Assembly (NCBI GenBank): GCA_000165345.1
Contig: CM000432.1
Location: 1,024,001 to 1,088,000 of the forward strand
DNA length: 64,000 bases
Direction: 5' to 3'
Shown: positions 1-64,000 of the stretch, one piece after another
Position numbering within the stretch: position 1 is the stretch's first letter
Layout: each line of letters begins with the position of its first letter
The notes under the pieces: generated by a model
Database searches by the model: none
What the model was told of the DNA's origin: nothing
The model's input: the letters and a program-made list of their open reading frames with translations, nothing else
Translations under genes and position numbers: made by a program

Positions 1-372
1 ATGATTTTTATAAAGATGATAATGAAGAATTTTCAATTTCAAAAAATTAAAGCAATTTCTAGACAGAGAATATATGAAATGATAACAGAAATACAAAATA
101 GAGAAGATTTATATCAATTTAATGAAGATAGAAAAATAGAATTACTTGGTAAATATTATATAATTTTAAGATACCTTAAGAATAACTTAATTTCAATATC
201 ATTAGGAAAAGTTCATATTGATAATTATATTAAAAATTCTCTTGGAATGAATATCAAAGAATTTCAAACATCTAAAAATAGTAATATCAATTTAATGGAA
301 GATTTTAATAGTAATATAAATAATAACAATAATAATAATAATAATAATAATAATATTCAAGAAAAAAAATAA
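1..372 (+). CDS. 3' end of a gene starting upstream of the window; N/K-rich low-complexity protein ending in a poly-Asn tract
   Basis: Open frame from position 1 with no start codon in the window, so the gene begins upstream. Ends at TAA 370-372 immediately after an (AAT)n microsatellite encoding N13. The next ORF (467..859) is open in the +1 frame from 320, overlapping this repeat (see findings). Confidence 0.35.
   Translation: MIFIKMIMKNFQFQKIKAISRQRIYEMITEIQNREDLYQFNEDRKIELLGKYYIILRYLKNNLISISLGKVHIDNYIKNSLGMNIKEFQTSKNSNINLMEDFNSNINNNNNNNNNNNNIQEKK
319..357 (+). repeat. (AAT)n microsatellite encoding poly-Asn
   Basis: taataacaataataataataataataataataat; it sits at the junction of two overlapping reading frames. 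Confidence 0.9.
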
Positions 373-466
373 TATTTATCAAGAACCATTAATAATTGCT
401 TTAAAAGAACAACTAAAATCTTGGTGGTATAATAATTCAAAAGATTATATAGATTTTAGATTAGTT

Positions 467-859
467 TTGGTATTTTGTGGATTACTTATGATAATATTTG
501 CAATAATATTATTATTAATAAAGATAATGAGATATTATAATTGGGTACCTTTAAAATCTTTAAAATTAGAATTAAAGAAAAGATTCCGAACTAATTCAAA
601 AATATTCATAATAGATATTTCAAGTGATGAAGATTCTGATATAAGTCAAGATAAGGAAAAGAAAAGAAAAAGAAGAGTTAAATCAAGAAAGATATATGAT
701 TCACAAGAAATTAGTTATACTCCTAGAAGTGAATATTTATCAAATAAAAGTTATACTCTTTCTCAAAGATTTAATACAAATAATTCAGAAACAAGGAAAA
801 AGTTAGAGATTCACCTTCAAATAGTCCAAGTTCAAAAGAATTTAAATTATCCAATTTAA
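467..859 (+). CDS. hypothetical small membrane protein (one predicted TM helix, K/R/S-rich tail); possibly part of one frameshifted gene spanning 1..1110
   Basis: Track ORF; the translated start is TTG and there is no upstream in-frame ATG. The frame is open from 320 through the (AAT)n tract. The hydrophobic segment FCGLLMIIFAIILLLIKI is a candidate TM helix. Acidic SSDEDSD and KKRKRR motifs follow. Confidence 0.3.
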   Translation: MVFCGLLMIIFAIILLLIKIMRYYNWVPLKSLKLELKKRFRTNSKIFIIDISSDEDSDISQDKEKKRKRRVKSRKIYDSQEISYTPRSEYLSNKSYTLSQRFNTNNSETRKKLEIHLQIVQVQKNLNYPI

Positions 860-861
860 AT

Positions 862-1110
862 ATGAGTTTAAGCCATTCATCATTATCATCTTTTGATAAC
901 TTTAAATCCAGAACCAATACAATAAAAGAACTTGAAATAATTGAAATGGAGAGAAATTTAGATATTGGAATTACAAATCCAAATTCGAATAACAATAATA
1001 ATGATAATGATAATAATAATAATAATACAAAAAATACTTATACTGAATTATCTACATTTGTTTCAAAAAATAATAAATTTCAAGATCAAGATAATACCCA
1101 TGATCATTAA
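862..1110 (+). CDS. hypothetical S/N-rich ORF; the frame is open from 784 and overlaps the end of the previous ORF
   Basis: ATG at 862. The same frame is open back to 784, overlapping 467..859. An A5 run at about 795-800 is a plausible frameshift point. Poly-N/D is encoded by GATAAT repeats at 1001-1023. Confidence 0.3.
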   Translation: MSLSHSSLSSFDNFKSRTNTIKELEIIEMERNLDIGITNPNSNNNNNDNDNNNNNTKNTYTELSTFVSKNNKFQDQDNTHDH

Positions 1111-1231
1111 TTCTTGGGTATTTTTTTCATCCCAAATAATAATTATTTTAGATAAACAAGAATTAAAACATTCTAAGATTTAAAAGAGAAAAAAAAAATA
1201 TGATAAGAAAGAAAAAACAATAAATTTCCTT

Positions 1232-2329
1232 CTATAAACCCTTTATTCTACTTGTATAATAATCCAAAAGCTCACTAACTATCATTGATGTTGTAATTTC
1301 AATTTTATTTTGATTAAAATTATGGTTACCTTTATGGTTATTTTTATCGGTATCGTTATTGTTATCGGTATCGTTATTGTTATTGATATCGTAATCAATA
1401 TCTTTTTTATTAATATTAGAATTTGAATCATTTTCTGAATAAATGTTAATTATTTGTTTAACAACAAGTTGAGTTAGTTTGTGATCATTATTAGAAACAA
1501 TTGAATTATCAACTTTAGATTTGTTATTATGATTTTGATTGTAAGCATCATTTTTTAAAAGATTACATTGTAAAATTCCCCAAAGAGCTCTTAAATTGGA
1601 CTTTTGAATATTTAAAGCCAAACAAAAGTATTGTCTAGATCTAGAATAATTTCCAAGAGCTAAATGTAAGTCAGCTATAATATTAATAGTATCAATATTT
1701 TGAGGTTCATGAAGTAGAATTTCTTCCATACAAAAGAGAGCAGATTCATATTCAAGCGTATGAGTAAGAAGATAATAAGCTTTCATTTTCCAAGCATTAA
1801 TATCCATGATACATTCTCTCAGATGTTCATCTATTAATGATACATTATTTTCAAAAAGCACTGAAATGACTCTTCTTCTAATTTCAAGATCTTCAGGATC
1901 AAATTTTAAAAGTTGTTTATATACATCTAAAGCTTTTTCAATTTCTCCTCTGCTTTCTAAAAGCATACCAACAAGTTTTTTATATCTAAATGTACTGCCA
2001 TGTTTTTTATTCAGTTCATCCATACAGTATTTTTGCCATTTTGAAATCTTATTTTTATGTCCATCATTTTCATATTTAACTCCGAAATGAAATGTTGCTA
2101 ATGCAATACTTTCCATTACATCCCATTTTCTTTCTCCTAATTTTCTGTTATAATCTAAAATGAGTGTTGTCCCTAATAATATTACAAGTTCAACATAATT
2201 TAGTGCTTTAAATTTTTCAAATTGGTTATAAAGCTCCTTATAAGACAGGTTTTTAATTTCTTTTAAATCCATTATCTTATCTTGATCCAAGTTAGTATTC
2301 CTGCTTTGTTCACTAACAGCTCCTCCCAT
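1232..2329 (-). CDS. TPR-repeat protein with an N-terminal MGGAVSE N-myristoylation-type motif
   Basis: The track ORF 1232..2350 starts at TTG, and the first ATG gives MGGAVSEQSRN. Several TPR-like helical repeats follow (LALGNYSRSRQYFCLALNIQKSNLRALW, ALDVYKQLLKFDPEDLEIRRRV). An 18-bp tandem repeat at 1346-1400 encodes a DTDNNN repeat near the C-terminus. Confidence 0.75.
   Translation of the reverse strand: MGGAVSEQSRNTNLDQDKIMDLKEIKNLSYKELYNQFEKFKALNYVELVILLGTTLILDYNRKLGERKWDVMESIALATFHFGVKYENDGHKNKISKWQKYCMDELNKKHGSTFRYKKLVGMLLESRGEIEKALDVYKQLLKFDPEDLEIRRRVISVLFENNVSLIDEHLRECIMDINAWKMKAYYLLTHTLEYESALFCMEEILLHEPQNIDTINIIADLHLALGNYSRSRQYFCLALNIQKSNLRALWGILQCNLLKNDAYNQNHNNKSKVDNSIVSNNDHKLTQLVVKQIINIYSENDSNSNINKKDIDYDINNNNDTDNNNDTDKNNHKGNHNFNQNKIEITTSMIVSELLDYYTSRIKGL
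1346..1400 (-). repeat. 18-bp tandem repeat (atcggtatcgttattgtt, about 2.3 copies) inside the TPR gene, encoding (NNDTDN)n
   Basis: There are two perfect copies at 1346-1363 and 1364-1381, then a degenerate third. Confidence 0.85.
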
Positions 2330-2557
2330 TGTGAACAAAAAAACAGTCAAATATCCTGGTTAAAAAGAAAAAAAAAAATTAATTAAAAAAGAGGAACTTG
2401 ATAATTTAATTGAATAAATTGAATTATTGTCTTAAAATATAATTTTTCTTTTTTAATTTAAGAAAAAAAAGTTATTCTTTCCAAATTAATCCTTTTTTTC
2501 CCCTTTGCCACCCCTCTTTATTTCCCTGCCAAAATAGTAACCAAGTGCCCCTTACGT

Positions 2558-2572
2558 GTTGGCGCCAAAATG
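2558..2572. promoter_or_regulatory. E2F-like element GTTGGCGCCAAAATG in the divergent promoter between the TPR gene (-) and the secreted gene (+)
   Basis: A palindromic TGGCGCCA core flanked by T/A runs. A second half-site CTGCCAAAAT lies at 2526-2535. Confidence 0.55.
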
Positions 2573-2815
2573 CAGCTAAATATTATGAATAGTCGAAAAA
2601 GACTATTATTAATAGAAGAAAAAAAAATTAAAATTAAAAATAAATTAGCTGTGATAATAGCAAATAAACTTTTAATAAAAAAAGAAAAGGAGGATTAAAT
2701 TAACTTTATTTCCTCAGGGATACAAGAATTGAGAAGTTTATGGATATAGACCAAATATATTAATCACTCCATATCGAGATTTTTTATAATTTAATTAATA
2801 TTATTACACGTAATA

Positions 2816-5170
2816 ATGACGTGTTTTACAAGCAGGTGTATACAGATATTGGTTTTTTCGTGCCTTTTATGTTTTTTTGCTGCAGTAGAATCATCTGTAA
2901 ATAAAATAGATACATCAGAGTTGGATTCTATATGGAATAATGATTTGATACTTGGTAGTGCTCCAAATGGTAAATTAAAATCGATTTCGAGTATGTTGGA
3001 TAGCTTTGCTTTGGAGCAGAAGCCAGTTATAAGTAAGAATATTGAGAAACCTAAAGAAGTTAAGACTGAGAATATTATTAAGAATGAATCAGTTAAACCA
3101 GTAACTAAAGTAGAAGAACCTTTGAAAGAAATTGTCGATATAATTGTAGAAGAAAAAGGAATTAATGAAAGAACTTACTTTCCTGAAAATGTTAAAAAAT
3201 TGGATGATCTTCCAAAACCATCATATTTTGAAAGATCTAAAGTATTATCTCTTTTGTCTAAAGATATGAGTTTGGATTTATTTACAAATGAAAATTTACC
3301 ACCAGAATATAGTTTTTTGGAGAGTATAGTTTCTATTAATAATAAAACGTTGGAAATGTCAGGCTTAGATTTATTTCAAGGTTTTGTATCTGATATTGAT
3401 TCAATTTGTAGACTTTCAGTTAAATGGTTTGAAAATTATCCAAAATTTGTAAAAGTTTTAAGGAAAGTTGATAGTCGAATTTCAGGTCATTATAATCCAG
3501 AAAGTAAAGAAAATCATTCAAATCTTGGTCAAAAGACTAGGCTTAGTAGAAGATTTACTAATGATTGGATTAACTTCCTTAATTTATTGAAAACCATTGA
3601 AATTGATTCTAAAACTTACAGACATAATAGAAGAATGCTTAGAAAGTATAAGGAAATTAACCACAAAGATCTCAAACAGTATCGTAGAAACATTTATAAT
3701 GAACTGCAATTATATAACAATTTACTTTTGAGTATACTTTTAAAGCTAAGCTTTTATATTCAATATATTGTTTACTTTCCAAATACTGGAAAGCTTTTTG
3801 GTGGAAATGAAGATTATAACTATAATAGTCAATTTAAAAAAAAATATCAAAAACAACTTTCTGATGAAAATGATGAATTAATCAAACTTAATAGAATTGA
3901 TATTTATGTAAACCGAATTCCAAGTGATATTCTTAGAGAGGTGAGAACTTCAATATCTTCTTGTTCTGGAGTTGTTAAAATTTTACATGGATATGGAATC
4001 CATCTAGACTCTACTCCAAATGATATTATCTCATTATATCTCCAATATAAACGTATTACAAGAATACTTTTGAATATTTATAATAGTGAAAGAAGCCATC
4101 TATTTGAAAAGCATAATAGTAATAATAATCTTTCATCAATAAATTTTAAATCCAACTATGACAATTATGGTAAACGCTCTAAGCACATTTTTGACCAAAA
4201 TTTTGTTCCAAATAAAATTGGTTTCAAACCATTTCAAATTCAAGAAGAAAAACAAAAGTTCCAAGAAAAAAGAAAACCTCAAAAATCAAAACATATAGAA
4301 AACTTTTCTAATGTTAATAAAGATCCTACTGAACTTAAATTTAACTATCTCTCAAAAGAATCAGCTGAGAAATATGTCAATGAAAATGAAAGAAATCTTT
4401 TCCAACTAATTAATCAAGATCTTACTACTAATAAATTTAATAAAGAAACGGGACTTAGCATTTCTAAAAAAAGACCATCTGGTGCCTCCGGGCTTGTTAT
4501 TTTCAGCCAGAAATATAATTTTGAATCCGAATATGACTGTACCGCCAAAATCTTAAATAATGGAAATGTTGAAATTAACTTTAATAAAAACATACTTTCT
4601 GGATTTAGTGGTAAGATTAGTACATGGTTTAAAAACAACTACCTAAAACACTTTTATAAAAACAAAAAAAACAATCTTATCCCACTTCAATTTAAACTCA
4701 TGATTGCTTGTCCATATGCTATTTCAAATCATTGCATGCAAAATAATTGTGGCGGCCTGAATGACGTGTTTATGTTGATATATTTAGTAGGAAGATTAAA
4801 AGGTTATTATGACGACTGGAAGATTGTTACTGAGTTTAATTCAATTACTGCAGATACAAATATGCAATGGAAAATTGTTTCAATCTTGATTCCAGATATT
4901 CAGTCACATTTAGGAAAAATGTGTCCTGTACAATCAAACTCATTAAAATCTCAAGTTCTAAAAACATCAAGACAAGTAGTTTTTAAAAGTCCCGTACAAT
5001 TTGAAAATCTTTCTGAAGAGTTTAAGTATGAGAATGCTAATATTAAAGAGTCAATTATAAGAAATTGTCTTAATTACGTACAAGAAGAAACAGTTATTGA
5101 GTTTTTAACAAAAGATGGAAGAGATGATGGAATGGCTATATGTAGAAATAATCATTTATATATAAGTTAG
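2816..5170 (+). CDS. secreted protein with an N-terminal signal peptide and no recognisable domain; 784 aa, likely lineage-specific
   Basis: ATG at 2816. A hydrophobic N-terminus (CIQILVFSCLLCFFAAVESS) is followed by a polar K/N/E-rich body with scattered Cys. It is a long uninterrupted ORF with AT3-biased codons consistent with its neighbours. Confidence 0.8.
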   Translation: MTCFTSRCIQILVFSCLLCFFAAVESSVNKIDTSELDSIWNNDLILGSAPNGKLKSISSMLDSFALEQKPVISKNIEKPKEVKTENIIKNESVKPVTKVEEPLKEIVDIIVEEKGINERTYFPENVKKLDDLPKPSYFERSKVLSLLSKDMSLDLFTNENLPPEYSFLESIVSINNKTLEMSGLDLFQGFVSDIDSICRLSVKWFENYPKFVKVLRKVDSRISGHYNPESKENHSNLGQKTRLSRRFTNDWINFLNLLKTIEIDSKTYRHNRRMLRKYKEINHKDLKQYRRNIYNELQLYNNLLLSILLKLSFYIQYIVYFPNTGKLFGGNEDYNYNSQFKKKYQKQLSDENDELIKLNRIDIYVNRIPSDILREVRTSISSCSGVVKILHGYGIHLDSTPNDIISLYLQYKRITRILLNIYNSERSHLFEKHNSNNNLSSINFKSNYDNYGKRSKHIFDQNFVPNKIGFKPFQIQEEKQKFQEKRKPQKSKHIENFSNVNKDPTELKFNYLSKESAEKYVNENERNLFQLINQDLTTNKFNKETGLSISKKRPSGASGLVIFSQKYNFESEYDCTAKILNNGNVEINFNKNILSGFSGKISTWFKNNYLKHFYKNKKNNLIPLQFKLMIACPYAISNHCMQNNCGGLNDVFMLIYLVGRLKGYYDDWKIVTEFNSITADTNMQWKIVSILIPDIQSHLGKMCPVQSNSLKSQVLKTSRQVVFKSPVQFENLSEEFKYENANIKESIIRNCLNYVQEETVIEFLTKDGRDDGMAICRNNHLYIS

Positions 5171-5345
5171 AAATTCTTTTTATATTTGAATTATCTTCAA
5201 AGCAAACAAAAAAAACCAAGACAGTTTTGTATTATATCAATTGATATTTAATACAAAAGTTAAATAATGAGTTAACCCGTAAAGGTGATACCCCTTAGTC
5301 CAAATGATATTACCAGGAAAATTTGTTGCTCAAGCTTAAGCTTAA

Positions 5346-8300
5346 TTATCCGTCCTTCTTATTCAAATATTGTTTTTTAATTAATTGTACCAATTTCTTG
5401 GCTTTTAAATTTAAACATTGGCTTATATTCTGACTAGACAAATTTGTTAATTTATTATAAAGCCAAACTAAATTGGAATTACTATTATTGGTATTTAATA
5501 TTAAATTGAACGAAATTGAATTTCGTTTTGAAAAGTCCTCAAATCCTTGTTCTTCACTAATAAGTTTTGACAAGTTTTCCAAGTCTAACTCATTCAAAGA
5601 TATATTTTTTATTGAATTATTCTCATTATTTAAACTCTTTAGTATACACAATATGTATAAATCATACTTAATTAAAACAACTCTTTTTTTTTGTATCTCT
5701 TCGTTATCAAATAATTCGTAATTAACTGAATCTTTTGATTTCATTAATGATTTTAATTTACTCCATTCTAATGAAATCTCACATAATTCTTCAGTAAAAT
5801 ATGAGCTTTGTAAATTCTCCAAATCTTTATCTACAGAAAAAATCTCAAATAAAACTTTAAAAGCTACATCAAAGATACTTCCTTTATTAGAACTGTAATT
5901 ATTTGTAAATAACACACAATACAAAATTTTAACAATTTCTTCAACTTTTAAGATAATTTTATTAATACTTCTTTCTAAAATATAACTCAAAACTAACATT
6001 AGTAAGTTCTTCATTACTTCAAACTCCATATTTAATTTTATCTGATCTTCAAAAGGTAAATAGTTCAATTTCTTTAAAACTAAAAATAATTCCTCCTCAT
6101 TCATTAAATTGTGTTCCACTAAAAATAATTTTATTTTTGAAACTTCAATTTTATTTCCATTAGAAATTACTAACAGTGAAAATTGTGTAATCAATTCATA
6201 TAAATGTATACTCATCATAATCTTTAACTCTAATTCAATTAAAAACTTATCAATTAAATTTGAATCTTCATCTTTATATAATATTTCCATTTCTTTACTT
6301 ATTGAAATAATTTCCTTAAAGTTAAAATTACGATATGATAAATTCATTAATTTTTCATTATTACTATCAATTATCCAATATCTATTAAAAATCATTATTA
6401 TATAATTAACCAAGTCAATCGAAAATTTTCTAGCTAAATCAAAATTATTTGTATTTTCATTATTATTTCTTAAAGATGAAATTAATATGTAATATCCTGT
6501 TATTTTGAAGTTCTTAAATAATTCATCTATTTGATTAAAACTATCTTCATAGTTTAAACCAATATTTGACTTTGATTTATAATAAGAATCTGAAATATAA
6601 TATATTCTCTCTAATAATGCATTATATAGCTTTTCAAAGTCTGAACTAGCTATTAAACACTTAAATGATTGTAGAATTAATCCATTTAATGATAAATGTT
6701 CATTCCAATCTTTCAAAACTTTAATAGTAAGTTCATGATTATTTCCTAGATATAGATTTGAAATTAGCCAAGCACATTGAAATAAGTTGTAACAGCAGTA
6801 CATTTCTATAGCTTTATGGCATCTTCCTAATAAAATATTTAAAATACAATATTCATGAAGAATATTTGGATTTTCTCCAATAGAAACTGTTATGTTTTTT
6901 TGTTTATTACAATTATTTGAAGAATTTAAAGAATTAAGTTTGAATTGTAATTTGTCCAATCTCATTAATAACAAAGATCTAATAATATTATCAGTATCAT
7001 TAAAATCAGAAAATTCAGAACCTTGTAAATTTCTTGAATTCATATGAAAATTATATATTAACCATTCTATAAGTAAGTCATCATCTTTTATATTTTGAAA
7101 GTTTTCAATAATCTTTGAAAAATCGATTTGATCCAATTTAATTGTGTTAATAATATTAAGATATTTTGAATTTTGTTTTTCCATGAAATTCTTTAATAAG
7201 TATGAATCAAAATCAATCTGGCCATTAATTAAATATAAATAATCAATAAAAATGTTCAAATTCTTGTTAAATTTTGTATTAATATTGGTTTGATTTATCT
7301 CATTTTCATTCTCAAAATATTTCTCAAAATGGAGTTGAATTAAATTTGATGATGAATCTTCATGATTAAAGAACAAAATCAAATCCAATATTATTTCATT
7401 ATATTGTAACTCATTTAATATCTTTTTTACATCAGAATGAAAACTTTTAGAAATACAAAAATTTGAATTTGTATTAATTCCTTTTAAAGTATTTAGCTTA
7501 TATTTCAGTTTAAATTCTAAAAGGAGAGTAATAACTTTAAGACAAGTTTGATTATTTTGTTGGTAAAGTGTTTTATTTGTTAGAAATATTAAAGAATTCT
7601 TATTAATTACTTTATATTTTGATTGATTTATAATATTGTTAGAAATATCAAATAATTGAAGAATTTGTTCCTGACCTCCCATTAATAGTCTTAAATTACT
7701 TTCATAAACATTATCAAAATCTTTAATATCACGATACCATATTGACTTTGATTTGAAATGAAATTTATTAGTAATACTTCCTTTATGATCAGTATTAGGT
7801 CTAATCAATAAAATATCAGCAAAAATATCATCTTTATCAATTTCTGGAGTACTAGATACTTTAATTTGTACAATACTGGTCTGATTAAATTCATTAGAAA
7901 TTGCCAAATTAAATACAAAAGGAGACTTTTCTGACTTATGAGTTTGATTAATACTTGCAATTTCGATCATACTTAAAGCAATATAATTATAATATATTTT
8001 AGCTTTTTCTTTGAATACATTTTTAAGCTTATAAACTTTATTATTAAAAGATACAATAATTAGATTACCATAGTTTGTTACTAATATATAAATTTCTTTA
8101 AAATTTTGTAAGTTATTGAAAACAGTTATTCCATTAATAACTTTCTCAATAATTAGCTTTTTATCTGAATTTATATCCTCTAATCGAGTAATATTGGATT
8201 GTAATGCATTTTCAATTTCTATTATTTCAAAAGAGTTAAATTCTGTTTGATCTTTGTCAATTTGAGAAAAAATTAACTTGTAAATATAAATAGAAACAAC

Positions 8301-10490
8301 TTCTTGCTCATCTCTTAACTCATTTTGATTATCATGTACTGTTTCTATTGTTAATAGATTTGTTTTCACAGTATTAAGAAAACTCTTTTCAAGATAATCA
8401 ATTTGGATGTTTCCATTCATAGTCACAAAGTATAGAGTATTAGAGTAGTCAATTCCTAACCCTAAATTTGAAATTTTTAATTGAATTATATGTTCTTCTT
8501 TGGTTTCAGCTTCATAATTAGTTTTAAATTCAAAATATCTTGGTATTACACTCATAATAAGCTCTCCTTTTTCAAATTCTGGAGTTAAGTGAGCGAAAAA
8601 ACACTTCCTCTTCTTGTAATTATATACAAAAATAAGAGGATATCGATATATGTTGAAAATTAAAGAACTGAATAACTTTATTTGGCTATTAAAGAATTTT
8701 CCATTGTTAGAATCAAAGTTTTTAATGAGTAAATTTTGTTGAAAATCAGATGAGAAAGTCTTAATATCCTCTGGAGTAGGAGATGGAGATTTTAATAATA
8801 CTAACCAATCCAAGTCTGATTCCAATATAAAGTCTTTAAATTCAGACTTTTCGTGCAAGAAGAATGAATGTTTTTGATCAGAAATTTTTCGATTAAAGAT
8901 ATCTTTTCTCTTTAAATATTCAATATCACTCAATTCTATCTTAATTTTAATATTGCTATATTGACTTATATTATCAGGATTAATATATAATATTCCGAGG
9001 TTTCCAAGAGTAGTTGAGTAGAAGATATACTCAGGATTGATTGGATTCAAAGATATCTTTGAGATCTTCTCATCTTTAGAAAATCCATTAAAATGATCGT
9101 AAATATAACAACTTGTCGCTCTGTGAGTAAATTCTTTATGATATTTCAGTAAATCCATACCAATAAGCTTCCCTTCACCACTTAAGAGGTAAATAATATG
9201 AGAGAAACCATTTGGAGAAATTAACTCATCAATCCATCCTCCCAAAGTATTCATAGTCCATTCCAGTTTCCATTCTGTTGTGTTAAAAAGAAAAACTCTT
9301 TTACTTTTAGTAATACCTAATAAGTAAAAATTTGCATTAAGCTCATAGCTTAACACACTAAAGATTATTTCAGAGTTTAGTGGATCTTTGTTTCTTTCAT
9401 TTTCATGGAATGGAATAATAAATTTTCTTTTAATAGTAATTTCACTGTTTTCTAAAAATATAAACTCAATAATTTCATGATTCATAATGAAAAAAAAACC
9501 TCTTTGATTAATTTTAACTTGTTTATCATTAAAAACCAATAAATTCCAAGAACTTCCCTGAAATGTTTGATTCTTGGAATTGTTTTTTCCTTTACCTTTA
9601 TCTTTGATTTTTTCGAATCCTTGAAAATTGATTGAAGAATGATTAGTAAAGTCATCAATATTTATCTTGTTTATATTCTCAGACTTTTTGCAGTATCTAA
9701 ATAGGCATCTATTTCCTTTAGATGTACTAATAATCATTTCAGAATTCAAATCTATGATGCTTAGAATACTTCCTACTAATGTTGTTTTGTCATCTTCTAA
9801 AACTTGAAGAATATCGCCATTAAGTTTATTAATAATAATGATTTGACCATTTTTATATCCCAAAACAAGTTTTTCATTATCTAACATGCCACTAATTGAA
9901 GTAATCTCTTCTTTAATTGGGTGAAACCTTTCTATAAAGTTCTCAAGTTTATTTTTACTTTTCAAATCACTAATAGCTATCTTTAAAATCTCCCCAACTA
10001 CATCTCCAATAAAAATCTGTCCATTATTATAATAAACCACATTTGCTGGACTATTACACTTGGCTGAATCAAAAAGAAGACTAATTTTAAGTTCATCAAC
10101 AGGTATATCAGTGCTTTTTCCTTGCCCTGATTTTAAAATAATTTCATTTATTAAACCACCACTTTCTAAAACCCTTTTTCCTAGATAATTCTCATCAGTA
10201 ATCTTCCAAAATCTTATTTTATTATCAAGATGAGTACTAACTATTAGAATAGTCTCTGAATCCTCAGATAAATTTGAGCTTGTGAAAATTGAAACCCCTA
10301 TGGGTTTGCTTTTTACTCCACAATATACAGATGCCAAAATTCGATTTTCCAAAATGGTTGCAAGAATTAAACTATTCTTAGTTGAATAAACATAAATACC
10401 TTTTTTTTCTTCAAGAGATAAAGCACTAGTACAGAACCAATTTGGAGCTGGAGCTATTAGAATTCGATTTTTTTCACAATCTAAAGTCAT
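5346..10490 (-). CDS. very large (about 1714 aa) beta-propeller (WD40-like N-terminal half) plus alpha-solenoid scaffold protein; family unresolved, with nucleoporin, Elongator and rabconnectin-like classes possible
   Basis: A 5.1 kb uninterrupted ORF. The track start 10496 is TTG and the first ATG is at 10490. The N-terminal about 450 aa show repeated beta-strand/GH..WD-like periodicity (IRFWKI, LVLGYKNGQIIIINK). The C-terminal 1000 aa are helical and leucine-rich. Confidence 0.85.
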   Translation of the reverse strand: MTLDCEKNRILIAPAPNWFCTSALSLEEKKGIYVYSTKNSLILATILENRILASVYCGVKSKPIGVSIFTSSNLSEDSETILIVSTHLDNKIRFWKITDENYLGKRVLESGGLINEIILKSGQGKSTDIPVDELKISLLFDSAKCNSPANVVYYNNGQIFIGDVVGEILKIAISDLKSKNKLENFIERFHPIKEEITSISGMLDNEKLVLGYKNGQIIIINKLNGDILQVLEDDKTTLVGSILSIIDLNSEMIISTSKGNRCLFRYCKKSENINKINIDDFTNHSSINFQGFEKIKDKGKGKNNSKNQTFQGSSWNLLVFNDKQVKINQRGFFFIMNHEIIEFIFLENSEITIKRKFIIPFHENERNKDPLNSEIIFSVLSYELNANFYLLGITKSKRVFLFNTTEWKLEWTMNTLGGWIDELISPNGFSHIIYLLSGEGKLIGMDLLKYHKEFTHRATSCYIYDHFNGFSKDEKISKISLNPINPEYIFYSTTLGNLGILYINPDNISQYSNIKIKIELSDIEYLKRKDIFNRKISDQKHSFFLHEKSEFKDFILESDLDWLVLLKSPSPTPEDIKTFSSDFQQNLLIKNFDSNNGKFFNSQIKLFSSLIFNIYRYPLIFVYNYKKRKCFFAHLTPEFEKGELIMSVIPRYFEFKTNYEAETKEEHIIQLKISNLGLGIDYSNTLYFVTMNGNIQIDYLEKSFLNTVKTNLLTIETVHDNQNELRDEQEVVSIYIYKLIFSQIDKDQTEFNSFEIIEIENALQSNITRLEDINSDKKLIIEKVINGITVFNNLQNFKEIYILVTNYGNLIIVSFNNKVYKLKNVFKEKAKIYYNYIALSMIEIASINQTHKSEKSPFVFNLAISNEFNQTSIVQIKVSSTPEIDKDDIFADILLIRPNTDHKGSITNKFHFKSKSIWYRDIKDFDNVYESNLRLLMGGQEQILQLFDISNNIINQSKYKVINKNSLIFLTNKTLYQQNNQTCLKVITLLLEFKLKYKLNTLKGINTNSNFCISKSFHSDVKKILNELQYNEIILDLILFFNHEDSSSNLIQLHFEKYFENENEINQTNINTKFNKNLNIFIDYLYLINGQIDFDSYLLKNFMEKQNSKYLNIINTIKLDQIDFSKIIENFQNIKDDDLLIEWLIYNFHMNSRNLQGSEFSDFNDTDNIIRSLLLMRLDKLQFKLNSLNSSNNCNKQKNITVSIGENPNILHEYCILNILLGRCHKAIEMYCCYNLFQCAWLISNLYLGNNHELTIKVLKDWNEHLSLNGLILQSFKCLIASSDFEKLYNALLERIYYISDSYYKSKSNIGLNYEDSFNQIDELFKNFKITGYYILISSLRNNNENTNNFDLARKFSIDLVNYIIMIFNRYWIIDSNNEKLMNLSYRNFNFKEIISISKEMEILYKDEDSNLIDKFLIELELKIMMSIHLYELITQFSLLVISNGNKIEVSKIKLFLVEHNLMNEEELFLVLKKLNYLPFEDQIKLNMEFEVMKNLLMLVLSYILERSINKIILKVEEIVKILYCVLFTNNYSSNKGSIFDVAFKVLFEIFSVDKDLENLQSSYFTEELCEISLEWSKLKSLMKSKDSVNYELFDNEEIQKKRVVLIKYDLYILCILKSLNNENNSIKNISLNELDLENLSKLISEEQGFEDFSKRNSISFNLILNTNNSNSNLVWLYNKLTNLSSQNISQCLNLKAKKLVQLIKKQYLNKKDG

Positions 10491-10819
10491 CTTCAAAAAA
10501 AGCTCCTTTTAACCAAAAAAAGTAAATAAAAATAATGATAAACAAACTTAATACTTTCTCTTCAAATTAAAAACCACTTTTACAGCTGTTTTGAGTATCC
10601 CACTTTTTTTGTTAATTCTGCTATCAAGATCTAAATCCCACCTTTCTTTTCTTTTTATTGTTGCTTTTCTACATCCTCTTTCCAAGCTAATCCAAATCAT
10701 ACAAGTACACACGCCAATCCTTTTCCTCAAATAAAATTCCAGAAAATATTTATTCCTTCACCTTCTACTCTATCACAAACCTTCAAGTATTTTTTGACCA
10801 TTAAACTTTAATGACGTAA

Positions 10820-10871
10820 GGCGCCAATAATTGTTACATATACCGGCATTCCACATGTAGGCGCCAGGCAA
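10820..10871. promoter_or_regulatory. two GGCGCC E2F-like elements (10820-10825 and 10860-10865), the second embedded in CCACATGTAGGCGCCAGGCAA, in the divergent promoter of the large scaffold gene (-) and the DEAH helicase (+)
   Basis: Direct reading of the sequence. Confidence 0.5.
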
Positions 10872-10930
10872 TTTTTTTCTTTTTTTCCTCGAGTCAAATA
10901 AAACATCCGAGGGAAATTAGTAGCAAAAAA

Positions 10931-13333
10931 ATGTCACAATCTGACATACTACCAATTTATCAGCATAAAAAGGAGTTATTGTCATTAATTCGAGAAAATG
11001 ATGTTTCTGTGATAGTAGGAGAAACAGGGAGTGGTAAATCAACTTTGTTACCAGCTTTCCTATATGAAGATGGGTTTGTACAAGATAAAAAGATGATTGC
11101 AGTAACTCAACCAAGAAGAATTGCTGCTATTTCATTGGCAGAGTATGTTGCAAAGCTACTAAAAACTAAAGTAGGAAATAAGGTGGGTTATTCCGTTCGG
11201 TTTAAGACTGAAGTATCCAAATACACCAAAGTTAAATATTTGACAGATGGAATGCTTATTAGAGAATGTGTTACAACCAATGGAGAGAGAAGTCCTTTTG
11301 AAAATTATTCTGTGGTTATTGTAGATGAAGCCCATGAAAGGTCAATTCGTACTGATTTTCTTTTAGGCCTTCTTAAAATGGAACTTTTAAATGGAAGTAA
11401 ATTAAAAGTTGTAATTATGTCAGCAACTTTTCAAAGCTCCAGTTTTGAAGATTTTTTTAGCTCCATCAATCCTCAATCTCAGTCTAATTCTGGAATCAAG
11501 CTTAAAACTGGTACTTATTCAGTTCCTGGGAGACAGTTTCCTGTACAATTAAATTATTTACCTGAACCTGAACTGGACTATTTAGAAGCAGTCATGATAA
11601 CAATATTAACAATCCACTTCTCAAAGCCAAAAGGTGGTGACATTCTTGTATTTCTCCCAGGTCAGGAAGATATTCATCATTTATATTCCAATTTGACAAC
11701 AATATCTAAACAAATTGAAGCCTTGTTTGAGCAACAAGGAGAAATCAGCTTTTATCTAGGTAAGCAGAAGTTTGAAAATATTGAAAGAATTCGATTATTT
11801 GTTCAATGTCTTTATGCTTCAATGCCTTCTGAACAACAAAGTAAAGTATTTGATATTCTTCCAGAAAATTATAGAAAAGTTATTCTTTCAACTAATATTG
11901 CAGAAACATCTGTAACTTTACCCAACATTGTTTACGTTATTGACACTGGCCTTGAAAAACTTAAGTTCTTTCAAAGTAACAATAATATTGATGCTTTGAT
12001 TATGAAAGAAATATCAAAAGCTTCTTCAATACAAAGAGCTGGAAGAGCTGGAAGGCTTAAGCCTGGAGAAGTTTATCGTATGTATACAAAACAAGCATAT
12101 TCAGAGTTTATGACTTCTCAAACTCCTGAAATATTAAGAACTAGTCTCTCTGAGACTTTGCTTGAACTTATTTATGTTCTTAATAACTATAAAACTAATA
12201 TATTTCAACAAGGTATTTCCAATTCATCCAATAATGACCATACTCTACTTATTGATCAACAACAAGTTTCTGTGAAAAAAATCCTAAATTTTCCATTTAT
12301 TAGTTATCCAACTAAGGATTCCATTCTTTCAACTCTCAAATTCTTATATAGACTCGAAGCTTTAAATAAAAGTGGAAATATTACTGAATTAGGTATTAAA
12401 CTAACTATGCTTCCAGTACCTCCATTTCTTGGTAAACTCATTTATCATAGTATTGAGTTTGGATGTACAAGTGAAGCAATCACTCTTGTAGCAATGCTTT
12501 CAGCTGAATGCTTGTTAGACTATTGCAATAGCAGCAATAATCCAAAAGATAAAGTCTATGGTTCATTACAAGAAAATCATTCTGATCAAGTTGGACCAAC
12601 TAAGAAAAAACCTAGATTTACTCATAATTCATCATCCAGAAATGACCAATCCTATAAAAATTACCTTAGATCAATTATGACAAAGTTTGGAGATCATGTT
12701 GGCTTAATTGAAACCTATAACACTTGGATTTCTTTGCAAAAAAGTTCTGGAAAAACCAATAATATACAAGGAAATATCATCTCTTCTAGTAACAATTATG
12801 AACAAATCAATTTTTGTAATTCTATTGGAATCTCACATACCAGTCTTTTAAGAGCAAAATCTATTAGAGAGCAGCTTATTGATATCACCACAAAGATATT
12901 TAACTTAAAAACTATTAACAGTTGTACTATGTTTACTTCTCTTAAACATAGTCATCCTGAATCCTTTGAATCTGAATTTAATCAAGAACAGAAACAGCAA
13001 AAGCAAGAGCAAGAACAAGAACAAGAACAAGAACAAGAAAATAAATGGATTCCCTTTTACAAATGCCTTACAAAAAGTTTCTGGCAAAATGTTGCCAAGC
13101 TAGATCCTAGTAATAATAAACAATACCTAACTGAGGTCAACAGACAACTTGTGAATATACATCCCACTAGCAGTGTTTCACATTTAAAGGAAAAACCTAA
13201 ATGGATCATTTTCACAGATATTATTCAAACTAAAAAGACTTATATACGAATTATCTCAGCCATTAATCATTTATGGCTCAATGACTACTGCTCCAGATGG
13301 TTCATCTCCACTGAAACAAACTCCAAACATTAA
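10931..13333 (+). CDS. DEAH-box ATP-dependent RNA helicase (DHX family)
   Basis: Helicase motifs are present: motif I GETGSGKST, motif Ia TQPRRIAA, motif II DEAHER and motif III SAT. Helicase-C and a C-terminal HA2/OB-like region follow (QRAGRAGR). An EQ(EQ)n insertion is encoded by a (CAAGAA)n microsatellite at about 13003-13038. Confidence 0.9.
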   Translation: MSQSDILPIYQHKKELLSLIRENDVSVIVGETGSGKSTLLPAFLYEDGFVQDKKMIAVTQPRRIAAISLAEYVAKLLKTKVGNKVGYSVRFKTEVSKYTKVKYLTDGMLIRECVTTNGERSPFENYSVVIVDEAHERSIRTDFLLGLLKMELLNGSKLKVVIMSATFQSSSFEDFFSSINPQSQSNSGIKLKTGTYSVPGRQFPVQLNYLPEPELDYLEAVMITILTIHFSKPKGGDILVFLPGQEDIHHLYSNLTTISKQIEALFEQQGEISFYLGKQKFENIERIRLFVQCLYASMPSEQQSKVFDILPENYRKVILSTNIAETSVTLPNIVYVIDTGLEKLKFFQSNNNIDALIMKEISKASSIQRAGRAGRLKPGEVYRMYTKQAYSEFMTSQTPEILRTSLSETLLELIYVLNNYKTNIFQQGISNSSNNDHTLLIDQQQVSVKKILNFPFISYPTKDSILSTLKFLYRLEALNKSGNITELGIKLTMLPVPPFLGKLIYHSIEFGCTSEAITLVAMLSAECLLDYCNSSNNPKDKVYGSLQENHSDQVGPTKKKPRFTHNSSSRNDQSYKNYLRSIMTKFGDHVGLIETYNTWISLQKSSGKTNNIQGNIISSSNNYEQINFCNSIGISHTSLLRAKSIREQLIDITTKIFNLKTINSCTMFTSLKHSHPESFESEFNQEQKQQKQEQEQEQEQEQENKWIPFYKCLTKSFWQNVAKLDPSNNKQYLTEVNRQLVNIHPTSSVSHLKEKPKWIIFTDIIQTKKTYIRIISAINHLWLNDYCSRWFISTETNSKH
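13003..13038 (+). repeat. (CAAGAA)n hexanucleotide repeat encoding (EQ)n inside the DEAH helicase
   Basis: caagagcaagaacaagaacaagaacaagaacaagaa. Confidence 0.9.
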
Positions 13334-13651
13334 AGTCAAAAAATACATACATAATATATACAGATTCTGTATCCAAATAATAGAAATTATACAAGTTATA
13401 CTTAAATATTATTATGTCTAACCAGCTTTTTTTAAACAAGAGCAAACAAATATATTACTTCTTAACTTACACAACATCTACTTTCGCTATTAAAAAAGAA
13501 ATAAATTAAATCCACTCTTTCTATTATACATCCATACTTTTTAAAATATCAAAGTTATCTTTACCTTTCTCTTGTACTTTTCCTTCAACTTTATTGTTTC
13601 TCTTTGAATACTAATAATCTATTCCATAATAATTTGATATTTTATTAAGCT

Positions 13652-16600
13652 TCATTCTTCCGTATCCAAAACACTTAAAGGAATTCTGTCATCCTGAATT
13701 AGCTCATCTATATGCTTAATATGCTTGTATCCTGGTGGAATAGAAATATTCATATTCTTGTTAAATTTTATTCTTCTCGGATTTCCACTTGCCGAATCGA
13801 AATTTTGAGATTTACGAGCTAAAATTAAATCTTTCTTTTCAGTAGATTGAACTTGAACAAGAAGGAATGAAGCATAATCGTTTAAAATATGATTCATTTT
13901 GGATTTGAAGCCGAAAAAATCAAGTTCCTTAAGACTTTCTATTATTGATTCCGAATATCCAAGATTAAACTTATGGCTATTAAACTCTTCATCAATATCC
14001 GATTTTAACAACTTATTCTTGAGCTTTGAAATAGTTAAATTCTTTATTGCCTTATAATCCCCTCCAAAACCATTCTTGAGGTAATTATTATATTTATCTG
14101 TAAATTTAGATATATATAACCCCAAATCATTAGCTGAGTAATCCCAAGACTCTAATTGAACACTCCATTTATAATAACTATCAAATGCCTCAATGAATGT
14201 CTTTAAACTCAAACTTTCACTTGTTGTTTTTAAAGACTCATTAAGCCAGTATGTATTGTAATAGGCATCATTTAAATATAAGATTCCGATATCAACATTG
14301 TCAGTATAAAAATCCTGAATATTCTTATAGATGATGATATCCAATAAAGCAATATTTGGACCAAATTCATCCGAACTTAATTTAAAATCCAAGTAACCAC
14401 TACTCATTACTTCATTTGTACAATTAATCTGACCACATTCCTCATTTAGTAACTTAAATAGATTCTCAATTGAAAACGTTTTATCAAGTTTCTTCATCGC
14501 TTTTTCACCAAAATTTGAATTAATATAATTCTTTGATAATTCAAAATAATCTGGACGATTATAATGATAAAATACTTTTTTATTAGCTGTACCACGAAAA
14601 TCCTTAATTGGGAAAGATCTGCTCTTAAATAATTTAAAACATTGCTCTTTTTTAGCTTTAATACCAACTCTAGTCGAAAATTCCTTTAATAATTTCTCTA
14701 ATTCTGCTCTATCCAAGTTACCTATAAATAATCCATCAATACATAAATTCTCCTTAAATTTTTTAAATTCATTATATAATTCTTGATAAGTTATTTGACT
14801 TAAACCTAAGTATTGCCGACCCAATGTTGGATAATTTGGAGCAGTTATTCTCCAAGAAAGTTCTCTTGCTTTAAGCTCTGAAGTTATTGTTTCTTTTTTT
14901 CTCATTAATAATCCTTTATAAATGAATAATGAGTCATTTAAAACTGCCTCTGTAATAACTTCTTCTGAATTTAATGATGAAAAGATGGTCTTAATAATAA
15001 TATATAAACTTGAACTATAACCACTTATATGTAAATCTATGCTTGGAACATTTGAAAGTTGTTCGGGACTATTTCTTGGACTAAATGTAAGCTTTGCATC
15101 TTGAATTAAAGGTAAATTTAAAGTATTATTCATTGAAATCACTAAAATATAGCTCAATATCAAAGTAATAAATTTAAAAGAATTAAAAGCTGAACTTAGT
15201 CTTAATATTCCTTTAAAATACGGCTGTTTCTTATCATTTCTAGCTTTATACCAAACATTAACATTTTCAGAAATAGAAATTTGTGTATCATGATATTTAC
15301 ATATAGCTAAACGACGATCTCGAACCATTTTGGTCTTAAAAATATCCCCAATTTTGGTTAATAAATAATAATTAGGATAGAATTCATTATAGCTTTCAAT
15401 GAATGTATTTAATTCAGTATCAACAACAGCATCATTTCCAGGATTTGGAGAATTTGAAGTACATTCCCAAATAAAGTCAACAAGTTTGAAGTCTTTTGGA
15501 GTATATGGATTGATAAATGGTCTAGAAAGTCCATTAATAATACCAAAAGATTCTTTAGTTTGTTTTAAACGATTGATTAGTCTTGGAGAGATCTTTTTAA
15601 TATTATATTTGATTTTAAGGAGTGGTTCTTCATAATGATATACGTACTTTCCATTGCAATCAATGATTCTATTTCTTGATGATTTACTAAAACATTCATC
15701 ATTACCAGAATTGCTGCTAAATGAGTAGAAACTAGTATTAAATACCTGATTTTCAACAATTTCGGTAATATTTTCAACATAATCTTCATAATTATTACTC
15801 ATTAAATAATTAGCTTGGTTTGAATTAACTAGAATGAGTATGTTTTCAATATCCAAGAAATTTAAGATTTTATTAAATTCTTCTAATTCAAGGTCGTTGT
15901 ACTTACAATATCTTTCCAATTTATGCCAAACATTATAATTAATCAAAGAACTGATTCTATCTTGAATATTTAATTTAAAATCAAACCAATTAAAGTTCAT
16001 ATAATTAGCAACACAGTTATTGATAAGAAATTCAAAGTATTCTTTTTTAATTTTTGTTTTACGTAAAAGTACCACAGAACTATATAATAATTCAAGAGTT
16101 TCCTCTAATAGAATTTGTTCAACATCAGATTCAACTTCAAACCAAACTAGAGCAAGTCTTTCTGCATAATATTCAACATTACAAGTTAATATAAGAGGAG
16201 AAATAGCATTTCTAAGTGAGCCAGAGTATTCTCCACAAAAGTAATGTTTGACCAAATATTCAAATAAGGGTATTCTATTTGAGCCTAATATGGCCCCCTT
16301 TTCGGAATCCAGAACAAATACAAATGAGATCTTGTTATCAACTCCTTTATATTCAACAAAATTTCCTAATAGACCTTGAGTATGTAAATTTTTCAATCCA
16401 ATATTATATCTCATAAGTTTGATATCTGTATTTAGATTTGGAATGGTTGAGAAATGTCTATTTACCAATGTAGTCAAATGTTCAAAAGTTAAAGAAGACT
16501 CAATAACTAACTTCATGATATTTGAACTATAGAATTTCTTTTTAAACTTCTTAATTTCTTTGACCAAATCAGAAATTACACAATTTTTCATTGTCATAAG

Positions 16601-17104
16601 TGATCCTCGTAATTCTGAATTAAATATTGATTTTAAGACAGCATTTCTTTGAACTGCACTGGAATTCACTTCATTTTCATATTCTTTTTTCAACATTCCC
16701 AAACATGTAGTTACAATTTCTTCAGAATAATCAAGTACATCTAGAGAGCTCCTTATTCTTCTTAAATACTCATCCAGACACTCAGATGAGAAAATTCCTG
16801 AGAATTCAATGGTTGTTTCACTAGACTGAGGAATCCAATAATATGTAATGCATGCCTGACCTTTTTTTTGTATAGAGTCCATTACTTTCGTGAATTGTTT
16901 TCCTTCAGTCTGAAAATATTGGGAAACACAACTTAGAACTTTTGAGAAGCCTAAGTAATCTTTTGGGTCGAAAATTGAACCCAAGTCTAAACCGAAACTC
17001 ACTAATGATAATTTGTCTGAGCTCGAAATTAGTAGTACCTCCAGCTTATTTGGCAGATAAAATTTCTTTACCAAGCCTGAAGGATTAATGTTACCCGAAA
17101 TCAT
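13652..17104 (-). CDS. insulinase-like (peptidase M16 family) protein lacking the HxxEH zinc-binding motif, so probably non-catalytic; 1150 aa
   Basis: ATG at 17104. The N-terminus aligns to M16 family topology (LPNKLEVLLISS...SFGLDLGSIFDPKDYLGFSKVLSCVSQYFQTEG). The GLAHFLEHMLF position is occupied by GFSKVLSCVSQYF, and no HxxEH occurs anywhere in the ORF. Large expanded paralogous families of such proteins are typical of Cryptosporidium genomes. Confidence 0.6.
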   Translation of the reverse strand: MISGNINPSGLVKKFYLPNKLEVLLISSSDKLSLVSFGLDLGSIFDPKDYLGFSKVLSCVSQYFQTEGKQFTKVMDSIQKKGQACITYYWIPQSSETTIEFSGIFSSECLDEYLRRIRSSLDVLDYSEEIVTTCLGMLKKEYENEVNSSAVQRNAVLKSIFNSELRGSLMTMKNCVISDLVKEIKKFKKKFYSSNIMKLVIESSLTFEHLTTLVNRHFSTIPNLNTDIKLMRYNIGLKNLHTQGLLGNFVEYKGVDNKISFVFVLDSEKGAILGSNRIPLFEYLVKHYFCGEYSGSLRNAISPLILTCNVEYYAERLALVWFEVESDVEQILLEETLELLYSSVVLLRKTKIKKEYFEFLINNCVANYMNFNWFDFKLNIQDRISSLINYNVWHKLERYCKYNDLELEEFNKILNFLDIENILILVNSNQANYLMSNNYEDYVENITEIVENQVFNTSFYSFSSNSGNDECFSKSSRNRIIDCNGKYVYHYEEPLLKIKYNIKKISPRLINRLKQTKESFGIINGLSRPFINPYTPKDFKLVDFIWECTSNSPNPGNDAVVDTELNTFIESYNEFYPNYYLLTKIGDIFKTKMVRDRRLAICKYHDTQISISENVNVWYKARNDKKQPYFKGILRLSSAFNSFKFITLILSYILVISMNNTLNLPLIQDAKLTFSPRNSPEQLSNVPSIDLHISGYSSSLYIIIKTIFSSLNSEEVITEAVLNDSLFIYKGLLMRKKETITSELKARELSWRITAPNYPTLGRQYLGLSQITYQELYNEFKKFKENLCIDGLFIGNLDRAELEKLLKEFSTRVGIKAKKEQCFKLFKSRSFPIKDFRGTANKKVFYHYNRPDYFELSKNYINSNFGEKAMKKLDKTFSIENLFKLLNEECGQINCTNEVMSSGYLDFKLSSDEFGPNIALLDIIIYKNIQDFYTDNVDIGILYLNDAYYNTYWLNESLKTTSESLSLKTFIEAFDSYYKWSVQLESWDYSANDLGLYISKFTDKYNNYLKNGFGGDYKAIKNLTISKLKNKLLKSDIDEEFNSHKFNLGYSESIIESLKELDFFGFKSKMNHILNDYASFLLVQVQSTEKKDLILARKSQNFDSASGNPRRIKFNKNMNISIPPGYKHIKHIDELIQDDRIPLSVLDTEE

Positions 17105-17852
17105 TGCTTTCTCCTTTTCATCAATCTATTTGTATTTACTTTCATCATCCTTTTAATTTCTACTCTGTCCTTTTTTGACTTTTTATTTCATCTATTTTAA
17201 TAGAATTTTAATAGTCAAAAGTGGATTGCCCGCCCGAATTTTAATATAGATTAATTAATAAGTTTCCTAATTAATTATTATTAAATCAATAAATAATAAT
17301 AATTAATTAAAATGACTATGAATTGTTAGTTTATATTTGACATTTTTTATATTTTAATTTTAAGACGATATATTGAATATTCCTATATTTTGTATAAACA
17401 GAAGTAACAAAATAGTGTAATTTAAATAGCTAATATTAATTTCAACAGAATATTTGTAAGCATAGACCTGAGTTAATCCCCCTTTTATTCCAAAAACTTT
17501 GCAGTTGAATTTGGCTCTTTCAATCTCATGTTTTGACGAGTTTGAGCCAATATATCTAAAGTAGAATATAAAGAAAAATAAAAGTTATTGATATACTACA
17601 CATTACCCAACATTTGTTAATACAAATTTCTTTATTAATGATAAATTTTCTCCTATTTTGATTTTTTTTTTCATTCATGTTTAAGTTAAACATTTTAGTG
17701 ATTCGATTCATAGTTTCTAATTAGCTTCTTATGACGTTAAAACCACATTTGAATTTGACATGGGTCATTCTTTGAAATACAGTCCATATCTAATATACCA
17801 TAATTATCTAAAGCTTAATTTCATAATTAAATTTGTAATAAAAATATTATTA

Positions 17853-19223
17853 CTATACAAACCTACCTGGATCAAATTGATGTGAAAAAACAAGTTGATT
17901 ATTGACGAGCTTGATTAAGGTAGTTTTTGAACAAAATGAGCATAGGCATCTCATCAGATACTTGGAAAGTTTAATAATTTGACTGAATTCAGGATCTTTC
18001 TTGTAAACTTGGAGAATTGATTGAATAATCCTTTTAGCTCCATATGCTGCAATGATATGAGAGTAAACCTCAGTTCTTTGACATGATTTAATTAGGACAA
18101 TTAAACCCTGTTGAACTATTTGATGATTATTAACATTAATATCGATAATTTCCAATATTTCCCTTATAATATCAGGATTGTTAAGTTTAAAGTCTTGAGA
18201 AGTGAATAGTATGGAAACATATATTGCCAATATATTTTCAATGAGAAATATATCTTGATTCTTCCCTAACTTTTTTGTAATTAATTCAAAAACTCCTAAT
18301 TTCAAAAACTCGTTACATGCGTTTAAACTTGATCTAATAAGAAATCTCAGAGCTGCAAACCCCCAAATTTGAGTTCTTTCATCAAGCTTTTCATCTTTTA
18401 AATATAGCATGATTTTTTTCCCAATATTAGAATCAATCCAAATCTATTATTAATAATTTGTAAAGAATTTCAAAAGGGAACCGTAAATAAAGTTTTAGCT
18501 GTTTTCAAAAGTGCCATATTGTTTTACTTACCTCGGATACGCTTAATGAATCGGATGACGAAATAAAAATTAATCTAAAAATTGCCAACAAAATCGAATT
18601 GTTCACTGAAGAATTCAAAATATTCTTCTCCAAATATGTAAATAGCTCCAATATTTCTGGAATAATCTATTATAATTTGAGTTTACAAGTTTTTTAAAGC
18701 TCATTCTTAATTATAGATTTCTTAAACTTACTATTGGAACCATTCTTTCGGAAACACCATCATTAAAAAATAAATGAGTTAGCAAAAAAATACATATTAG
18801 CACTATTTCAGGTGATTTCTTATGATATTTTATGGTATTTAATAATATTTCCACAGCTCCAGATTCACACATATGATTTCTTATTATCGAATTCCCATCA
18901 AGTGGGTCCAATAACTCTGTTATTTCAATTAGTCGCGATAATAAAAAAATTGTATCAACTTCAGAACGTAGCTGCCTTAATATCGAAATAATCCAAATGG
19001 CATGTAATTCTTTTATTTGAGGTTGAATAAACTCTGTAGATAAATTATGGGCTTTATTCCCAAAATTTATTCCTTCATAAGTTATTATGTCCCAGAAAGA
19101 CAATAATCGATTACCATTATGATTTCTAATAACAAATTTCTGAGATAATTCCAATCCATTGTTTTTTTTCTTTAATTTTATATTCTTTACTGCACCCTCA
19201 TCTTTTGAAACACAACATCCCAT
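17853..19223 (-). CDS. N-terminally acylated (MGCCVSK) armadillo-repeat protein, ARO/Vac8-like. Three exons on the minus strand at 19223..18732, 18666..18532 and 18443..17853, giving about 405 aa
   Basis: The track shows two separate ORFs (18711..19223 and 17853..18410). On the minus strand VPI|GTAAGT (donor at 18731) joins through an AATAG acceptor at 18668-18667 to a 135-nt exon. That exon reads IIPEILELFTYLEKNILNSSVNNSILLAIFRLIFISSSDSLSVSE and ends at GAG|GTAAGT (18531). An ATAATAG acceptor at 18445-18444 then reopens the frame as IWIDSNIGKKI-MLYLKDEK. All junctions are phase 0. The MGCC start gives a Gly2 myristoylation site plus Cys3/Cys4 palmitoylation sites. Confidence 0.7.
18444..18531 (-). 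other. predicted spliceosomal intron (88 nt, GTAAGT...ATAG)
   Basis: Donor GTAAGTAAAAC and acceptor TAATAG. It joins two phase-0 exons of the ARO-like gene. Confidence 0.6.
18667..18731 (-). other. predicted spliceosomal intron (65 nt, GTAAGT...AATAG)
   Basis: The donor GTAAGTTTAAG lies directly after the ATA codon. Splicing removes the in-frame TAA at 18711-18713. Confidence 0.6.
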
Positions 19224-19410
19224 TATCTTTTTTCATATGTACTTGTAGTCAAATCTCCATTAGATATGCTTAGTTACTAACAATCTATCAGAATTTTTCC
19301 AAGTATGCTCTTTATATTTTTATATTCTTTTTTCTAATTTATTAATTCTCTAAAATACCTTCAAAACATCTCATTTCTGCCTTTTGTCTTAAATGACATT
19401 TCACTTTTTG

Positions 19411-19438
19411 CCACATGTAACCTATTTTGGCGCCAATG
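19411..19438. promoter_or_regulatory. CCACATGTA plus TTTTGGCGCCAATG composite in the divergent promoter of the ARO-like gene (-) and the secreted acidic gene (+)
   Basis: The GGCGCC core is at 19429-19434. The same CCACATGTA 9-mer occurs at 10851-10859. Confidence 0.5.
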
Positions 19439-19941
19439 TGCATACAAGTATTACAAAGTGGAATAATGCATTAATAATAAATATGGTAAAAATAAGAAAA
19501 TTATTAAATGTATATGTATTGATAAAAATAAAAAACTGAAAAATTCTTTTATTCTTTTAGAGTTTGAAAATTTGACAAATGTATTGGATATTCTACTGAA
19601 ATAAGAAATGAATTTAAGTTTTGCAAAAAGAAAAAAAAAATCAGCTATTGAGATAAAATTTATGTTTAATTATTGCATGCAAGCAATATTAAATAGTTAA
19701 GGTAAATTAAATTATGAAATTTTGAACATTTAAATTAATTTCTTATTCTCTAAATTTAATATCAAAATGAAAAATTGTTAATTTTTTTTTCCTTAATGCA
19801 TTTTTAGGCTGAGATAAAATTATAGATTTATCCAATATTATATAAATTTATAATCGTAATAATATTATTAATTTGAAAAAAAATTTAAATGAGCCATATT
19901 TTACATAGTTTTTTCCTAAGGTCAAAAGTTAATCTTTAGAA

Positions 19942-20889
19942 ATGAAGTTAATTCATGTATTTTCTCCTATTTTCCTTTTATTTGTAATATTCTGCGATTT
20001 TACAGAAAGAAGCTTTTTGTCAAAAATTTCACTTGTAAGAACAAAAATAATCCACAAGGAAAGTAATGCGAAGGATGGGATAATTATTCCAGACTTATCT
20101 GACACTCCCAAAAACGAAGAGCCACTGTATTTAGTTGAAGGATTAATTGATTTATCTGAGGAAGTTGATGATGATGATGATTACAGGGATGAAATAATCT
20201 TCATAGATGATATGGAAAGAAGCAATTTAGATGAACCCACTTCTAATGATGATGATAAATTAAGTTCTGGGGATGAAACACGAAATATTAATGATTCTCA
20301 AAACAATGATGAATTAGAGATTGATAATAAGAGTGAAATTCCAGAATTTAATACTGAATTATATTTCAATAGTCACAAGTGTTTCCTAATGTTAGGTTTC
20401 GAAGTTGAGTTCTTAGAAAATCCAATTTTGAATAACTCCGGAGTACTGAAGTATATCAAGGAAGCAGAAATTAACACAGAAGGTGAGACAGTTAAAAATC
20501 ACGAGTATACAGATGATGAGAAATATAAGTTGATTGAATTGGAAACAAGAAACAAAAAACGTGATGAGATAATTTCTCTAATGAAACATTTAAGAGAATC
20601 TTGCTGGAATATTACTTCACAAAGCACATTAGAAGAATTCAAAAATGAAGTTCTGGATATTATTGAAATTGTTAAGTCAAAAATTTGTCAGATTAATATT
20701 AAATTGGAGAATTATATTAAGATTACAGACAAAGAGAACTCTGAGTTTGATTTTGATAATTATGAAAGTAATATGGAAAAGAAAAGCAAACTTTTCGGAA
20801 GAAAAAGTTCTTATAAGTTGGCTCTTTCTTCATTAAAGAGAATTGAAGAATACTGGTCTCACATTGAAAATCTTCCTTGCAATATTTAA
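19942..20889 (+). CDS. secreted acidic protein (signal peptide followed by a D/E-rich region), with no known domain
   Basis: ATG at 19942. The N-terminus MKLIHVFSPIFLLFVIFCDF is signal-peptide-like. It contains DDDDDYRDE and E/D-rich tracts. Confidence 0.7.
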   Translation: MKLIHVFSPIFLLFVIFCDFTERSFLSKISLVRTKIIHKESNAKDGIIIPDLSDTPKNEEPLYLVEGLIDLSEEVDDDDDYRDEIIFIDDMERSNLDEPTSNDDDKLSSGDETRNINDSQNNDELEIDNKSEIPEFNTELYFNSHKCFLMLGFEVEFLENPILNNSGVLKYIKEAEINTEGETVKNHEYTDDEKYKLIELETRNKKRDEIISLMKHLRESCWNITSQSTLEEFKNEVLDIIEIVKSKICQINIKLENYIKITDKENSEFDFDNYESNMEKKSKLFGRKSSYKLALSSLKRIEEYWSHIENLPCNI

Positions 20890-21423
20890 CATTTTTTCAC
20901 ATTTAGATTAATTATTAACTAATATAGGCAAAGAAAAATGTGTGCTTAGATTTAAAATAACAAAATGATTAATTCTAAATCAAATCATATGATTACAGCA
21001 ACTACAGTATGATTATATAAAAATAATTCAATTTTAATATATAATATCTATTTGCTTAAAGTACATATCGCAATTTCTATCTTATTTTCTTACATGGAAT
21101 AATTATTACATGCATATTTGAAGTTCGGGCTTTAGCGCCTTCATTATGAGGGTAAATTATTTTTCTTATGTATTAAAAATTGTATTAGTTACCCACTGCA
21201 TAACTTTGTTTGAACTTTGGGGGAAAGAGGGAAAACAATTTATCCTTAAGCGAATAATATGTAAATTGATAAGTTTGGAATATTAAATCGCTATAGGAAT
21301 GAGAAAATAAATTTGATAATTGTGTGTGTGTTTTTTTTCAATTAGCCTCTAAAATACAGAATCTTTGGAATTCCCAGAATTTACTTGGTTTAATAAATTA
21401 ATTCGAATTGGGATTTGAAAAGA

Positions 21424-24400
21424 ATGATACACGATGTTTTACTTTCTCTTACAGGGTTTGTTGGGGATAAGATTGAAGTGGACCCTGTAGAATTTACAAG
21501 TAACTCAATTTCTTTGTATAGTTATAAATATAGATTGAGACTCAAATCTAATATTGAGGAATATTTATCAGAAACTGAAAAATTATTAGTGGACAAGATT
21601 TTGCATATTTCTAGCAACTTCTATTCTGTTAATGAATTTGTTAAAAGAGTTCTAGGCTCTGTGTACAACAAGCATAGTAATTATAATTCAAATACAAACA
21701 CGAATCCAGCTTTTGGATCAAAATTTAACCAAGAAAAGAGCCATCAACTTCAAATTAGAGCAGATCTTAAGAAAAGATTACTCAGAATTAACCCTGTTGG
21801 ACTATATATACATGCAGTAGCAAAATGCATGCAGGAGTATATTCTTCGATTTCTTCAGAAGATTAATCAGTTAGAAAGAGAAGTTTTTGAAAATCCGAGT
21901 TTGCCTCTTACTTTTGTACTAACTTCAATAACAAAACCCTCCAGAGTTTTAGATAATTTTATGGCATTCATTGATGAGTGGTATAATCTTGCTCTTAATT
22001 CAAGAGTAGATTCTACATGTAAATTCTCGTTTTCAAATATGTTTATTACAATGGAAAAATTTGAAAATTTGTGTGAAATATATATAAGTATTCCATGTGG
22101 ATATATATTGGATTATTTCTATTTGGGAGTGTCTTCTGGAGATTTACTTCAGGAATCAGTGAGCAAAAACTTTCTATTGGTATGTAGTCGAATCTTTTGC
22201 TATCAAATGATAAATTGGATTATTTTAGGAAAGTTGGTTGACCCTTTTGAAGAGTTTATTGTCGGAAGGTTTTCCATTTCAGCTCCTACTAATTCATTAA
22301 ACTCCCAAAAGGATGCTAACTTTTCAAACTCATTTTCAATCTCTTCAAATGATAGGTAAGTTTGAGTTTTTGGTTAAATTGAAGAATAACCATTTTGGAA
22401 TCTTTTTAATTTTTACAAATCATTCTAATTAATCTTTAATATAGCTGTATTGAAGCCTTGGACTTGGATGAAAATTTATGTAAACTTTATCGTGAGGAGG
22501 AAATTTCCCATTGCGGGGTTTTTGAATGGGAGGGACTATTTTATACCAGATATGAATCCTTTACGAAGAAATTCTTTACAGTAAAGTTCCTTTACAAAAT
22601 CTTTGGTATTGGGAAAATTGTAAGTAAATCTTGTTCTTCCTTAGATAAGGAAGATTTTTATTTGTATTTATTCTCAAACAATCCTCATTTCCTTCTAATT
22701 TTTAGGTAAGACTTCTAAATAGATATGGGAATAGTAATATTAGAGATAGAATGAATGAAACAGGGTTTGAGAGTTACATTAATCAAATTTCAAACATTCT
22801 TAATGAATCGTTTCCGCATATTCAGTCCCAGTTGGAAGGGTTTCTTGAAAAATTCAGAAGGGAGATTTCTTTTATTATGTATGAATCAATAATTTTAAGA
22901 AGCCAAAACAACATAGCACACAAATTTGCATATAAAAATCTTTTTTCTCAAAACATCAAATTAATCCGAAATTTATATTTCCTTGGGTATTCTGACATTT
23001 TTCTTCAACTAGATAATTCCATTTTCTACAAAAATCTAAGCTATGATGACTCCCAAACACGTAATACTAACTTTACTGAACAGTCTGAATTCATCTCAAA
23101 CACTTGGAAAGAACTTTTGTCTTTATTCAAATTAGGCAATATTACCTCAAGTATTCATAATGATTTCTCAAACTCCAGAATTAACTTATGCTGCGACACA
23201 TTTGATCTTTTCAACTTTAACCTAAACGAGCTCGAATTAATTGACATGTTTAATTGCTCCCTTACAAATAACAATATACTCCTTTTTGGCGGGAAATCTG
23301 AAATGCATGCAGACCAATATTTGCATTCTGAAAATGAAAAATTAAAGAATGAAGGTGATGAGGGCCATGAAGATTATATTTCTGAAGATTTTGGTATTAC
23401 AGATTGCAACTTTGATTTTCCTTATGAAAATTTTCATGCAATTTCAATCTCTAGAGTCAAGTGGCCAATTCGTATCATAGATGGCTTTAATCATATATTA
23501 GAATGCGTTTCTTCTGTAAACGTAGTTTCATCTTTATTGTTCGCAGCATCTAATAGTATTCCATTTATTGGCGATGGAATTTGTACTTCTCAGGAGGATG
23601 GTTCAGGACACGATGGTGAGTTTTTAAGACTTACGTGGAGCTTTAGATTTAAGGATGAAAATAAACAAGTTATGGAATTCTGTATTAAGCTGTATTGGCA
23701 TACAAAACACTTGAGATCTTTGTTAAATACTGAAAAGGAGTATTCACTATTAAAAACCAATTTACTTGAAGTTCCCAATCCCTTTATCAATTTAATGGAA
23801 GGCGATTTATTCGCATATAGACTTAGGATTTTGTTCAAACAATCAAATATTTCAATATATATGGAGCCACTAAAAAATACCCTTCCTGGCTCAAATTCAC
23901 TCTTTGGAAGACCAACTCAGGTACTGAGTATTCAACATATTAATATTGATATTTGTTTACCTTTGCATACTTCGTCATGTTTTATTCATCTACTAAGACA
24001 TAATGATCACGCAAGATTCGAAAAGGAGAAAGAATTTAAGGTTTTTAAATGGTGTCATATAAGTTCCTCTAATAATTCAGATGTAATTTCTCAGCTAGCA
24101 AACTCTTGCAGCATGGGAGCGTCTTCAAGTACAAACTATAACTTTAATTTATTAAAAAACGTCTCGTTAAATTCTTATCTAAGTGGAATAAGCTTTGATC
24201 ATCATATATTTAGATTAAGAATTATCCAGAAATTTGATTGGCCGTTACCACTTTTATTCACAAAAAAGAATATGGAACATTACTATAATCTATTTGATTT
24301 TTATTGGCTATTTTTCAGAACATATAATGGGCTTGAAAGGATTTGGAGAGAGGCTTTCAATCTAAGATATGGAAATAGAAGAGGGGCATTCACTTCATTT

Positions 24401-25390
24401 TCTATTGAACATCCAGTGAACCATTTTTGGAATTATATTTTTTACTGTAGATGGGTTCTACAAGTAACAATTGGTGAATATTACTCTTTTCTTCAACACT
24501 TTGTAGTTGAACAAAGCTTCAGAGACTTTCTCGATAAGGTCAAGGAAGAGCAAGATTTTGAGAATATTATCCAAAAACATAATGACCTTGTTCAAACACT
24601 TATTCTTAAATCGGGGTTCCTTTTACCCTCTATTTTAAACCCATTAACATCAATTCTAGTTTTAACAGGTGAATGGAGTTACTCTATTTTTAGAGAAATA
24701 TCTAGATGGAATGATTCCAGCGAATTTATTGAAGCAAATTACACATTCTCAAATGCTGAAGAGATTAAATTCCCATGGGATAGTGATGAATGGCAATCTA
24801 TTATCAATAGTACAATAAATTTCATGAATAACTTTATTCTACTCTGGGATAATCTTTGCTCTGAAATTTCAATAGTTTCAAGTAATATTCAATATCAACA
24901 CTTTAGCCTTTTGCTATCTATTTTCAATAATCACAAATGGAATATTGATATACCTGACCTTAATAATGCTAACAACAGAAAAGCTTTCCCTTATGGCTCT
25001 TTTGGTCCATCACACTCGGACTATAATTATGGGGATGACGAATACAGAGAGGAAACTGTAACACACTCCGTAGTAGACCGTTCGGAAGACTTTGAAAGCG
25101 ACAACTACACAGATTCAAGAGAAGAGGACAATAGCGATAACTATTTCAATAGTCAAGATGATCTTGAAGATGATTATGACAATGAACTTGATTTATTCAG
25201 AGGTGAATTTAATGAATACAATAATAATAACGACAATGATGAAAATAATAACGAGAATAAACAAAGTCAATACTCACCACATATGCTTGATGGAACAAAT
25301 AACAGCTATATCGAGCTCATAAACTCCAAACTTAGTGCCACTTATCTAAAAACAAACAAAATCGAATATAATAGCTATCAGAGTTCATAA
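21424..25390 (+). CDS. gamma-tubulin complex protein (GCP/Spc97-Spc98 family, GCP4-like N-terminus) with long insertions and an acidic C-terminal tail. Three exons at 21424..~22355, 22445..22619 and 22706..25390, giving about 1263 aa
   Basis: The N-terminus MIHDVLLSLTGFVGDKI matches the conserved GCP N-terminal signature (compare human GCP4 MIHELLLALSGYPGSIF). The C-terminal GRIP2-like region reads WLFFRTYNGLERIWREAF...HNDLVQTLILKSGF. The track gives three ORFs (21415, 22458, 22751), joined by GAT AG|GTAAGT at about 22356 to an ATAG acceptor at 22444, and by AAA ATT|GTAAGT at 22620 to a TTTTTAG acceptor at 22705. Phases are consistent (2 then 0). The track start 21415 is TTG. Confidence 0.75.
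22356..22444 (+). other. predicted intron 1 of the GCP gene (about 89 nt)
   Basis: Donor GTAAGTTTGAG and acceptor TTTAATATAG. It removes the TAA that terminates track ORF 21415..22359. Coordinates are accurate to about 1 nt. Confidence 0.55.
22620..22705 (+). other. predicted intron 2 of the GCP gene (86 nt)
   Basis: Donor GTAAGTAAATC and acceptor TCTAATTTTTAG. The downstream exon begins GTA AGA CTT in frame with the 22751 ORF. Confidence 0.6.
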
Positions 25391-25860
25391 TTACAAATAT
25401 ATTGAAAGTGTATAAAATATTCTAAACATTTATTTAAATTGTTTTTTTCTATTTTTTAATCCTCTATTTGAAATGTCAAACTTGTAAAAATTATTTTCAA
25501 GAGTTTCCCGCCCAAACACATACCGGTGTATGGTACCGAAAAAAAATAATAATTGAGGGGAAATAAGATATGTAAATTGTGAATAAAAGTATATATTAAA
25601 AATAAGTTTAGGTATAGGAAAAAAGAGGAATCAATCAGAGAAAAAAAATTATTTAAATAAAAATTTAAATAATTGAACAAGAGTGAAGAATTGTAAGTGC
25701 TGGGAGTTACATCCGGATTATCAATTTACTCATTCTTTTCTTTAAATATTGCAAAAAAAGAAAAAGGGAGAGCCAAAAATATCAGTCTTTGAAAGTCTTT
25801 TTCATATAAAATTCTTTTGATTTTATTTTTGTGTATGTGTATTTGCAACTTTTAATTGAA

Positions 25861-28122
25861 ATGAACGATAGAAGATACTTTCAAGGCTCTAAGAGAGGAG
25901 AGCTGCACGAATTAAAGGAGGAATTACACTCATCAAGTAAGGAAAAAAAGAAAGAAGCAGTGAAAAAAGTTATTGCAGCAATGACAGTAGGGAAAGATGT
26001 TTCTTCCCTTTTTCCAGATGTTTTAAATTGTATGCAAACTGGTTGTATTGAACTAAAGAAATTAGTATATCTATATATAATAAACTATGCTAAGGTACAG
26101 CCAGAGTTGGCTATTTTAGCTGTAAATACCTTTTTCAAAGATTCTATGGATTCAAATCCTTTAATTAGAGCATTGGCTATTCGAACCATGGGGTATATTA
26201 GACTTGAACAAATTACAGAGTATTTAGTTGAGCCTTTAAGAAGATCATGTAGTGATCCTGATCCATACGTTAGAAAAACTGCAGCAATTTGTATTGCAAA
26301 GTTATATGATATTTCTCCTACTTTAATGGAAGAACAGGGATTCTTTTCCTTGTTGAAGGATATGCTCAAGGATCAAAGTGCAATGGTTGTAGCTAATACT
26401 GTTGCAAGCTTATTAGAAATTTATGAAACTAGTATAAGTAAGGGTCATCAACTTGAATCTTTACAATCTATAAAAGACGATAAACAAGACCAAGGAATGA
26501 CTGAAGATCAGAAATTCTACAAATTGACTTTTAATGAGGTAGAAAAACACCAAATCCTACAAGCCTTGAATGAATGTACAGAATGGGGGCAGATTTATAT
26601 ACTAAATGTAGTAGCAGAGTGGAAGGTATCAACTGAAAAAGAAAGTGAACAAATCATCGATAGATTAACTTCTAGACTATCTCATGCAAATCCTGCAGTA
26701 GTTCTTTCAACTGTTAGAGCTGTTTTGAATCTACTGAAAAATTTGGAAAATGATGATTATATTACAGGTACCCTACGTAAATTAAGACCACCGATTGTTA
26801 CATTACTTACAACTTCACCTCCTGAAGTACAATATGTTGTTTTGAGGAATGTTCAGTTAATTGTACAATCATATCCTGCCTTTTTTGAAACAGAAATGAA
26901 GCTTTTCTATTGTAAATATAATGATCCTGCCTATATTAAGATTGAAAAGCTTAATTTATTATATAGAATGGCATCTATTGATACTGCAAATAATTTATTA
27001 AAAGAACTAAAAGAGTATAGTACCGATACGAATATAGAATTCTCAAGAAATTCTATTAAAATTATTGCATTAATATCTATAAAATTCAAAGAAACTGCCT
27101 CTAATTGTTTTCAAATCCTAGCAGAACTTATCACAAATTCTCATCAGGACCATATAATTCAAGAAGGAATTATCTCTTTAAGAGATATTTTGAGATCCTA
27201 TCCACAATTATCGTCAAATGTAATTCCCATACTAATGGAAGTATCAGAATCTATTGTTGAGCCTGAATCAAGATCTGCTTTTGTTTGGATTATTGGAGAA
27301 GTTTATGAGTTTGTTCAAGTAACAAAACCAAGTACAAAAAATGAAACTTTGAATGATTTTCTCCGTTATTTTGTTGATATATTTATTGAAGAATCAGTCT
27401 CCGTTCAACTTCAGATACTTACAACCATAGTAAAATGCTTTCTTAAAGCTCCAATTCATAATCAACAACTTGTTACTGATATTTTTAGACTTGCAACTAC
27501 TAATGCAGAAAATCCTGATGTTAGAGACAGAGCCTTGATATACTGGAGACTTCTCTCAACCAATCCTGAGGAAACTAGAAAAGTTGTTCTTTCTCAAAAG
27601 ACTGTATTATCTTCAAAAAGCTTTGATATTGAACCAAAACTTCTTGAAAAGCTTATGGGAGATCTTGGAATGATTTCCTCAGTATATCATAAACCTCCAA
27701 GTTGTTTTATTGATATTAGTAAGAATAATATAGTTCAAAATCAACTTCAAGCTTCTTCTGAATCTCAAAATCATTCAGCTTTAATTTCATCATCAGATTC
27801 CAATATCGATACACTTCCTTATAATATTGATTCTGGTTTTTCTGTTAGTTACTCAAATACTAACGAGCTAATAAATATTGATGATCTTATTTCTTATTCT
27901 ACTCCTGTATCAAATATTAACAGTAACAAAATATCAAGTTCTCAAGATATGAATTCGTCAAATCAAGTTCAAAGTTCTGAGCTTTTAGATTTTGGTCTCC
28001 CTGCTTCTAATATAAGCTTATTCAAAAGTAATACTCAGGGAGACAATAATCAAACAGGAGATGTGAACTCACAGCCATCTGGTAGCAATGTTGTTACATC
28101 TGTTGATCTGTTATCTCTCTAA
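25861..28122 (+). CDS. AP (clathrin adaptor) complex beta subunit, beta-adaptin of AP-1/AP-2 type
   Basis: There is near-identity over long stretches to beta-adaptins, for example KKEAVKKVIAAMTVGKDVSSLFPDVLNCMQT, LKKLVYLYIINYAKVQPELAILAVNTF and DPYVRKTAAICIAKLYDI. The track start 25831 is GTG, and the first ATG at 25861 gives MNDRRYFQGSKRGELHELKEEL as in metazoan AP2B1. The C-terminal part is S/N-rich. Confidence 0.92.
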   Translation: MNDRRYFQGSKRGELHELKEELHSSSKEKKKEAVKKVIAAMTVGKDVSSLFPDVLNCMQTGCIELKKLVYLYIINYAKVQPELAILAVNTFFKDSMDSNPLIRALAIRTMGYIRLEQITEYLVEPLRRSCSDPDPYVRKTAAICIAKLYDISPTLMEEQGFFSLLKDMLKDQSAMVVANTVASLLEIYETSISKGHQLESLQSIKDDKQDQGMTEDQKFYKLTFNEVEKHQILQALNECTEWGQIYILNVVAEWKVSTEKESEQIIDRLTSRLSHANPAVVLSTVRAVLNLLKNLENDDYITGTLRKLRPPIVTLLTTSPPEVQYVVLRNVQLIVQSYPAFFETEMKLFYCKYNDPAYIKIEKLNLLYRMASIDTANNLLKELKEYSTDTNIEFSRNSIKIIALISIKFKETASNCFQILAELITNSHQDHIIQEGIISLRDILRSYPQLSSNVIPILMEVSESIVEPESRSAFVWIIGEVYEFVQVTKPSTKNETLNDFLRYFVDIFIEESVSVQLQILTTIVKCFLKAPIHNQQLVTDIFRLATTNAENPDVRDRALIYWRLLSTNPEETRKVVLSQKTVLSSKSFDIEPKLLEKLMGDLGMISSVYHKPPSCFIDISKNNIVQNQLQASSESQNHSALISSSDSNIDTLPYNIDSGFSVSYSNTNELINIDDLISYSTPVSNINSNKISSSQDMNSSNQVQSSELLDFGLPASNISLFKSNTQGDNNQTGDVNSQPSGSNVVTSVDLLSL

Positions 28123-28423
28123 AAAGTAATAACTTTATAAACTTCAAGTTATATCTAACTAGAATATCATTAAAGTACAACATTTAAAATAGTCAATAGA
28201 AAAAAAAAGTTAAGGAGGTTTGATAATTTTCTTTTATATAATCCCAATGTCTTTTGATTAAAATTTGTGTATTTTTTTATAATAAAATACAAATTCACTT
28301 TTGTATTACTCCAATTTGAGCAATAATTCTTAATTTGAAGTGTTTGATATTAAGTTAAAATAAAAAAGGATTAGCAATAAATCTTTGGATTACTTTCTTG
28401 ACAAAATTGTAGAAATCCTTATA

Positions 28424-29390
28424 TTACTTCTCCTTATTACTTGTATTATTTGCATTTTCAAAATTATTATTATTATTATCTAAACCAATAGAAGACATAA
28501 AATCTCTCACATCATCTATTGTTATGGTATTTTTATTTTGGTCATCACTCATTCTGCTTCTTAAAAATGATATAAACTTATCAGCAAATTCTCTATAACC
28601 TTGAGCTAAATGTATCTTCTTTTCATGAGGTAATGAATTAAATATATTTGCAAAACCATTAATTCCGTTTGCTCCTGATTCACCAGATTCACTCTCATCT
28701 GAGCCACTAAATCCAAAAATATCTCCTTCGAGTATTTCCTGAATAGTAATTGTTTTGTCATCTTCAGAATCTTCTATTGTATCTTCGTTTACATTGTCCA
28801 AGATTTCATCGCTTTCTTTAATATTTTCAATCTCATCCTTATTCTTGCAATATCTCAAAGAAATTCCATTATAATTTAAATGGGTTATTCTTTCTTTACT
28901 TTCAAAAACTACTCTAGTATTATCTGACTTAAATTCATCTCTTTCTTCATATTTGAGCTGTTAAATTAAAAGAAGTTAATTTGTTTGTTTTAATTGGATT
29001 TAATTAAAAGATTCTTTTGAAAGTACAAATCAAGCCTTATCTTTCTAATCAAACCAAAGACTTGACTTGAATTGACTTATCAAATATATTAACTTAACTT
29101 ACCATATAAACTCTTCTACCTTTTGAATCCCTTTCCTCATTTTCTGTCATTAATATTCTCCCTGGCCACCACACAATTTCCTCTTTTTCTAATAATTCTT
29201 TAGAATTATCATGATCACAAAATTCGGTACCTATTATCCACTTTAAAAGTGATATTTAAATACAGAATTTTAATGTTTTAGGAAAAAAAATTGGTTAACT
29301 TACTCTTACAAAGATTGTTTGGCCAATATTTATTCCATAGGAAGCCTTTAAGATTGCAATATCACAAAAATCTCTAATTTGATTACTCAT
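28424..29390 (-). CDS. three-exon gene on the minus strand (29390..29304, 29240..29103, 28957..28424) encoding a 252-aa protein with an acidic, S/E/D-rich C-terminal half; function unknown
   Basis: ATG at 29390 gives MSNQIRDFCDIAILKASYGINIGQTIFVR and ends at AGA|GTAAGT (29303). A TTTTAAAG acceptor at 29242-29241 opens the next exon WIIGTEFCDHDNSKELLEKEEIVWWPGRILMTENEERDSKGRRVYM, ending at ATG|GTAAGT (29102). A TTTAACAG acceptor at 28959-28958 opens LKYEERDEF..., which runs into the track ORF 28424..28858. All phases are 0. An alternative first donor TTT|GTAAGA sits 6 nt upstream. Confidence 0.6.
28958..29102 (-). other. predicted intron (145 nt, GTAAGT...AACAG)
   Basis: See the exon logic of the 28424..29390 gene above. 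Confidence 0.55.
29241..29303 (-). other. predicted intron (63 nt, GTAAGT...TTAAAG)
   Basis: See the exon logic of the 28424..29390 gene above. Confidence 0.55.
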
Positions 29391-30021
29391 TATAGCATTA
29401 ATTAATGAAAAAGATATAGGTTCATACTATACTTGCTATTAATACAAACGCTTGGATTAAGCAATATATTCAAACAAATAATAGAATATTACGTATTTTG
29501 ACCTCTTGTTATCTTTTCTTAATTAAATATTCGAAAGATTTTACTAAAATAAGAAAGTTCACTTTTTTTTGAGTTACTTTTTATTATTTTTTAATAAATT
29601 ATTAATTAGTCCTTAATTTTCCCTCATTTACCTATTTACCGGAATTTTCTATTCCAGAATTTAATATACTAAGACGTTATAAAACTTTATTTAGAAAAAG
29701 TTTTGTGGGAATTCAAATCCAATCCGTATATAATAAAAATAAAAATTGCTAGTATTCTCAATATCTTCCATTTTTAATTGTTTCCAGGAAAATACTGTAA
29801 CATGTGAGTTTATTTATAGCTATATTTTGATTAATTTAAATATATCTATACGTAGATACACTAATGTTTAAAGTTAGAGTTATCAATATTGATATTTACT
29901 TAATTTAGAAAATCAGAAAGAATTTTTATCTGCTCCTTTTTGAAATTTAAAGTTTTTTAAATCTCCTACTTCCCCTCGATTAAATCTTTAATTTTGCATT
30001 AATATTATTGGGTACCCTCCA

Positions 30022-30036
30022 TTTAGGCGCCAAATG
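30022..30036. promoter_or_regulatory. E2F-like TTTAGGCGCCAAATG in the divergent promoter of the 3-exon gene (-) and the RING-H2 gene (+)
   Basis: Direct reading of the sequence. Confidence 0.5.
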
Positions 30037-30236
30037 ATTTATCTAATATAATTAATGGCCGAGTTGGAAAAAAAAATAAAAAGATTTAAGGAATACAAAG
30101 AAAAAATAATAAAAAGCAAATAGAGAATAAGATTTATTAAAAGGGTTGAAATTGGTGGATTTAGATTACTGAGGGAATTGGTATAGATTTGATAGGTTTA
30201 GAGTAAAGAGCAGAGTAAAAGAAAAGAAGAAATTAA

Positions 30237-31622
30237 ATGGAGTCTAATTTATATGTTTCTAGACAGAGAGGAGATGAGACAAATCATATATTAGTTAGAG
30301 AATATCAAACATGCCTATCTGGTTATCCTGATACGAGACAACATGGAAGTTTTGAGAATTTATCAAGACCATATACTCCATTGAGGGATATAACAGGCAG
30401 TATATTTGGAGGATTAGTACGTGAATCAAGAGTAAGATCAGTGAATGAATCTAACGATTTTAATAGAATTAGGAACTCTATGGTAGAAAGATTAAATAGA
30501 GAGAGTATAAGAGGTCCAGAAAGTCGGTTTTTTGGGTTTGACTCAAATAATAGAAATACGTCCTATTATAATAGTCATGAAAATGACATAAGGGCATTTA
30601 ATAGGTCAATGTCTATGAGCAGTCCAAATTTAGATATTGGCTTTGCTTCATTATCTAGAAATAGTTCTAATGAAGCAATTGAGAATAATAGTAGCTTTTT
30701 GAATAGAAGTAGAAGTTTTGCTGATAGAATTATGGAGCAGTTTGATATTGTAGAAAGGGAACATAATCAATTAGCTGAAAGAATTCATAGAAGTCAATCA
30801 ATTTATGAGCAGATTCAGAGGAATGGAGCTGAAATTGATCAACTTTTTGATAATTTATCATATAGAATGCAAAGAAGACATACTCAAAGAGAAAATTCTA
30901 CTGGTAATAATTTTCAATCTAGAAATACAAGATATGGTGGGTCTGTAATAGATTGTAGTAGAAATGGCCACATTAATCATAGATTTAGTAACAGACCAAG
31001 ATTCGTATCTATGCAAGATGTCCATAATCATTTTCGTGATAATCTATTGGCTACTGAAGAACATGAAGAAGAGGAAGATTATGATGATCAAGATAATGAT
31101 GTCATTGAAATTATTCAGGTTGATGATGATGAAATTTCCGATATTATATCCAGAAGAAATGCAGATATTAGAAATAGATCACTAATTATTACTCAAGAGG
31201 AAATCATTATGGAAGAAAGTAATGATCCTGAAGATTCTGAGGATGAACATGAACAAAATCATGGCCAAGAATATGATCAATATCATGAAGATGAAGAAAT
31301 GCATAATGATGGTAATATAACAAGAGTATTAAATAGGCTTAGAGATAGAATTTCTCAAAATCAAGAAGAAGATGTTTCTGGGGTGCCTATCAATATTCAA
31401 AATGCATTACCAGTATCAAAATTTGATTTATCAAGATCTCAGAATTTGGATGATGATAAGAAAATGTGTTTAATTTGTTTGGATGAGTTTAAGGACCAGC
31501 AAGAAATTCTATGGCTTCCATGTACTCATTGTTTCTGCAGAAATTGTATTACTTCTTGGTTTGAAAGAGGAACAGTATGTCCTATTTGCAAGGATGATTT
31601 ATTGGCTCATTTTAATTATTAG
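30237..31622 (+). CDS. RING-H2 finger E3 ubiquitin-ligase-like protein (C-terminal RING), with an N/S/R-rich N-terminal region and an acidic DEH-rich middle
   Basis: The C-terminal motif is CLICLDEFKDQQEILWLPCTHCFCRNCITSWFERGTVCPICKDD, matching the C3H2C3 RING-H2 pattern. Confidence 0.85.
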   Translation: MESNLYVSRQRGDETNHILVREYQTCLSGYPDTRQHGSFENLSRPYTPLRDITGSIFGGLVRESRVRSVNESNDFNRIRNSMVERLNRESIRGPESRFFGFDSNNRNTSYYNSHENDIRAFNRSMSMSSPNLDIGFASLSRNSSNEAIENNSSFLNRSRSFADRIMEQFDIVEREHNQLAERIHRSQSIYEQIQRNGAEIDQLFDNLSYRMQRRHTQRENSTGNNFQSRNTRYGGSVIDCSRNGHINHRFSNRPRFVSMQDVHNHFRDNLLATEEHEEEEDYDDQDNDVIEIIQVDDDEISDIISRRNADIRNRSLIITQEEIIMEESNDPEDSEDEHEQNHGQEYDQYHEDEEMHNDGNITRVLNRLRDRISQNQEEDVSGVPINIQNALPVSKFDLSRSQNLDDDKKMCLICLDEFKDQQEILWLPCTHCFCRNCITSWFERGTVCPICKDDLLAHFNY

Positions 31623-31777
31623 ATCAAAGCAAAAAAAAAAGAGAGAAATAGAATAAGTTAGATATATAATTAATTCGATTAGGTTAAACTAATTAGATAA
31701 GTGTAATTTATTTTAATTAATTATTCAATTCATTCTTTTGTTAGTATTTTCTTTTAAATTAGGGAATCATCAAGCCT

Positions 31778-34384
31778 TTACTCAAAACCTTTAATTTTGA
31801 AAGGTATATTCTTCACAAGAAAGTTCTTCAAAGTCAAAGCATCAATTAAGAGCGATATCCAAATATCTGAACCAAATATATTTATAGTCTCATAATAAAT
31901 TTCTTTGTTTTGCTCGAATTTACTACAATTCGGAGAAATTAAAGCTCCTTTAAATGTTTGAATAATTCTTGATGATACTAACTTCCGAATAATAATCTTA
32001 ATAGATACTGTATCCAAATATTCTATATATGAATACCCTACTAATGATAGAATTGTAAGCATTCTTTTTTCAATCTTTAATAAAGAAACAGAATTCTCAT
32101 AAGCTGAATTATCAGAATAAGATAATTCAATTTCATCATCAAAGCCTACAGTCCCATCATCTTTCTCTTCAAGTTCCATTTTATGTTTGAATTCAAGCTC
32201 CAAAATTAATGAGGCCAAAAATACTTTATATGACAAAGGAAGAGTTTCAACTAAATTAATTGATACATTATTTAATAAAACTTCTCTACATGCAGCTTGT
32301 ACATGTGGAATTTGAACTTGAAGCTTCTTGTTAGATTTGTTACTTTTATCTATTTTGGAATTTTTGGCTTGCTCAAATTCTTGTTTACAAATTTCCCAAG
32401 CTCTATGAAGGACTTGGAGTGCTCTCCTAACATCAGAAGATTGTTGAGCAATTCTCCTAGCACAGAACTCAACAGCTTTATGACAAAATACGGACTCAAG
32501 ATCTTCTTGTAAAGTTTCAATATTCTTATTTTTGTTTTTATTTCTAATTCTAGGACTTAACCTTCTTCCTTGATCATTTTTATCGCAAGTTTCAATATTA
32601 ATATCAGGTAAGCCAGGAGAAAAATACTTAACTCTATCATTTAAAATAGTGATCATATCTTCAACAGAAAATGGAGTAAAATTGACTCTTGCATAACCAC
32701 ATCTGGATGTACATCTTGGTATAAGTCTTTCAGGAAGATCCATTGTATTAGCAATTGCTATTATGATTAACTTTGTATTTTTTTGGAATGGCCAATCAAT
32801 TAAAGTATAGAGTAAAGAATTGTTAGATCCTTCCATAGTAGAATGTGAAGTTCCATTTTTTTGAAGCCAGTCAATTTCATCAATAACAAGAATAGTAATT
32901 GGGCTCCCTTTAGCCTTTAAATACTTGTCTAAAGATGTATAACATGCTTCTTTATTTGGAGCCCATGTATTAGCTCCATTAAGTTTTTGAAGAAAAGTTC
33001 TGTAAAAATGATCAGGACTACTTAAATGAAGAGCATTAATATAACAAACAGAAATTTTACTTTGATTTTTATTACTCAAATTCATTTCTGTCTCAAGCAT
33101 ATCCAATGTATTTAATACTGTTGCAGTTTTACCAGTACCTGGCAAACCTGCAATAAATAAAACTCCACCTCCTTCATTTAAAATGGAAGTTTTAAGTACA
33201 AGTGTGATTTCTTCATGCTCCTTTTCTCTACAAGGTAGAACTTTTTTTGGACGTTTTGACCAATGTAAATCTGATATTTCTTTGCTTCCAGTAGTTCCTT
33301 GTATTCCATCAAGAGAATCGCCACTTAATTGTGTTCTATTTGATCCAGAACTCATTGAGAGTTGCTTTAAAGCCATATAATTTGTATAATATCCATAGTA
33401 ACTACTACATCTTGAAAGTAAATATGATAAATTTCTTCTTTCACTAATTGGGACTATTGTACCAGTATCAGTTAAAACAAGATACAATGCTAAATAGTTA
33501 TCAGAAACTTCTACAGAATAAGAAGGAAGATCATCATTAAACTCCTTTATGTACTCAATTAATCTCTCATCATGATATTTACAAGAGACAAAACTTTCTT
33601 CTCCTTTGTGAAGAGTTTCTGGATCACATTTCTGAGGGCCAGAATATATTTCCAAACAATCTTTAGTCCATTTCAAATAATCTTTTTTGATATTCCAAAT
33701 ACGAATCATCCTTTTAATTACACTAGCTTCTAAAACTTCACATTTATCGCTTTCAAGGAACTCTTCTTCAAATGTGAACAAATTATCTGGCAATTTAGAT
33801 TTATCAATAATTTTACCTAAATCAAGCAAGTCGTGTTCAGAGTAAAACCATCTTAACTCCACCCCTTGTAAATCTTCTTCAGGATCATATAGAAAAGCCG
33901 TAATTTGTGCTGGTCTTTCATCTCCATTTGATAAACAAACCATTACGTGGTCTCCAATAGTGAACACATCTTTTTCTTCTTTGCTTTCTATTATAAGATG
34001 TGTATATAAGTGATATCCTTGGGAAGTTACTATTGGAGATTTCATCATTTCAGTATTTCCCTCAAATTTATCCAAATGATTTGAAATTTCAAAACTCTCT
34101 AATTTAACATTCTTCCCTTTACGTCCTCTCTTATTCTTTATTTCAAATACTTCCATATCTTTTTCAACTTTTCTTTTTTTTCCATTTGAATACTTTGAAT
34201 AATTATCTGTTGCCAAACCATAAGAAATGGTTAGATATTCAATATTAAAGAAGTACCTTTTTTCATTTTTTCTTCTTCCTCTTTTCAAAATACTCTTGCT
34301 TTCCACCAATTTTGAGGATTGGAGCTTAGACCCCGTGCTCTGCCTAAGTTCAAAGCTTGTAATTCTTCTATCTACTATAGCCAT
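31778..34384 (-). CDS. ORC1: origin recognition complex subunit 1 (ORC1/CDC6 family AAA+ ATPase with N-terminal BAH domain)
   Basis: A BAH domain (FTIGDHVMVCLSNGDERPAQITAFLYDPEEDLQGVELRWFYSEHDL) is followed by AAA+ motifs: Walker A GLPGTGKTATV, Walker B ITILVIDEIDWL, and a sensor plus winged-helix region near the C-terminus. The track start 34396 is TTG, with the first ATG at 34384. Confidence 0.8.
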   Translation of the reverse strand: MAIVDRRITSFELRQSTGSKLQSSKLVESKSILKRGRRKNEKRYFFNIEYLTISYGLATDNYSKYSNGKKRKVEKDMEVFEIKNKRGRKGKNVKLESFEISNHLDKFEGNTEMMKSPIVTSQGYHLYTHLIIESKEEKDVFTIGDHVMVCLSNGDERPAQITAFLYDPEEDLQGVELRWFYSEHDLLDLGKIIDKSKLPDNLFTFEEEFLESDKCEVLEASVIKRMIRIWNIKKDYLKWTKDCLEIYSGPQKCDPETLHKGEESFVSCKYHDERLIEYIKEFNDDLPSYSVEVSDNYLALYLVLTDTGTIVPISERRNLSYLLSRCSSYYGYYTNYMALKQLSMSSGSNRTQLSGDSLDGIQGTTGSKEISDLHWSKRPKKVLPCREKEHEEITLVLKTSILNEGGGVLFIAGLPGTGKTATVLNTLDMLETEMNLSNKNQSKISVCYINALHLSSPDHFYRTFLQKLNGANTWAPNKEACYTSLDKYLKAKGSPITILVIDEIDWLQKNGTSHSTMEGSNNSLLYTLIDWPFQKNTKLIIIAIANTMDLPERLIPRCTSRCGYARVNFTPFSVEDMITILNDRVKYFSPGLPDINIETCDKNDQGRRLSPRIRNKNKNKNIETLQEDLESVFCHKAVEFCARRIAQQSSDVRRALQVLHRAWEICKQEFEQAKNSKIDKSNKSNKKLQVQIPHVQAACREVLLNNVSINLVETLPLSYKVFLASLILELEFKHKMELEEKDDGTVGFDDEIELSYSDNSAYENSVSLLKIEKRMLTILSLVGYSYIEYLDTVSIKIIIRKLVSSRIIQTFKGALISPNCSKFEQNKEIYYETINIFGSDIWISLLIDALTLKNFLVKNIPFKIKGFE

Positions 34385-35129
34385 TTTTCTTGACAAAATC
34401 TCACTAGATTTTTTCCCCTAATCAATCAAACTTTGTATAGTTATTGAAAATAATCCATCTAATCTAATATATTCTTACTTTTTTTAAATACTTTTTACTC
34501 AATTACTATATTTTTGTTTAAATCAATAACATAAGTTAAAATATCACAAATTTGTTCTTAGAAAAAATATCAAGTACTCTGGTAGAACTGTTTAAGATGA
34601 ATTTATATTAAAATAATCTCCACTTTTCTTTATAACTTAACAAAATATTAATTATTATTTGTTTTTTTTTAATTATTATTTTCAGAAAAAAAATAGTTAC
34701 TAAAGAGGGGCGAAAAGTGGGGAAACATTACAAAATGTCAACTTGTACTTTTTAAGCTTCAAGAAATATATAGTAATATTAATAATAATAATTTTTTAAA
34801 TTAGGCCTACTCTTCTCATAGAATAATAATATATAAAAAATAATTAATTTATGATTTTTTCACTTTGAAGATTTATAAATAAATTTTCTACATAAATGAA
34901 GAAGAAATTAACTAAATTCATTTTAAAAACGGGAATAATTACCAAAAATTCTATTCTTTACAATATTTGTATGTACCTTAAAAATAAAAATAAATGCATG
35001 AATTTAGATAATTATAGGTCTATTGAACTTGCTTGTTTTAATTATTCTTATACAGATATTTTTGCTTCCTTAATATCCCACAATTATTGCCATTTTACTA
35101 ATATTTTCGGTTAAAGTTATAAAGCAAAA

Positions 35130-35148
35130 GGCGGGAAATGTGCCCGCC
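35130..35148. promoter_or_regulatory. palindromic double E2F-type site GGCGGGAAA-TGTG-CCCGCC in the ORC1 (-) / Hook (+) divergent intergenic region
   Basis: GGCGGGAAA is the reverse complement of the canonical E2F consensus TTTCCCGCC. An inverted CCCGCC copy lies 4 nt downstream. A further GAGGGGCGAAAAG lies at 34706-34718, nearer ORC1. Confidence 0.55.
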
Positions 35149-35684
35149 GAGTGTGTATTGGTGCATTATTTGCACAGGAAAAATACACATGGGGAATAAG
35201 AGATGATAAATAGAAAACAAAAAAGATAAATGTAATATACGGATATACGAATATATATATACATATATATGTATAAATTTATATATTTATATATGAATTA
35301 AGAATTTTAATTATAAGGATCGTCAGCACAAGAATTGTTGCAAAACTGATATTAAAGACACGATTAATTTTGAATAAGAGAATTGATAAGAAAGTGAGTA
35401 TACAAAAACAGAAGGAAAAGTGTCTGAGAAATAAATTAAATATATAAGAATATATGAAGCTGGTTAAAATTGAGTTGCATTTTTCTGCGTATTCTTAACT
35501 TTGAAAGATAGAGAAATTTGAACTATTTTTAATAAGCTGGGTGCATTCATAGAATTGGCTTTATTTTTATCATGCAATATCTGTATTTTTTATAATTAAA
35601 AAAAGGATTAATAAAATATTAAGAAAAATATAAAGTAAACAAAGTAAACCGATTATTTTAAGCAAAAATAAACAGGAATATAAA

Positions 35685-37430
35685 ATGGGAACAAAAATTA
35701 AGAATCCACAAAAGACTTTGAAATGTTGCTTCGAGTGGTTTAAGACATTTAAAATAATGGAAAGTGATGGTGTTGTTTGTAATGATGTTTTTGATGTATT
35801 AACCCCAAGCAATTTAATATTATTTATTCAGGAATTATCTCCAATGTTTTTTGCCGACTATTCTTTAACAGAAGAACATAATAAAGAAATAGCGAAAGGG
35901 CTACATTTCTTAATGGACAGTATCAATGACTATATGGACGGTAGATTTTGTGATGAAATTGACGCTTTAGATTATGATTTGATTGCTTCTGCAATTGAAA
36001 AAAAAGGTAAGGTGCAAGATGATATTTTATGTGAAATATGCAGAGTATGTGGATTTGTTATAGTATTTGCAGTAGAAAGTGAGTATAATGAGGATGTCAT
36101 TAGTAATATGATGATCTTAAGTGAAGATGCCCAAATAGAGTTGCAACATATGATTCAAGTTACTGGAGAATTTGCTGAGGAAGAAGAAGAGGAAGAACCA
36201 GAGGAAGAGGTTGGTGATCGATCCGTTTTGGGAGGAGGACAAGTAGGAATAAGTTTGGCTCATGCTGATGAATTGGAGAGAAGAATAGAAACTTTGGAAA
36301 GACAACTTAAATCTGAGCAAAAAGCCAGACAAACAGCAGAGGATGCATTAAAAAAAGCCTCAGCAAAACCAAAGTCTGCAATTGAAGAGACTGAAAAGCT
36401 TGAAAATGAAGTATGGAATCTGCAAAATGAAAAAACACAACTAATAAAAGAAAAAAAAGAATTAGAAACTAAATTAAAAGGAGATATTAAGGACCTTCAA
36501 TCTGAAATTGATTTATATAAGACAGAAGCTGGAAAAGTCGAAGGATTAGAACAACAAATTAAAAAGCTTAAAGAAAAAGTAGATAGCCTTTTGGACTTAA
36601 AAAGACAGAATGAGAAGCTAATCAAGCAATTAGAGGAATTAGAAGAAAATGGTGGTGGTGGTGGAGGAGGAGATGGAGGAGATTCTGAAGGAAATAAGAA
36701 ATCATCACAGTTACTTAAAGACCGAATTTCTGATTTAGAAGAAGAGCTTGAGAAAAATGAAAATGAAAAGGATGAATTAAATGAACAATTAACTAAAGTT
36801 AAACAACAATATGAAAAGCTTCAAAAAGAGCTTAAAATTAAGCAAGACCAAGTTAAAGTTTTAGTTAAGCTTTTAGATGAAAATGGAGTGTCTATTGCAG
36901 GGAAGGTTGACATTAACTTAGGAGAAGCTGAATCATTTCCTACACCTGGAACAGAAAGCTTTTATATTACTCAACTTTCAATTTTGACAGAACAATTAAA
37001 TATGCAAAAGCAACTACTTTTAAGCGAACAAAAACGCATACAATTATTAGAATCACAAGGGTTGAAAACAAATAGTGGAGATGAGTCAACTCATGCTGAT
37101 GGAGCTTCAGGAAGTGATTTTGCTACAATCAATACCTTAAAGCAGCAAATCATGATTAGAGAACAAGAAGCTGAACTTCACCTTTCTGCTAAAAAAGAGA
37201 TTGAGAAAAGAACTCAAATGGAACTTAAATTATTGTCTACATGCTTGCATGATATGGCACTTAGATATCATCAATGTAAATCTATTATCAAGCAACTTGA
37301 TGAGGAGCTTTCATCTTTAAAGCAAAAATGCCAAATATCTATTAATACTGTTGAACAAGAATCTGCTGCTTTTAATAAAGATAATGTTGGTAATTTGAAT
37401 CAAGTTCCGAATAATGAATATATTAATTAA
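35685..37430 (+). CDS. Hook-domain coiled-coil protein (Hook/microtubule-tethering family-like)
   Basis: The N-terminal about 150 aa (LKCCFEWFKTFKI...LILFIQELSPMFF...ICRVCGFVIVFAVESEY...IELQHMIQV) resemble the Hook N-terminal CH-like domain. The remaining about 400 aa are heptad-rich coiled coil with E/K repeats and a poly-Gly linker (GGGGGGGDGGD, 36650-36690). Confidence 0.65.
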   Translation: MGTKIKNPQKTLKCCFEWFKTFKIMESDGVVCNDVFDVLTPSNLILFIQELSPMFFADYSLTEEHNKEIAKGLHFLMDSINDYMDGRFCDEIDALDYDLIASAIEKKGKVQDDILCEICRVCGFVIVFAVESEYNEDVISNMMILSEDAQIELQHMIQVTGEFAEEEEEEEPEEEVGDRSVLGGGQVGISLAHADELERRIETLERQLKSEQKARQTAEDALKKASAKPKSAIEETEKLENEVWNLQNEKTQLIKEKKELETKLKGDIKDLQSEIDLYKTEAGKVEGLEQQIKKLKEKVDSLLDLKRQNEKLIKQLEELEENGGGGGGGDGGDSEGNKKSSQLLKDRISDLEEELEKNENEKDELNEQLTKVKQQYEKLQKELKIKQDQVKVLVKLLDENGVSIAGKVDINLGEAESFPTPGTESFYITQLSILTEQLNMQKQLLLSEQKRIQLLESQGLKTNSGDESTHADGASGSDFATINTLKQQIMIREQEAELHLSAKKEIEKRTQMELKLLSTCLHDMALRYHQCKSIIKQLDEELSSLKQKCQISINTVEQESAAFNKDNVGNLNQVPNNEYIN

Positions 37431-38260
37431 AACAATTTTTTTTGTCATTTAACTTCAAGCCTAATTTCATTGCTCTTGTATTAATTATTAATACATAAAA
37501 TCGCATATACAGAATTTTAATATTAATGGTTTAATCATCTTATTGATATTTTTATAATTAATATTTAGCCTAATTATAGTTCATAAAAAGTTTGATTTAT
37601 TCTCTTTTTTTCTTTTTTAAAAAATTGTATTTGTTTCTTTCCTAAACTGTTTTTTTAAATAATTAATATATAAAAATTAATAATATTAACATGATAGTAT
37701 TAAAGGGATTGTTTCAGAACAGTTATGTAAAAACCTAATTTGAACAATCAAATAATTTCTCTCAGAAGCTACAATTATAAATATTCTAATTTAACCTTTA
37801 AGCTAAAAATAATCTAATTTTCACGATTCCTACATTTAATAACATTCATTATATGAAAAAAACTATAGTAGGAAAAAAATTTGTTTCTATTACGTGTAAT
37901 TCAAAATATTAAAGTACACACAAATGTAAATTGTATTAAACAATTGGTATTGAGATATTTAGTTGTTATTTACGTTTCAATAGAAGCTTTGTGAATTCAT
38001 TAAGTTTACCCACAAATTGATAATAAATGTTAAGGGTATTGAGTTTTCAAGAAAATTTAGATTTATGAATTAATGTGATTTAGAAATAATGCTTCAAATT
38101 AACTACAGTAATTTATTTCATTATCTTAATGATTAATTATAAATACTATTATGCAAAAAAAAAAACGGATTGATACGATCCCCCTCAAAAACCACTTGTT
38201 TCATTATATTGCAATTATTTAATATTCAATTAATGTCTTAATAATAATTTAAAGCTAACG

Positions 38261-38269
38261 TTGGCGCCC
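38261..38269. promoter_or_regulatory. TTGGCGCCC element about 225 nt upstream of the DAG-kinase-like gene
   Basis: Direct reading; the GGCGCC core is at 38263-38268. Confidence 0.4.
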
Positions 38270-38347
38270 TTAGTAAGATCCAATTACGTAATAAATTAAA
38301 AGAATAAATTCAGTAAATAATTTACAGAAATATATATAAACATAATA

Positions 38348-38395
<48 letters not shown>

Positions 38396-38490
38396 AATAT
38401 ATTTCCTGTTAATAGGAACACACAAATGTTGTGTTTCTAACACAACCCACAAGCAATTGATTTTTATAAACTTGAATTAATGGTTAAAAG

Positions 38491-40002
38491 ATGGGTTCGA
38501 TCGATTTATCACCAGGTTCCAGCTTTAGAAGTGGATCTTCAATCACATACACAATTTTTTTGTTCGTAAATCCAACTTCTGGAGGCAATAAAGCATCAGT
38601 CTTCACAAAATCTGGGATGGATATGTTCAGGATTTCCAATCCCGTTTCTGCAAGTGTGCATATATATGATATTCGGCAAGGGGAGACGGGAAAAAAAGAG
38701 GGTTTTCTGAAAGTGAAGGAGACCGCAAATAGTATGGGTGACAATTCAATTCCTTTATACATTATTGCAGCCGGTGGAGATGGTACAGTTATGTGGTGTG
38801 TAGATGAATTAGAAAAGACCAGTGTTGATTTCGACAAATTAGTTATAGGTGTAATACCTTTCGGAACGGGGAATGACTTTTCAAGAGCACTAAATTGGAT
38901 GACAATTTTGGATAATCCATTTGATAATGGATTACACAGATTTAGACAACTAATTAGCGATTGGATTAATGCAGACATAATTGAACATGATATTTGGTCA
39001 GTTAAAGCTGTAGTGGATAGCTATGGTTGTTTTTATAAAGTTGATTCTTATTCTAGAAAGAAAAAAGTTGTTAATAAGCAGGGTAGAGCAAATGCAAGAC
39101 AAAGTAATCATGAATTCTCTAGAGGTATTGATAGAGGATCCAACACTATTGCTACTGAATTGACTTTTAGAATGTCCAACTACTTCAGTGTAGGAGTAGA
39201 ATCAAGAATTGGTATAGGATTTGACAGATATCGAACCAAGAACGCAGTCCTGAACAAAATGAGATATGCGCTTGAAGGAGTTAAGAATACATTCCGTCAT
39301 ACAACTCCTGTATACGATATAATTGATAAATGCACAGTAAATACAACTTGTAACAAGGAAGATTCTGATTTAATTGTTTCATCAGAAAAAGTGTTATTTG
39401 TGACTGATCAGAATGCTAAATTTAAGAGTAATTCATGCACATGCTCTAAAGGAGGTTATGAGTTTGTTGATACTCAAAATTCTATTTCCGAGCATAACCG
39501 CCAGTCTACCGGACATTATCAGAACTCCGTAGAAAATCCGTCGCCAACTCTAATGCCTTGCGCTTCTTTAATATTCATTAACATTCCTTCATTTGCCTCT
39601 GGGAATGATATTTGGCGGTATTGTAAAGGGAACTGTGGAATAAAGTTTAAATCGAGACGCGATTCTATTGAAAATATGCTTTTCGAACAACAGAAAATGG
39701 GCGATGAGATTATTGAATGCGTATCGTTTCCTTCAGCTGTGGCAATTGGACTCGAGATCGCTATTAAGGGTATGGGGAGAAGAGTTTTTCAAAACAAAGG
39801 GCCTGTTAGACTTCATTTTAAGCAGAAGAACTCCCTTGCCACTGGTAGAAAGGTTTACTTCCAAGTAGATGGAGAGTTTCTAATCGCCTACCATCCTTTA
39901 TACTTTGACGTTTCTCATTCTCGTAAGATTAAAGTTTTACAAGGAAAAACTGACAGAACCTTACACTCTGCAACTCTTTTTAACAATTTCAAATCCAATT
40001 AG
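38491..40002 (+). CDS. lipid kinase with a diacylglycerol-kinase catalytic (DAGKc) domain, DAG/sphingosine/ceramide kinase superfamily
   Basis: DAGKc signature blocks are present: IFLFVNPTSGGNKA, YIIAAGGDGTVMWCVDEL and VIGVIPFGTGNDFSRALNW. A C-terminal accessory region follows. Confidence 0.8.
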   Translation: MGSIDLSPGSSFRSGSSITYTIFLFVNPTSGGNKASVFTKSGMDMFRISNPVSASVHIYDIRQGETGKKEGFLKVKETANSMGDNSIPLYIIAAGGDGTVMWCVDELEKTSVDFDKLVIGVIPFGTGNDFSRALNWMTILDNPFDNGLHRFRQLISDWINADIIEHDIWSVKAVVDSYGCFYKVDSYSRKKKVVNKQGRANARQSNHEFSRGIDRGSNTIATELTFRMSNYFSVGVESRIGIGFDRYRTKNAVLNKMRYALEGVKNTFRHTTPVYDIIDKCTVNTTCNKEDSDLIVSSEKVLFVTDQNAKFKSNSCTCSKGGYEFVDTQNSISEHNRQSTGHYQNSVENPSPTLMPCASLIFINIPSFASGNDIWRYCKGNCGIKFKSRRDSIENMLFEQQKMGDEIIECVSFPSAVAIGLEIAIKGMGRRVFQNKGPVRLHFKQKNSLATGRKVYFQVDGEFLIAYHPLYFDVSHSRKIKVLQGKTDRTLHSATLFNNFKSN

Positions 40003-40609
40003 TCTAATTTGGAATTTTTAAACAGCATTTTTTCACAGCTTTAAGATATTGACAAAAGTACTATAATTTCTTGCGCAGTGTAACACTGTAACGATGCAAT
40101 ATTAAAATAGTACATATTTTATTTTTAATTATTTTGCTTTAAGGCTTCGTCATAGGCCTAGATATAACGTCTTTTGAACTTTGATTAGACATTTATAACT
40201 ATTAATTACTAATTGTTAATATTTTTAAAAACCTTTTTCTCTTTAATAATGCTGGTAATAACATACTTAGTAATACAACAAATCTGAATTTTGGTCTCTT
40301 TGGCAGTATTGACGCACTTCAACTCTTCGATATTAATTTATTAATATTACATTTTAAGCCATTTTGGCATAAATCAATCAATTTACATGCATGTTCTGGC
40401 GCCATGTCAATTTAATAGTAAAAGTTGGAATTAAAGAAAATAATTACTTAATAGGCAAATATGATGGGATATTGAAATAAATAAACTTAGGAATTTAAGA
40501 GAATTTTGGGGGTAAAAGTAGTAATTGGAGCTTTTTTTTTAAGAAACAAGTTGCTAATAATTGATAAATTAAATTTAATACTAGCTATTTATTCTTTGAT
40601 TTTTGTTTT

Positions 40610-43150
40610 TTAAAAGCTTGGGAACATTTTCGTCATAGTTTTTACTACGGAATAATTCCCCAAATTTCTAAAGGAATTATCTTCATTTATATCATTTAAG
40701 TTGCTATAACGATTAATAGTTTGAGTTTGTTGAGCTTCAATTCCATTCTTTTGAAAGCAATATTTCAAGTCTTTATTTGAATATGATTCATCTAACTCAT
40801 CTCTTTGTTTAATTTCCTTCTGATTTTTCTTCCTAATTGGACTAGGATCTTGAATGAAGTCAAATTTGGAACTTTCCAGAATATTAAGTCTTTTCTTTAC
40901 GAACTCATAAAATTCTATGTCCGACTTTATACGCTGATAAAAAGGAGAAGAGTTAAATCTTTCAATAATACTGATAATATTATTAAAGAATGATTTGCCT
41001 ATTTGTTTTGCAATAAAAGAGGGAACAGCTTTTGGCACAAAATTTGGAATAGGCATATTTGATTTGGATAGGAATGAAATTCTTGTTTGAGATGGACAGT
41101 TTGGCACAGATTGAATGACAAAACATAAAGAGAGTATATCAAGCTTTGAAGCATTAGACTGGGCTTCTTTGACCTTAATTCCACAAACTGAATCAGCTTT
41201 ATCTGGCAGGGAAACTGCAGTAATAATAATGCAGGGCTCAGAGTCCTCTTCTTCTTGCCTGCTAACATCAATAGCTACACAATATAACGAACACTGGCAA
41301 AGACCAATAGGCCAAGGCATATTTGAATAATGACGAACAAGTTGATTATATAATCCAATATATGCCAAACATTCTGAACTTGTAACAAATGGAGCCCATT
41401 TAAGGTGTAAATCGCATTCATTTACAATACTGACCACATTTATTGGATTAGTATTTACGATATTATCACATAGTATTAGAAATTCTGATTCATTACCCAT
41501 AGTCCACCACATCCCCAGGTTAGAATCACCAAGTGAATTCCATTCAGAATTTGAAATTTCTGCTTTGATCGATTTTTCGTCCAAATTACGGTAAAACTGT
41601 TCTTCACATTTATTATTTAGATGCTTTTTCTTATATTTAAGAGCTAATACTAAATCTGTATAGCTTGTTGAGCACTTATATAATGCAAATCTTAATCTGT
41701 GGATTTGTGGATTAGTAACCAATTTAGTGATAAATTCACAAAGCCTGGAATCCTGCTCTAAACCTAAACACTTGACTTCTGTTGGGAACTTTAAGTACTC
41801 TAATGCAATGTTACGGTCACTAATTGATGAGAATTTATTGTTACTTGTTGGGAAACAGTTTTGTGAAAATATTATACACGGAAAATCTTCTAATCTAATA
41901 AGCTTTGAATTTAAATTTGTTTTTGAAGTTTCCATATTCTCCAAAAAAACACTTTCACGATTTTTACCAGTTTCTTTATTTTCTCCAGATATTTTTGGAA
42001 GTAGGGAAAATGATTCCAAGAAAAGTTTGCCTTTCTTACATCCAATTCCTACTTGAGAAGCCAATTCTGATGTAGATGACTTTGAGTTATTACTAATATT
42101 ATTTCCGCCATTACTACAACTACTACTTAAATGATATCTCCATTTTCTTGAGCTTCCTGTTCCTGATGAACTATTTAAGTTGGAAGAACTTCCATTTGAA
42201 AACTTTATTGGGACTCCATTTCTATTCAAATGAACTGGCTCTATAATTAATTTGTTTTTTGAAGAGTCATTAATATTATTTACTAGATTATTTCTATTTG
42301 AACTAAACTTTAAACTCTTTAATGTATTATGAAAAGATGATGTAGATTGAGTATTTGTACTGTTGTTCTGGCTATTGTTTGAAATTGTTTCATTATTACC
42401 TGTTTTGTTATTTAAGATAAGATTCATCTCTAAAATAATAGAGTTTCCAATACCTATTCTTTTTTCAATTATTCCAAATAAGAATTCAGAAAGCTCTAAA
42501 AACTTGGAATATGCAATGTATGGTAAATTACTCATAAAATTCTTTAGTATATCCTCTAAAAGTAATTCCAAAAGATCAATTTCTTCATCTTTAGTTTCAT
42601 AATTGATCTCCTCAGTAACACAAAGATTACTCAAGGATTTTGAATGTTCATCAGATTGGAAGTCTATTGAAGTTGTAATTGGAGTAATGTTTGTTGAATT
42701 TAACTTCACTTCAAAGTCTTTCCTGGATTGATTATATGGTGATTTAGGTAAGTAAGGACTATTACAGCTTGTTGTTGTTGTCGCCATTAAATTGCCATCC
42801 AAATTAAAATTTTCAATATTTTTTGGAATGAAGCAATTATTTCCAGGATTAGGAACTGAAATCTTAAAAGTTTTAAAATTAAGAACATGATCCTTATCTA
42901 CCCTTTCTTCATTTGTTTGTACAACTTCTTTAGTCTGAAGACTTTGAGATTTTTTTTGAATATTTTCATTTTTCTCACCTTCAGAGATCTCAATATATTT
43001 AGATAGTACATCAAACTTTTCTGAATCTATTCCAGTTCCATTAATTAAATTTTCATTAAAAATGTCATTTACATTATGCTTTTCATTCAATTTTCTTCTA
43101 GACTCATCCAAAAAAGAAAGGAATCCAAATGCTTTACGAAAAGGCTTCAT
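40610..43150 (-). CDS. hypothetical protein (846 aa) with a long N/S-rich low-complexity centre and a conserved-looking globular C-terminal domain of unknown function (a START/Bet v1-like lipid-binding fold is a low-confidence guess)
   Basis: A long ORF. The C-terminal about 300 aa are complex and Cys/Trp-containing (GMWWTMGNESEFLILCDN...PWPIGLCQCSLYCVAIDVSRQEEEDSEPCIIITAVSLPDKAD), unlike the repeat-rich middle. Confidence 0.7.
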   Translation of the reverse strand: MKPFRKAFGFLSFLDESRRKLNEKHNVNDIFNENLINGTGIDSEKFDVLSKYIEISEGEKNENIQKKSQSLQTKEVVQTNEERVDKDHVLNFKTFKISVPNPGNNCFIPKNIENFNLDGNLMATTTTSCNSPYLPKSPYNQSRKDFEVKLNSTNITPITTSIDFQSDEHSKSLSNLCVTEEINYETKDEEIDLLELLLEDILKNFMSNLPYIAYSKFLELSEFLFGIIEKRIGIGNSIILEMNLILNNKTGNNETISNNSQNNSTNTQSTSSFHNTLKSLKFSSNRNNLVNNINDSSKNKLIIEPVHLNRNGVPIKFSNGSSSNLNSSSGTGSSRKWRYHLSSSCSNGGNNISNNSKSSTSELASQVGIGCKKGKLFLESFSLLPKISGENKETGKNRESVFLENMETSKTNLNSKLIRLEDFPCIIFSQNCFPTSNNKFSSISDRNIALEYLKFPTEVKCLGLEQDSRLCEFITKLVTNPQIHRLRFALYKCSTSYTDLVLALKYKKKHLNNKCEEQFYRNLDEKSIKAEISNSEWNSLGDSNLGMWWTMGNESEFLILCDNIVNTNPINVVSIVNECDLHLKWAPFVTSSECLAYIGLYNQLVRHYSNMPWPIGLCQCSLYCVAIDVSRQEEEDSEPCIIITAVSLPDKADSVCGIKVKEAQSNASKLDILSLCFVIQSVPNCPSQTRISFLSKSNMPIPNFVPKAVPSFIAKQIGKSFFNNIISIIERFNSSPFYQRIKSDIEFYEFVKKRLNILESSKFDFIQDPSPIRKKNQKEIKQRDELDESYSNKDLKYCFQKNGIEAQQTQTINRYSNLNDINEDNSFRNLGNYSVVKTMTKMFPSF

Positions 43151-43481
43151 TTTAAATTGTTAAAAAAAAAAGTTACCTAGATTCCCTCTTTCTTTCCTAT
43201 TTTCTCCTCTGCAAACTCTATTTCTCAGCTTTTAACACGAATTCTAATGGATCAAAAGAATAAATTAACCTAAAAGTAAAAAATTCCAAGTATCTCTTGT
43301 TAATGTAACTCTATAATAATTTATTTACATTTCATATTTAGCCAATCAAAACTTTAGGTAAACGCTTCCTTTTGAACTTAAGCACATATATGTGCTTTGT
43401 ATACATTTAATTTCGCACTTTACTTTTGGAATACCTCCGAACCTTCTTGAATTTTCTTATTTACTTATAAACGATCTACAT

Positions 43482-43522
43482 GGGCGCAAATACATGTTTG
43501 AGGGGCCAGTTTTGGCGGCAAT
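43482..43522. promoter_or_regulatory. GGGCGCAAA and TTTGGCGGCAAT elements upstream of the 40610..43150 gene (-)
   Basis: Degenerate E2F-like sites 330-370 nt upstream of the ATG at 43150. Confidence 0.4.
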
Positions 43523-45496
43523 TTAGTCAACCAATTTAATTTTTGGCTTTCTTGTATAAAAAAAGCTGGAAATAGACTGGGAATCTCTTGGTATATTTCT
43601 TTTCATAACTTGATTTTTCCTACTTTTAATTAGATTTGAGTAGTTTGGGTTTGGAGACTCTTCATTTTTGGAAGTTTGTTCTTCAGATTCCTTTACTTTC
43701 TCTTTTATTGCGTTTAGGCCATGCCTGCCTTCAATACTCATATTTCCGAATTCGTTTCTATGGAGAATCCTAGAAGATGGCCGTCTGATATTTGTTTTTG
43801 AATTCGAGGTTATAGAGGAGTTGCTGTGCGCTCTGTTTTCCTGGTTAGTTTGAGATTTTTTATCACCTTCATTAAGCGATCTTGCAGTTTTTTTGTCTTG
43901 AATAAGCTTTGAAATATAGGAGAAGGACTCCTCGTTGTTTTCTGTATCGCTAAGAGTTATAGTAGGGTTCGCAATATTAGAAGAATTTGGCGTTGATGAG
44001 TTAGGTTTCTTCCCTGTATCTGAAGTATTTAATGCTTGGCTCAGGCTTCTAAGTTTCTCTTTTAAATAATTGCATTCATTTATCGAAGTCGTATTTAAAT
44101 CATTAAGTTGATAGCATTTAGCTTTCCATTTGCTAGATTTCTCTTTAAGCTGATCATACCTACTTGATAGCTTGATGAATGCATTGGAAAGTATTTTTAA
44201 TGCTTGAAAAGCGTCTTCTCTTTTTTCTAAACTATCACCTTCAAATGGATTAAATCCTATTAAGTTAGATATCTGATTTGTTTCATCTTCTAGAACTTCA
44301 ATATTGGTTTGGTCGTCCTTTATTTGACTGTTTATTGTTAAGTCATCTTGAAGCCTTTCTCCCATAAAGTTATTAATAGCATTATTTGATTGTAGAAAAG
44401 TATATTTTCGATGTAAATCCGAATATTTTTGGTTCATTTCTCCAAGCTCATGGGTTGTCCTGTTCAAATCTTCACGTAAAATTTCGTTCTTTCTTTCCAA
44501 GCTCTCAATCAAGTCCATCTTTACCAATACCTTTGTTTTCTCATCATTAAGCTGTTTACGTAATTCTTCATTTTCTTTTGTTTTTGCTTCGGATTCATCT
44601 GTCAATGTTTTTTGTTTTAACCTGCAAGCAATCTGTATACACTCTCCTGTACTTTTAGAATTAACTATATCTTCTTTTTGAGAGCATTGGAATTTCTCCT
44701 CTGAATCCTCTAAAACCAAAGTCTCATCTATTGTAATGTTTACTAAATCACAAAGTGTAAATACTGAACATGGAACTCTACATAATGGGCATGTTGGCTC
44801 TCCGTTATCACTCAATAAATAGTTCAATCTACCCTGAGCTATATTTGAATTCTTGTTAGAATCACACTTTGATAGCCAAGCATCAATGCATTGTTTGTGG
44901 AATACATGTCCGCATACTGTTATTACCGTTAGGTTTCTAGTTAAATATTCTCTACATATTGAACAATCTGGAATTCTTAGCTTTTTAACTTCTTGTGAGT
45001 TTTCTTTCTCGTTTCCTTCTTTCTTTATCAGTCTTTTAATAAGGCTAATATCTTCTTTTTCATCAAAGTCCTCTCTCAACTCCTCTTCAAGAAGGGAATT
45101 ATCCTTAGCTATCCCTAAGCTATCGTCTCTGTAAGTAGATTCAAAAAATTCCCTACCTTGAGATGATTCATTTGAGTGAATACCTGAATAAATGTTTCCA
45201 CCAATAATTATATTGCTATTACTGTTGTTACCATTATTTCTACTTCTAAATTCGCTTTCATAAAGGGTTTTCGTATTATTCTTAATTGTATTGTAATTAC
45301 TAATACTGCTGCTACTGGAACTACTAGCACTGCAACTATTGCTAGGATTGCAGTTAGAAGAATTATTTAGAATACCAATAAACCCTGGATGAGTATTTGA
45401 ATGATTAACACTGACTTTTTTCAGTACTTTTTTAATGCTATTTTTGGAAATCCTATTTATATATTCATTATCTAGTAAAATATTGTCGCTATTCAT
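43523..45496 (-). CDS. RING-finger plus coiled-coil protein (E3-ligase-like, TRAIP/RNF-like architecture)
   Basis: The RING motif is CSICREYLTRNLTVITVCGHVFHKQCIDAWLSK...CPLCRVPC. An about 250-aa coiled-coil region follows (LKQKTLTDESEAKTKENEELRKQLNDEKTK). The track start 45538 is TTG, with the first ATG at about 45496. The N-terminus is poly-S/N-rich. Confidence 0.8.
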   Translation of the reverse strand: MNSDNILLDNEYINRISKNSIKKVLKKVSVNHSNTHPGFIGILNNSSNCNPSNSCSASSSSSSSISNYNTIKNNTKTLYESEFRSRNNGNNSNSNIIIGGNIYSGIHSNESSQGREFFESTYRDDSLGIAKDNSLLEEELREDFDEKEDISLIKRLIKKEGNEKENSQEVKKLRIPDCSICREYLTRNLTVITVCGHVFHKQCIDAWLSKCDSNKNSNIAQGRLNYLLSDNGEPTCPLCRVPCSVFTLCDLVNITIDETLVLEDSEEKFQCSQKEDIVNSKSTGECIQIACRLKQKTLTDESEAKTKENEELRKQLNDEKTKVLVKMDLIESLERKNEILREDLNRTTHELGEMNQKYSDLHRKYTFLQSNNAINNFMGERLQDDLTINSQIKDDQTNIEVLEDETNQISNLIGFNPFEGDSLEKREDAFQALKILSNAFIKLSSRYDQLKEKSSKWKAKCYQLNDLNTTSINECNYLKEKLRSLSQALNTSDTGKKPNSSTPNSSNIANPTITLSDTENNEESFSYISKLIQDKKTARSLNEGDKKSQTNQENRAHSNSSITSNSKTNIRRPSSRILHRNEFGNMSIEGRHGLNAIKEKVKESEEQTSKNEESPNPNYSNLIKSRKNQVMKRNIPRDSQSISSFFYTRKPKIKLVD

Positions 45497-46122
45497 CTTC
45501 TTGGTAGGATAAAAGTAAATTAGAAATTTCAAACCCAATCAAACTTGCTATATTGCTAACCATAACATAAACTAGAAATTTGTTTTAACCTTCAAGATCA
45601 TAGCCATAATCTATTAGCAAATATTTACTTGAGATATTTAATTATATGTGAATAAATATATATATTTTAAAGTGCTAAAAAAATACTTAAAATAGCTTTA
45701 AGGTTGTCTGGTAAGTCTCTTTACATTAATATGAGTTAATTTCCACTAATTTTGCTTTCAACTAAATGTTATTTTAAAAAATAATAAAATATTAGTAATT
45801 AGTTTTTATTTACATACATTTTATTATTACTCACAGTATTATCTGACAGCCGCCACACAATACACGTAATAATTAATTAATAGTAATTGAAATACAAAAA
45901 TAAATAATCATAGTAATTATTATTGTATTAGAAAATAAATAACAACTTGGGAGATTTAGGAAGCTCAGTCTTTAAGTTATTGATATCTGAATTTTAGAAG
46001 CTTGAGTCTTAATAGTCCAAATTGAATTCAATAATTACAAAAAATAAAAATATTAAGATTGATTACTAAAGAAGAAATGCAGTTTATTTCATGTAATATT
46101 TGATATGAATAATACAAAATAA

Positions 46123-48630
46123 ATGACTTATATTAGAGGAATATGGCTTTTTGGTAATGCAATAAAAGAAGGTATACTTGAATTAATTTTGAGTAAAAGG
46201 TTTAAATCTGTTGAAAATAGGGTCAAAAAACTTTTAGAAGAAGAATATGTGGACATTCCTAATGATAAGGATATATTAGAATGGTTTAAATTTAGAGTAT
46301 TGTGCGAAAATGTGGCTGAATTTACTGCAGCAAAGCTACCAAGTATATTTAAAAAAAGTTCATCCGGAGTATTTACCATTGATAATTTGAAAACTTCAAC
46401 TATTAATGAAAAAGATCAAGTAGATCAGAAAACTATAATAAATATTTCAGAAAATAATTTAATTCACTATATGAATGTAAGTGAAGGAAAATATTTGTGG
46501 CCATTTATGTACTCCTACAGTAATGGATATTTTATTTTAATATTAATTTCATTGGAAACCAGTATTTCAGAAGATCCAGAAATCCTAAGAATTTATAAAA
46601 AAGGCTCTAGAAATCGTATAAATGATTTGGACAATTTAACATTAAAGTTGGTGGAATTTAGGGTAGGAATTCAATTACTTGAGGACTTATTTGAATTACT
46701 TGGAATAAACCAGGAAGGAGAAATGCTAGAAGTTAGTCATATTCTCGAAGTTTGGAGAATATTTATGCCATTTGGATGCCCAATGATGGATAAAAAAGAG
46801 GTAAAAGATTTAATTTCAATTTCAGAAAACAAAGGTATACCAAACTATTTGGCAAGCCTACTTAAAGATAACTCAATAGAGTCCTCAAAGATACAAGAAA
46901 AATTAAAATCTATTAATAATGAACAGAATCAGGAAAATAAGAAAAACGAGTCAATACTACATGGAAGCTTTTATCTAGATTCTATTAGCAAGTTGTCCAA
47001 TGAGGAAGAGCAACAATTAATACAGGAAATGGATGCAACTTTGAGCCTGAATGATGAATATATTCCAATAATTCCCAGCAATATTCCAAATAATCAAATA
47101 ATCTTTGGAGAAATGTTAAATATTGGAATTGGGAAACTTTCTTTTAAAGCGAAAAGTTCAAACGATCAATCTTCTTTAAACTACTCAATGAAATTCACTC
47201 TTATTGAAACAATATGCTGCTTTGCAAAGAAACATCCAATGATTACTCAAATTGAAAATGGAGATTCAATAACAGAAGGAGAAGACTCTATGTCTAACTT
47301 TATTAAGAAAATTGGAGATCCATATGCGAGCTTCACTTCTGGAGCTCTGGAGTTTTTTGGAAAGCTCCCAAATTCTGTTTCAATATCCTGTAATGTCATT
47401 CTTCCGTGGCAAAAAGTGACTTTAGAATCAAATTATGAGAATGATCAAGAAGTAATTTATATTCAACCCTACATTTCTGTTAAAGATAATATTTCATGCA
47501 CTAAATTAAATGATGAATTATTTGATTCAAACCAAAAAACCTTTACTCCTATTAGGCATAATTCCGAGATTTATATGCCTTCAAATGAATCATCTACTCC
47601 TATATCTAGATTCAAATTAAGTTGGAATAGCTCTCAAAGCAATTCTTCAAAAATTTTTACTTATTGGTATCCATATGAATTGGATATCCCAATTAAAGGC
47701 TATTTTACTATTTCTCCAGAATCTAAAGAACCTATCAAACAAATTACCCAGTCTCAAGGTCACTTTAGACCTATTTTAACTCATTCATTCCAAATGGAAT
47801 ATTGTCTTTGTTTTGACCCTGCAATTGTAAAAGGAATGCAAGTTTGTCAAGTCTCAATCCCACTCTTACCAGGAACCCTGGAAAGTATCAACAATAGTGG
47901 GAACAACAGCAGCTTTAGTAAACAAAATATACCAAGCGTAATGATATTTAGTCATACCCTTAAATCTAGTATGGGTCAAATAATCATCTCAAATGACAAG
48001 AAACACATTATTTGGACCATCAACAACCCCAAAGAAGTTCTTGGAAAGAACGGACTCAATAAGAAATTTTCATTCATCCAATTAAGAATGTATGGTAGTA
48101 TTAAGCTTAGAATAATATATAAGGAAAATAAATATAATAGGACTGGGAACAACTTTTCATCACTTCAAGGGCAAGCTTTTAATTCTCCAGCAATTAACTC
48201 ATATTTGCTAAATATTGGCCTTGAAACAGGAATTCCAAGCTATTCACAAAAGTTCCTTGAGAAAATAAATTCTAATAAATATAACGAATTTTTATATTCT
48301 GCTCCTGATCCTTTTGGGGCCGGTATACAGCCATTTCTAAATTGTCCAATTAAAGAAATAGATCCTATTTGGTTGATTGAACTTCATCCTAAAATTGCCA
48401 AGTTCTCTGAGAATTCTAAAAAACTTACTCAGAAGGAAATCTATTCGAACTTGGTTGAGCTTATTTTTCCCTATTCGCTCTTAAACTTTACAGTATGCTC
48501 AACTGAGACAACTTATAGAGGAGTTAATATACCTCCCAGTTTTATAAATATTAATCCCAAAGCTCTACAATTTGAACAACCTGAAATTTATTCAAATTCT
48601 GGAAAATACATTATTTGGAGAAATACTTAA
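46123..48630 (+). CDS. 835-aa protein with a longin-like N-terminus and a C-terminal mu-homology-domain-like region; a divergent adaptor mu-subunit or muniscin-like protein is a tentative call
   Basis: The N-terminus MTYIRGIWLFGNAIKEGILELILSKRF fits the longin-type start of AP mu/sigma subunits. The C-terminal KHIIWTINNPKEVLGKNGLNKKFSFIQLRMYGSIKLRIIY resembles the mu-homology motif (..iiWkI..f.G..e..l). It is much longer than canonical mu subunits, so the assignment is uncertain. Confidence 0.7.
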   Translation: MTYIRGIWLFGNAIKEGILELILSKRFKSVENRVKKLLEEEYVDIPNDKDILEWFKFRVLCENVAEFTAAKLPSIFKKSSSGVFTIDNLKTSTINEKDQVDQKTIINISENNLIHYMNVSEGKYLWPFMYSYSNGYFILILISLETSISEDPEILRIYKKGSRNRINDLDNLTLKLVEFRVGIQLLEDLFELLGINQEGEMLEVSHILEVWRIFMPFGCPMMDKKEVKDLISISENKGIPNYLASLLKDNSIESSKIQEKLKSINNEQNQENKKNESILHGSFYLDSISKLSNEEEQQLIQEMDATLSLNDEYIPIIPSNIPNNQIIFGEMLNIGIGKLSFKAKSSNDQSSLNYSMKFTLIETICCFAKKHPMITQIENGDSITEGEDSMSNFIKKIGDPYASFTSGALEFFGKLPNSVSISCNVILPWQKVTLESNYENDQEVIYIQPYISVKDNISCTKLNDELFDSNQKTFTPIRHNSEIYMPSNESSTPISRFKLSWNSSQSNSSKIFTYWYPYELDIPIKGYFTISPESKEPIKQITQSQGHFRPILTHSFQMEYCLCFDPAIVKGMQVCQVSIPLLPGTLESINNSGNNSSFSKQNIPSVMIFSHTLKSSMGQIIISNDKKHIIWTINNPKEVLGKNGLNKKFSFIQLRMYGSIKLRIIYKENKYNRTGNNFSSLQGQAFNSPAINSYLLNIGLETGIPSYSQKFLEKINSNKYNEFLYSAPDPFGAGIQPFLNCPIKEIDPIWLIELHPKIAKFSENSKKLTQKEIYSNLVELIFPYSLLNFTVCSTETTYRGVNIPPSFININPKALQFEQPEIYSNSGKYIIWRNT

Positions 48631-48943
48631 TTATAAATTAATCTAAAAAAAAACGGAATTAGTAAACGAAGTAATAATTATTTATATATTTACTTTAGTT
48701 AAATTAATTATTAATTTTTACACCACACTTTATAATGTTTATTTGTTATTTGTAATTTTCAAATTTCAAGTAATTTATTTATTAAACCTGTAAAAATATA
48801 TGAAGGATCAACAAAACCTTAGTTATAAACACTAGTAGGCTAGATTTTGCCAGTATTAGATCATAAATAAAAATCTTTAAATTCTAAATATAATTAAATT
48901 TGCTTTGTTTTATACTATACAAATTAATATTTAAAAACAAAAT

Positions 48944-49618
48944 ATGAAAATATCAATTCGAATTATTTCATTTTTAAGCTCAATCCTTTTGTTAAATGGA
49001 ATAGAATCACTTAAATTTAATGAAGAATATATCAGAAAGAACACAAAATCTAACATTAAGCTTGATAATATCCAAGAATCTCCACTTTTAGAATGTACTG
49101 ATGCTTTAAATAGTTGGTCTTATTTTGCAAAAATGACTGTAAAAAAATTATTGGACGATGAATTCAAAAAGGATGAGTATATTTTCTTCCTTGAAACTTT
49201 AATTCCTCAAATTTCTACAATTGATGAGAGCTTTAATCAATGTAGAACGGAACTATTAAAATACAATATATCAACAAAAAATGAAACGAGCCAATTTAAA
49301 TTAGAAATGAAATCCAAAGGTGAGAAAGAAATGGTATTCAATACAAAAAAATCAGTAAAGGAAGTTTTAAAAAGAATAGAAGAACTTAACAAAAGAAATG
49401 GTGATATAAATGATGCTAAAAAATTAATATTAAACTTTGATTCAAGAAATATTTGTACTGAATGTAATATATTTTCATCTCAAATGGCTCTTATTAGTGT
49501 TATTAAAAGATTGAGATTAATTTACAATTCTTATATTACAGAGCTTGAAAGTAATATTGACCCTAATATACTTGAAGAGATAGAAAAATCTGAAAATAAG
49601 ACCATGAAAGAAAACTGA
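48944..49618 (+). CDS. small secreted protein (signal peptide), K/E-rich with several Cys; no known domain
   Basis: ATG at 48944. MKISIRIISFLSSILLLNGIESLK is a signal-peptide-like N-terminus. Confidence 0.6.
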   Translation: MKISIRIISFLSSILLLNGIESLKFNEEYIRKNTKSNIKLDNIQESPLLECTDALNSWSYFAKMTVKKLLDDEFKKDEYIFFLETLIPQISTIDESFNQCRTELLKYNISTKNETSQFKLEMKSKGEKEMVFNTKKSVKEVLKRIEELNKRNGDINDAKKLILNFDSRNICTECNIFSSQMALISVIKRLRLIYNSYITELESNIDPNILEEIEKSENKTMKEN

Positions 49619-49713
49619 TCTTCAATATTATGTTAAGTATAAATGGAAAAAAAGAATAAATGATTAAAGTAATAAAGCATTATATTCAATAATGTTATCT
49701 AATGTTATCAAAT

Positions 49714-50533
49714 CTAATCAAATATATATGTAACTTCAGGCTTTCCATTAAACTTAACACTTGAAGTAGCAGCTTTGGCAGACGATGAAGAAACTGAAGA
49801 TATTCTAGAATTTGCTGAAGAATAAAGTCTATGAATACTATTATCTTTGGATTTTTGCTCGAAATATTCTCTTAGAATTGGATTACTAGATTTGTTTGAT
49901 CTATTATTAAAACTAGTAATCTTTACGTTCTTTGGTTTGAATAGTGGATTATGCGTATTAAATATCGGAGTACTTTCTAAAATATTAATACTACGCTTTG
50001 AAGAGGTATTGTTTTTACTAGAATATGAACCGCTATGAAGTGATAAAGTTCTTCTATTTGCTTTGTTCAATTCAGTATTAGTGGCTCTTTTAACTTTAGA
50101 AACTCCAATAGATTTAGATCTCTTCAATATATGAGTTTTAAACTTCTTCTCTGCATCTTCTTGATTTCTTATGAAGAAGTCTCTATAGTTCTCATTACTT
50201 TCCTTCTTACAAAGAATTTGTTCATTATTGCTATATCTTACTTTAACTGCAGTTTCCCAAAGTGTATCCCAAGTCTGCCCAGCATCGTTACCAAACATGT
50301 TCTGTATTCCTAAATTATTCTTTTCTGCTGCAAGAAGTTCATAGCAAGTAGATCCTTTGAATATTAAATAGATTAAGTTCTTTGATAAATTCTTTTCTTC
50401 CAAACATGTAATAGAGTTTCTGATTGTTCTTAGTTTGTTCACGCAGATAGTTACTAATGATGGAATATTTTTTTTTACTAGAAAGTGATTCTCTAAGAAG
50501 TCCTTTACATGAAAGTCTTGAATTATTACTCAT
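49714..50533 (-). CDS. hypothetical basic S-rich protein; the 5' end is uncertain (two overlapping frames)
   Basis: The track ORF 49714..50442 begins at GTG with no ATG. An ATG ORF at 50533..50339 (MSNNSRLSCKGLLRESLSSKKKYS...) overlaps it in another frame, implying either a frameshift or an unconventional junction near 50440. The C-terminal half is S/N/K-rich. Confidence 0.5.
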
Positions 50534-51454
50534 TTCTATACTATTTAATGCAAATTAGTCATTCACAATTAGTATAATTAAATTACAAAATGTAGTTCTG
50601 TAAAGGTTTAATTCTATTCAATAATCTAGTATTGTATATAGGACAAAATATTTTTTCCATTCATTAAGCCCTGGCAATTCCTAAGGAAAACTACTCATAA
50701 CTCTACACTTTTGTTTAAAGGACTAATTAAATTCTAAATATTCCCGCCAACAGATAATTTATTCATTCCCTCTATTGCATGCAATTTAATGGAGAGATTA
50801 AAAAATCAGACCCTAATTCGATAATCGAGAATTTTGAATATTTAAATTAATAGCTTAAGTACCTCAATTTTTAACATTTGCAATAATTAAGTATTTTATC
50901 TCGATATATTTAGAGATACAAGCAATTAACTTATTTTTCACTGTTTAGAGTGTTAAATGTCAATTACTAAGTTATAATCAAACTTTTTTTTTTAAATAAG
51001 TCATAAACACAATATAAGATTTATTTTAAAGAATGATAACTATCACAATATTAATTTTGAATGTGATTGTTCTTGTGCTTGTGTTAGTTTTGTTAGTACT
51101 TGCAGTTAAGAAAAATTAGGAAACAAACAAACAGAAGGAAAACATAACAAAATAAACATTAAGCTCAAACTTTAGAATAACAATCAAAGAAATTGAAGCA
51201 ACTCAATATTTTCAGTCAATCCTTGTTGATATAGATCGTCAAACTTAATCTTTTCGTCACTTCTTGTTTTGTTTCATAATTAATTGAAATACCAATATTC
51301 AAATTTATAATTTTGGAAGCCAATACTTATATTCAACTTAATTATAATTTGTCTTCAGCTCAAGCCATGCTTTCTCTGATAAATCTTATTCTAAGGCTGA
51401 AAAGAAAGTGGAAAACAAAGATAATGTAACATTATTAATTATATTGAACAACCT

Positions 51455-52315
51455 TCATTTTGAAGATAAATGGAGTATATCCTTAGTAAAAGCATTTCTG
51501 ACAGCTTCATTATTAGAAAGAAGTGCATTTTGAATTTCAGTTTGTAATTCTTCTTCATTCATTAGACCAAGATGATACTGCCTAACGAAATTTAAAAGTG
51601 AAAAATATGAATCTCTAGGAAGTACTTGGCTAATTCTATTCCAAACCCCACTTTTGCTAACTGAGGATTGAACTATATCACTACGAGGGGAATTTCCAGA
51701 TCCCGTTTTTTGGTGACTACTAATTAATCCTCCGATATCCTCTGTACAGTTTTCGAAGCATAATTCGCTATTATTAATTGTAATAAAGTTGCTTGGATGA
51801 TGAATTGCTTCAGTAACTAATAGATGTGGGATTTCTTTAATTTCAACATTTTCACATTGTTCTGATAATAGAGATCTGTTGTCATCTTTATCATGATTTA
51901 ACTCATCGTTTCTTTTTTTACCATATTCATGATTAGAACAAGAAACATCTCCATATTTAGCAAGACACCTCTCCAATTTAGCAAGTGATAATTCTTGTTC
52001 TCCTTTTATTTCTGAAATTTCTAGATAAAACTCTTCTAATTTACTATCTCTACTTCTATTTTGTGTCTCTAGTGCATCTAAAATGTTACAAAGCTCATTT
52101 TTTTCTGTTTTTAATGCATTTAGCTGCTTATTTGTAATATCAAGCTTGCTTTTTAAATCTTGGATTTTTTTATCTCTAGAAGTTATTTCATATTTGAGAT
52201 TCCTAATCTGCTCTTCATATTCTCCCACCAAGCTTCTAAATGCCTGATCTGATAACTTTAAAGCTCTCTCTTGAAGAGAGTACCAGTCATTTGTTTCTTT
52301 TACTGGATTGTTCAT
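51455..52315 (-). CDS. coiled-coil protein with a small helical C-terminal domain (UBA/CUE-like by eye)
   Basis: ATG at 52315. Heptad-rich segments (IRNLKYEITSRDKKIQDLKSKLDITNKQLNALKTEKNELCNILDALE) are followed by a C-terminal helical segment ...YHLGLMNEEELQTEIQNALLSNNEAVRNAF. Confidence 0.7.
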   Translation of the reverse strand: MNNPVKETNDWYSLQERALKLSDQAFRSLVGEYEEQIRNLKYEITSRDKKIQDLKSKLDITNKQLNALKTEKNELCNILDALETQNRSRDSKLEEFYLEISEIKGEQELSLAKLERCLAKYGDVSCSNHEYGKKRNDELNHDKDDNRSLLSEQCENVEIKEIPHLLVTEAIHHPSNFITINNSELCFENCTEDIGGLISSHQKTGSGNSPRSDIVQSSVSKSGVWNRISQVLPRDSYFSLLNFVRQYHLGLMNEEELQTEIQNALLSNNEAVRNAFTKDILHLSSK

Positions 52316-52702
52316 ATAGTATTAAACTGCAAAAAACTATTACTCTAGTTTGAAAACCTAGAATATACTTTAGTGTAAAAAAAATTCAAGGGAAAAATTA
52401 TTTACCAAAGCTTAATATTAATTTATTCCAAAATTTTGTGTGTATTATTATTTATTTTTATCATTGGATTTTAATGTGTGACATTTTATTTTCATGGAAA
52501 TTACGTGGTCATTTTAAGTAGATAAATAAATTATTAAAATATTTCTATATAATAATAATAAATTAATAAGATAATATAATTTGAGTTAGTTTCTTTTTTA
52601 AAGTCTAATTAGGTATTTCTATTCAACATCTTACTTAATGCTATTTTCAGTATAATTTTTTAGAATAAAAATTTCTATTAAATATAAGAGATTTTGCCTA
52701 TG

Positions 52703-55504
52703 CTAAAGCCTCTTAACCTTTTTCTGGCCAACATTTTTATCAGTTTCAAGCTCTTGGGATCTTCTATTTACACTTCCTTCTTCACAGCTGTTTTCGTTTT
52801 CTTTCCCTAAAATGTGAATTTTTTTTGCTCCATTAGAATCTGTGGAACAAACTTGTGTTGGAGTGCTGATTTGGTTTCTTACCAAAGTAATTATATTTGC
52901 AAGAGACGATGAAGATGATGAGGATGAGGAAGAAGAGGAAGATGATGAAGAATCTTTTAATAACTTACTTTCATCTCGGAATTTAAATGAGTCATTCCCT
53001 GGTATATATTTCGGCTTTGAGCTTGCAAACCTTTCAGGATAATAAGCTCTAAGTGAAATGATTGGTCCATTACTTTTGTTTGATTCGTTTTTATTTTGAG
53101 ATTCTTGAGAATCTTTTCTGTTAATAAGAATACTACTGCTGCTCCTGCTATTATTACTATTCCCACTTACGAACCCAATTTTTGACGTAAGATCAGACGA
53201 AGAGTTAAAGCCTGCCCCGTTGGCACTGCTTGAAGAATATAAATTCTGTCCAGATTCAATGTTAGTTGCATTTTTTGCATCACCATATATATGTAGTTTT
53301 CCAGTATTGGGGACACTTTGAGAATTTTTGGGTAAATTTGAGTCTGGAGCATTTTCATCAGAGTCAAAAAGTGGAGAAGATTGAATTACTAAATCTGTCT
53401 CTTTAATTAGGTTGACCGAATTATTGTAATCAATATTACCTTTATAATTAACATTTTGAGAATTATTATTGTTTATGTTTGAGCTTAATTCATTATTAGG
53501 AAGGCTTTGTTCTTCATTCTCCAGTATTTCAATGATACTATTTTCGTCATCTGATGATTGACTGTATTGTGGGCCGCTAAATACAGAGCTCATGCTATTA
53601 TTATGGTCCAAGTTATTTCTTTGAACAATGGTTTCTCTTGGGATTCTATAATTTGAAATATTTAAATTGGTTTGGATACTTTGTCTGCCGGTGTTATTAA
53701 TTCTAGTATTTTCATGTAAATTACTATTTCTACCTCTCCTTTGGTTATTATTGTTATTACTGCTCGATCTTATAATTTCCGAACTGCTCCTACTTCTAGA
53801 GGTGCCAAAAATTGAATTAGAGGCTGAATCTTCGTGAAAAGCATATCTAGTCAAATCAACATATTCCGAAGAAAATGCTGAAGATATATTAATAGCACCC
53901 TCGAGCATTTCTAATATACTAGTTCCTGTGGCTGATCTTTCACTCCTTGAATTATCTCTTCTGGAGACTCCACTTCGAGTGCGTCTATCAGTCCTTGTTC
54001 TTCTACTTCTGCTGGATCTACTTGTCCTACTTGATTGTGCATTTGAATTAGTTCTGCCTCTATTTCTATTTGGACTGCTCCCTTCACTCGACTCAGCTTC
54101 TTCAAATATTACATTCAAATTTGACCTGCCTCTTCTCCGATTACTATTTCTATTAGAAGTTAATATCCTTCTTCTTTCTGAGAGAGCAATGTTATCATTC
54201 AATGATGATGTTGAAGAGTCGCTATCTACTGAAACTACTCGAATTGTAGTTGTACTTATTGACAAATTTCTTGTTGTTAGGTTTGGCTCGGTATTATGAC
54301 TTGATGGCCTTCTCTCTCTATTGGATCTTAAAGAACTATTACTCCTTGTAGATCTTGTGTTTGTACCTGATGATCTGGTTGAACGACCAGTTCTAGAAGA
54401 TCTTGTTGTCATTCTATGTTCAAAATTAACTTCTGAGCCTAAATCTAAAACGAAATCGTGGTCATCATCTACAATAAAATCTGTATCTAGGTTGCTGTTA
54501 TTTGCTCTGCTTGTATTGTTTCTTCTATTGTTTGTTCTCCTTCTTCTACCTCTTATGCACCTTGGACAAAACCACTCTCCACTTGGAACACTATCTAAAG
54601 GGGGATCCAAACAATATGTATGGTAACCCCTATCACACCTGTCACAAAGCAATAATACTTCTTCATGATCATTTAATCTGCAAACTTCACATGCAAAATC
54701 AGCAAATGGATCTTCGTCCATTTCGTTACAGTTCAATTTCTTCATTTCTACAGGAATAACCATTACTGGTATAGACAATTCACCTGGAATAACATTAAAA
54801 GCATTAATGTGATCAAATTCTCTTTTACATAAGGGGCACTGAGTAGCAACATCAGACCATTGCTTAATACAGACAAAACAGAAAATGTGTTTGCATACAC
54901 TCAATCCTCCTATTAATAACTCTTCCTTTTTTTCTTTGCAGAGAGTTTCATTAGCAGTTTCTACATTTAAAAGAGAACAAGTATTATCTTCAAGCTTTTT
55001 TCCATAATTCAAGGCTTTAATATCATTGTTATTTGATTCACCAGTACTTTCTTGCTCCTCTCCTTTATTTTTACAATTCAATAAATCTTGAAGGGTCATT
55101 AAGCATATTGCACACTCAATGGTATTGGCTTCTGATAAATTATTTTCTATAGGAGTTTCAGACTTAGTTTGATTAATACTTTCTTTATCATCTATATTTA
55201 TACTTGCTCTTTTTGAACTTAAACCTTTTGGGGTTTCTAAGCCATAATTTTCACTCCTTAAGGCACTATTTTGCCTACAGTTGTATACAACTCTTCTTAA
55301 AGAAGAGTGAGTCTTTCCAGAAATGTTTTCAGGGGACATTAAAATAGATTGACTAATATTTATATTTTCATTCTGGTTCTCAACACCATGTATACTATTC
55401 CTTTCAATGTCTTCATTGTTAACATCATATTCAAAAAGACTTTCTATTTCATTTGAATTCAGTAAAACATCGTCAATCACATCAAAGTCATCCATCATTA
55501 GCAT
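52703..55504 (-). CDS. RING-finger plus PHD-finger protein (PHRF1-like architecture) with very long S/R/N-rich low-complexity regions
   Basis: The RING motif is CAICLMTL...CKHIFCFVCIKQWSDVATQCPLCKREF. The PHD motif is CEVCRLNDHEEVLLLCDRCDRGYHTYCLDPPLDSVPSGEWFCPRCI. R/S-rich (RSxR) tracts follow, plus an S17 run encoded by GAWGAW repeats at 52907-52950. Confidence 0.85.
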   Translation of the reverse strand: MLMMDDFDVIDDVLLNSNEIESLFEYDVNNEDIERNSIHGVENQNENINISQSILMSPENISGKTHSSLRRVVYNCRQNSALRSENYGLETPKGLSSKRASINIDDKESINQTKSETPIENNLSEANTIECAICLMTLQDLLNCKNKGEEQESTGESNNNDIKALNYGKKLEDNTCSLLNVETANETLCKEKKEELLIGGLSVCKHIFCFVCIKQWSDVATQCPLCKREFDHINAFNVIPGELSIPVMVIPVEMKKLNCNEMDEDPFADFACEVCRLNDHEEVLLLCDRCDRGYHTYCLDPPLDSVPSGEWFCPRCIRGRRRRTNNRRNNTSRANNSNLDTDFIVDDDHDFVLDLGSEVNFEHRMTTRSSRTGRSTRSSGTNTRSTRSNSSLRSNRERRPSSHNTEPNLTTRNLSISTTTIRVVSVDSDSSTSSLNDNIALSERRRILTSNRNSNRRRGRSNLNVIFEEAESSEGSSPNRNRGRTNSNAQSSRTSRSSRSRRTRTDRRTRSGVSRRDNSRSERSATGTSILEMLEGAINISSAFSSEYVDLTRYAFHEDSASNSIFGTSRSRSSSEIIRSSSNNNNNQRRGRNSNLHENTRINNTGRQSIQTNLNISNYRIPRETIVQRNNLDHNNSMSSVFSGPQYSQSSDDENSIIEILENEEQSLPNNELSSNINNNNSQNVNYKGNIDYNNSVNLIKETDLVIQSSPLFDSDENAPDSNLPKNSQSVPNTGKLHIYGDAKNATNIESGQNLYSSSSANGAGFNSSSDLTSKIGFVSGNSNNSRSSSSILINRKDSQESQNKNESNKSNGPIISLRAYYPERFASSKPKYIPGNDSFKFRDESKLLKDSSSSSSSSSSSSSSSSLANIITLVRNQISTPTQVCSTDSNGAKKIHILGKENENSCEEGSVNRRSQELETDKNVGQKKVKRL
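52907..52950 (-). repeat. (GAWGAW)n repeat encoding an S17 tract in the RING-PHD protein
   Basis: gatgaagatgatgaggatgaggaagaagaggaagatgatgaa on the + strand translates as poly-Ser on the - strand. The mirrored + strand ORF (poly-D/E) is an artefact. Confidence 0.9.
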
Positions 55505-55788
55505 ATAAACAATCTTACTTATTCTTAATCCTTCAGTCCGAGTAATAACAAAATTATCTTACACATCTACATGCAGCCCATAAAATAAATAAATACTTCA
55601 ACCTTTTCAAATTAATTTATATACTGCTATAGCTAAACCACTTTGTAATTCTAAACAACACACCCACACTAATTAACTCATAAGAATGGTTGATTTTTCC
55701 TCGTCTTATCTTTAATGTTTTTGAGATTTATTTACTTTGAAATTTGTTTAGTTTTTTTTTTCTTTCCCATGTTGAGGATGCTAAAGCA

Positions 55789-55802
55789 TTTTCCCGCCAA
55801 AA
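55789..55802. promoter_or_regulatory. TTTTCCCGCCAAAA, an E2F-consensus-like site, in the divergent promoter of the RING-PHD gene (-) and the OTU gene (+)
   Basis: Direct reading of the sequence. Confidence 0.5.
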
Positions 55803-56026
55803 CTTGGCTTACTGAATTTGTAAATGTCAAAAAATTGGAATTGACAAAAGGATCAGACAAATTCAGATTTAGTCGAATTTTTAATTTTTAGGGACTAAAA
55901 TATCAGAAAACCTGTTATAATTTTTGATTAGACGTATCTATTAGTTTAGATTGAAGTTAATGTTTCAAATACTATTTAAAAGGAACTGGTAATTAATTAA
56001 TAAATATTAAAATTCGTAATAAAAAA

Positions 56027-57106
56027 ATGGACTCAGACTCTCAGGAAAGTAAGCCAAGCAGAAGAAAGGTTCTTCAGAGGCAAAATCAGGAAGTTAAGGC
56101 TTTAAAAGAGCAATGGAAGAAAGCCCTTGCTAGCTGTAATAAAAAGGGATCTAAAAAGGAGCTTGATAAAGAATATCAATCAAAGATGGAGGCACTACAA
56201 CTATCTCATAAGATGGAACTAATGAAACTTTCTGGTGAAGGCAATTTAGAAAATGAAGAAGACTCTGTGGAGCAATCTTCTGAAAATAATAGGAATATTG
56301 ATGACTCCAATACAAATAAACTCAGTTTAGTGGAAAAACTTCAAACTATGGATGAAGTACCATCATTATATTCCAATGCAACCTTTCAAGTGACTAAGAG
56401 TGAAAAGCGAAAAAAGAAAAGGCAAAAAGAACTTGAACAGAAGTATATGAAAAGTCTGGAAGAATGCGCACTAAACAGTAAGTTTATTTGAAAAGCATTT
56501 ATCTAAACAATTTTCAATACTTATTTCTATTACTTCCAATGAAAAATAGATGATAGAAAAGGCGAAATTGAACTTGAAGTAATAAATAAAAAGCTTAAGG
56601 AAAATAATCTGAAAATTTTTAATATTAGTGCAGATGGAAACTGTCTTTTTGGGTAAGTTTATGACTTCCTTATCCTATAATTTAATATACACTATTTTAG
56701 CTCTATTAAACACCAACTAGAAATAAAAAAAAAAGGATTATACTCAATTAAAGAACTGAGATGCATTGCAGTTGACTATATTGAATCAAATAGAAAGACT
56801 ATGGAACCTTTTGTTCTAGCCTCAGTTGAGAATACAGATATAACATTTGAAGAATACTGCGATAATATAAGAAATACCAATGAATGGGGAGGTGAGGTTG
56901 AATTAGTTGCTCTTTCTAACTCTCTGGAAGTTCCAATTACAGTTATTAGAGCATTAAATCACAGAAATGAATCATATGGTGAGCAATTCTATGAAGAATA
57001 TGAAGATGATGAAGAAAATAGCGTTAAAGAAAATACTTTATATATAGTTTACCATATTCATCTTTTCGCAAATGGACCCCACTATAACTCAACTATTAGT
57101 ATTTAA
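56027..57106 (+). CDS. OTU-domain deubiquitinase (OTUD6/Otu2-like: N-terminal coiled-coil plus OTU) in three exons at 56027..56477, 56550..56652 and 56701..57106, about 319 aa
   Basis: The catalytic Cys box DGNCLFG is encoded by a 103-nt middle exon missed by the ORF track (DRKGEIELEVINKKLKENNLKIFNISADGNCLFG). The downstream exon carries WGGEVELVALS and the His box LYIVYHIHLFANGPHYNS. Junctions are AAC A|GTAAGT ... AAAAATAG|AT (phase 1) and TTT GG|GTAAGT ... ATTTTAG|C (phase 2), both frame-consistent. Confidence 0.8.
56478..56549 (+). other. predicted intron 1 of the OTU gene (72 nt)
   Basis: GTAAGTTTATTTG ... GAAAAATAG. Confidence 0.6.
56653..56700 (+). other. predicted intron 2 of the OTU gene (48 nt)
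   Basis: GTAAGTTTATGAC ... CACTATTTTAG. Confidence 0.6.
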
Positions 57107-57393
57107 TTTAAGATTAGCTTTCAATGCCTTGTTATAATTTTTTTCATTTATTTTGCATGCATTTTTCTCTACCACTGCTTTCCCCCCCAAATTGATTCTT
57201 TATTCATCTTTCTTATGAAATGTATCAAAAAAAAAATTTGCATCAGGCATTATTAAGTAATCAAAATCTATATGTTAACAAGTGAAGAAATTTATCTAAT
57301 TTAATATTCTCTATTTCCTTTCATATTATTTCTAATATTTTTAATTGCACTAATTTGTTTCAAAAGCCTTTAAAGTAATTTCTGATTATTAGT

Positions 57394-57407
57394 TTCCCGC
57401 CAAAACT
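57394..57407. promoter_or_regulatory. TTTCCCGCCAAAAC about 145 nt upstream of the ABC transporter ATG
   Basis: This is the same motif class as 55789, 25504 (TTTCCCGCCC), 50740 (ATTCCCGCCAAC), 61736 (CACCCGCCAACAT) and 17225 (TTGCCCGCCCGAA). Confidence 0.5.
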
Positions 57408-57549
57408 ATAATATTTGCATTTTCAAAAGCTATTAAAATAATCAATGATATCTCATCAATTCAAATTCAAAATTTACACTACATTTACATTTTGATAACA
57501 CATTTTTGAGTTATTGAGAAGTTGAATTATATTCTATGTCTATGATAGA

Positions 57550-60500
57550 ATGAAACAAAGTTGTAATTGTTTTTATGAATATTCTTTCTTTTCATGGATT
57601 AATGACTATATTAAAGGCACTAAGGGGTATAAGGCAATACTAGAAAGAAATAATAATATCTTTGAACCAAGCTTCTCATTATCATTCTCAAAAAACTCTG
57701 ATTTAAATGAAGTTGTTTCGGATTTTCAGAAAAATTTACTATTTCAATATAAATACAGATTAGATGAAAATGAAAAAAGCTTCAATATCGGCCAAGGGCT
57801 TATAAAAACATTTTGGAATGAATTCATTTTTTGTTTGGCTCTCAAAGCATTAATGGTAGTTTTGACAACCTACCTAAACATTACCTTGAAAAGTTTTATG
57901 GAAGTAGTTAATCCATCGAGCAAACTAATACAATGTTTGATTTTAATTGGTTTACAAACTTTTAAGATATTTCTAGACTCTCATACCAACTTTTTAATAG
58001 CAAAAATGTCATTAAATATTCAAACATTTATAATTAGAGCTGCATTTGAAGATCTATCTAGAACTAATTTTACTCGTACTTTGACCAAGCGAACACAAAA
58101 TGAATTAAAAAATACACCAAACATTCACAACTTAATATTTGGTGATTTAAATTCTTTGGAATCTTTGATGCAAGCATTTATTGAGCTTATTATATCACCA
58201 ATTAAAATTATCGGGGTTTGGGTATTGCTTCAAAGGAATATGGGTTTTTCTGCAAATTTATCAGTATTGGCCTATATAATATTATACTTGATAAGTCTAA
58301 CTCTACAAGTAGTTGGCTCATTATACAAAATAAAGTTTATGAAATTCAGAGATGTAAGAATTCTTAAATGCCATGAATATCTTTCTTCTTTACCAATCAT
58401 CCGCAATCTCTTTTGGGAAGAAGTTGTGTACGAAGATTTAATGTCTGTAAGGAAATTGGAGGTAAAGGCTAACCTAACTAGGTTTCTATATTTAATGGCA
58501 GGGACCTTTTTGGAGTATAATGCTCTTTCCATAGCAAAATATATTTTATTTTTTTCATTTATTTACAAATCTTATACTCAATTCTCAAATTCTATTTCTT
58601 TTGGAGCTACAGTTACTTCAAGAATTGCTACCCTGCATGCACTAAATATGCTTACAAGTCCAACTAGGAATATTGCTTCAAGTATTGTAGAAGGGATTAT
58701 ATCTTTCAAAAGAATTATTGATTTTTTTGAAAGAAATTCTTATAGCCTATTAATTAATGAAAGTACTGGGAAAAATCAGATTAATTCAATTGAAAGGAAG
58801 AAATGCTGTAATAGAAAGGATTTGAAAAAATTCGATCAAGATGAATCGGTGCTATTAAATTTTGAATATTCTAGACCACTTGAATTCGAGGATTTTGAGA
58901 AAAAATACTTAATTAATATGTCAAATTTCAACCACTCAATGATAAAATCCAATATTAAAAACTTTAAACTAAAAAATAATGAATTATATATACTTTCAGG
59001 TAAATCAGGTTCAGGTAAAACACTCTTAATCAATCAAATCTTAGATCAAATTTATACAATGGAAGGCCAATACGTTAATATTTTTCATTCTTCTCAGAAT
59101 TTTTGGTTTCCAAAAGGTACAATTCGATCTGTAATACTGTTTGGGAGAGAATACGATAAAAATATTTACGAAAGAGTAATAAAAGCATGTTCACTTGATA
59201 TGGACTTTGCCATGTGGAAAGACAAAGATTTAAGGCAATTGGATGAGTCTGACCAAACTCTTAGCAATGGTCAAAAGTCAAGAATTAACTTGGCTAGAGC
59301 TCTTTATTACTTTCTTTATATACAGAAAACAAATCAGGAAAATAATAAATCTCTGATAATATTAGATGATGTCTTTTCAACATTAGATATCCAAACTTCA
59401 ATTGAGATATTTGAAAGTTTATTTAAAATAGATGGTGGTATAGTTTCTGAAAAATCTTGTATAGTCACAATTAGCATTGACCATATTTCAATATTGGCCT
59501 CTAAAGTTAAGTTTCCAGAGGAAAAAGCTGTTAATATTGTTATTATGGATAAAGGAACAATATCATATAGCGGCTTGCTCCAAACCTACTTAAATGAATT
59601 TCCCTATTTGAAAAAAGATCACTATCTTGATTTAAATGATGAATACAACTTTAATGGAAATAACAAAGAAAAAAAATATTATTTGGTTGAGGAACTGCAT
59701 AATGAAATAGCTATAGATAGTAAAATACCACTTTACGCAAATAATCATGAAGAAACATCAACATTTCAAACAACTAACATCCACTTTTATTCTAAATATA
59801 TCTACTATTTTGAATATATTGGAAGAATTTACTTTTTAATTTTTTTATTGGTATGCATTTTAAAGATAGGAGTAACGAAATCTATGGATATTTATTTAGC
59901 CAGATATTCATCTTTAGGATCGCCAAAAATATTCATTATTCATTATTCTGTTCTATTAATTGTTAAGTTAATATTAGAGTGCTTTACATTTATCTCAGAA
60001 GCTTTGTTATCAGCAAAATCTTCTTCAAAAATCCACAACAATTACCTAATTTCATTACTGAAAGCTCCATTAAATTTTTTCTCATATACACCTATTTCAA
60101 GAGTTCTAAACAGATTCAACTTGGATTTACTTGTATTAGATGACATATTGGTTCGAAAGATTGTTGGTGTAATGATTCGAATATTTGAACCATTTATACA
60201 TTTATCTTTGGTATTTCTTACTAACCCTATTATTATTCCATTCTCAATTGCGCATATAGTTTTCATTGTTATTTCATATGGAATGCCTTTATTTCACATT
60301 TACAAAGCAACTCAAATGGTTATTTTATCAATTTGTTCAAATTTAAACAATACTTTTTCAGAAACAATACAAGGATGGGAAATTATTAGAGACTTTAAAA
60401 ATGATGTCTTATATAGAGAAATTTTATGTTCTAATTTGTTAGACATAATTAAAATGAGAATGATGCAAATTTCAGTAATTAAATGGGCATCATTTAGAAT

Positions 60501-61584
60501 ACAATTTTTTTCTGGACCCTTGGTTATTTTTTTATATTTGGCTTATTTACTATATTGTATTTTATTTCAAACTAAAAGTTCGGGAATCTTCAATTTGGCT
60601 GGAATAGAACTGGGTTATGTAATTTATTTCTACATTACTTTTACTGAAACTTTGAATTTAATATTTATTAAAATTTCCTCTTTAGAAAAAGATATGTGTT
60701 CACTAGAAAGAGTAATAGAATACTCAAATAATACATCTAATGAAAATAAACTTATAGAAGACTTGAAGCAGGAAGAAGCCATTTTAGATGAGAAAGTAAA
60801 TAGTGATTCTAATTTAAAACTAAAATTTACAAACGTAGAGTTATCATATCAAGTTTCAGATTTTACCAGTAATTACAATTACTTGGAATTTAAAGCAATT
60901 AAAGACTTTAATCTTGAGCTGAGCCCAAATGAACATATTGGAATTATTGGTAGAACAGGATGTGGAAAGTCAACTTTAATTAAAGGTATTTTAGGGTCAT
61001 TAATTCCTTCTTCTGGCACAATAAAATTTGGGGAAATTGAAATTTATAACTTATCAAGGAATAAAAGGAGAGAAATAATTGGTATAGTAACTCAAACACC
61101 TCTAAAGGTAAATAATTGGTCAATTAGAAAATATTTGGATCCATTTTTTGAACATAATCAAGATACAATTTTACAAGTATTAAAATTTACTGGATTCTAC
61201 AAAATAATTGCTAATAGAATGCAATTTGACGAAAATCTGGATCTAGTTAGATTATCAGACTATAACCAAGAAAATTGCATCTCTTTGACAGATTTTCATT
61301 TAAAATATTTGAACTTTGTCAGGCTATTATTGAATAGGAAGAAATACAAAATCATTTTATTAGACGAGCCTACAATAGAAGCACAGATTGAATTGGGAAA
61401 TGAAGCTCTGAGTCATTGCTATGAGAACTCAAAGCTTGTTCCTATTGAAGAGCTTATCAGAGATTACTTCCAGCATTGCTGTGTTGTAATCGTTTCGCAT
61501 AATTTTAATGCTTTAAAATATTGCAATAGAATTATTAATCTTAGCTATAAATGCAGGTTAGATATAGAAACAAAAAGTAATTAA
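57550..61584 (+). CDS. full-length ABC transporter (TMD-NBD-TMD-NBD), ABCC/MRP-like, with a degenerate second signature motif
   Basis: NBD1 has Walker A SGKSGSGKTLL, signature LSNGQKSRINLARALY and Walker B LIILDDVFSTLD. NBD2 has Walker A GIIGRTGCGKSTL and Walker B ILLDEPT, but lacks a canonical LSGGQ. Two hydrophobic multi-helix blocks precede each NBD. Confidence 0.9.
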   Translation: MKQSCNCFYEYSFFSWINDYIKGTKGYKAILERNNNIFEPSFSLSFSKNSDLNEVVSDFQKNLLFQYKYRLDENEKSFNIGQGLIKTFWNEFIFCLALKALMVVLTTYLNITLKSFMEVVNPSSKLIQCLILIGLQTFKIFLDSHTNFLIAKMSLNIQTFIIRAAFEDLSRTNFTRTLTKRTQNELKNTPNIHNLIFGDLNSLESLMQAFIELIISPIKIIGVWVLLQRNMGFSANLSVLAYIILYLISLTLQVVGSLYKIKFMKFRDVRILKCHEYLSSLPIIRNLFWEEVVYEDLMSVRKLEVKANLTRFLYLMAGTFLEYNALSIAKYILFFSFIYKSYTQFSNSISFGATVTSRIATLHALNMLTSPTRNIASSIVEGIISFKRIIDFFERNSYSLLINESTGKNQINSIERKKCCNRKDLKKFDQDESVLLNFEYSRPLEFEDFEKKYLINMSNFNHSMIKSNIKNFKLKNNELYILSGKSGSGKTLLINQILDQIYTMEGQYVNIFHSSQNFWFPKGTIRSVILFGREYDKNIYERVIKACSLDMDFAMWKDKDLRQLDESDQTLSNGQKSRINLARALYYFLYIQKTNQENNKSLIILDDVFSTLDIQTSIEIFESLFKIDGGIVSEKSCIVTISIDHISILASKVKFPEEKAVNIVIMDKGTISYSGLLQTYLNEFPYLKKDHYLDLNDEYNFNGNNKEKKYYLVEELHNEIAIDSKIPLYANNHEETSTFQTTNIHFYSKYIYYFEYIGRIYFLIFLLVCILKIGVTKSMDIYLARYSSLGSPKIFIIHYSVLLIVKLILECFTFISEALLSAKSSSKIHNNYLISLLKAPLNFFSYTPISRVLNRFNLDLLVLDDILVRKIVGVMIRIFEPFIHLSLVFLTNPIIIPFSIAHIVFIVISYGMPLFHIYKATQMVILSICSNLNNTFSETIQGWEIIRDFKNDVLYREILCSNLLDIIKMRMMQISVIKWASFRIQFFSGPLVIFLYLAYLLYCILFQTKSSGIFNLAGIELGYVIYFYITFTETLNLIFIKISSLEKDMCSLERVIEYSNNTSNENKLIEDLKQEEAILDEKVNSDSNLKLKFTNVELSYQVSDFTSNYNYLEFKAIKDFNLELSPNEHIGIIGRTGCGKSTLIKGILGSLIPSSGTIKFGEIEIYNLSRNKRREIIGIVTQTPLKVNNWSIRKYLDPFFEHNQDTILQVLKFTGFYKIIANRMQFDENLDLVRLSDYNQENCISLTDFHLKYLNFVRLLLNRKKYKIILLDEPTIEAQIELGNEALSHCYENSKLVPIEELIRDYFQHCCVVIVSHNFNALKYCNRIINLSYKCRLDIETKSN

Positions 61585-61927
61585 AAGTGATTATTCCTGT
61601 AAACATGAATAATTGGTCAATAATCAATTTTTTTTAAGATAAAAAACAATGAATTTATTGTTTGTAGTTTTTTTCTAAATTTATCCCTATATTTTCTTAT
61701 TATTAAATTTGTCCCTCTTTAATTTATTTTACACACACCCGCCAACATAATTTTATATATTTTATAGTGGGATCTTATAAATTAAAGGATAAATTAGTAA
61801 TATACTAAATTGTAATTAATTTCTTTTATAAGCCTCATAATTTAAACCGGAAGGTGGAAAATTGGAATATAAGCAACTAATTAAGGATCTAATTTTTTTT
61901 TCTAAGTATTATTTGGGGTAGCCAAAT

Positions 61928-63610
61928 ATGCATATAGAGCTAAAAAATAGAAATATTAAAAATGAGGGTGATTTAGAGAGTAATACAAATGAAACGAAAG
62001 AAGACTCGTCCATTGTTGACTCACAAAAATGCGGCTCTTACAAATCATCTTCACTGAATTCAGCAATAATAATTTCAAGCAATTCAAATAATCAAAACTA
62101 TGGTGAAAAACGAGTAGTTGAAGTTCCACTTAAAGAATCAGAAATATGGATACAAATGCTTATTGGATTTGTAACAGTAGTAAAAGCAACTGTTGGTACA
62201 GGAATACTCTTTGCTCCTTTTGCAATTGTTAATTCAGGCTATGTCTTAAGTATTGTAATCATTTTGGTTTATTGGTTATTAAATGTTATTTGCACCATTT
62301 TAATGTTTAAATGCGCTGATGAAGTTAATGACACATATTCAGGTATTGCATCTGCAGCGATGGGGAAGACTGGACGAATTCTGGCTGATATTTCAATTAC
62401 ATTTACACAGTTATCATTTTGCGCAGTATTTGTTACTTTTGTAACCAAAGCTATACAAAATGTAATATCTGGCATTCATGATTGTGCGCCTGCGTATATA
62501 GAATATGGTACAGCACTAATTACCTTTATTCAGCTCATCGTATACATTCCTATGTCCTGTTTTGGTAGAATTCAGTCATTGGGCCCAGCGATGATTATGG
62601 CGAATATTGCACTTCTCATCGGTTTGGTAACAGTATTTGCCTACTCTGCTTTAGAACTTGCATCAAATATTTCAAATAATACTATGGCTAAAATCTCAGA
62701 TTTCACAGATTTAGAATCAATTGCAGGTTTGGTTGGCACTGCTGCTTTTTTGTGGGTATCTGGTCCTGTTGTAGTATCTTATTATGTTTCAATTGCAGAT
62801 TACAACGCCAGAAGAAGATTTACCTGGGTATATGTTGTGGCAATAACTTTTGTTTTTATGCTTGCCACATCATTTGCTTTTGTTTCAGCATTTGGATATG
62901 GTGAAAATACTTTTTCTACTATTACCTTGAACCTTCCGATTACAGCAGGTGCTATGTCAGGTCAGATATTCTTTGCTATTTCGATTTTACTTTCATTTCC
63001 ACTAATGATCTTTCCTGTAAAAGAGATTTTCACAAAATATATTGACAATTATTGGAAGAAACATAACAAAAATAAAATTCTGGAATTTATTACACCAGCT
63101 GAACAAGTTAGACAACTTAGCATTCAAAAAACTTCGAGTAAATTAAACACTCCAATAACTTCTCAAACCAATTCTCCTGGAAAAGAAAATTTGAGTCCAA
63201 ATTCCATCAATTCAAAATTAGGCTCAAAAATCCTTCTTAGGCAACCAAGTGGATCAATTTCGTTTACAATTGATAATTCAAATAACAAATTATCAAGTTA
63301 CTTTGTGAAAGCAGCACCTTCAGCCATTGTAATAATATTGAGCATAATTTGCTGTATGATTGGTTTCTTTCTTATTAACTCACTTGGAAACTTTGTAAAT
63401 CTTGTTGGAGGTTTATTTTGCGTTCCAATCAGTATTATTCTTCCTGCATTATTTCATCTAACACTATTTAAGCAGCGGATTTCACTTCCTGCATTCATTC
63501 TGGATATTTTCCTCATTATTTCTGGAATAATTACGTCAATTGTCGTCATTTGGTACACATTCGTTTCATGGAGCGTTACAAACGAGTCCATATGTAATAT
63601 TAAGCATTAG
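61928..63610 (+). CDS. transmembrane amino-acid transporter (AAAP/SLC36-38-like Aa_trans family)
   Basis: About 11 hydrophobic helices are predicted. The N-terminal block is GTGILFAPFAIVNSGYVLSIVIILVYWLLN. The S/N-rich hydrophilic N-terminus and a loop insertion are typical of parasite orthologues. Confidence 0.85.
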   Translation: MHIELKNRNIKNEGDLESNTNETKEDSSIVDSQKCGSYKSSSLNSAIIISSNSNNQNYGEKRVVEVPLKESEIWIQMLIGFVTVVKATVGTGILFAPFAIVNSGYVLSIVIILVYWLLNVICTILMFKCADEVNDTYSGIASAAMGKTGRILADISITFTQLSFCAVFVTFVTKAIQNVISGIHDCAPAYIEYGTALITFIQLIVYIPMSCFGRIQSLGPAMIMANIALLIGLVTVFAYSALELASNISNNTMAKISDFTDLESIAGLVGTAAFLWVSGPVVVSYYVSIADYNARRRFTWVYVVAITFVFMLATSFAFVSAFGYGENTFSTITLNLPITAGAMSGQIFFAISILLSFPLMIFPVKEIFTKYIDNYWKKHNKNKILEFITPAEQVRQLSIQKTSSKLNTPITSQTNSPGKENLSPNSINSKLGSKILLRQPSGSISFTIDNSNNKLSSYFVKAAPSAIVIILSIICCMIGFFLINSLGNFVNLVGGLFCVPISIILPALFHLTLFKQRISLPAFILDIFLIISGIITSIVVIWYTFVSWSVTNESICNIKH

Positions 63611-63943
63611 CTTAACTATTATTTGACTTAAATATTGACTAACCAATTTAATAATATCTTATTTCATATACTTAATTCTACTGAAATTACTGTACCTCTA
63701 TTCTAGAACTTCACATTCTAGTAAACAACCTATAAGCCATTTGTGGCAATATCATTTTAATTAAAAATATGGAATTATTTCCCTAAATAATCTTAAAACC
63801 AACATTAAAATGGAGAACAAGACAATTAATAATTAAAAATTACATTTTTAATACCTCTTTTAGCCCCTTTTTTTTTTTTTTAAAAAATATCTGATTGTGG
63901 AATATTTTTTAACTGCATGTACAATATAATAATTAAAATTAAT

Positions 63944-63955
63944 TGGCGCAAAATT
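63944..63955. promoter_or_regulatory. TTGGCGCAAAAT element at the window end, likely in the promoter of the next gene downstream
   Basis: Lies about 330 nt after the transporter stop codon; CTGCATGTACA lies 25 nt upstream. Confidence 0.3.
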
Positions 63956-64000
63956 TTCAAACATGTGGGGATTTAACTTGATTTCAGAATCTGTTCGTCA

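Follow-up and report, generated by a model that had tools for sequence, protein, structure and literature searches.

The closest described system is the E2F-like motif family of Cryptosporidium parvum, which comprises motif 3 ([C/G]GCGC[G/C]) and motif 4 (GGCGGG) and is summarized as TGGCGCCA (Oberstaller, Joseph and Kissinger 2013, BMC Genomics 14:516). The same study credits Bankier et al. 2003 with noting the motif earlier on chromosome 6, and reports that no other upstream motif of C. parvum is as over-represented as the E2F family (PMC3734150). The E2F motif occurs in 161 of 200 co-expression clusters (PMC4117751) and dominates sporozoite ATAC-seq peaks; over half of the open-chromatin peaks are annotated as bidirectional promoters (bioRxiv 10.1101/2025.01.17.633476). 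C. parvum encodes two or three E2F genes and two DP genes (PMC3734150, PMC4117751, bioRxiv 10.1101/2025.01.17.633476). Both gene types are reported to persist in Cryptosporidium and to be missing from the other apicomplexans examined, and E2F expression profiles do not follow all target clusters (PMC3734150). The C. parvum E2F proteins include cgd1_1570 and cgd6_1430. According to a 2025 review, most regulatory components are without functional validation (PMC12246861), and we found no report of E2F/DP binding or occupancy in Cryptosporidium (ChIP, EMSA or binding array) in the searchable literature. Two further systems are relevant. The canonical eukaryotic E2F/DP site, TTTSSCGC with a 12-bp form TTTSGCGCSAAA, is found in the promoters of E2F targets in animals and plants. 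The promoters of C. parvum long non-coding RNAs carry E2F and ApiAP2_1 (BGCATGCAH) motifs (Li et al. 2021, PMC7840661).

We analyzed a 64-kb stretch of DNA, hereafter the window. The window is C. parvum: the diacylglycerol kinase it encodes matches C. parvum Iowa II EAK87416.1 exactly, and synteny extends to the orthologues in other Cryptosporidium species. An earlier note had cited the motif in support of a Cryptosporidium lineage; the proteins confirmed this independently and more strongly. The motif in the window is the already published E2F-type element, the commonest upstream element of C. parvum, and its sites are instances of the Oberstaller family, with the same species, sequences, upstream location and top abundance. 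Nothing essential differs. What our analysis adds is site-by-site conservation over seven species in 64 kb and a few atypical sites. The finding is correct and unremarkable: work on C. parvum from 2003–2013 onward had already described the motif, how abundant it is and which factor probably binds it, ATAC-seq reinforced this in 2025, and as a discovery the finding carries little weight.

We observed seven GGCGCC sites in the window against 0.38 expected, and nine CCCGCC/GGCGGG sites against 0.74 expected; no dinucleotide shuffle of the whole window gave more than three of either, in keeping with the claim that such GC hexamers are rare by chance. Strict sites were defined as [C/G]GCGC[G/C] or GGCGGG, and GCCGCC, GGGCGC and GGCGC were treated as relaxed variants, which may differ from the strict element. 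Intergenic DNA bordering gene starts (11.4 kb) contained 14 strict sites (0.35 in shuffles). An unbiased de novo k-mer ranking returned GGCGCC, GCGCCA, CCCGCC and CGCCAA as the four most enriched intergenic hexamers, and the top intergenic 8-mers included GGCGCCAA, TTCCCGCC and CCCGCCAA. Nearly all intergenic GC runs of at least 6 nt were the E2F-type motif. These short GC-rich intergenic sequences are a genuine, non-random feature that is conserved throughout the genus.

The seven GGCGCC positions reported earlier (2561, 10820, 10860, 19429, 30026, 38263, 40398) were all exact, and the related sites were located within 2–4 nt of their reported positions (CCCGCC at 17229, 25507, 50743, 55793, 57396 and 61738; GGGCGC at 43482, GGCGGC at 43514 and GGCGC at 63945). 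The description of the seven as TGGCGCCA-type palindromes held in full for three; three others read AGGCGCCA and one TGGCGCCC. The full form is TTT[G/C][G/C]CGCC(A)AA, either as a palindrome, TTGGCGCCAA, or asymmetric, TTTCCCGCCAAA. The 5' flank was rich in T and the 3' flank in A, as at the canonical E2F site.

The sites were concentrated outside genes. Fifteen of the 16 GGCGCC and CCCGCC/GGCGGG sites were intergenic, though intergenic DNA is the more AT-rich part of the window. SGCGCS occurred six times in 5' intergenic DNA and never in 50.2 kb of genes (P = 4e-5, Fisher), and GGCGGG/CCCGCC eight times against once (P = 1e-5, Fisher), so the hexamers are not equally frequent in coding sequence; together, the strict sites numbered one in the genes. 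TTTSSCGC had eight matches, seven in 5' intergenic DNA and one in genes. Convergent (3'/3') intergenic DNA held one site in only 2 kb, an underpowered comparison. The element had been claimed for nearly every 5' intergenic region, and we observed it in 15 of the 17 regions bordering gene starts (Table 1). Twelve carried strict sites and three only relaxed ones (20890–21423, 43151–43522, 45497–46122); neither strict nor relaxed sites were detected in the remaining two (48631–48943, 52316–52702). The six divergent promoters said to carry a site all did, but the window has seven divergent regions, and the omitted one (45497–46122) contains GCCGCC only. A distance of 100–400 nt upstream of start codons was typical, with exceptions at 10860 (71 nt) and 35130/35143 (542–759 nt from the start codons on either side). 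The site at 40398 is not upstream of a start codon at all; it lies between two convergent gene ends. The gene models are sound, but the support that the sites were thought to lend to gene-start assignments is limited. One site in a divergent region cannot tell which start is right, and because a conserved site occurs in a 3'/3' region and a strict site in an exon (23288), a site alone is no marker of an annotated start. Asymmetric CCCGCC sites in tandem regions showed no orientation preference toward the downstream gene (4 to 2). Palindromic sites seemed to favour divergent promoters, and asymmetric ones tandem regions (5:1 against 3:5), but the sample was too small for any claim.

Table 1. 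E2F-type sites in the window, their surroundings and their counterparts in other Cryptosporidium species
Position	Strand	Sequence	Location	Counterparts
2558..2570	.	GTTGGCGCCAAAA, palindromic	Centre of divergent promoter 2330-2815	TTGGCGCCAAA(A)TGCA kept in C. meleagridis, C. ubiquitum, C. canis, C. felis (alignment A2)
4733..4756	.	TGCATGCAAAATAATTGTGGCGGC, relaxed GGCGGC site beside TGCATGCA palindrome	Within coding sequence 2816-5170	Module kept in C. meleagridis, C. felis
10810..10867	.	58-bp block with two GGCGCC (10820, 10860); first abuts TGACGTAA	Divergent promoter 10491-10930	ATGACGTAAGGCGCCAA...CATTCCACATGTAGGCGCCA aligned across window, C. meleagridis, C. ubiquitum, C. canis, C. felis (alignment A3)
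17225..17239	+	ATTGCCCGCCCGAAT	125 nt upstream of start of gene 13652-17104 (-)	CCCGCC in C. meleagridis, C. ubiquitum, C. canis, C. xiaoi
19425..19437	.	TTTTGGCGCCAAT	Divergent promoter 19224-19941	C. meleagridis, C. ubiquitum, C. canis; GGCGCG in C. xiaoi
21131..21142	.	TTTAGCGCCTTC, one base degraded	Upstream of gamma-tubulin-complex gene (start 21424)	GGCGCC in C. meleagridis, C. ubiquitum, C. canis; CGCGCC in C. felis
23283..23311	.	TTTTTGGCGGGAAATCTGAAATGCATGCA	Exon 2 of gamma-tubulin-complex gene; only strict site inside any gene	E2F-type and palindrome elements both kept in C. meleagridis, C. ubiquitum, GC-rich C. canis
25504..25516	+	TTTCCCGCCCAAA	354 nt upstream of adaptin gene (25861)	
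30023..30035	.	TTAGGCGCCAAAT	Divergent promoter 29391-30236; gene boundary ~29391 checked	GGCGCC in C. canis, C. felis; GGCGGC in C. meleagridis
35126..35149	.	Inverted pair AAAAGGCGGGAAATGTGCCCGCCG	1.3-kb divergent region, ORC1/Cdc6-like gene (31778-34384, -) / gene 35685-37430	Pair conserved in C. meleagridis, C. canis, C. felis
38260..38269	.	GTTGGCGCCC	228 nt upstream of diacylglycerol kinase gene (38491)	Kept in C. meleagridis, C. canis, C. felis
40386..40405	.	CATGCATGTTCTGGCGCCAT, E2F-type site beside ApiAP2_1-type palindrome	607-bp 3'/3' intergenic region 40003-40609	Conserved in C. meleagridis; two GGCGCC flanking CATGCA in C. canis
43482..43522	.	GGGCGC (43482) and TTTTGGCGGCAAT (43510-43522), relaxed	332-364 nt upstream of gene 40610-43150 (-)	TTTTGGCGGGAAA in C. 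canis, GGCGGGAA in C. felis
45844..45859	+	TGACAGCCGCCACACA	Divergent promoter 45497-46122, seventh divergent region	Identical 16-mer in C. meleagridis and GC-rich C. canis
50740..50783	+	ATTCCCGCCAA, then TGCATGCA 33 nt downstream	Upstream of gene 49714-50298 (-)	
55789..55802	+	TTTTCCCGCCAAAA	Divergent promoter 55505-56026	TTTTGGCGGG (reverse complement) in orthologous C. canis divergent region
57393..57405	+	TTTCCCGCCAAAA	154 nt upstream of ABC transporter gene (57550)	TTTTGGCGGG in orthologous C. canis region
61736..61746	+	CACCCGCCAAC	190 nt upstream of amino-acid transporter gene (61928)	Likely C. canis counterpart TTTTGGCGGG at L017:3949
63942..63953	.	ATTGGCGCAAAA	Downstream of window's last gene, upstream of DHFR-TS (start beyond window end)	TTTGGCGCCAAAA in C. 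canis, 133 nt upstream of DHFR-TS start

We compared the orthologous loci of C. meleagridis, C. ubiquitum, C. canis, C. felis, C. xiaoi and C. andersoni; for the 50–64 kb part the comparison was with one species, through one partial C. canis contig. In five to six other species, the promoters of the orthologous genes had sites that aligned with those of the window, while the surrounding intergenic sequence diverges. Such aligned sites were present in C. meleagridis, C. ubiquitum, C. canis and C. felis, and in alignments A2 and A3 the sites fell inside the best-conserved blocks. The excess over shuffles was also present elsewhere (C. meleagridis, 9 vs 0.21; C. ubiquitum, 5 vs 0.10; C. felis, 11 vs 1.89). 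Strict hexamers were found in 3 of 10 regions of C. xiaoi and 1 of 4 of C. andersoni, which could be read as motif loss. We rejected this reading and attribute the low counts to the strict definition, since both species have shorter, 5-nt cores (GGCGC, or CCGCC followed by A) in almost all 5' regions and hardly any in genes (0–1). The conservation of individual sites across the genus supports their being functional, and the conserved sites, such as the pair upstream of ORC1/Cdc6 and the 58-bp block in Table 1, offer specific targets.

We consider it highly probable that the sites are E2F/DP-type promoter elements of C. parvum. They fit the published family (TGGCGCCA, [C/G]GCGC[G/C], GGCGGG; PMC3734150), as had been proposed, and resemble the canonical E2F/DP site in having a CG core between a T-run and an A-run and in occurring in palindromic and asymmetric versions. 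As at canonical E2F targets, inverted paired sites lie upstream of an ORC1/Cdc6-type gene (the encoded protein has ORC1/Cdc6-type AAA domains), and a site lies upstream of DHFR-TS, just past the window end. In contrast to canonical E2F, the motif stands ahead of most genes regardless of what they encode, its binding by E2F/DP is putative, and according to the literature an Rb-family partner has not been identified in apicomplexans.

We infer that a heterodimer of a parasite E2F winged-helix protein and its DP partner binds the CG-rich core, and the same inference extends to the direction of any effect on transcription; Pfam scans detected no E2F or DP winged-helix protein encoded within the window. 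Such binding would help to define an open, nucleosome-poor promoter ~100–450 nt upstream of the start codon, and in a divergent region one central site, or a pair, could serve both genes. Since genes of all kinds carry the motif upstream, among them those for transporters, adaptin, a lipid kinase and RING proteins, a classical cell-cycle role cannot be assumed. The motif lies ahead of most genes and not of replication genes only, so it probably serves to define promoters generally, for transcription in early and asexual stages, and not only as a cell-cycle switch.

An alternative is that the sites are promoter motifs bound by another factor, for example a C2H2 zinc-finger protein (an Sp1-like GC-box reader) or an uncharacterised protein. 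In Cryptosporidium, E2F/DP binding is putative (review, PMC12246861), and GGCGGG overlaps GC-box-like sequence: GCCCGCCCG at 17228 and CCCGCCC at 25507 contain the CCGCCC core. However, the Sp1 core GGGCGG/CCGCCC was present at only these two of the 19 sites and absent from the other 17, and both the palindromic GGCGCC form and the flanks of the sites, rich in T on one side and in A on the other, fit E2F, not Sp1. Moreover, the C. parvum AP2 domains assayed on protein-binding arrays did not bind this motif, according to the literature (PMC4117751), and its abundance coincides with the retention of E2F/DP in the genus (PMC3734150, PMC12246861). We therefore regard another factor as improbable.

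It is very improbable that the sites act mainly through DNA or chromatin properties instead of sequence-specific recognition, as GC islands in AT-rich DNA that exclude or position nucleosomes or mark boundaries or replication origins. In the intergenic DNA (~24% GC), the sites stand out as the principal GC-only runs, and published ATAC-seq places open chromatin at them (bioRxiv 10.1101/2025.01.17.633476). Yet other GC-only hexamers were not similarly enriched, and the exact hexamer with its flanks is kept in C. canis (loci ~52% GC, intergenic DNA 46% GC), where a GC island would not stand out. The search for GC-rich hexamers could itself have produced the pattern, by chance or through base composition: the earlier note pooled several related patterns after the fact, and the relaxed GGCGGC/GCCGCC class taken alone was not significant (P = 0.09). 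This reading, of negligible probability, is already refuted by the shuffle counts, by the unbiased k-mer ranking, by the near absence of the motif from coding sequence, which is richer in GC, and by the conservation of sites between orthologous regions. The reading of the sites as E2F/DP-type promoter elements is the one we retain.

Three sites are atypically placed (4733..4756, 23283..23311 and 40386..40405), and all three adjoin a TGCATG(CA) palindrome; they may mark unannotated transcripts. At the in-exon site at 4751, matches in C. ubiquitum and C. canis were rejected as orthologues because they fall elsewhere in the protein; C. meleagridis and C. felis alone have true counterparts. We ruled out a hidden protein or RNA gene at 40398: the intergenic region 40003–40609 contained no ORF of at least 40 aa and no tRNA, and no Rfam family was detected anywhere in the window at gathering thresholds. 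An unannotated transcript is the remaining idea. Like the C. parvum lncRNA promoters, the three sites pair both palindromic motifs outside annotated upstream regions; unlike those of Li et al. 2021, they are known from their nucleotide sequence only. It is conceivable, though rather doubtful, that these conserved pairs form a distinct composite module driving antisense or non-coding transcripts, with the exonic two preserved by selection at the DNA level. The three E2F and TGCATGCA modules could thus point to transcripts missing from the annotation.

We used an ORF-based gene model refined with gene calls from orthologous loci (see table), which upheld the earlier note's extent, to ~29390, for the minus-strand gene starting at 28424. 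The window has a GC content of 22–33%, with long ORFs dense on both strands and short intergenic regions between them. The 25 gene models partition it into genes (50.2 kb), 5′ intergenic DNA adjacent to one or more gene starts (11.4 kb) and 3′/3′ intergenic DNA between convergent gene ends (2.0 kb). The DEAH-box helicase (10931–13333) has an exact match on a 1.1-Mb chromosome of GCA_048859185.1, and its closest named relatives are all from Cryptosporidium (from C. tyzzeri at 97% and C. meleagridis at 92% to C. andersoni at 48% identity). The diacylglycerol kinase (38491–40002) is identical to C. parvum Iowa II EAK87416.1; therefore, the window is C. parvum or indistinguishable from it.

The earlier note had described E2F-type GGCGCC or CCCGCC elements in nearly every 5′ intergenic region. 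Its seven GGCGCC positions were all exact, and its other site coordinates were right within a few bases. GGCGCC occurs seven times in the window (dinucleotide shuffles: mean 0.38, maximum 3), and CCCGCC/GGCGGG nine times (0.74 expected). We observed six copies of [C/G]GCGC[G/C] in 5′ intergenic DNA and none in genes (P = 4e-5, Fisher), and eight copies of GGCGGG/CCCGCC against one in genes (P = 1e-5, Fisher). The equal frequency in coding sequence that the note had set against its own reading is therefore not what we observed. The canonical octamer TTTSSCGC behaved similarly (seven versus one). This bias exists despite lower G+C in intergenic (24%) than in coding DNA (30%). Together, strict sites (either of these two hexamer classes) number 14 in 5′ intergenic DNA, compared to 0.35 in shuffles of those regions. 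When every intergenic k-mer was ranked relative to a first-order Markov expectation, with no motif preset, GGCGCC, GCGCCA, CCCGCC and CGCCAA took ranks 1–4, followed by other known Cryptosporidium motifs (ACACAC, CATGCA, GAGGGG); the top 8-mers include GGCGCCAA, TTCCCGCC and CCCGCCAA. The statistical case is stronger than the note's author could know. Alignment of 17 sites gave an extended form: T-rich, [G/C][G/C]CGCC, A-rich.

Among the 17 5′ intergenic regions, 12 carry a strict site and three only a relaxed one (GGCGGC/GCCGCC, GGGCGC or GGCGC), so "nearly every" was a fair description. The other two (48631–48943 and 52316–52702) have no E2F-type site, even relaxed. Both are short spacers between tandem genes, and C. 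xiaoi also lacks a site in the region matching 48631–48943; they might lie inside polycistronic transcripts, which have been described for C. parvum. Other details needed correction. All seven GGCGCC sites are present, and the full TGGCGCCA palindrome ascribed to them occurs at only three. The divergent promoters, given as six with a site in each, number seven, and the omitted one (45497–46122) carries only GCCGCC. The spacing of 100–400 nt upstream of start codons does not hold for the pair 35130/35143 (542–759 nt from the flanking starts) or for 10860 (71 nt from one start), and site 40398 falls between the ends of two converging genes rather than upstream of a start codon.

In sequence, these elements are classical E2F/DP sites, and the finding is wholly anticipated by the literature. 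As the earlier note proposed, they match the dominant upstream motif of the genus: Oberstaller et al. 2013 (PMC3734150) reported that, across the C. parvum genome, no upstream motif is as over-represented as E2F, in the forms 5′-TGGCGCCA-3′, core [C/G]GCGC[G/C], and GGCGGG, and cited earlier observations of it on chromosome 6 and in front of genes for replication and glycolysis. A follow-up paper found it in 161 of 200 co-expression clusters (PMC4117751). E2F is more prominent than any other motif in sporozoite ATAC-seq peaks, and the majority of those peaks were annotated as bidirectional promoters (bioRxiv 10.1101/2025.01.17.633476). A 2025 review ranks it first in abundance among factor-binding motifs and emphasizes the missing functional validation (PMC12246861). 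Among apicomplexans studied, Cryptosporidium is reportedly the sole genus retaining E2F and DP genes (PMC3734150, bioRxiv 10.1101/2025.01.17.633476, PMC12246861). The observation is confirmed and its interpretation supported, for an element that is already known.

Conservation was assessed in 20-kb loci orthologous to the surroundings of two anchor genes, taken from C. meleagridis, C. ubiquitum, C. canis, C. felis, C. xiaoi and C. andersoni, and, for the rightmost third of the window, in one C. canis contig only. Gene order is kept, and sites recur in the corresponding intergenic regions, often with identical flanks. Strict sites in 5′ intergenic DNA numbered nine in C. meleagridis (shuffle mean 0.21), five in C. 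ubiquitum (0.10) and 11 in C. felis (1.89). In the alignment of the divergent promoter 2330–2815, no block is better conserved from the window to C. felis than TTGGCGCCAAA(A)TGCA. In promoter 10491–10930, a 58-bp block (10810–10867) with both GGCGCC sites is kept in five species, while its surroundings are barely alignable. An apparent scarcity in C. xiaoi and C. andersoni did not hold: with a 5-nt core (GGCGC or CCGCC, A usually next), there is a site in nearly every 5′ region, compared to 0–1 in ~34 kb of C. xiaoi genes. The element is thus genus-wide, with a shorter core in more distant lineages.

The C. canis loci (L009, L014 and L017) have ~51–52% GC, versus 24–30% in the other species examined and ~40–43% in C. 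felis, a large compositional shift inside a syntenic region. C. canis keeps the sites and their A/T flanks at aligned positions. This comparison is especially informative because a GC hexamer is not unusual at ~52% GC, yet the sites are kept.

Recognition by another protein, such as an Sp1-like zinc finger, is disfavoured by the E2F-like flanks and by the presence of a GC-box core in only 2/19 sites. Base-for-base retention in GC-rich C. canis likewise counts against an effect on chromatin through composition alone. Chance is excluded by the shuffle tests (GGCGCC, CCCGCC, strict sites) and the Markov ranking.

The sites are probably bound by an E2F/DP heterodimer, which would help to mark out open promoters. 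In a divergent pair, one central site would act for both genes; the element may activate or repress. ORC1/Cdc6-type genes and DHFR-TS are textbook E2F targets. The ORC1/Cdc6-like gene in the window has two sites in inverted orientation that are conserved as a pair. A site at 63942–63953, just inside the window end, lies upstream of the DHFR-TS start beyond it, and in C. canis a perfect TTTGGCGCCAAAA precedes the DHFR-TS start codon by 133 nt (contig L017:1778). The motif also lies upstream of transporters, adaptin and a lipid kinase; therefore, its role is more likely that of a general promoter element than one confined to the cell cycle.

Features placed by the gene models, and E2F-type sites beside TGCATG(CA)
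Feature	Position in window	Location or strand	Source or retention
Single gene with intron	17853–19223		Gene calls in orthologous loci
Single gamma-tubulin-complex gene with intron	21424–25390		Gene calls in orthologous loci
Gene starting at 28424	Reaches ~29390	Minus strand	Gene calls in orthologous loci
DHFR-TS	Just past right end		Gene calls in orthologous loci
E2F-type site + TGCATG(CA)	40386–40405	3′/3′ region	Kept in C. meleagridis, C. canis
E2F-type site + TGCATG(CA)	23283–23311	Inside exon	Kept in C. meleagridis, C. ubiquitum, C. canis
E2F-type site + TGCATG(CA)	4733–4756	Inside exon	Kept in C. meleagridis, C. felis

Three sites fall outside the upstream region of any annotated gene, and each has the ApiAP2_1 motif, a TGCATG(CA) palindrome, no more than 20 bp away (see table). 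TGCATG occurs within 40 bp of 4/19 sites compared to 0.95 expected (P ~0.015), an association that is post hoc and, in the two exonic cases, confounded by protein conservation. In GC-rich C. canis, the retention of 23283–23311 includes A/T-ending codons. Because exactly these two motifs rank top upstream of C. parvum long non-coding RNAs (Li et al. 2021, PMC7840661), the three modules may be candidate promoters of unannotated or antisense transcripts.

Promoter 2330–2815 has a second conserved block, TTTGCCACCCCTCTTTATTTCCCTGCCAAAATA, at 2470–2510 (columns ~250–305 of its cross-species alignment A2), holding a G-box-like CACCCCTC and an interrupted E2F-like TTTCCCTGCCAAAA. The 58-bp block, whose conservation extends from C. 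parvum as far as C. felis, reads ATGACGTAAGGCGCCAA...ATACCGGCATTCCACATGTAGGCGCCA. Its first E2F-type site is immediately flanked by TGACGTAA, a half palindrome of bZIP/CRE-like type, and ATACCGGCATTCCACATGTA occurs between its two sites. At 45844–45859, TGACAGCCGCCACACA joins a GCCGCC core to a CACACA (AP2_2-like) tail; C. meleagridis and GC-rich C. canis have the identical sequence, which may represent an element of its own and not a weak E2F site. ACACGTAA/TTACGTGT has four intergenic copies (2552, 2806, 37890, 45862) versus ~0.1 expected, and one in a gene (23057); one of the intergenic copies is next to the E2F-type site at 2561, and another immediately precedes the start codon at 2816.

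What the first reader, a model, noticed from the sequence alone, without database searches (positions are those of the whole stretch)
17853..19223. Dually acylated armadillo-repeat protein (ARO/Vac8-like) encoded by a three-exon gene that the ORF track splits in two
Two minus-strand ORFs separated by about 300 nt are joined exactly in frame by two short introns (65 and 88 nt). Both have GTAAGT donors and (A)ATAG acceptors. The joining model also recovers a 45-codon middle exon invisible to the ORF track. The resulting 405-aa protein begins MGCCVSK, a textbook N-myristoylation (Gly2) plus palmitoylation (Cys3/Cys4) signal, and the rest is armadillo-like helical repeats. This is the architecture of the apicomplexan rhoptry-anchoring protein ARO and of fungal Vac8. 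Introns are rare in this kind of genome, so a correct model matters for any annotation of this organelle-tethering factor.
Basis: partly seen in the sequence, partly recalled or inferred. Interest (0 to 1): 0.6.

Follow-up and report, generated by a model that had tools for sequence, protein, structure and literature searches.

The report
Lipid-anchored armadillo protein gene, already annotated
The two open reading frames belong to one spliced Cryptosporidium parvum gene for a lipid-anchored armadillo-repeat protein, but the gene has four exons rather than three, public annotation already has it right, and it is not the rhoptry protein ARO.

Summary
Two short GT-AG introns (65 and 88 nt) join the minus-strand ORFs in frame through a 135-nt middle exon. 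All seven Cryptosporidium species examined have introns at these positions.

Its stop codon at 17853 lies inside that intron. The real gene has four exons and encodes 426 aa ending ...QIQMWF. The public C. parvum protein QOY42322.1 ("Armadillo-like helical protein") maps onto the window without a mismatch. A 2015 re-annotation had already listed cgd4_4250 as an exon of its flanking gene.

The ARO/Vac8 reading holds only as an analogy. CpARO is a different gene (cgd2_370). Profile comparison with PfARO gives 0.7% probability, and Vac8 is only one of many ARM hits.

The true relatives are uncharacterised proteins from Toxoplasma, Hammondia, Neospora, Cystoisospora and Selenidium. The Toxoplasma one (TGGT1_242570) is experimentally N-myristoylated, assigned to the Golgi and dispensable in tachyzoites. 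Both halves of the C. parvum gene are transcribed 8-17 times more in female gametes.

I read it as a lipid-anchored endomembrane scaffold. The gene model is already known and interest is low.

The parts
18732..19223 (-). Exon 1 (492 nt, codons 1-164). Start ATG at 19223-19221. Encodes MGCCVSK (19223-19203), a ~65-75-residue low-confidence linker and the first ARM helices.
   Evidence: exact map of QOY42322.1. An in-frame TGA lies 4 codons upstream of the ATG. MGCC is invariant in the orthologues.
18667..18731 (-). Intron 1 (65 nt, phase 0, GTAAGT...AATAG, 20% GC).
   Evidence: The position is conserved in 7 species, with lengths 52-141 nt.
18532..18666 (-). Exon 2 (135 nt, codons 165-209, IIPEILELF...SVSE).
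   Evidence: It is colinear in all orthologous proteins and exactly 135 nt in all 7 species.
18444..18531 (-). Intron 2 (88 nt, phase 0, GTAAGT...AATAG, 25% GC).
   Evidence: The position is conserved in 7 species, with lengths 44-234 nt.
17867..18443 (-). Exon 3 (577 nt, codons 210-401 plus the first base of codon 402). This is the bulk of the ARM solenoid. It contains the old 185-aa gene model cgd4_4250.
   Evidence: P0009/XP_625440.1 is the 185-aa ORF.
17814..17866 (-). An alternative TAG acceptor at 17810-17808 would give a 59-nt intron and a 424-aa product.
   Evidence: C. felis and C. serpentis have only the upstream-type acceptor.
17737..17813 (-). Exon 4 (77 nt including stop TAA 17739-17737). 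Encodes (A)LDNYGILDMDCISKNDPCQIQMWF*.
   Evidence: The tail peptide ending MWF-stop is conserved in all 7 Cryptosporidium species. It matches QOY42322.1 exactly.
17931..19022 (-). Region encoding the armadillo-repeat solenoid (residues ~68-380, about 7 repeats), interrupted by introns 1 and 2.
19198..19236 (-). Out-of-frame 12-codon upstream ORF (MKKDNGMLCFKR*). Its ATG lies 13 nt before the main start, which it overlaps. Whether it is transcribed is unknown.
   Evidence: sequence only.

Best explanation
The locus is one four-exon C. parvum chromosome-4 gene. It is cgd4_4260, which absorbs the obsolete model cgd4_4250. It encodes a 426-aa protein identical to QOY42322.1.

The protein has four parts: (i) an MGCC N-terminus; (ii) a ~65-75-residue linker predicted with low confidence; (iii) a ~310-residue armadillo solenoid; (iv) a short tail specific to Cryptosporidium, ending ...QIQMWF.

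Proposed mechanism. This paragraph is inferred. Gly2 is N-myristoylated during translation. Cys3 and Cys4 are then palmitoylated at a membrane. That fixes the ARM solenoid on the cytosolic face of an endomembrane, most likely Golgi or post-Golgi. There it would serve as a docking platform for one or more partner proteins. The family-wide invariant residues sit largely in consecutive ARM helices (around W77, H150/N154/D155, R195/F198/D203, W236/A240/L241/L244 and E278), which would fit a conserved binding surface.

It works like ARO or Vac8 (acyl anchor plus ARM adaptor) but belongs to neither family. It is a member of a separate, uncharacterised apicomplexan family that includes T. gondii TGGT1_242570. 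In C. parvum it is used mainly in female gametes.
For: Gene model:
- Frame restoration.
- Exact four-exon mapping of the public protein onto the window.
- Three intron positions conserved in seven species, with variable intron lengths.
- Exons more conserved than introns, and a third-position substitution bias.
- cgd4_4250 is listed as an exon of a flanking gene in the cDNA- and RNA-seq-based re-annotation (PMC4637869, Table S1).
- Both halves are co-regulated: near the floor in asexual stages, with log2 fold change +4.07 and +3.06 in sorted females (PMC6877471, supplementary file 4).

Acylation:
- The PS00008 motif with Cys3/Cys4 is invariant in Cryptosporidium. MGC is kept in Selenidium, Cystoisospora, Hammondia, Toxoplasma and Neospora homologues.
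- TGGT1_242570 is a high-confidence N-myristoyltransferase substrate: enriched by three capture reagents and responsive to NMT inhibitor. CSS-Palm is positive (PMC7373427, supplementary file 4).

Fold.

Family:
- Exhaustive HMM search gave 1.3e-11 for Selenidium, 2.2e-9 for Cystoisospora and 4e-9 for Hammondia.
- The alignments are colinear two-block matches.
- hhalign gives 96.2% probability, E 2.4e-9, over 265 columns.
- The T. gondii member was recovered.

Location: TGGT1_242570 is assigned to the Golgi by hyperLOPIT and has a fitness score of +0.18.
Against: - There is no direct evidence on the C. parvum protein: no localisation, acylation or partner data. The C. parvum hyperLOPIT paper was not available.
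- The Toxoplasma homologue shares only ~20% identity and carries large insertions, so its location may not transfer.
- The Toxoplasma homologue was not found in two palmitoylomes, and no myristoylated peptide was observed directly.
- The model is poor (pLDDT <50) for residues 1-76 and 397-426, so nothing can be said about the tail.
- The choice between the AAG (426 aa) and TAG (424 aa) acceptors rests on comparative evidence only.
Confidence: 0.6

Rival explanations
1. A three-exon, 405-aa protein that is the Cryptosporidium counterpart of the rhoptry anchor ARO, or of fungal Vac8, and tethers an organelle.
Against: - CpARO is cgd2_370: 273 aa, intronless, single copy, in the rhoptry hyperLOPIT set (PMC13432881).
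- hhalign against PfARO gives probability 0.7%.
- The profile finds no PDB sequence at E<=10.
- Vac8 ranks 20th, behind flagellar ARM proteins, catenins and APC. 5EWP is not in the top 60.
- The 405-aa model stops inside a conserved intron.
- The Toxoplasma homologue is assigned to the Golgi, not to rhoptries, while TgARO is 'rhoptries 2' in the same table.
Confidence: 0.04
2. Two separate unspliced genes, as in the original 2004 annotation (cgd4_4250 of 185 aa and cgd4_4260 of 170 aa).
For: Each ORF starts with ATG. Old records (XP_625440.1, XP_665345.1, CHM_4g4250) still carry the 185-aa protein.
Against: - The region between the ORFs encodes a 45-codon segment conserved in all orthologues and flanked by conserved GT-AG sites.
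- The 185-aa start Met is internal to a conserved helix region, and distant homologues span both halves colinearly.
- The re-annotation merged them.
- The two halves are co-regulated.
Confidence: 0.02
3. Same gene, but the TAG acceptor at 17808 is used instead of, or alongside, the AAG acceptor at 17814. That would give the 424-aa product annotated in C. hominis, by tandem-acceptor alternative splicing.
For: Both AGs are present in C. parvum, C. meleagridis, C. ubiquitum, C. canis and C. bovis. The C. hominis and C. ryanae records use the downstream type.
Against: - The residues encoded between the two AGs (A/T-L/I) are conserved in all seven species.
- C. felis and C. serpentis have no downstream AG, so only the upstream acceptor can work there.
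- The C. parvum, C. tyzzeri, C. meleagridis and C. bovis records use the upstream acceptor.
Confidence: 0.25
4. Same protein, but anchored at the plasma membrane or the inner membrane complex rather than at Golgi-derived membranes. Many dually acylated apicomplexan proteins (ISPs, GAP45, CDPK3) sit there.
For: MGC(C) N-termini are typical of pellicle proteins, on established knowledge. The same myristoylome table places many such substrates at 'PM - peripheral' or 'IMC'.
Against: The only datum for this family places TGGT1_242570 in the Golgi class. There are no data for Cryptosporidium.
Confidence: 0.2

Closest known systems
T. gondii TGGT1_242570 / TGME49_242570 and its Hammondia (HHA_242570), Neospora, Cystoisospora suis (CSUI_004548) and Selenidium serpulae homologues. 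All are annotated 'hypothetical protein'.
   Same: - Homologous over the whole ARM core: HMM E-values 1e-11 to 4e-9 against 1.8 billion proteins, and hhalign 96.2%.
- Shared motifs: LDPxD/E(G/S)N..R, (I/V)H(L/M)..ND(G/E)(V/T)S, (F/W)RL(I/L)F..S.D, W(G/V/A)(F/L)(A/G)ALR(F/L)L and (I/L/A)EN.
- The N-terminus MGC is conserved.
   Different: - The coccidian proteins are 825-890 aa, with long low-complexity insertions and C-terminal extensions.
- They have one Cys next to Gly2 instead of two, and they lack the ...KMWF tail.
- Identity is about 20%.
- The EuPathDB orthology used in 2020 listed only Hammondia and Neospora orthologues, with no Cryptosporidium entry.
ARO (armadillo repeats only protein): PfARO PF3D7_0414900, TgARO TGGT1_261440, CpARO cgd2_370
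   Same: An N-terminal myristoyl/palmitoyl anchor followed by an ARM solenoid. It is a peripheral membrane adaptor on the cytosolic face of an organelle.
   Different: - No detectable sequence homology (hhalign 0.7%).
- ARO is ~273-275 aa, with no long linker or tail. CpARO is a different, intronless gene on chromosome 2.
- ARO is a rhoptry protein and important for fitness (score -2.1). The Toxoplasma relative of this protein is assigned to the Golgi and dispensable (+0.18).
Fungal Vac8
   Different: It is only one of many ARM hits (rank 20). There is no sequence match. Vac8 is a fungal protein with about 12 repeats, of which no orthologue is implied here.
Generic ARM-repeat proteins (p120 and beta-catenin, plakophilin, APC, importin-alpha, FAP194/PF16, RSP14); Pfam ARM_ARMC5 PF24768
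   Different: Identity is 9-16%. The only Pfam hit scores 22.1 bits against a cut-off of 79.9. None of these proteins is lipid-anchored in this way.

Membership tests
Spliceosomal GT-AG intron-containing gene (single transcription unit) | Canonical donor and acceptor sites that restore one reading frame | tested here: met
   The sites are GTAAGT/ATAG, GTAAGT/ATAG and GTAGGT/TAAG. The 1,281-nt CDS is open to a single stop.
Spliceosomal GT-AG intron-containing gene (single transcription unit) | Intron positions conserved in orthologues while intron sequence and length drift | tested here: met
   Seven species were compared. Exon 2 is always 135 nt and introns range from 44 to 234 nt. Against C. 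ubiquitum, exon identity is 78-87% and intron identity 64%.
Spliceosomal GT-AG intron-containing gene (single transcription unit) | Spliced transcript observed | not testable with these tools
   The evidence is indirect only. The cDNA- and RNA-seq-based re-annotation lists cgd4_4250 as an exon of its flanking gene. The two halves are co-regulated.
ARO (armadillo repeats only) family | Sequence homology to PfARO/TgARO | tested here: not met
   hhalign of the A2 profile against PfARO gives probability 0.7%, E 0.078, over 22 columns. There is no PDB sequence hit.
ARO (armadillo repeats only) family | A ~270-280-aa protein made of little other than ARM repeats; single copy per genome | tested here: not met
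   This protein is 426 aa, with a 65-75-residue linker and a tail. The single C. parvum ARO is cgd2_370 (PMC13432881).
ARO (armadillo repeats only) family | N-terminal Gly2 myristoylation plus Cys palmitoylation motif | tested here: met
   MGCCVSK fits PS00008 and has Cys3/Cys4. This is a sequence motif only.
ARO (armadillo repeats only) family | Location on the rhoptry surface | not testable with these tools
   There are no data for this protein. Its Toxoplasma homologue is assigned to the Golgi, whereas TgARO is assigned to rhoptries.
Vac8 | Sequence homology to Vac8 | tested here: not met
Armadillo-repeat fold (superfamily level) | Right-handed superhelix of three-helix repeats, similar to solved ARM proteins | tested here: met
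Pfam ARM_ARMC5 (PF24768) | Score above the gathering threshold | tested here: not met
   22.1 bits against a cut-off of 79.9.
TGGT1_242570-like apicomplexan acylated ARM proteins (unnamed family) | Significant, colinear profile similarity across the ARM core | tested here: met
TGGT1_242570-like apicomplexan acylated ARM proteins (unnamed family) | N-terminal MGC acylation signal | tested here: met
   MGC is present in Cryptosporidium, Selenidium, Cystoisospora, Hammondia, Toxoplasma and Neospora. One transcriptome member has MGLGC and another starts MSS.
N-myristoylated proteins | Myristate actually attached to Gly2 | not testable with these tools
   This is shown only for the Toxoplasma homologue, by YnMyr enrichment and NMT-inhibitor response.

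The most novel reading that the evidence does not exclude
cgd4_4260 and TGGT1_242570 define a previously unrecognised family of acyl-anchored ARM adaptors. The family is shared by Cryptosporidium, gregarines and coccidia, and was not found in the haemosporidians or piroplasms searched. It would act as a second, ARO-like organelle anchor. In Cryptosporidium it would be deployed in the female gamete, for instance to position or dock Golgi-derived wall-forming or other macrogamete vesicles. The conserved ...KMWF tail might regulate the ARM groove.
Probability: 0.15. Interest if true: 0.5.

Novelty: already known. Interest (0 to 1): 0.2.

Why it matters
As a gene-model finding it adds little. The correct four-exon model has been public since the 2015 and 2022 C. 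parvum re-annotations, and the protein is already labelled "Armadillo-like helical".

Three small points are useful:

These are C. ubiquitum cubi_01673, C. canis OJ253_3400, C. felis HWI79_1284, C. serpentis ACR3K2_34070 and C. meleagridis CmeUKMEL1_01740.
- The protein should not be called ARO or Vac8. That label would send anyone annotating rhoptry biology to the wrong gene.
- The remote link to the experimentally myristoylated Toxoplasma protein TGGT1_242570 (Golgi class), together with the transcription in female gametes, gives a testable starting point for an otherwise uncharacterised protein.

Tried and rejected
- A Pfam scan of the spliced protein gave only a sub-threshold ARM_ARMC5 hit.
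- phmmer and profile searches of PDB sequences found nothing relevant.
- Full-text searches for cgd4_4250/cgd4_4260 and for TGME49_242570/TGGT1_242570 found no paper that names them in its main text.
- The C. parvum hyperLOPIT paper (Guerin 2023) is not held, so the protein's predicted compartment in Cryptosporidium could not be looked up. The 2026 sporozoite proteome paper has no supplements held.
- An iterated profile search with the widened family alignment recovered Toxoplasma but no further lineage and no named member.
- GTAAGT frequency is not by itself evidence: 28 observed against 24 expected.
- I considered ARMC5-like membership and rejected it on score.

Full report
**What is in the sequence**

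The window is AT-rich (28% GC). On the minus strand there are two ATG-started ORFs, 18711-19223 (170 aa, starting MGCCVSK) and 17853-18410 (185 aa), 300 nt apart. Two segments can be removed: 18731-18667 (65 nt, GTAAGT...AATAG) and 18531-18444 (88 nt, GTAAGT...AATAG). Unspliced, all three frames are closed by stops.

**Is the joining more than chance?**

The donor hexamer alone proves nothing, because GTAAGT occurs 28 times in the window against 24 expected. The comparative evidence is decisive.

- A search of 5.8 billion proteins found orthologues only in Cryptosporidium. Identities are C. meleagridis 93%, C. ubiquitum 77%, C. canis 71%, C. bovis 53%, C. felis 52%, C. ryanae 51% and C. serpentis 37%. 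All contain the middle-exon peptide colinearly.
- I fetched the genomic loci of six species and mapped each public protein onto its DNA. Introns 1 and 2 sit at the same codon boundaries in every species.
- Exon 2 is exactly 135 nt everywhere, while intron lengths vary from 44 to 234 nt.
- Exons are more conserved than introns. Against C. ubiquitum, exons are 78-87% identical and introns about 64%, with indels confined almost entirely to introns.
- Exon substitutions favour third codon positions (19/15/40 and 61/51/114).

**The missed intron**

The C. meleagridis, C. bovis and C. ryanae proteins do not end ...DPGRFV. They end ...DP(A/T)LD.YGIL.M.CI.K.DP.QIKMWF. In the window, the codon after QFDP is split by a GTAGGT donor at 17866. 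An acceptor at 17814 (TTAAG) opens a fourth exon, 17813-17737, which encodes ALDNYGILDMDCISKNDPCQIQMWF and then a stop.

The same exon, ending MWF-stop, is present downstream in all seven species. That includes C. ubiquitum, C. canis, C. felis and C. serpentis, whose public models read through the intron.

A second AG 6 nt downstream (17808) would give 424 aa, as annotated in C. hominis. The two residues encoded between the AGs (A/T-L/I) are conserved in all seven species, and C. felis and C. serpentis have no downstream AG. I therefore favour the 426-aa form, but only junction reads can settle it.

**It is already annotated**

- An exact-sequence look-up shows that the 90%-identity cluster contains C. 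parvum QOY42322.1/WRK31702.1 (426 aa, "Armadillo-like helical protein"). It also contains C. tyzzeri (426 aa), C. hominis (424 aa) and the obsolete 185-aa records XP_625440.1 and CHM_4g4250.
- QOY42322.1 maps onto the window without a mismatch as four exons: 19223-18732, 18666-18532, 18443-17867 and 17813-17737. The window is therefore C. parvum chromosome 4.
- Isaza et al. 2015 re-annotated C. parvum Iowa from cDNA and RNA-seq. [quoted passage not shown]
- The same paper puts introns in about 10.8% of C. parvum genes, with mean length 99 nt and 22% GC. The three introns here (65, 88 and 53 nt; 17-25% GC) fit that description.

**The protein**

MGCC is invariant in all Cryptosporidium orthologues, and the N-terminus fits the PROSITE N-myristoylation pattern with two adjacent cysteines.

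**ARO or Vac8?**

- A 2026 paper characterises the single C. parvum ARO orthologue as cgd2_370. It is 273 aa, intronless and in the hyperLOPIT rhoptry set (PMC13432881). That is a different gene on a different chromosome.
- I took the PfARO sequence from the supplement of Broncel et al. 2020. Profile comparison with the Cryptosporidium alignment gives 0.7% probability over 22 columns.
- The profile finds no PDB sequence at E<=10.

The resemblance is therefore architectural (acyl anchor plus ARM solenoid), not familial.

**True relatives**

An exhaustive HMM search of 1.84 billion representative proteins found 11 hits at E<=0.001. Outside Cryptosporidium these were:

- Selenidium serpulae (1.3e-11, starts MGCAAT)
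- Cystoisospora suis CSUI_004548 (2.2e-9, starts MGCSQS)
- Hammondia HHA_242570 (4e-9, starts MGCTQS)
- Neospora
- two transcriptome assemblies

The alignments are colinear in two blocks separated by a low-complexity insertion in the coccidian proteins, and they share distinctive motifs. hhalign against HHA_242570 gives 96.2% probability, E 2.4e-9, over 265 columns. A second search recovered T. gondii TG_242570 (884 aa).

In the Toxoplasma myristoylome, TGGT1_242570 is a "High" confidence substrate. It has the MG motif, is enriched by three capture reagents and responds to an NMT inhibitor. Its CRISPR fitness score is +0.18, its hyperLOPIT class is "Golgi" and CSS-Palm is positive. It is absent from two palmitoylomes. 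EuPathDB orthologues are listed only for Hammondia and Neospora (PMC7373427, supplementary file 4). TgARO in the same table is "rhoptries 2" with a score of -2.1.

**Expression**

In sorted-cell RNA-seq (Tandel 2019, supplementary file 4), both old gene IDs behave alike.

| Gene ID | Asexual (log2 CPM) | Female in vitro | Female in vivo | log2 FC, female vs asexual |
|---|---|---|---|---|
| cgd4_4250 | 1.48 | 5.56 | 6.20 | +4.07 |
| cgd4_4260 | 0.96 | 4.02 | 3.60 | +3.06 |

. This fits a single transcript and shows that it is enriched in female gametes. The divergent neighbour cgd4_4270 (19942-20889) is even more female-specific (+7.0).

**Most likely mechanism (inferred)**

Gly2 is myristoylated during translation, and Cys3 and Cys4 are then palmitoylated at a membrane. 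This fixes the ARM solenoid, through the low-confidence N-terminal linker, on the cytosolic face of a Golgi or post-Golgi compartment. There the solenoid would dock partner proteins. The family-wide invariant residues lie largely in successive ARM helices, which would fit a conserved binding surface.

What is shown: the gene structure, the fold, the family relationship and the motif conservation. What comes from the literature on a ~20%-identical homologue: myristoylation and the Golgi class. What is inferred: palmitoylation, the compartment in Cryptosporidium and the scaffold role.

**Verdict**

The gene model is already public. Interest is low. The residual novelty is the cross-phylum family link and the expression in female gametes.

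Noticed in passing
window 19942-20889 (+) and intergenic 19224-19941: The divergent neighbour (315 aa, no Pfam hit, by position cgd4_4270) is strongly female-gamete specific in Tandel 2019 (log2 FC about +7). It shares a 718-bp intergenic region with the ARM gene. This could be a bidirectional female-stage promoter.
   Followed up: partly
window 21415-25390 (+): A gamma-tubulin complex component is also split in the ORF track. GCP_N_terminal lies in 21415-22359 and GCP_C_terminal in 22751-25390. GTAAGT donors sit at 22356 (exactly at the end of the first ORF) and at 22620, with an open mini-exon between them. At least two short introns are likely.
   Followed up: partly
L001 (C. ubiquitum), L002 (C. 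canis), L003 (C. serpentis), L005 (C. felis); protein P0012 (C. meleagridis UKMEL1): The public orthologue models cubi_01673, OJ253_3400, ACR3K2_34070, HWI79_1284 and CmeUKMEL1_01740 read through, or mis-splice after, the intron-3 donor. They lack the conserved last exon ending ...KMWF. Applying the four-exon model gives 426-aa proteins in C. ubiquitum and C. canis.
   Followed up: yes
window 19198-19236 (-): A 12-codon out-of-frame upstream ORF (MKKDNGMLCFKR*) starts 13 nt before the main ATG and overlaps it. The main ATG has A at -3 and G at +4. Whether the uORF lies within the 5' UTR is unknown.
   Followed up: no
window 25693-28122 (+): The Adaptin_N (beta-adaptin-like) ORF at 25831-28122 is listed with a GTG start, and a GTAAGT lies at 25693 just upstream. 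The real first exon and an intron probably lie upstream.
   Followed up: no
window 28122-30237: This is a ~2.1-kb stretch with no ORF of 150 aa or more. It has two minus-strand GTAAGT sites (29097, 29298). It may hold another multi-exon gene that the ORF track does not show.
   Followed up: no
window 13652-17104 (-): The downstream neighbour is a 1150-aa insulinase-like protein. It matches only the Peptidase_M16 inactive domain (31.9 bits). It is syntenic in all Cryptosporidium loci fetched except C. serpentis, where the locus held no called gene downstream.
   Followed up: no

Follow-up and report, generated by a model that had tools for sequence, protein, structure and literature searches.

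Gene structure at the locus

The window that we analyzed is a stretch of 64,000 nucleotides of Cryptosporidium parvum DNA, and positions 21424-25390 of its + strand very probably hold a single three-exon protein-coding gene for GCP4 (gamma-tubulin complex protein 4). Exon 1 (21424-22355) starts with the ATG at 21424 and encodes aa 1-310, ends two bases into codon 311 and covers most of the GRIP1 domain. Intron 1 (22356-22444) is an 89-nt phase 2 intron that runs from GTAAGT to ATATAG and has a TTCTAAT approximately 20 nt upstream of its 3' AG. The codon that it splits is AGC (Ser), composed of the AG at the end of exon 1 and the C at 22445. Exon 2 (22445-22619; 175 nt) encodes aa 311-369, including the conserved GRIP1 block SCIEAL...FEWEGLFYTR...GIGKI. 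Intron 2 (22620-22705; 86 nt, GTAAGT...TTTTAG) is in phase 0 and falls between codons, with a TTCTAAT approximately 11 nt upstream of its 3' AG. Exon 3 (22706-25390) encodes aa 370-1263, which comprise the end of GRIP1, an insertion, GRIP2 and an acidic tail, and closes with the stop codon TAA at 25388-25390.

A sequence-only reading of the window had proposed that three consecutive + strand ORFs are linked by two GTAAGT...TAG introns of compatible phase to give a product of approximately 1260 aa. All three ORFs are present (21415-22359, 22458-22709 and 22751-25390), and joining the exons across these two introns produces a coding sequence of 3792 nt, a multiple of three with a single terminal stop, that encodes 1263 aa and exactly reproduces the deposited C. 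parvum protein. Two GenBank records contain this very sequence, QOY42324.1 (CPATCC_001958, C. parvum) and WRK31700.1, the latter named 'putative gamma-tubulin complex 4'. Since the deposited protein sequence is identical, the three-exon model is identical as well. According to the paper on the re-annotation of the assembly of QOY42324.1, 100% of its introns have RNA-seq support (PMC8744675). All full-length orthologues share a start point, M[IL][HD]D, which aligns with the ATG at 21424.

The predicted splicing is based on comparative evidence and on this published annotation. The GTAAGT hexamer is not enriched in the window (28 copies, compared with 24 ± 5.5 expected), and for this reason we did not use it alone as evidence for an intron. 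What goes beyond chance is the combination of the placement of the introns at ORF ends in matching phases, the collinearity of orthologues, the conserved intron sites, the contrast in conservation between exons and introns, and the identity to the deposited protein. Orthologues of 1168-1310 aa from Cryptosporidium are collinear with the product across both splice junctions, and in both C. muris and C. bovis the two introns keep their positions and phases. Relative to Cryptosporidium sp. chipmunk genotype I, the exons are 87-89% identical with zero indels, whereas intron 1 is 65.6% identical with a length difference of -5 nt and intron 2 is 63.3% identical with a length difference of +4 nt, both of which would break the reading frame. 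The GC content of the introns is 20-26% (20% for intron 1), compared with 31-34% for the exons. Both introns thus have the boundaries, phases, lack of internal coding constraint and orthologous positions of U2-type GT-AG spliceosomal introns. Synteny is likewise kept, with a beta-adaptin gene downstream of GCP4. Separately, we rejected the naming of the product of the adjacent minus-strand MGCC gene as an ARO-type protein, a guess whose sole support was a weak, sub-threshold match to ARM_ARMC5.

The 2004 Iowa II annotation splits the locus in two, one part being a 311-aa 'hypothetical protein' (EAK87419.1) and the other a 'possible gamma-tubulin complex 4' of 879 aa (EAK87418.1), which is equal to exon 3 from 22751 onward. 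Models of this kind can still be found in the deposited records of C. parvum Iowa II, C. hominis and chipmunk genotype I. According to them, there would be two independent genes (21424-22359 and 22751-25390), each ORF having an ATG of its own, and the middle ORF would be non-coding. However, a single Pfam GRIP1 match, spanning residues 2-423, crosses both junctions, so a two-gene split would cut the domain. Furthermore, exon 2 has no ATG and yet is 88.6% identical in chipmunk genotype I without indels, while the introns on either side of it diverge; the gene is annotated at full length in C. felis, C. bovis, C. ryanae, C. muris, C. hominis and C. meleagridis; and the introns of C. muris and C. 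bovis lie at the same sites. We therefore consider two independent genes to be highly improbable. Reading through the end of each exon immediately encounters a stop codon, which is also what a decaying pseudogene would present if in-frame stops had broken an ancestral single ORF. Decay of this kind is so unlikely as to be negligible, since the interruptions are bounded by canonical donors (GTAAGT) and acceptors (TAG) whose positions are conserved in the genus, the conservation of the exons preserves codons without indels, and that of the protein extends over 1100 residues between C. parvum and C. muris.

The three-exon gene model is right but ordinary, because GenBank already contains this 1263-residue protein. 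It is known rather than new, the only annotation that it corrects being that of Iowa II from 2004. No papers came up in a literature search for cgd4_4280, cgd4_4290 and CPATCC_001958. The practical value of the model is small. It confirms as fragments of one GCP4 gene both the old models for Iowa II and those that are still split in C. hominis, C. tyzzeri and chipmunk genotype I, and the 1263-aa model should replace the split records for work on orthology, knock-outs or proteomics.

Family membership and assignment to GCP4

A Pfam HMM search with the joined product matched both GCP domains above their gathering scores. GCP_N_terminal (PF17681) reached 63.5 bits, where the gathering score is 29.4, with residues 2-423 aligned in one stretch to profile positions 1-286 of 297; the corresponding GRIP1 coding region (21427-22867, + strand) draws on all three exons. 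GCP_C_terminal (PF04130) reached 50.9 bits (gathering score, 25.8), with residues 819-1028 aligned to profile positions 33-237 of 309 only, which bears out the earlier proposal of a GRIP2-like C-terminal block in the last exon. The GRIP2 core (24203-24952, + strand; aa 869-1118) is the most conserved part of the protein, with 49-69% identity among orthologues, and aligns to residues 454-598 of the GCP4 chain in a solved structure. The sequence-only reading had also pointed to a GCP signature at the N-terminus, and the resemblance of MIHDVLLSLTGFVGDK to MIHELLLALSGYPGSI is visible (8/16 identical), whereas that stretch by itself is not significant (score -2.5). The N-terminal likeness to GCP4 has weight only insofar as it opens the significant match to the Pfam GRIP1 model, in which profile position 1 corresponds to residue 2.

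GCP4 was the best match among GCPs of solved structure, in agreement with the GCP4-like identity proposed initially. A Cryptosporidium profile searched against the PDB matched GCP4 with an E-value of 1.1e-15 (59 bits) and GCP3 with an E-value of 2e-3 (19 bits), a lead of approximately 13 orders of magnitude, and the single sequence gave 5.8e-6 for GCP4 and 8e-3 for GCP3. GCP2, GCP5 and GCP6 were absent from the profile search at E<=1. The vertebrate GCP4 structures (PDB 3RIP; 6V69 chain I; 6TF9) resemble the C. parvum protein in having GRIP1 from residue 1 and a GRIP2 domain with a WPL...LF motif followed by helices. The C. parvum protein has no N-terminal extension, its GRIP1 domain beginning with the first residues and its MIHD... 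aligning to the MIHE... of GCP4. In addition, some of the proteins most closely related to it outside the genus, in Neospora and Babesia caballi, are named GCP4 by their sources. Placement in the GCP4 subfamily is thus supported by the ranking of scores, by the architecture and by how neighboring proteins are named.

In GCP5 and GCP6, which are large GCPs, an insertion separates GRIP1 from GRIP2, and on general knowledge a protein of 1263 aa with a large internal insertion resembles them more than it resembles the 667-aa animal GCP4. It could accordingly be a GCP other than GCP4, either a divergent GCP5/GCP6-like protein or a lineage-specific paralogue. We regard this as very unlikely, because GCP5 and GCP6 have N-terminal extensions where the C. 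parvum protein has GRIP1 at residue 1, because neither was matched in the profile search although both are present in gamma-TuRC entries of the PDB such as 6v6s, and because GCP4 is the name that some of the closest non-Cryptosporidium proteins have from their sources. GCP5 and GCP6 are, moreover, annotated separately in Toxoplasma (bioRxiv 10.1101/2024.05.25.595886).

Protein size, acidic tail and GRIP2-loop insertion

The product had been described as unusually long for a GCP4-like subunit. This holds in comparison with animal GCP4 (666-667 aa in the solved chains) and fails in comparison with apicomplexan and chromerid orthologues (967-1980 aa). A compact, 'core-only' GCP4 of approximately 660 aa is typical of animals and plants, without being strictly defining, and the C. 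parvum protein, at 1263 aa, is not of this size. GCP4 length varies widely among its relatives, being 1705 aa in Neospora, 1980 aa in Besnoitia, 1041-1315 aa in Babesia, 967 aa in Theileria equi and 1275 aa in Vitrella. Since most of the other apicomplexan and chromerid orthologues that we found are 967-1980 aa, membership of the family does not depend on a compact size in this lineage. These orthologues also share the arrangement of the C. parvum protein, with GRIP1 beginning at residue 1, GRIP2 far downstream and a large insertion at the corresponding site, which makes its size normal for the lineage. Their insertions differ from that of Cryptosporidium in having no detectable similarity to it. 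A relative in Cardiosporidium is shorter, at 820 aa, and only its GRIP1 part was matched by blastp; a 662-aa short-form GCP4-like protein (P0027) is approximately 22-25% identical to the Cryptosporidium protein by blastp, as counted over matched blocks only.

The roughly 600 residues by which the C. parvum protein exceeds animal GCP4 consist of an insertion of approximately 325 aa in a GRIP2 loop and a 145-aa acidic tail. Vertebrate GCP4, at 666-677 aa, has no acidic tail and has approximately 80 residues where the Cryptosporidium protein has approximately 405. The tail (24953-25387, + strand; aa 1119-1263) is acidic and Asn-rich, as had been noted from its letters, with 23% D+E, 17% N and 7% K+R. 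It is only 18-24% identical to the tails of orthologues, with many gaps, and is fast-evolving and probably disordered.

The insertion (23219-24202, + strand; aa ~541-868) lies between CDTFDLFNF and IFRLRIIQKFDWPL and is conserved only within Cryptosporidium, where the region is 37-53% identical among species (measured over aa 471-870). A profile search of 1.84 billion representatives, in which trimmed sequences were used, returned no homologue outside the genus whose best stretch lay inside the insertion. Likewise, a dedicated HMM and hhalign comparison of the insertion gave matches to Cryptosporidium only, plus the flanking WPL motif, and no Pfam family, lectin models included, matched it at E<=10. 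We also considered internal duplication as its origin and rejected this, as neither hhalign nor blastp of aa 471-870 against GRIP1 and GRIP2 produced a match.

Within the insertion, aa ~614-820 (23438-24058, + strand) are predicted to form an all-beta core, which is possibly folded as a galectin/ConA-like beta-sandwich, a mildly new point. The structure models are poor, with a mean pLDDT of 37.5 for the full-length AlphaFold2 model, which is unusable, and of 46.5 for the beta-sandwich model, and the alignment contained only 7 sequences. The comparison of the core with galectin and legume-lectin (ConA-like) proteins involves 5-10% sequence identity and a low-confidence model, and GCP4 differs from those proteins in being expected to be cytosolic or nuclear. 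The corresponding GRIP2 loop in the crystal structure of animal GCP4 is short and disordered. We infer that the insertion may be a lineage-specific docking or regulatory surface. More specifically, and as a tentative proposal that we think somewhat doubtful, Cryptosporidium GCP4 may have in its GRIP2 loop a folded module of approximately 200 aa, of galectin/ConA-like beta-sandwich type and confined to the genus, that could dock the nucleator, the loop of its relatives being occupied by unrelated sequence.

Predicted role in microtubule nucleation

From what is known of the family, Cryptosporidium GCP4 would form one spoke of the gamma-tubulin complex, with its N-terminal GRIP1 domain making side-by-side contacts with neighboring GCPs. 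By homology, its C-terminal GRIP2 domain would hold one gamma-tubulin, so that the assembled ring would template microtubule nucleation, presumably at the poles of the spindle and at the apical site from which the microtubules of the sporozoite arise. In Toxoplasma, GCP4 (TGGT1_209970) is essential and localizes to spindle poles as well as to the apical scaffold while this is nascent (bioRxiv 10.1101/2024.05.25.595886), and it is likely that Cryptosporidium GCP4 is essential as well.

The conserved insertion is the only feature of this gene that could repay further work. If the proposed module exists, its position on a spoke of the gamma-tubulin complex could make it an adaptor that docks the nucleator to the unusual microtubule-organizing sites of the parasite. 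GCP4 itself offers a way to study how microtubules are nucleated in a parasite whose microtubule cytoskeleton is minimal.

One spliced gene at 21424-25390

Three forward-strand ORFs (21415-22359, 22458-22709 and 22751-25390) are joined across two introns. Exon 1 (21424-22355, +) starts with the ATG at 21424 and is followed immediately by GTAAGT. Intron 1 (22356-22444, +; 89 nt, GTAAGT...ATATAG) is in phase 2, since the leftover bases AG of exon 1 and the C at 22445 form a Ser codon. The last base of exon 2 (22445-22619, +) is a codon boundary, the second GTAAGT comes next, and intron 2 (22620-22705, +; 86 nt, GTAAGT...TTTTAG) is in phase 0 and leads into exon 3 (22706-25390, +), the third and last of the join. 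Translation of the joined exons (3792 nt) yields 1263 aa with one stop, which is terminal. The GC content is 20% and 26% for the introns, compared with 31-34% for the exons. GTAAGT is not enriched in the window (28 occurrences against 24 ± 5.5 expected), and the hexamer is uninformative by itself. The exon and intron coordinates proposed in the sequence-only reading proved exact, with ORFs, GTAAGT...TAG boundaries and compatible phases all reproduced.

In a protein alignment, the full-length orthologues of C. felis (1290 aa), C. bovis (1215), C. ryanae (1168) and C. muris (1310) are collinear over both junctions without a break (...NDS|CxEA... and ...GK[IT]|[VL]R...). The annotated genes of C. 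bovis and of C. muris (at 38% identity, the most distant orthologue found) contain two introns of roughly 50-80 nt at codon positions and phases identical to those of C. parvum. DNA alignment to C. sp. chipmunk genotype I gave exon identities of 86.8%, 88.6% and 87.4% with zero indels; intron identity falls to 65.6% and 63.3%, the lengths differ by -5 and +4 nt, and GTAAGT and the TAG acceptor are kept. These results show that the exons are under purifying selection and that the locus is one spliced gene. The old annotation has two separate genes here, which is contradicted by a single match to the N-terminal domain, GRIP1, that spans the junctions, by an exon 2 that is conserved yet lacks an ATG, and by the orthologue models. 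The possibility that the locus is a pseudogene is likewise contradicted, both by the conserved splice signals and by the coding constraint.

Deposited models and neighboring genes

An exact-sequence look-up revealed existing deposits of the spliced 1263-aa product: the GenBank records QOY42324.1 (CPATCC_001958) and WRK31700.1 ("putative gamma-tubulin complex 4"), and an entry in EukProt. Older records split the locus into EAK87419.1 (311 aa, hypothetical protein) and EAK87418.1 (879 aa), and the 879-aa product of the third ORF is 100% identical to C. parvum Iowa II "possible gamma-tubulin complex 4". The records of C. hominis, C. tyzzeri and chipmunk genotype I still have the gene split or incomplete in a similar way. 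Across several deposited Cryptosporidium genomes it stands either as two genes of 311 and 872 aa (positions 1175-2110 and 2501-5119 of the chipmunk genotype I record) or as partial models of 369 aa (exons 1 and 2) plus 870 or 871 aa. In the C. felis and C. canis proteins, additional residues directly follow GKI, resembling a mis-called second intron. The IOWA-ATCC re-annotation made 1926 model updates, new introns among them, and states that its introns are 100% RNA-seq supported (PMC8744675). Given the identical protein and name in GenBank, the gene model is already known; the sequence-only reading thus rediscovered, from raw sequence, a correction present in the current annotation.

The C. 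parvum genome is usually regarded as intron-poor. An apparent second three-exon gene lies at 17853-19223 (-), with ORFs at 18711-19223, 18505-18651 and 17853-18410 set apart by GTAAGT donors at 18731-18726 and 18531-18526. Several acceptors are possible, and in-frame joins give approximately 380-405 aa. The first ORF begins MGCCVSKDEG, a possible N-acylation motif, and the sole Pfam match of the product is a weak, sub-threshold one to ARM_ARMC5 (E 1e-4). Two ORF-poor gaps, 28122-30237 (paired GTAAGT at 29097 and 29298, minus strand) and 55504-57550 (56478 and 56653, plus strand), may hold further small-exon, intron-containing genes.

A beta-adaptin gene (25831-28122, +; Adaptin_N, 401 bits) adjoins GCP4 downstream, and this gene order is conserved in all species checked (C. 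muris, C. bovis and chipmunk genotype I). Its listed start is GTG, the ATG at 25861 (MNDRRYFQ...) is the likely one, and a GTAAGT lies upstream at 25693. Upstream of GCP4, the product of a 315-aa ORF (19942-20889, +) contains acidic stretches and begins with a hydrophobic segment that may be a signal peptide, and a Pfam search with it gave zero matches; C. bovis and C. muris have a gene of similar size there. Other neighbors are ordinary housekeeping genes: a DEAH-box helicase (10931-13333), an M16-peptidase-like protein (13652-17104, -), a RING finger protein (30237-31622), an AAA/ORC-Cdc6-like ATPase (31778-34396, -) and a diacylglycerol kinase (38491-40002).

Assignment to the GCP4 type

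The joined product contains both Pfam GCP domains above their cut-offs, GCP_N_terminal at residues 2-423 (63.5 bits, cut-off 29.4; crossing both splice junctions) and GCP_C_terminal, or GRIP2, at residues 819-1028 (50.9 bits, cut-off 25.8). Searched as a single sequence against all PDB chains, it ranks GCP4 at the top (5.8e-6) and GCP3 next (8e-3). With a profile of Cryptosporidium orthologues the values are 1.1e-15 and 2e-3, and none of GCP2, GCP5 and GCP6 appears at E<=1. This ranking contradicts assignment to a different GCP paralogue, as does the absence of an N-terminal extension: GRIP1 starts at residue 1-2, as it does in GCP4. Among 1.84 billion representative proteins, a profile search returned 207 relatives, the best after Cryptosporidium coming from Cardiosporidium, Besnoitia, Vitrella, Babesia, Neospora, Theileria and Cyclospora; two of these bear the name GCP4 in their source records. 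The GCP domains and a GCP4-type architecture are present, and the Pfam domains, the PDB ranking and the identical GenBank protein support the earlier proposal of a spliced GCP4-like gene. The N-terminal likeness to GCP4 on which that proposal drew amounts to 8 of 16 shared residues, but this short stretch alone lacks significance. The assignment to GCP4 is one of score ranking, architecture and neighbors.

The insertion, the tail and proposed function

In alignments, residues ~457-470 (IRNLYFLG...) pair with GCP4 residues ~360-374, and residue 875 with GCP4 454; thus, ~80 GCP4 residues correspond to ~405 here. We place the net insertion of ~325 aa between CDTFDLFNF (~541) and IFRLRIIQKFDWPL (~868). 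Residues 471-870, which include it, are 37-53% identical across Cryptosporidium, and motifs within them, for example KWPIRIIDGFNH and EFLRFTW, rank among the least variable in the protein. An origin by duplication of either GRIP domain was rejected, as comparison of residues 471-870 to both domains was negative, and the insertion has zero Pfam matches. The acidic, Asn-rich tail (aa 1119-1263) is just 18-24% identical between species.

The Besnoitia, Vitrella, Babesia bovis, Neospora and Theileria equi orthologues also have GRIP1 from residue 1, with the WPL motif at residue 785-1265, compared with 457 in a typical GCP4 of 662 aa. Across apicomplexans and a chromerid, a large insertion at this position is therefore common. 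Relatedness between the Cryptosporidium insertion sequences and those of the other orthologues is not detectable. The remark in the sequence-only reading that the protein is unusually long for a GCP4-like subunit holds only against animal GCP4; the large insertion is not a Cryptosporidium oddity.

AlphaFold2 models, built for both GCP4 and the insertion from an alignment of only seven sequences, are poor (full length, pLDDT 37.5; fragment aa 525-892, pLDDT 46.5, pTM 0.52). Both runs place strands between ~aa 630 and 820 at near-identical positions, the fragment model adds one at ~614-623, and this beta-strand core is the best-scoring part (pLDDT 50-77). Foldseek with the low-confidence insertion model returned galectins, GH16 enzymes and coronavirus spike proteins (E 1e-3 to 1e-4). 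We hypothesize that a ConA-like beta-sandwich may sit inside GRIP2 as an insertion.

From what is known of the family, GRIP1 would contact neighboring GCPs laterally within the ring and GRIP2 would carry one gamma-tubulin, so that the protein would contribute to templated microtubule nucleation. Speculatively, the conserved insertion could provide a surface for docking or regulation, with the acidic tail as a disordered appendage. The only novelty left is that the genus-specific insertion may fold as a beta-sandwich.

Follow-up and report, generated by a model that had tools for sequence, protein, structure and literature searches.

An inverted pair of E2F-type cores between ORC1 and its divergent neighbour, conserved across Cryptosporidium

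ORC1 is a target of E2F in animals and plants, and a palindromic E2F-type element in front of this gene in a parasite raises the questions of what the element is, which gene it serves and whether it speaks for a conserved G1/S replication-gene circuit, as an earlier note on the sequence had proposed. We examined these questions in a 64,000-nucleotide stretch of Cryptosporidium DNA, referred to here as the window. The control of gene expression in Cryptosporidium is poorly understood, and the element described below (the dyad) is a clean and deeply conserved E2F-type example.

The dyad and its genomic setting

The features of the locus that enter the argument are as follows.

31778–34384, minus strand: coding sequence of ORC1 (ORC/CDC6-like AAA+ ATPase, cgd4_4320), assigned by homology and Pfam
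34385–35684, strand not applicable: head-to-head (divergent) intergenic region of 1.3 kb, from the ORF map
34705–34722, minus strand: G-box pair, GAGGGG (34705–34710) and GTGGGG (34717–34722), recognized by conservation
34732–34743, minus strand: AGTTGACATTTT, a conserved motif just upstream of the G-box pair in ORC1 orientation, matched exactly in the window and four other species
35130–35148, strand not applicable: the dyad, an inverted pair of E2F-type cores, GGCGGG-AAATGTG-CCCGCC (GGCGGGAAATGTGCCCGCC), from the sequence
35150–35159, minus strand: AATACACACT, a CACACA-type motif directly adjoining the dyad, conserved in the alignment
35160–35194, minus strand: remainder of a ~65 bp block, with GTGCA/TGCAC (including TGCAT at 35162–35166) and an inverted TACACATGGG at 35184–35193, from alignments
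35685–37430, plus strand: coiled-coil neighbour of 581 aa, from the ORF map, with no confident Pfam family

The open reading frame at 31778–34396 on the minus strand, whose first ATG lies at 34384, encodes an ORC1 homologue. Its product shares 92% identity with C. meleagridis ORC1; outside Cryptosporidium, the top matches in a protein search were ORC1 proteins. These matches place the window in a Cryptosporidium of the C. parvum/hominis type and argue against Plasmodium, a source that the AT-richness had initially suggested. The Pfam families AAA, AAA_22 and AAA_lid_10 scored over their cut-offs, and the Cdc6/ORC lid scored slightly under its own. Because of this orientation and start codon, the dyad lies upstream of ORC1, as the earlier note had said. 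Measured from the dyad centre, the ORC1 ATG is 754 bp away and that of the neighbour 546 bp. Gene order around ORC1 was identical in every Cryptosporidium locus that we fetched, and a syntenic orthologue of the coiled-coil neighbour was found in all of the species. The length of the intergenic region in the window (1300 bp) is close to the 1301 bp upstream region given for "ORC/CDC6-like, cgd4_4320" by Mullapudi et al. 2007 (PMC1779779), where the gene belongs to the DNA-replication set analysed for motifs. An ORF scan of the intergenic region for a small protein-coding gene returned short AT-rich ORFs only. These lack a conserved frame, with indels of 1–2 nt between close species, and a coding gene in this interval is disfavoured on both grounds.

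The dyad consists of two inverted 6-bp arms separated by a 7-nt spacer, and the distance between arm starts is 13–14 bp across species. Its sequence and coordinates agreed with those given in the earlier note, as did the finer description: GGCGGGAAA is the exact reverse complement of the canonical E2F site TTTCCCGCC, and an inverted CCCGCC follows 4 nt away. Read on the minus strand, the left arm (35130–35138) is thus an exact match to TTTSSCGC, TTTCCCGC(C). The right arm (35143–35148) has the core CCCGC without the T-run (GTGCCCGCC). An arrangement of this kind is exceptional in the window: GGCGG-N6-12-CCGCC occurs once where 0 are expected, and no dinucleotide shuffle contained a match. So GC-rich a dyad is rare because the window is AT-rich, with a GC content of 22%–33% in 2 kb windows.

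Conservation across the genus

We compared the syntenic ORC1 loci of C. meleagridis, chipmunk genotype I, C. ubiquitum, C. felis, C. bovis, C. ryanae and C. andersoni, together with one more Cryptosporidium ORC1 locus from a public read set; C. meleagridis was represented twice (L001 and L002), which gave nine loci. The dyad lies at the orthologous place in the window, C. meleagridis, chipmunk genotype I, C. ubiquitum (where the second arm is GCCGCC), C. felis and the read-set Cryptosporidium. The pattern GGCGG-N-CCGCC was found once, in the orthologous place, in seven of the nine fetched loci, representing six species. C. bovis carries GGCGGT-N8-GCCGCC, and C. ryanae carries GGCGGT-N8-CCCGCT, a version with one mismatch to the pattern; both keep the GCGG and CCGC cores. 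The intergenic region of C. andersoni is much shorter, and its counterpart of the dyad is diverged and doubtful. The cores are therefore kept, in position and orientation, in eight Cryptosporidium species, and the motif passed the comparison of orthologous promoters that the earlier note had named as a test.

The dyad is the 3' end, in ORC1 sense, of a block of ~65 bp (35130–35194 in the window) that reads CCCATGTGTA...TGTGCA...ATGCACCAATACACACT-N-GGCGGG-N7/8-CCCGCC on that strand. The block is conserved in six species, and the intergenic DNA around it is hardly alignable. The adjoining motif is tied to the dyad in a fixed orientation: each of eight loci carries ACACACT-N-GGCGG exactly once, on the ORC1-sense strand every time, and ACACA is invariant in a nine-species alignment. 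The TGCAT of the window copy is not conserved in all species. Footprinting by shared 7–9-mers, with the window's intergenic region compared to those of five distant species, was dominated by AT-rich low-complexity matches, and observed numbers were about those of shuffles; the words shared that were not AT-rich were AATACACACT(CGGCGG), TTGACATTTT and CCCCACTT.

These observations bear on whether the palindrome could be a functionless chance match in GC-rich sequence. Short E2F-like words do turn up where they probably mean nothing: one of the five copies of GGCGGGAAA in the window, at 23288, falls on in-frame codons of a coding sequence and is probably incidental. For the dyad, on the other hand, zero occurrences are expected, and the cores and the block around them are retained at the orthologous position even where the ORC1 proteins are only 51%–66% identical and the intergenic DNA is otherwise unalignable. 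One occurrence against none expected, kept across species, places the dyad beyond chance. Its conservation effectively refutes the chance reading, to which we attach next to no probability, and the element is almost certainly functional.

A conserved inverted repeat could also act as a structured nucleic acid, either a small noncoding RNA or a DNA or RNA hairpin with two stem-loops, one stem being GGCGGG/CCCGCC. Both strands of the block do fold better than shuffled sequences (z = −4.3 and −3.6), and the dyad stem is 94% complementary over nine sequences; two positions change on both sides of a stem, provided that the doubtful C. andersoni alignment is accepted. Against this, 24–38 of 500 shuffles reach the observed values, and the proportion of paired cells in the nine sequences (82%) is close to that in shuffles (79%). 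RNAalifold gave 0 compensatory pairs among six species, with a positive (penalizing) covariation term; helix 1 is interrupted by substitutions (67% paired), and C. ubiquitum and C. ryanae have lost the innermost pair of the dyad stem. Rfam yielded no match at the gathering threshold and only chance-level matches at E up to 10, no tRNA was found, and the downstream T-run is not conserved. Paired protein-binding sites predict the dyad symmetry equally well, and for this reason we consider a structured RNA or hairpin very improbable.

Within the dyad, what is conserved is the GGCGG and CCGCC cores. The canonical T-run is restricted to the window, C. felis and the read-set Cryptosporidium, and in the last of these it lies on the opposite arm. 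A factor other than E2F/DP (an ApiAP2 protein, a zinc-finger protein or another GC-box binder) might be at work, the likeness to E2F sites being superficial: the T-run is excluded from the conservation, the symmetry of the dyad would fit a homodimer, and we found no binding or mutational tests of Cryptosporidium E2F/DP (ChIP, CUT&RUN, EMSA or reporter) in the searchable literature. Yet the substitutions in the arms (CCCGC to GCCGC and, tentatively, to GGCGC in C. andersoni) remain within the E2F consensus SSCGC. Moreover, GGCGGG is classed as E2F-like by its similarity to known E2F/DP sites, is not among the published binding motifs of AP2 domains, and belongs to a motif class found across the genome together with GGCGCC, the palindromic form that is typical of E2F. 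We regard a factor outside the E2F/DP family as unlikely.

E2F-type motifs in the window and in published work

E2F-like motifs are abundant well beyond the ORC1 locus. TTTSSCGC was found eight times in the window against 0.78 expected, and GGCGGGAAA occurs exactly five times (23288, 25504, 35130, 55790 and 57393). Sites at least as canonical as the dyad include gttGGCGCCaaaa at 2561, ttttCCCGCCaaaa at 55793 and gtttCCCGCCaaaa at 57396, so that the earlier note's description of the dyad as the most canonical E2F-type element of the whole window does not hold. A scan for E2F-like cores (GGCGGG/CCCGCC and [CG]GCGC[CG]) returned 16, of which 15 lie in noncoding DNA. Noncoding DNA makes up 24% of the window (binomial P = 5.6e-9), and the excess exists despite its lower GC content (23.5%, vs. 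29.6% in coding DNA). The only coding core is the GGCGGGAAA copy at 23288 mentioned above.

The genes adjoining these cores encode beta-adaptin, a PHD-finger protein, an ABC transporter, an amino-acid transporter, a DEAH helicase, an M16-type peptidase, a TPR protein, a DAG kinase and a RING protein. In one other promoter a pair of GGCGCC cores, at 10820 and 10860, is spaced by 40 bp, and the neighbouring RING and DAG-kinase genes have GGCGCC cores ~200 bp upstream that are, like the dyad, conserved between species. Since the cores stand upstream of unrelated genes, the motif class marks promoters generally and not replication genes; a selective association with replication or cell-cycle genes was not seen in the window.

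This distribution agrees with what has been published on the genus. Cryptosporidium is described as the only apicomplexan genus that has retained E2F/DP factors (PMC3734150; PMC12246861), and the literature gives C. parvum two or three E2F genes and two DP genes. An Rb (pRb) orthologue has been reported in no apicomplexan (Oberstaller 2013; PMC3734150). The E2F-like motif is the most abundant promoter motif of C. parvum, located upstream of 161 of 200 expression clusters. Oberstaller et al. 2013 describe GGCGGG as motif 4 and [C/G]GCGC[G/C] as motif 3, both noted earlier (Bankier 2003; Mullapudi 2007), and TTTCCCGCC and GGCGGGAA(A) are among the published cluster consensus sequences. No other upstream motifs are as over-represented as the E2F-like ones, GGCGGG among them, and these have been remarked on for DNA-replication and glycolysis genes. 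The E2F-like motif also dominates ATAC-seq peaks in sporozoites, and over half of these peaks carry a bidirectional-promoter annotation. ORC1 transcript measured by RT-PCR is bimodal, peaking at 6 h and 24 h alongside other DNA-replication genes (PMC3305300).

The presence of this motif class in C. parvum promoters, including those of DNA-replication genes, is thus already known. It also settles how much can be read from a single occurrence: where an E2F-type motif is nearly universal, finding one upstream of ORC1 is no evidence for a conserved G1/S circuit. The proposal of the earlier note that the dyad suggests such a circuit is unsupported, given a motif at most promoters and no reported Rb. 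What is new is more modest, namely that the paired, composite arrangement is kept across the genus and lies unusually far from either start codon. We found no description of a fused E2F-pair/CACACA composite conserved across the genus in the Cryptosporidium motif literature that we consulted.

The regulated gene and comparison with known systems

The reading that we favour, and hold to be moderately probable, is that the dyad is an inverted pair of E2F/DP-type cores within a ~65 bp composite cis-regulatory module, placed midway in the bidirectional promoter region of ORC1 and the coiled-coil gene. The module would combine CACACA and TGCAT motifs of ApiAP2 type with the two E2F-type cores. Under this proposal, parasite E2F/DP heterodimers would bind both cores, possibly with ApiAP2 factors on the flanking motifs; their binding would create or maintain a region of open chromatin, from which transcription could start toward one or both of the flanking genes. 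The sequence of the dyad, its statistical rarity, its position, its conservation across the genus in a fixed orientation and the spread of its motif class over promoters are observed directly, and the identity of the binding factor and of the regulated gene, with any link to cell-cycle timing, is inferred.

Several observations speak against this proposal, among them the variable T-run and the doubtful C. andersoni counterpart described above. The other E2F-like cores of the window lie ~70–325 bp from the nearest gene start, and the dyad, at 546 and 754 bp, is farther than that from both ATGs, so that the proposal has to postulate long 5' UTRs or an unannotated transcript.

A second element of the intergenic region lies closer to ORC1. 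The earlier note had listed a weaker E2F site, GGGGCGAAAAG, at 34706; it starts at 34707 (34707–34717), and the CG of its supposed E2F core is replaced by A in C. meleagridis, chipmunk genotype I, C. ubiquitum and C. felis. What is conserved at this place is the G-box pair, which covers the site and reads CCCCAC-N6-(G/A)CCCCTC in ORC1 sense. In seven species a CCCC[AT]C pair stands upstream of ORC1, 307–446 bp from its ATG, against one copy (−263) in C. felis. GTGGGG and GAGGGG, taken together with their conservation, match the G-box consensus G[T/C]GGGG or G.GGGG. The motif next to the pair, AGTTGACATTTT, is exact in the window, C. meleagridis, chipmunk genotype I, C. ubiquitum and C. felis, and has one mismatch in the read-set Cryptosporidium. 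The G-box pair, ~330 bp upstream of the ORC1 ATG, may be a separate, ORC1-proximal element.

It is conceivable that the module drives mainly the divergent neighbour (35685–37430), or an unannotated intergenic or antisense lncRNA, and that ORC1 is driven by the G-box pair and AGTTGACATTTT. The dyad is nearer to the ATG of the neighbour, and its distance from that ATG is better conserved (445–569 bp across species, vs. 660–1082 bp to the ORC1 ATG); the extra ~300 bp of C. bovis and C. ryanae falls between the dyad and the G-box pair. For a noncoding transcript, E2F/DP1 ranks first among the motifs in the 100 bp upstream of C. parvum lncRNAs (PMC7840661), but no conserved ORF or Rfam RNA was detected in the intergenic region. 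Cluster 63, the expression cluster to which cgd4_4320 belongs, does not appear among the E2F-enriched clusters that Oberstaller 2013 lists for motif 3, nor among the legible entries for motif 4, an absence that is weak evidence against an E2F link to cgd4_4320. The textbook standing of ORC1 as an E2F target in animals and plants points the other way. We judge a module serving chiefly the neighbour or an lncRNA to be a serious contender that is nonetheless less probable than the shared promoter. The dyad's proximity to the neighbour, the steadiness of that distance and its remoteness from either ATG compared with the other E2F-like cores call for caution in assigning it to ORC1, which, like the divergent neighbour, is a candidate target.

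A bolder version of the favoured proposal can be imagined, in which the dyad and the CACACA/TGCAT block form a cooperative E2F/DP–ApiAP2 enhancer that confers stage or cell-cycle specificity beyond that of single sites. We consider this a long shot. If true, it would amount to a combinatorial code joining the ancestral E2F system and the apicomplexan AP2 system at a replication-licensing gene.

The closest known counterparts of the dyad are the E2F-like motifs 3 and 4 of C. parvum (Oberstaller 2013), with which it shares the organism group, the core sequence and the location in upstream noncoding DNA. It differs from them in being an inverted pair of cores, with starts 13–14 bp apart, that is fused to a CACACA motif, and in its unusual distance from the flanking start codons (546 and 754 bp).

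The ORC1 promoters of human, Drosophila and Arabidopsis also carry E2F sites, and the resemblance extends to the ORC1 family target, the upstream TTTSSCGC-type element and the periodic ORC1 mRNA. In those organisms, E2F and the pocket proteins of the Rb family form a G1/S switch over a restricted set of genes; in Cryptosporidium, by contrast, most genes have the motif upstream and reports of an Rb orthologue are lacking. Finding the motif here is thus no demonstration that the G1/S circuit is conserved.

Paired inverted E2F sites are familiar from the adenovirus E2 early promoter and from the cellular E2F1 and DHFR promoters. As in the dyad, two inverted E2F cores lie within ~1–2 helical turns of each other, so that cooperative occupancy would be possible. 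Cooperativity in those promoters needs the viral E4-6/7 protein or overlapping sites; the arms of the dyad start 13–14 bp apart.

The remaining parallel is with the ApiAP2 system. The G-box G[T/C]GGGG, CACACA and TGCAT are motif types bound by multiple C. parvum ApiAP2 domains (PMC4117751). The supposed weaker E2F site matches two G-boxes, and the sequence flanking the dyad contains matches to CACACA and TGCAT.

Conserved elements upstream of ORC1

We looked for conserved elements in the intergenic region (34385-35684) between ORC1 and the divergent coiled-coil gene, and compared it with other Cryptosporidium ORC1 loci.

34732-34743, minus strand: AGTTGACATTTT, ~350 bp 5' of the ORC1 ATG
35226-35297: tract of TA-rich, low-complexity sequence resembling (TA)n/(TATG)n, inside the ORC1 intergenic region
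L009 1-1102: ORC1 upstream region of a Cryptosporidium-like organism (Logan SRR31860986 contig)

AGTTGACATTTT was found exactly in the window, C. meleagridis, chipmunk genotype I, C. ubiquitum and C. felis, and with one mismatch in L009; it had no match among the published C. parvum motif families in the literature examined. It could be a transcription-start or factor-binding site. The L009 ORC1 protein shows 66% identity, and its upstream region has a GC content of 38.6%, compared with about 19%–29% in the other loci. Despite this much higher GC, L009 retains the inverted E2F-type dyad, the CACACA block and the G-box pair, at similar distances.

The genome is compact, and the ORC1 intergenic region is one of three exceeding 1 kb among those measured (the others being 28859-30236 and 37431-38490). 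The conserved module lies near its center, distant from both start codons, a placement that may point to unannotated transcripts or to 5' UTRs of unusual length. On each strand, the tract at 35226-35297 gives weak mir-297 matches that fall below threshold and are almost certainly spurious.

E2F-like cores elsewhere in the window

10820-10865: pair of GGCGCC cores spaced by 40 bp, 71-111 bp upstream of the DEAH-box helicase gene (10931-13333)
40398-40403: GGCGCC core in a tail-to-tail intergenic region, flanked by genes at 38491-40002 (plus) and 40610-43150 (minus)

The pair at the helicase gene is another double E2F-type site, so doubling is not specific to ORC1. A scan of the window found a single E2F-like core within coding sequence, GGCGGGAAA at 23288-23296 (ORF 22751-25390), which is in frame, encodes ...LLFGGKSEM... 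and is probably incidental. Because the core at 40398-40403 sits between two gene 3' ends, no protein-gene promoter is expected there, and it may be a candidate mark of an antisense or lncRNA promoter. In published work, the E2F/DP1 motif is reported to rank first among motifs preceding lncRNAs in C. parvum (PMC7840661).

Domain composition of the ORC1 protein

The AAA+ and lid domains were the only Pfam detections in ORC1 (31778-34384, minus strand); neither a BAH nor a C-terminal winged-helix domain was detected by Pfam at E ≤ 0.01. In contrast to this protein, the fungal ORC1 matches recovered by protein search carry BAH (PF01426).

Follow-up and report, generated by a model that had tools for sequence, protein, structure and literature searches.

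The yeast deubiquitinase Otu2 relies on a catalytic triad of Cys178, His300 and Asn302, binds the 40S ribosomal subunit via its N-terminal domain and deubiquitinates the ribosomal protein eS7 (PMC10175282; cf. PMC7900223). Its chain is laid out as a hairpin (residues 14-69), a helix alpha3 (84-94), a long helix alpha4, a helix alpha5 (150-166) and an OTU domain (167-305) (PMC10175282). The Drosophila protein OTUD6 has been found to deubiquitinate RPS7/eS7 on free 40S subunits (PMC11316749), and enzymes of the OTUD6B type often display little activity on polyubiquitin in vitro (PMC10038098). In Cryptosporidium parvum, the only OTU protein characterised biochemically is CpOTU (Ju et al. 2014).

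In this work we describe a region of C. parvum chromosome 4 that lies at positions 56027-57106 of a 64,000-nucleotide stretch of DNA, the whole of which is referred to here as the window; coordinates are those of the window unless an accession is given. The region very probably represents one ordinary three-exon gene, cgd4_4420 (CPATCC_001974), which codes for an OTU deubiquitinase of the Otu2/OTUD6 type and for which a function on eS7 and the 40S subunit is expected by orthology.

Results

Gene structure of cgd4_4420

Two open reading frames are called in this part of the window, one at 56027..56491 (154 aa, K/E-rich) and the other at 56801..57106 (101 aa, ending in ...GPHYNSTISI). The initial annotation had proposed that these frames are joined via a middle exon at 56550..56652, with GTAAGT donors in both introns and intron phases of 1 and then 2. 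The donors were located at 56478 and 56653, with AG acceptors that end at 56549 and 56700, and the phases were recovered as proposed; the coordinates, the reading frame and the deposited annotation all agree on the joined gene, which consists of the following parts:

56027-56477, + strand: exon 1, 451 nt, coding for aa 1-150 and the first base of codon 151; K/E-rich helical N-terminal region
56478-56549, + strand: intron 1, 72 nt, phase 1, GTAAGT...TAG, 21% GC
56550-56652, + strand: exon 2, 103 nt, coding for aa 151-184 and two bases of codon 185; helix alpha5 and the Cys box NISADGNCLFG (Asp179, Cys182)
56653-56700, + strand: intron 2, 48 nt, phase 2, GTAAGT...TAG, 23% GC
56701-57106, + strand: exon 3, 406 nt including the TAA stop, coding for aa 185-319; remainder of the OTU domain, with NEWGGEVEL and the His box HYNS (His312, Asn314)

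Assembly of the three exons by script (451 + 103 + 406 nt) gave a coding sequence of 960 nt and a product of 319 aa, the length that had been claimed for it. Exon 3 begins at 56701, which is 100 nt upstream of the ATG-defined start of the second open reading frame at 56801. The GC content is 28% for the window, and 21-23% for the introns versus 32% for the exons; the value reported for introns genome-wide is 22% (Isaza et al. 2015, PMC4637869). Spliceosomal introns of Cryptosporidium are recognized as short, AT-rich GT-AG introns whose positions are conserved in orthologues, and this is what is found here, with transcript support coming from the literature and from what the published annotations themselves state (Isaza et al. 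2015; Baptista et al. 2022).

When the GT..AG combinations across 56027-57106 were enumerated, the frame also stayed open in 193 of the 1,696 two-intron combinations, plus 19 single-intron ones, and an open frame was therefore dropped as a statistical test of the splice model. The annotated model is the longest open one in this enumeration. It is singled out because, in addition to being the longest, it has GTAAGT donors in the models of all seven species compared below, yields a full match to the Pfam OTU profile, contains conserved introns and a conserved 103-nt exon, and is identical to the deposited annotation. An exact-match search for the junction of exons 2 and 3 in the JGI metagenome contigs, a collection in which C. 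parvum cDNA is not expected, returned none.

Conservation of the introns in Cryptosporidium

The comparison of introns covered seven species, with C. parvum set beside C. meleagridis, C. canis, C. felis, C. xiaoi, C. ryanae and C. andersoni, a gastric species; for each of the latter six, the annotated orthologue was mapped onto its own genomic locus. Two introns were found at the same positions and in the same phases, each with GTAAGT as its first six bases, in 7/7 species, and the middle exon is exactly 103 nt long in every one of them. The lengths of the introns drift (59-83 nt for intron 1 and 48-93 nt for intron 2) and are mostly not multiples of three across species, and intron GC is lower than exon GC in every species compared. 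Relative to C. parvum, exon 2 has changed mostly at the third position of codons, the substitutions numbering 41, 35 and 93 at positions 1, 2 and 3, respectively.

Two of the deposited orthologues differ at a splice site. In the C. canis model (P0002; JAPCXC010000114.1, gene 1001-2078), the acceptor of intron 2 is placed 9 nt downstream of the homologous CAG, so that three conserved residues after CLFG are lost; with the upstream acceptor, the frame is retained and 'SIR' is regained, compared with 'SIK' in the other species, and the choice made in that model is probably a small annotation error. In the C. tyzzeri protein TRY52043.1 (P0011), the sequence around intron 1 reads ALNS-KKGE versus ALNNDRKGE, which fits donor and acceptor sites that lie 4 and 7 nt, respectively, downstream of those used in C. 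parvum and C. hominis.

The boundaries of intron 1 in C. parvum could be drawn in the same alternative way, with the donor GTTTAT at 56482 and the acceptor at 56556, giving a protein of 318 aa that contains ...ALNSKKGE.... The frame remains open in the C. parvum sequence too, and the junction is the one used in the deposited C. tyzzeri protein. However, GTTTAT is the weaker donor, whereas the annotated intron 1 starts with GTAAGT in all seven mapped species, and the shifted boundaries would drop the D and then the R/K that follow LN(x) and are conserved in C. canis, C. felis, C. xiaoi and C. ryanae. The curated C. parvum and C. hominis models also take the GTAAGT site. We consider the shifted boundaries highly unlikely, and the GTAAGT-bounded intron 1 is used throughout; the shift would leave the catalytic site untouched.

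Annotation history and transcript support

Public protein records already contain an identical sequence of 319 aa under QOY42338.1 (CPATCC_001974), WRK31686.1 and UniRef100_F0X5Q7 ('Cgd4_4420 protein'), together with orthologues of 317-319 aa from C. hominis, C. tyzzeri and C. meleagridis. At the nucleotide level, window 53027-60106 (7,080 bases) and positions 1081243-1088322 of CP044419.1 (chromosome 4 of C. parvum IOWA-ATCC) were compared and show 0 mismatches, and the gene annotated in that record spans exactly window 56027-57106.

In the 2004 annotation of C. parvum Iowa II, this cgd4 gene was split into two records of 154 and 141 aa. The first, EAK87406.1/XP_625457.1, is a hypothetical protein identical to the open reading frame 56027..56491. 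The second, EAK87447.1/XP_625458.1 (cgd4_4430), is described as 'OTU like cysteine protease, partial' and lacks a start codon; it starts with FNIHYFS..., which means that its translation reads through the tail of intron 2. C. parvum Iowa was subsequently reannotated on the basis of full-length cDNA and RNA-seq data (Isaza et al. 2015, PMC4637869), and in Supplementary Table S1 of that work cgd4_4430 is one of the earlier coding regions listed as being, in fact, exons of a neighbouring gene. As for the IOWA-ATCC annotation, Baptista et al. 2022 (PMC8744675) state that its introns are 100% supported by RNA-seq.

The three-exon structure is thus already known, the misannotation having been corrected in the 2015 paper and in the 2020 annotation, and the two-fragment appearance of the gene is an artefact of intron-blind ORF calling, with the identical artefact in the 2004 annotation. 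The initial annotation had described the catalytic exon as missed by ORF finding. This is accurate for the prokaryote-style ORF track and for the 2004 Iowa II annotation; the novelty that it implied does not survive the 2015 correction, the protein in GenBank and UniProt, and the IOWA-ATCC span. A full-text literature search for 'cgd4_4420' returned no paper, and the gene turns up solely in a supplement.

The superseded split models (window 56027-56491 and 56680-57106; XP_625457.1 and XP_625458.1) are still found in GenBank/RefSeq. Models split in the same way exist for C. meleagridis UKMEL1 and, in part, for chipmunk genotype I, and they fall into the same 90% cluster as the full-length protein.

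A further question is whether splicing could be regulated, such that retention of an intron or skipping of the 103-nt exon switches the deubiquitinase off. Both introns contain in-frame stops, so that retention of intron 1 would truncate the product at 154 aa, and skipping of exon 2 shifts the frame; some alternative acceptors after such skipping keep the frame and yield a product without the Cys box. In addition, the unspliced 154-aa open reading frame is found on a contig of 1,386 nt, which comes from the assembly of a public sequencing run, although this contig may be genomic DNA. On the other hand, evidence of an alternative isoform is absent, the introns are small and have consensus sites, and only three putative cases of alternative splicing genome-wide are mentioned in the portions of Baptista et al. 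2022 (PMC8744675) used in this work. A splicing switch therefore seems exceedingly improbable, and the annotated transcript, with all three exons joined, is the one considered further.

OTU domain and catalytic residues

The spliced 319-aa protein matches the Pfam OTU profile PF02338 from position 2 to position 128 out of 128, over aa 178-313, with a score of 89 bits (cut-off 23.3) and E=4.7e-25; the initial annotation had named this search as a check on its splice model, and the outcome is in its favour. The C-terminal open reading frame alone matches only positions 55-128 of the profile, with 59 bits. We take PF02338, a family of OTU cysteine proteases, to be the equivalent of MEROPS family C85.

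Both catalytic boxes are present. The first, D179-G-N-C182-L-F, fits the pattern D-G-x-C-[LM]-[FY] and is part of the motif NISADGNCLFG, which had been assigned to the middle exon and is indeed found in the spliced product; the second, H312-Y-N314-S, is located near the C-terminus. Two protein alignments, of nine Cryptosporidium sequences and of eight diverse OTUD6-like sequences, show Asp179, Cys182 and His312 to be invariant, and the triad Cys182/His312/Asn314 aligns with C178/H300/N302 of yeast Otu2. The product of cgd4_4420 is, as far as its sequence tells, a complete OTU protease that carries an Otu2-like N-terminal helical domain, with enzymatic activity predicted.

Kinship to Otu2 and OTUD6

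Among solved structures, the closest by sequence is the OTU domain of yeast Otu2 (7pl7, E=2.5e-14). Full-length Otu2 on the 40S subunit (8c83_x) was matched with E=1.1e-13, query aa 11-315 being aligned with residues 12-303 of the chain, and the N-terminal part of this alignment runs through K/E-rich, compositionally biased sequence (bias 16.1). The next OTU subfamily in the same PDB sequence search is OTUD3, with E=2.7e-5.

Word-indexed protein searches returned only Cryptosporidium sequences and two other hits, whereas an exhaustive HMMER search of representatives gave 578 matches at E<=1e-10, many of which are about 300 aa long and aligned end to end. Ten of the best non-Cryptosporidium matches were looked up; five of these are named, and three of the five names point to Otu2/OTUD6, namely 'OTU domain-containing protein 6', 'deubiquitinase OTUD6B-like' and, for a Neospora protein, 'Similar to S. 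cerevisiae YHL013c', YHL013C being the OTU2 gene of S. cerevisiae. A search of bacterial and archaeal contigs with the profile also retrieved OTU domains with 31-35% identity in metagenome-assembled genomes of Francisellaceae, Chlamydiae, Rickettsiales, a gammaproteobacterium and Archangium (L002-L006), which are presumably bacterial OTU effectors unrelated to cgd4_4420.

We give next to no credence to a reading with two separate genes, in which 56027..56491 would code for a coiled-coil protein of 154 aa and the OTU fragment, truncated at its N-terminus, would be a gene of its own. Each open reading frame does exist by itself, and the pair has been deposited in this form for Iowa II (C. parvum), for UKMEL1 (C. 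meleagridis) and, in part, for the chipmunk genotype. However, the downstream fragment has no catalytic Cys and covers only Pfam positions 55-128, and its 141-aa model lacks a start codon, carries the label partial and translates the end of intron 2 ('FNIHYFS'). Moreover, the intron positions and the 103-nt exon are kept in seven species, eukaryotic homologues some 300 aa long match the fused product from end to end, and the two models were merged in the published reannotation (Isaza et al. 2015).

Predicted structure of the three-exon product

The AlphaFold2 model of the spliced protein was built from the nine-sequence Cryptosporidium alignment and is of moderate confidence (mean pLDDT 68.9), with values <50 at aa 178-180, adjoining the catalytic Cys. 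In this model, a hairpin of two helices (aa 12-36 and 42-68) is followed by a linker predicted to be disordered (70-122), by two further helices (124-149 and 151-168) and by an OTU domain (171-318). A Foldseek comparison of the model with the PDB placed Otu2 first (8c83_x, E=7.7e-12; 7pl7, TM score 0.81 normalised to the target), with OTUD3, OTUD1 and further OTU domains ranking after it. In total, 58 PDB chains were matched at E<=0.001, and the best 50 of these 58 are nearly all OTU domains, from Otu2, OTUD3, OTUD1, OTUD5/DUBA, OTUD2 and viral and Wolbachia OTU proteins.

A kinship to OTUD6B and yeast Otu2 had been suggested in the initial annotation. Otu2 is the best PDB match both by sequence and by fold, and three of the five named top matches are of the Otu2/OTUD6 type. 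Judged from these sequence searches and the predicted fold, the cgd4_4420 product appears to be closer to Otu2/OTUD6 than to other OTU subfamilies.

Flanking region

The neighbourhood of the OTU gene contains the following features:

52703-55504, - strand: gene of a 933-aa protein, the upstream neighbour
55790..55798, + strand: E2F-like 9-mer TTTCCCGCC (GGCGGGAAA on the other strand), about 230 nt upstream of the ATG of the OTU gene
57550-61584, + strand: gene of a 1344-aa ABC transporter with ABC_membrane and ABC_tran domains

A count of 9-mers found five copies of TTTCCCGCC in the window, versus 0.02 expected from shuffles:

23288-23296, - strand: copy of the 9-mer
25504-25512, + strand: copy of the 9-mer
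35130-35138, - strand: copy of the 9-mer
55790-55798, + strand: copy of the 9-mer, listed above
57393-57401, + strand: copy of the 9-mer

Each of the intergenic regions that flank the OTU gene thus contains one copy. The copy at 55790..55798 is within the 522-nt intergenic region between the divergent gene of the 933-aa protein and the OTU gene, and the copy at 57393-57401 is located about 150 nt upstream of the ABC-transporter ORF (57550). We take this 9-mer to resemble the E2F-like motif reported for upstream regions in Cryptosporidium, and the copy at 55790..55798 may possibly be a promoter element.

On visual inspection, the 933-aa protein, for which the annotation records no Pfam hit, contains stretches rich in Cys and His that resemble RING and PHD fingers, and long Ser/Asn/Arg-rich tracts of low complexity, including a run of 18 Ser. 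C. meleagridis, C. canis, C. felis and C. xiaoi share the order of 933-aa gene, OTU gene and ABC transporter, and in C. andersoni the upstream neighbour of the OTU gene is a gene for a WD40 protein instead. Rfam and tRNA scans of the 64-kb window (1-64000) found no Rfam family at the gathering score and no tRNA gene.

Discussion

The function of cgd4_4420 is likely to be the removal of mono-ubiquitin from eS7 on the free 40S subunit, as judged from orthology. If the parasite protein works as its described relatives do, its helical N-terminal domain would bind free 40S subunits at their intersubunit face, and the mono-ubiquitin that Not4 places on eS7 would be removed by the OTU domain. Such deubiquitination of eS7 would reset 40S subunits between recycling and re-initiation, a role that has been demonstrated for yeast Otu2 and Drosophila OTUD6. 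With a complete Otu2/OTUD6 orthologue predicted in Cryptosporidium, a conserved eS7 ubiquitination cycle would be a reasonable expectation in this parasite.

It is tempting to see more than this in the lineage-specific features of the protein, that is, in the disordered, acidic and Asn-rich linker that takes the place of alpha3 and in the acidic insertion before the His box. In principle, the '40S reset' by Otu2/OTUD6 on eS7 might operate with these features in this highly reduced parasite, and the enzyme could then be a parasite-specific handle on global translation; or splicing of the 103-nt catalytic exon might be regulated by stage. We regard this as very doubtful. The data point to neither, and show nothing beyond ordinary sequence divergence.

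On the practical side, intron-blind ORF tracks and the 2004 Iowa II records split cgd4_4420 and lose its active site, and those who use XP_625457.1 and XP_625458.1 would miscount the deubiquitinases of C. parvum. Beyond such quality control, the importance of the correction is slight.

The question arises whether cgd4_4420 could be the gene of the CpOTU protein characterised by Ju et al. 2014 (XM_001388292.1). The two share the organism and the OTU family, and CpOTU has an Asp/Cys/His triad and isopeptidase activity. This identity was rejected, since both the accession and the architecture differ: CpOTU is described as otubain-like and cannot act without its C-terminal extension of 217 aa, whereas in the cgd4_4420 product the His box is followed by 7 more residues and the extension is N-terminal.

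Besides Otu2, the closest known systems are animal OTUD6/OTUD6B (Drosophila OTUD6, human OTUD6B), the apicomplexan TgOTUD6B and the YHL013c-like protein of Neospora. Proteins named OTUD6, OTUD6B or YHL013c-like are among the best non-Cryptosporidium matches looked up, with 24-37% identity; the Neospora homologue is longer (375 aa) and has extra N-terminal and linker sequence compared with the Cryptosporidium protein. Yeast Otu2 itself is only about 21-27% identical to the cgd4_4420 product. It has a helix alpha3, whereas the linker of the Cryptosporidium protein (aa 70-122), acidic and rich in Asn, is predicted to be disordered, with no confident helix there, and, unlike Otu2, the Cryptosporidium protein contains a genus-variable acidic insertion, EEYEDDEENSVKE, before the last strands. 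Yet the two proteins are of comparable length (319 versus 307 aa), and both consist of a hairpin, a linker, a long helix, a helix alpha5 and a C-terminal OTU domain.
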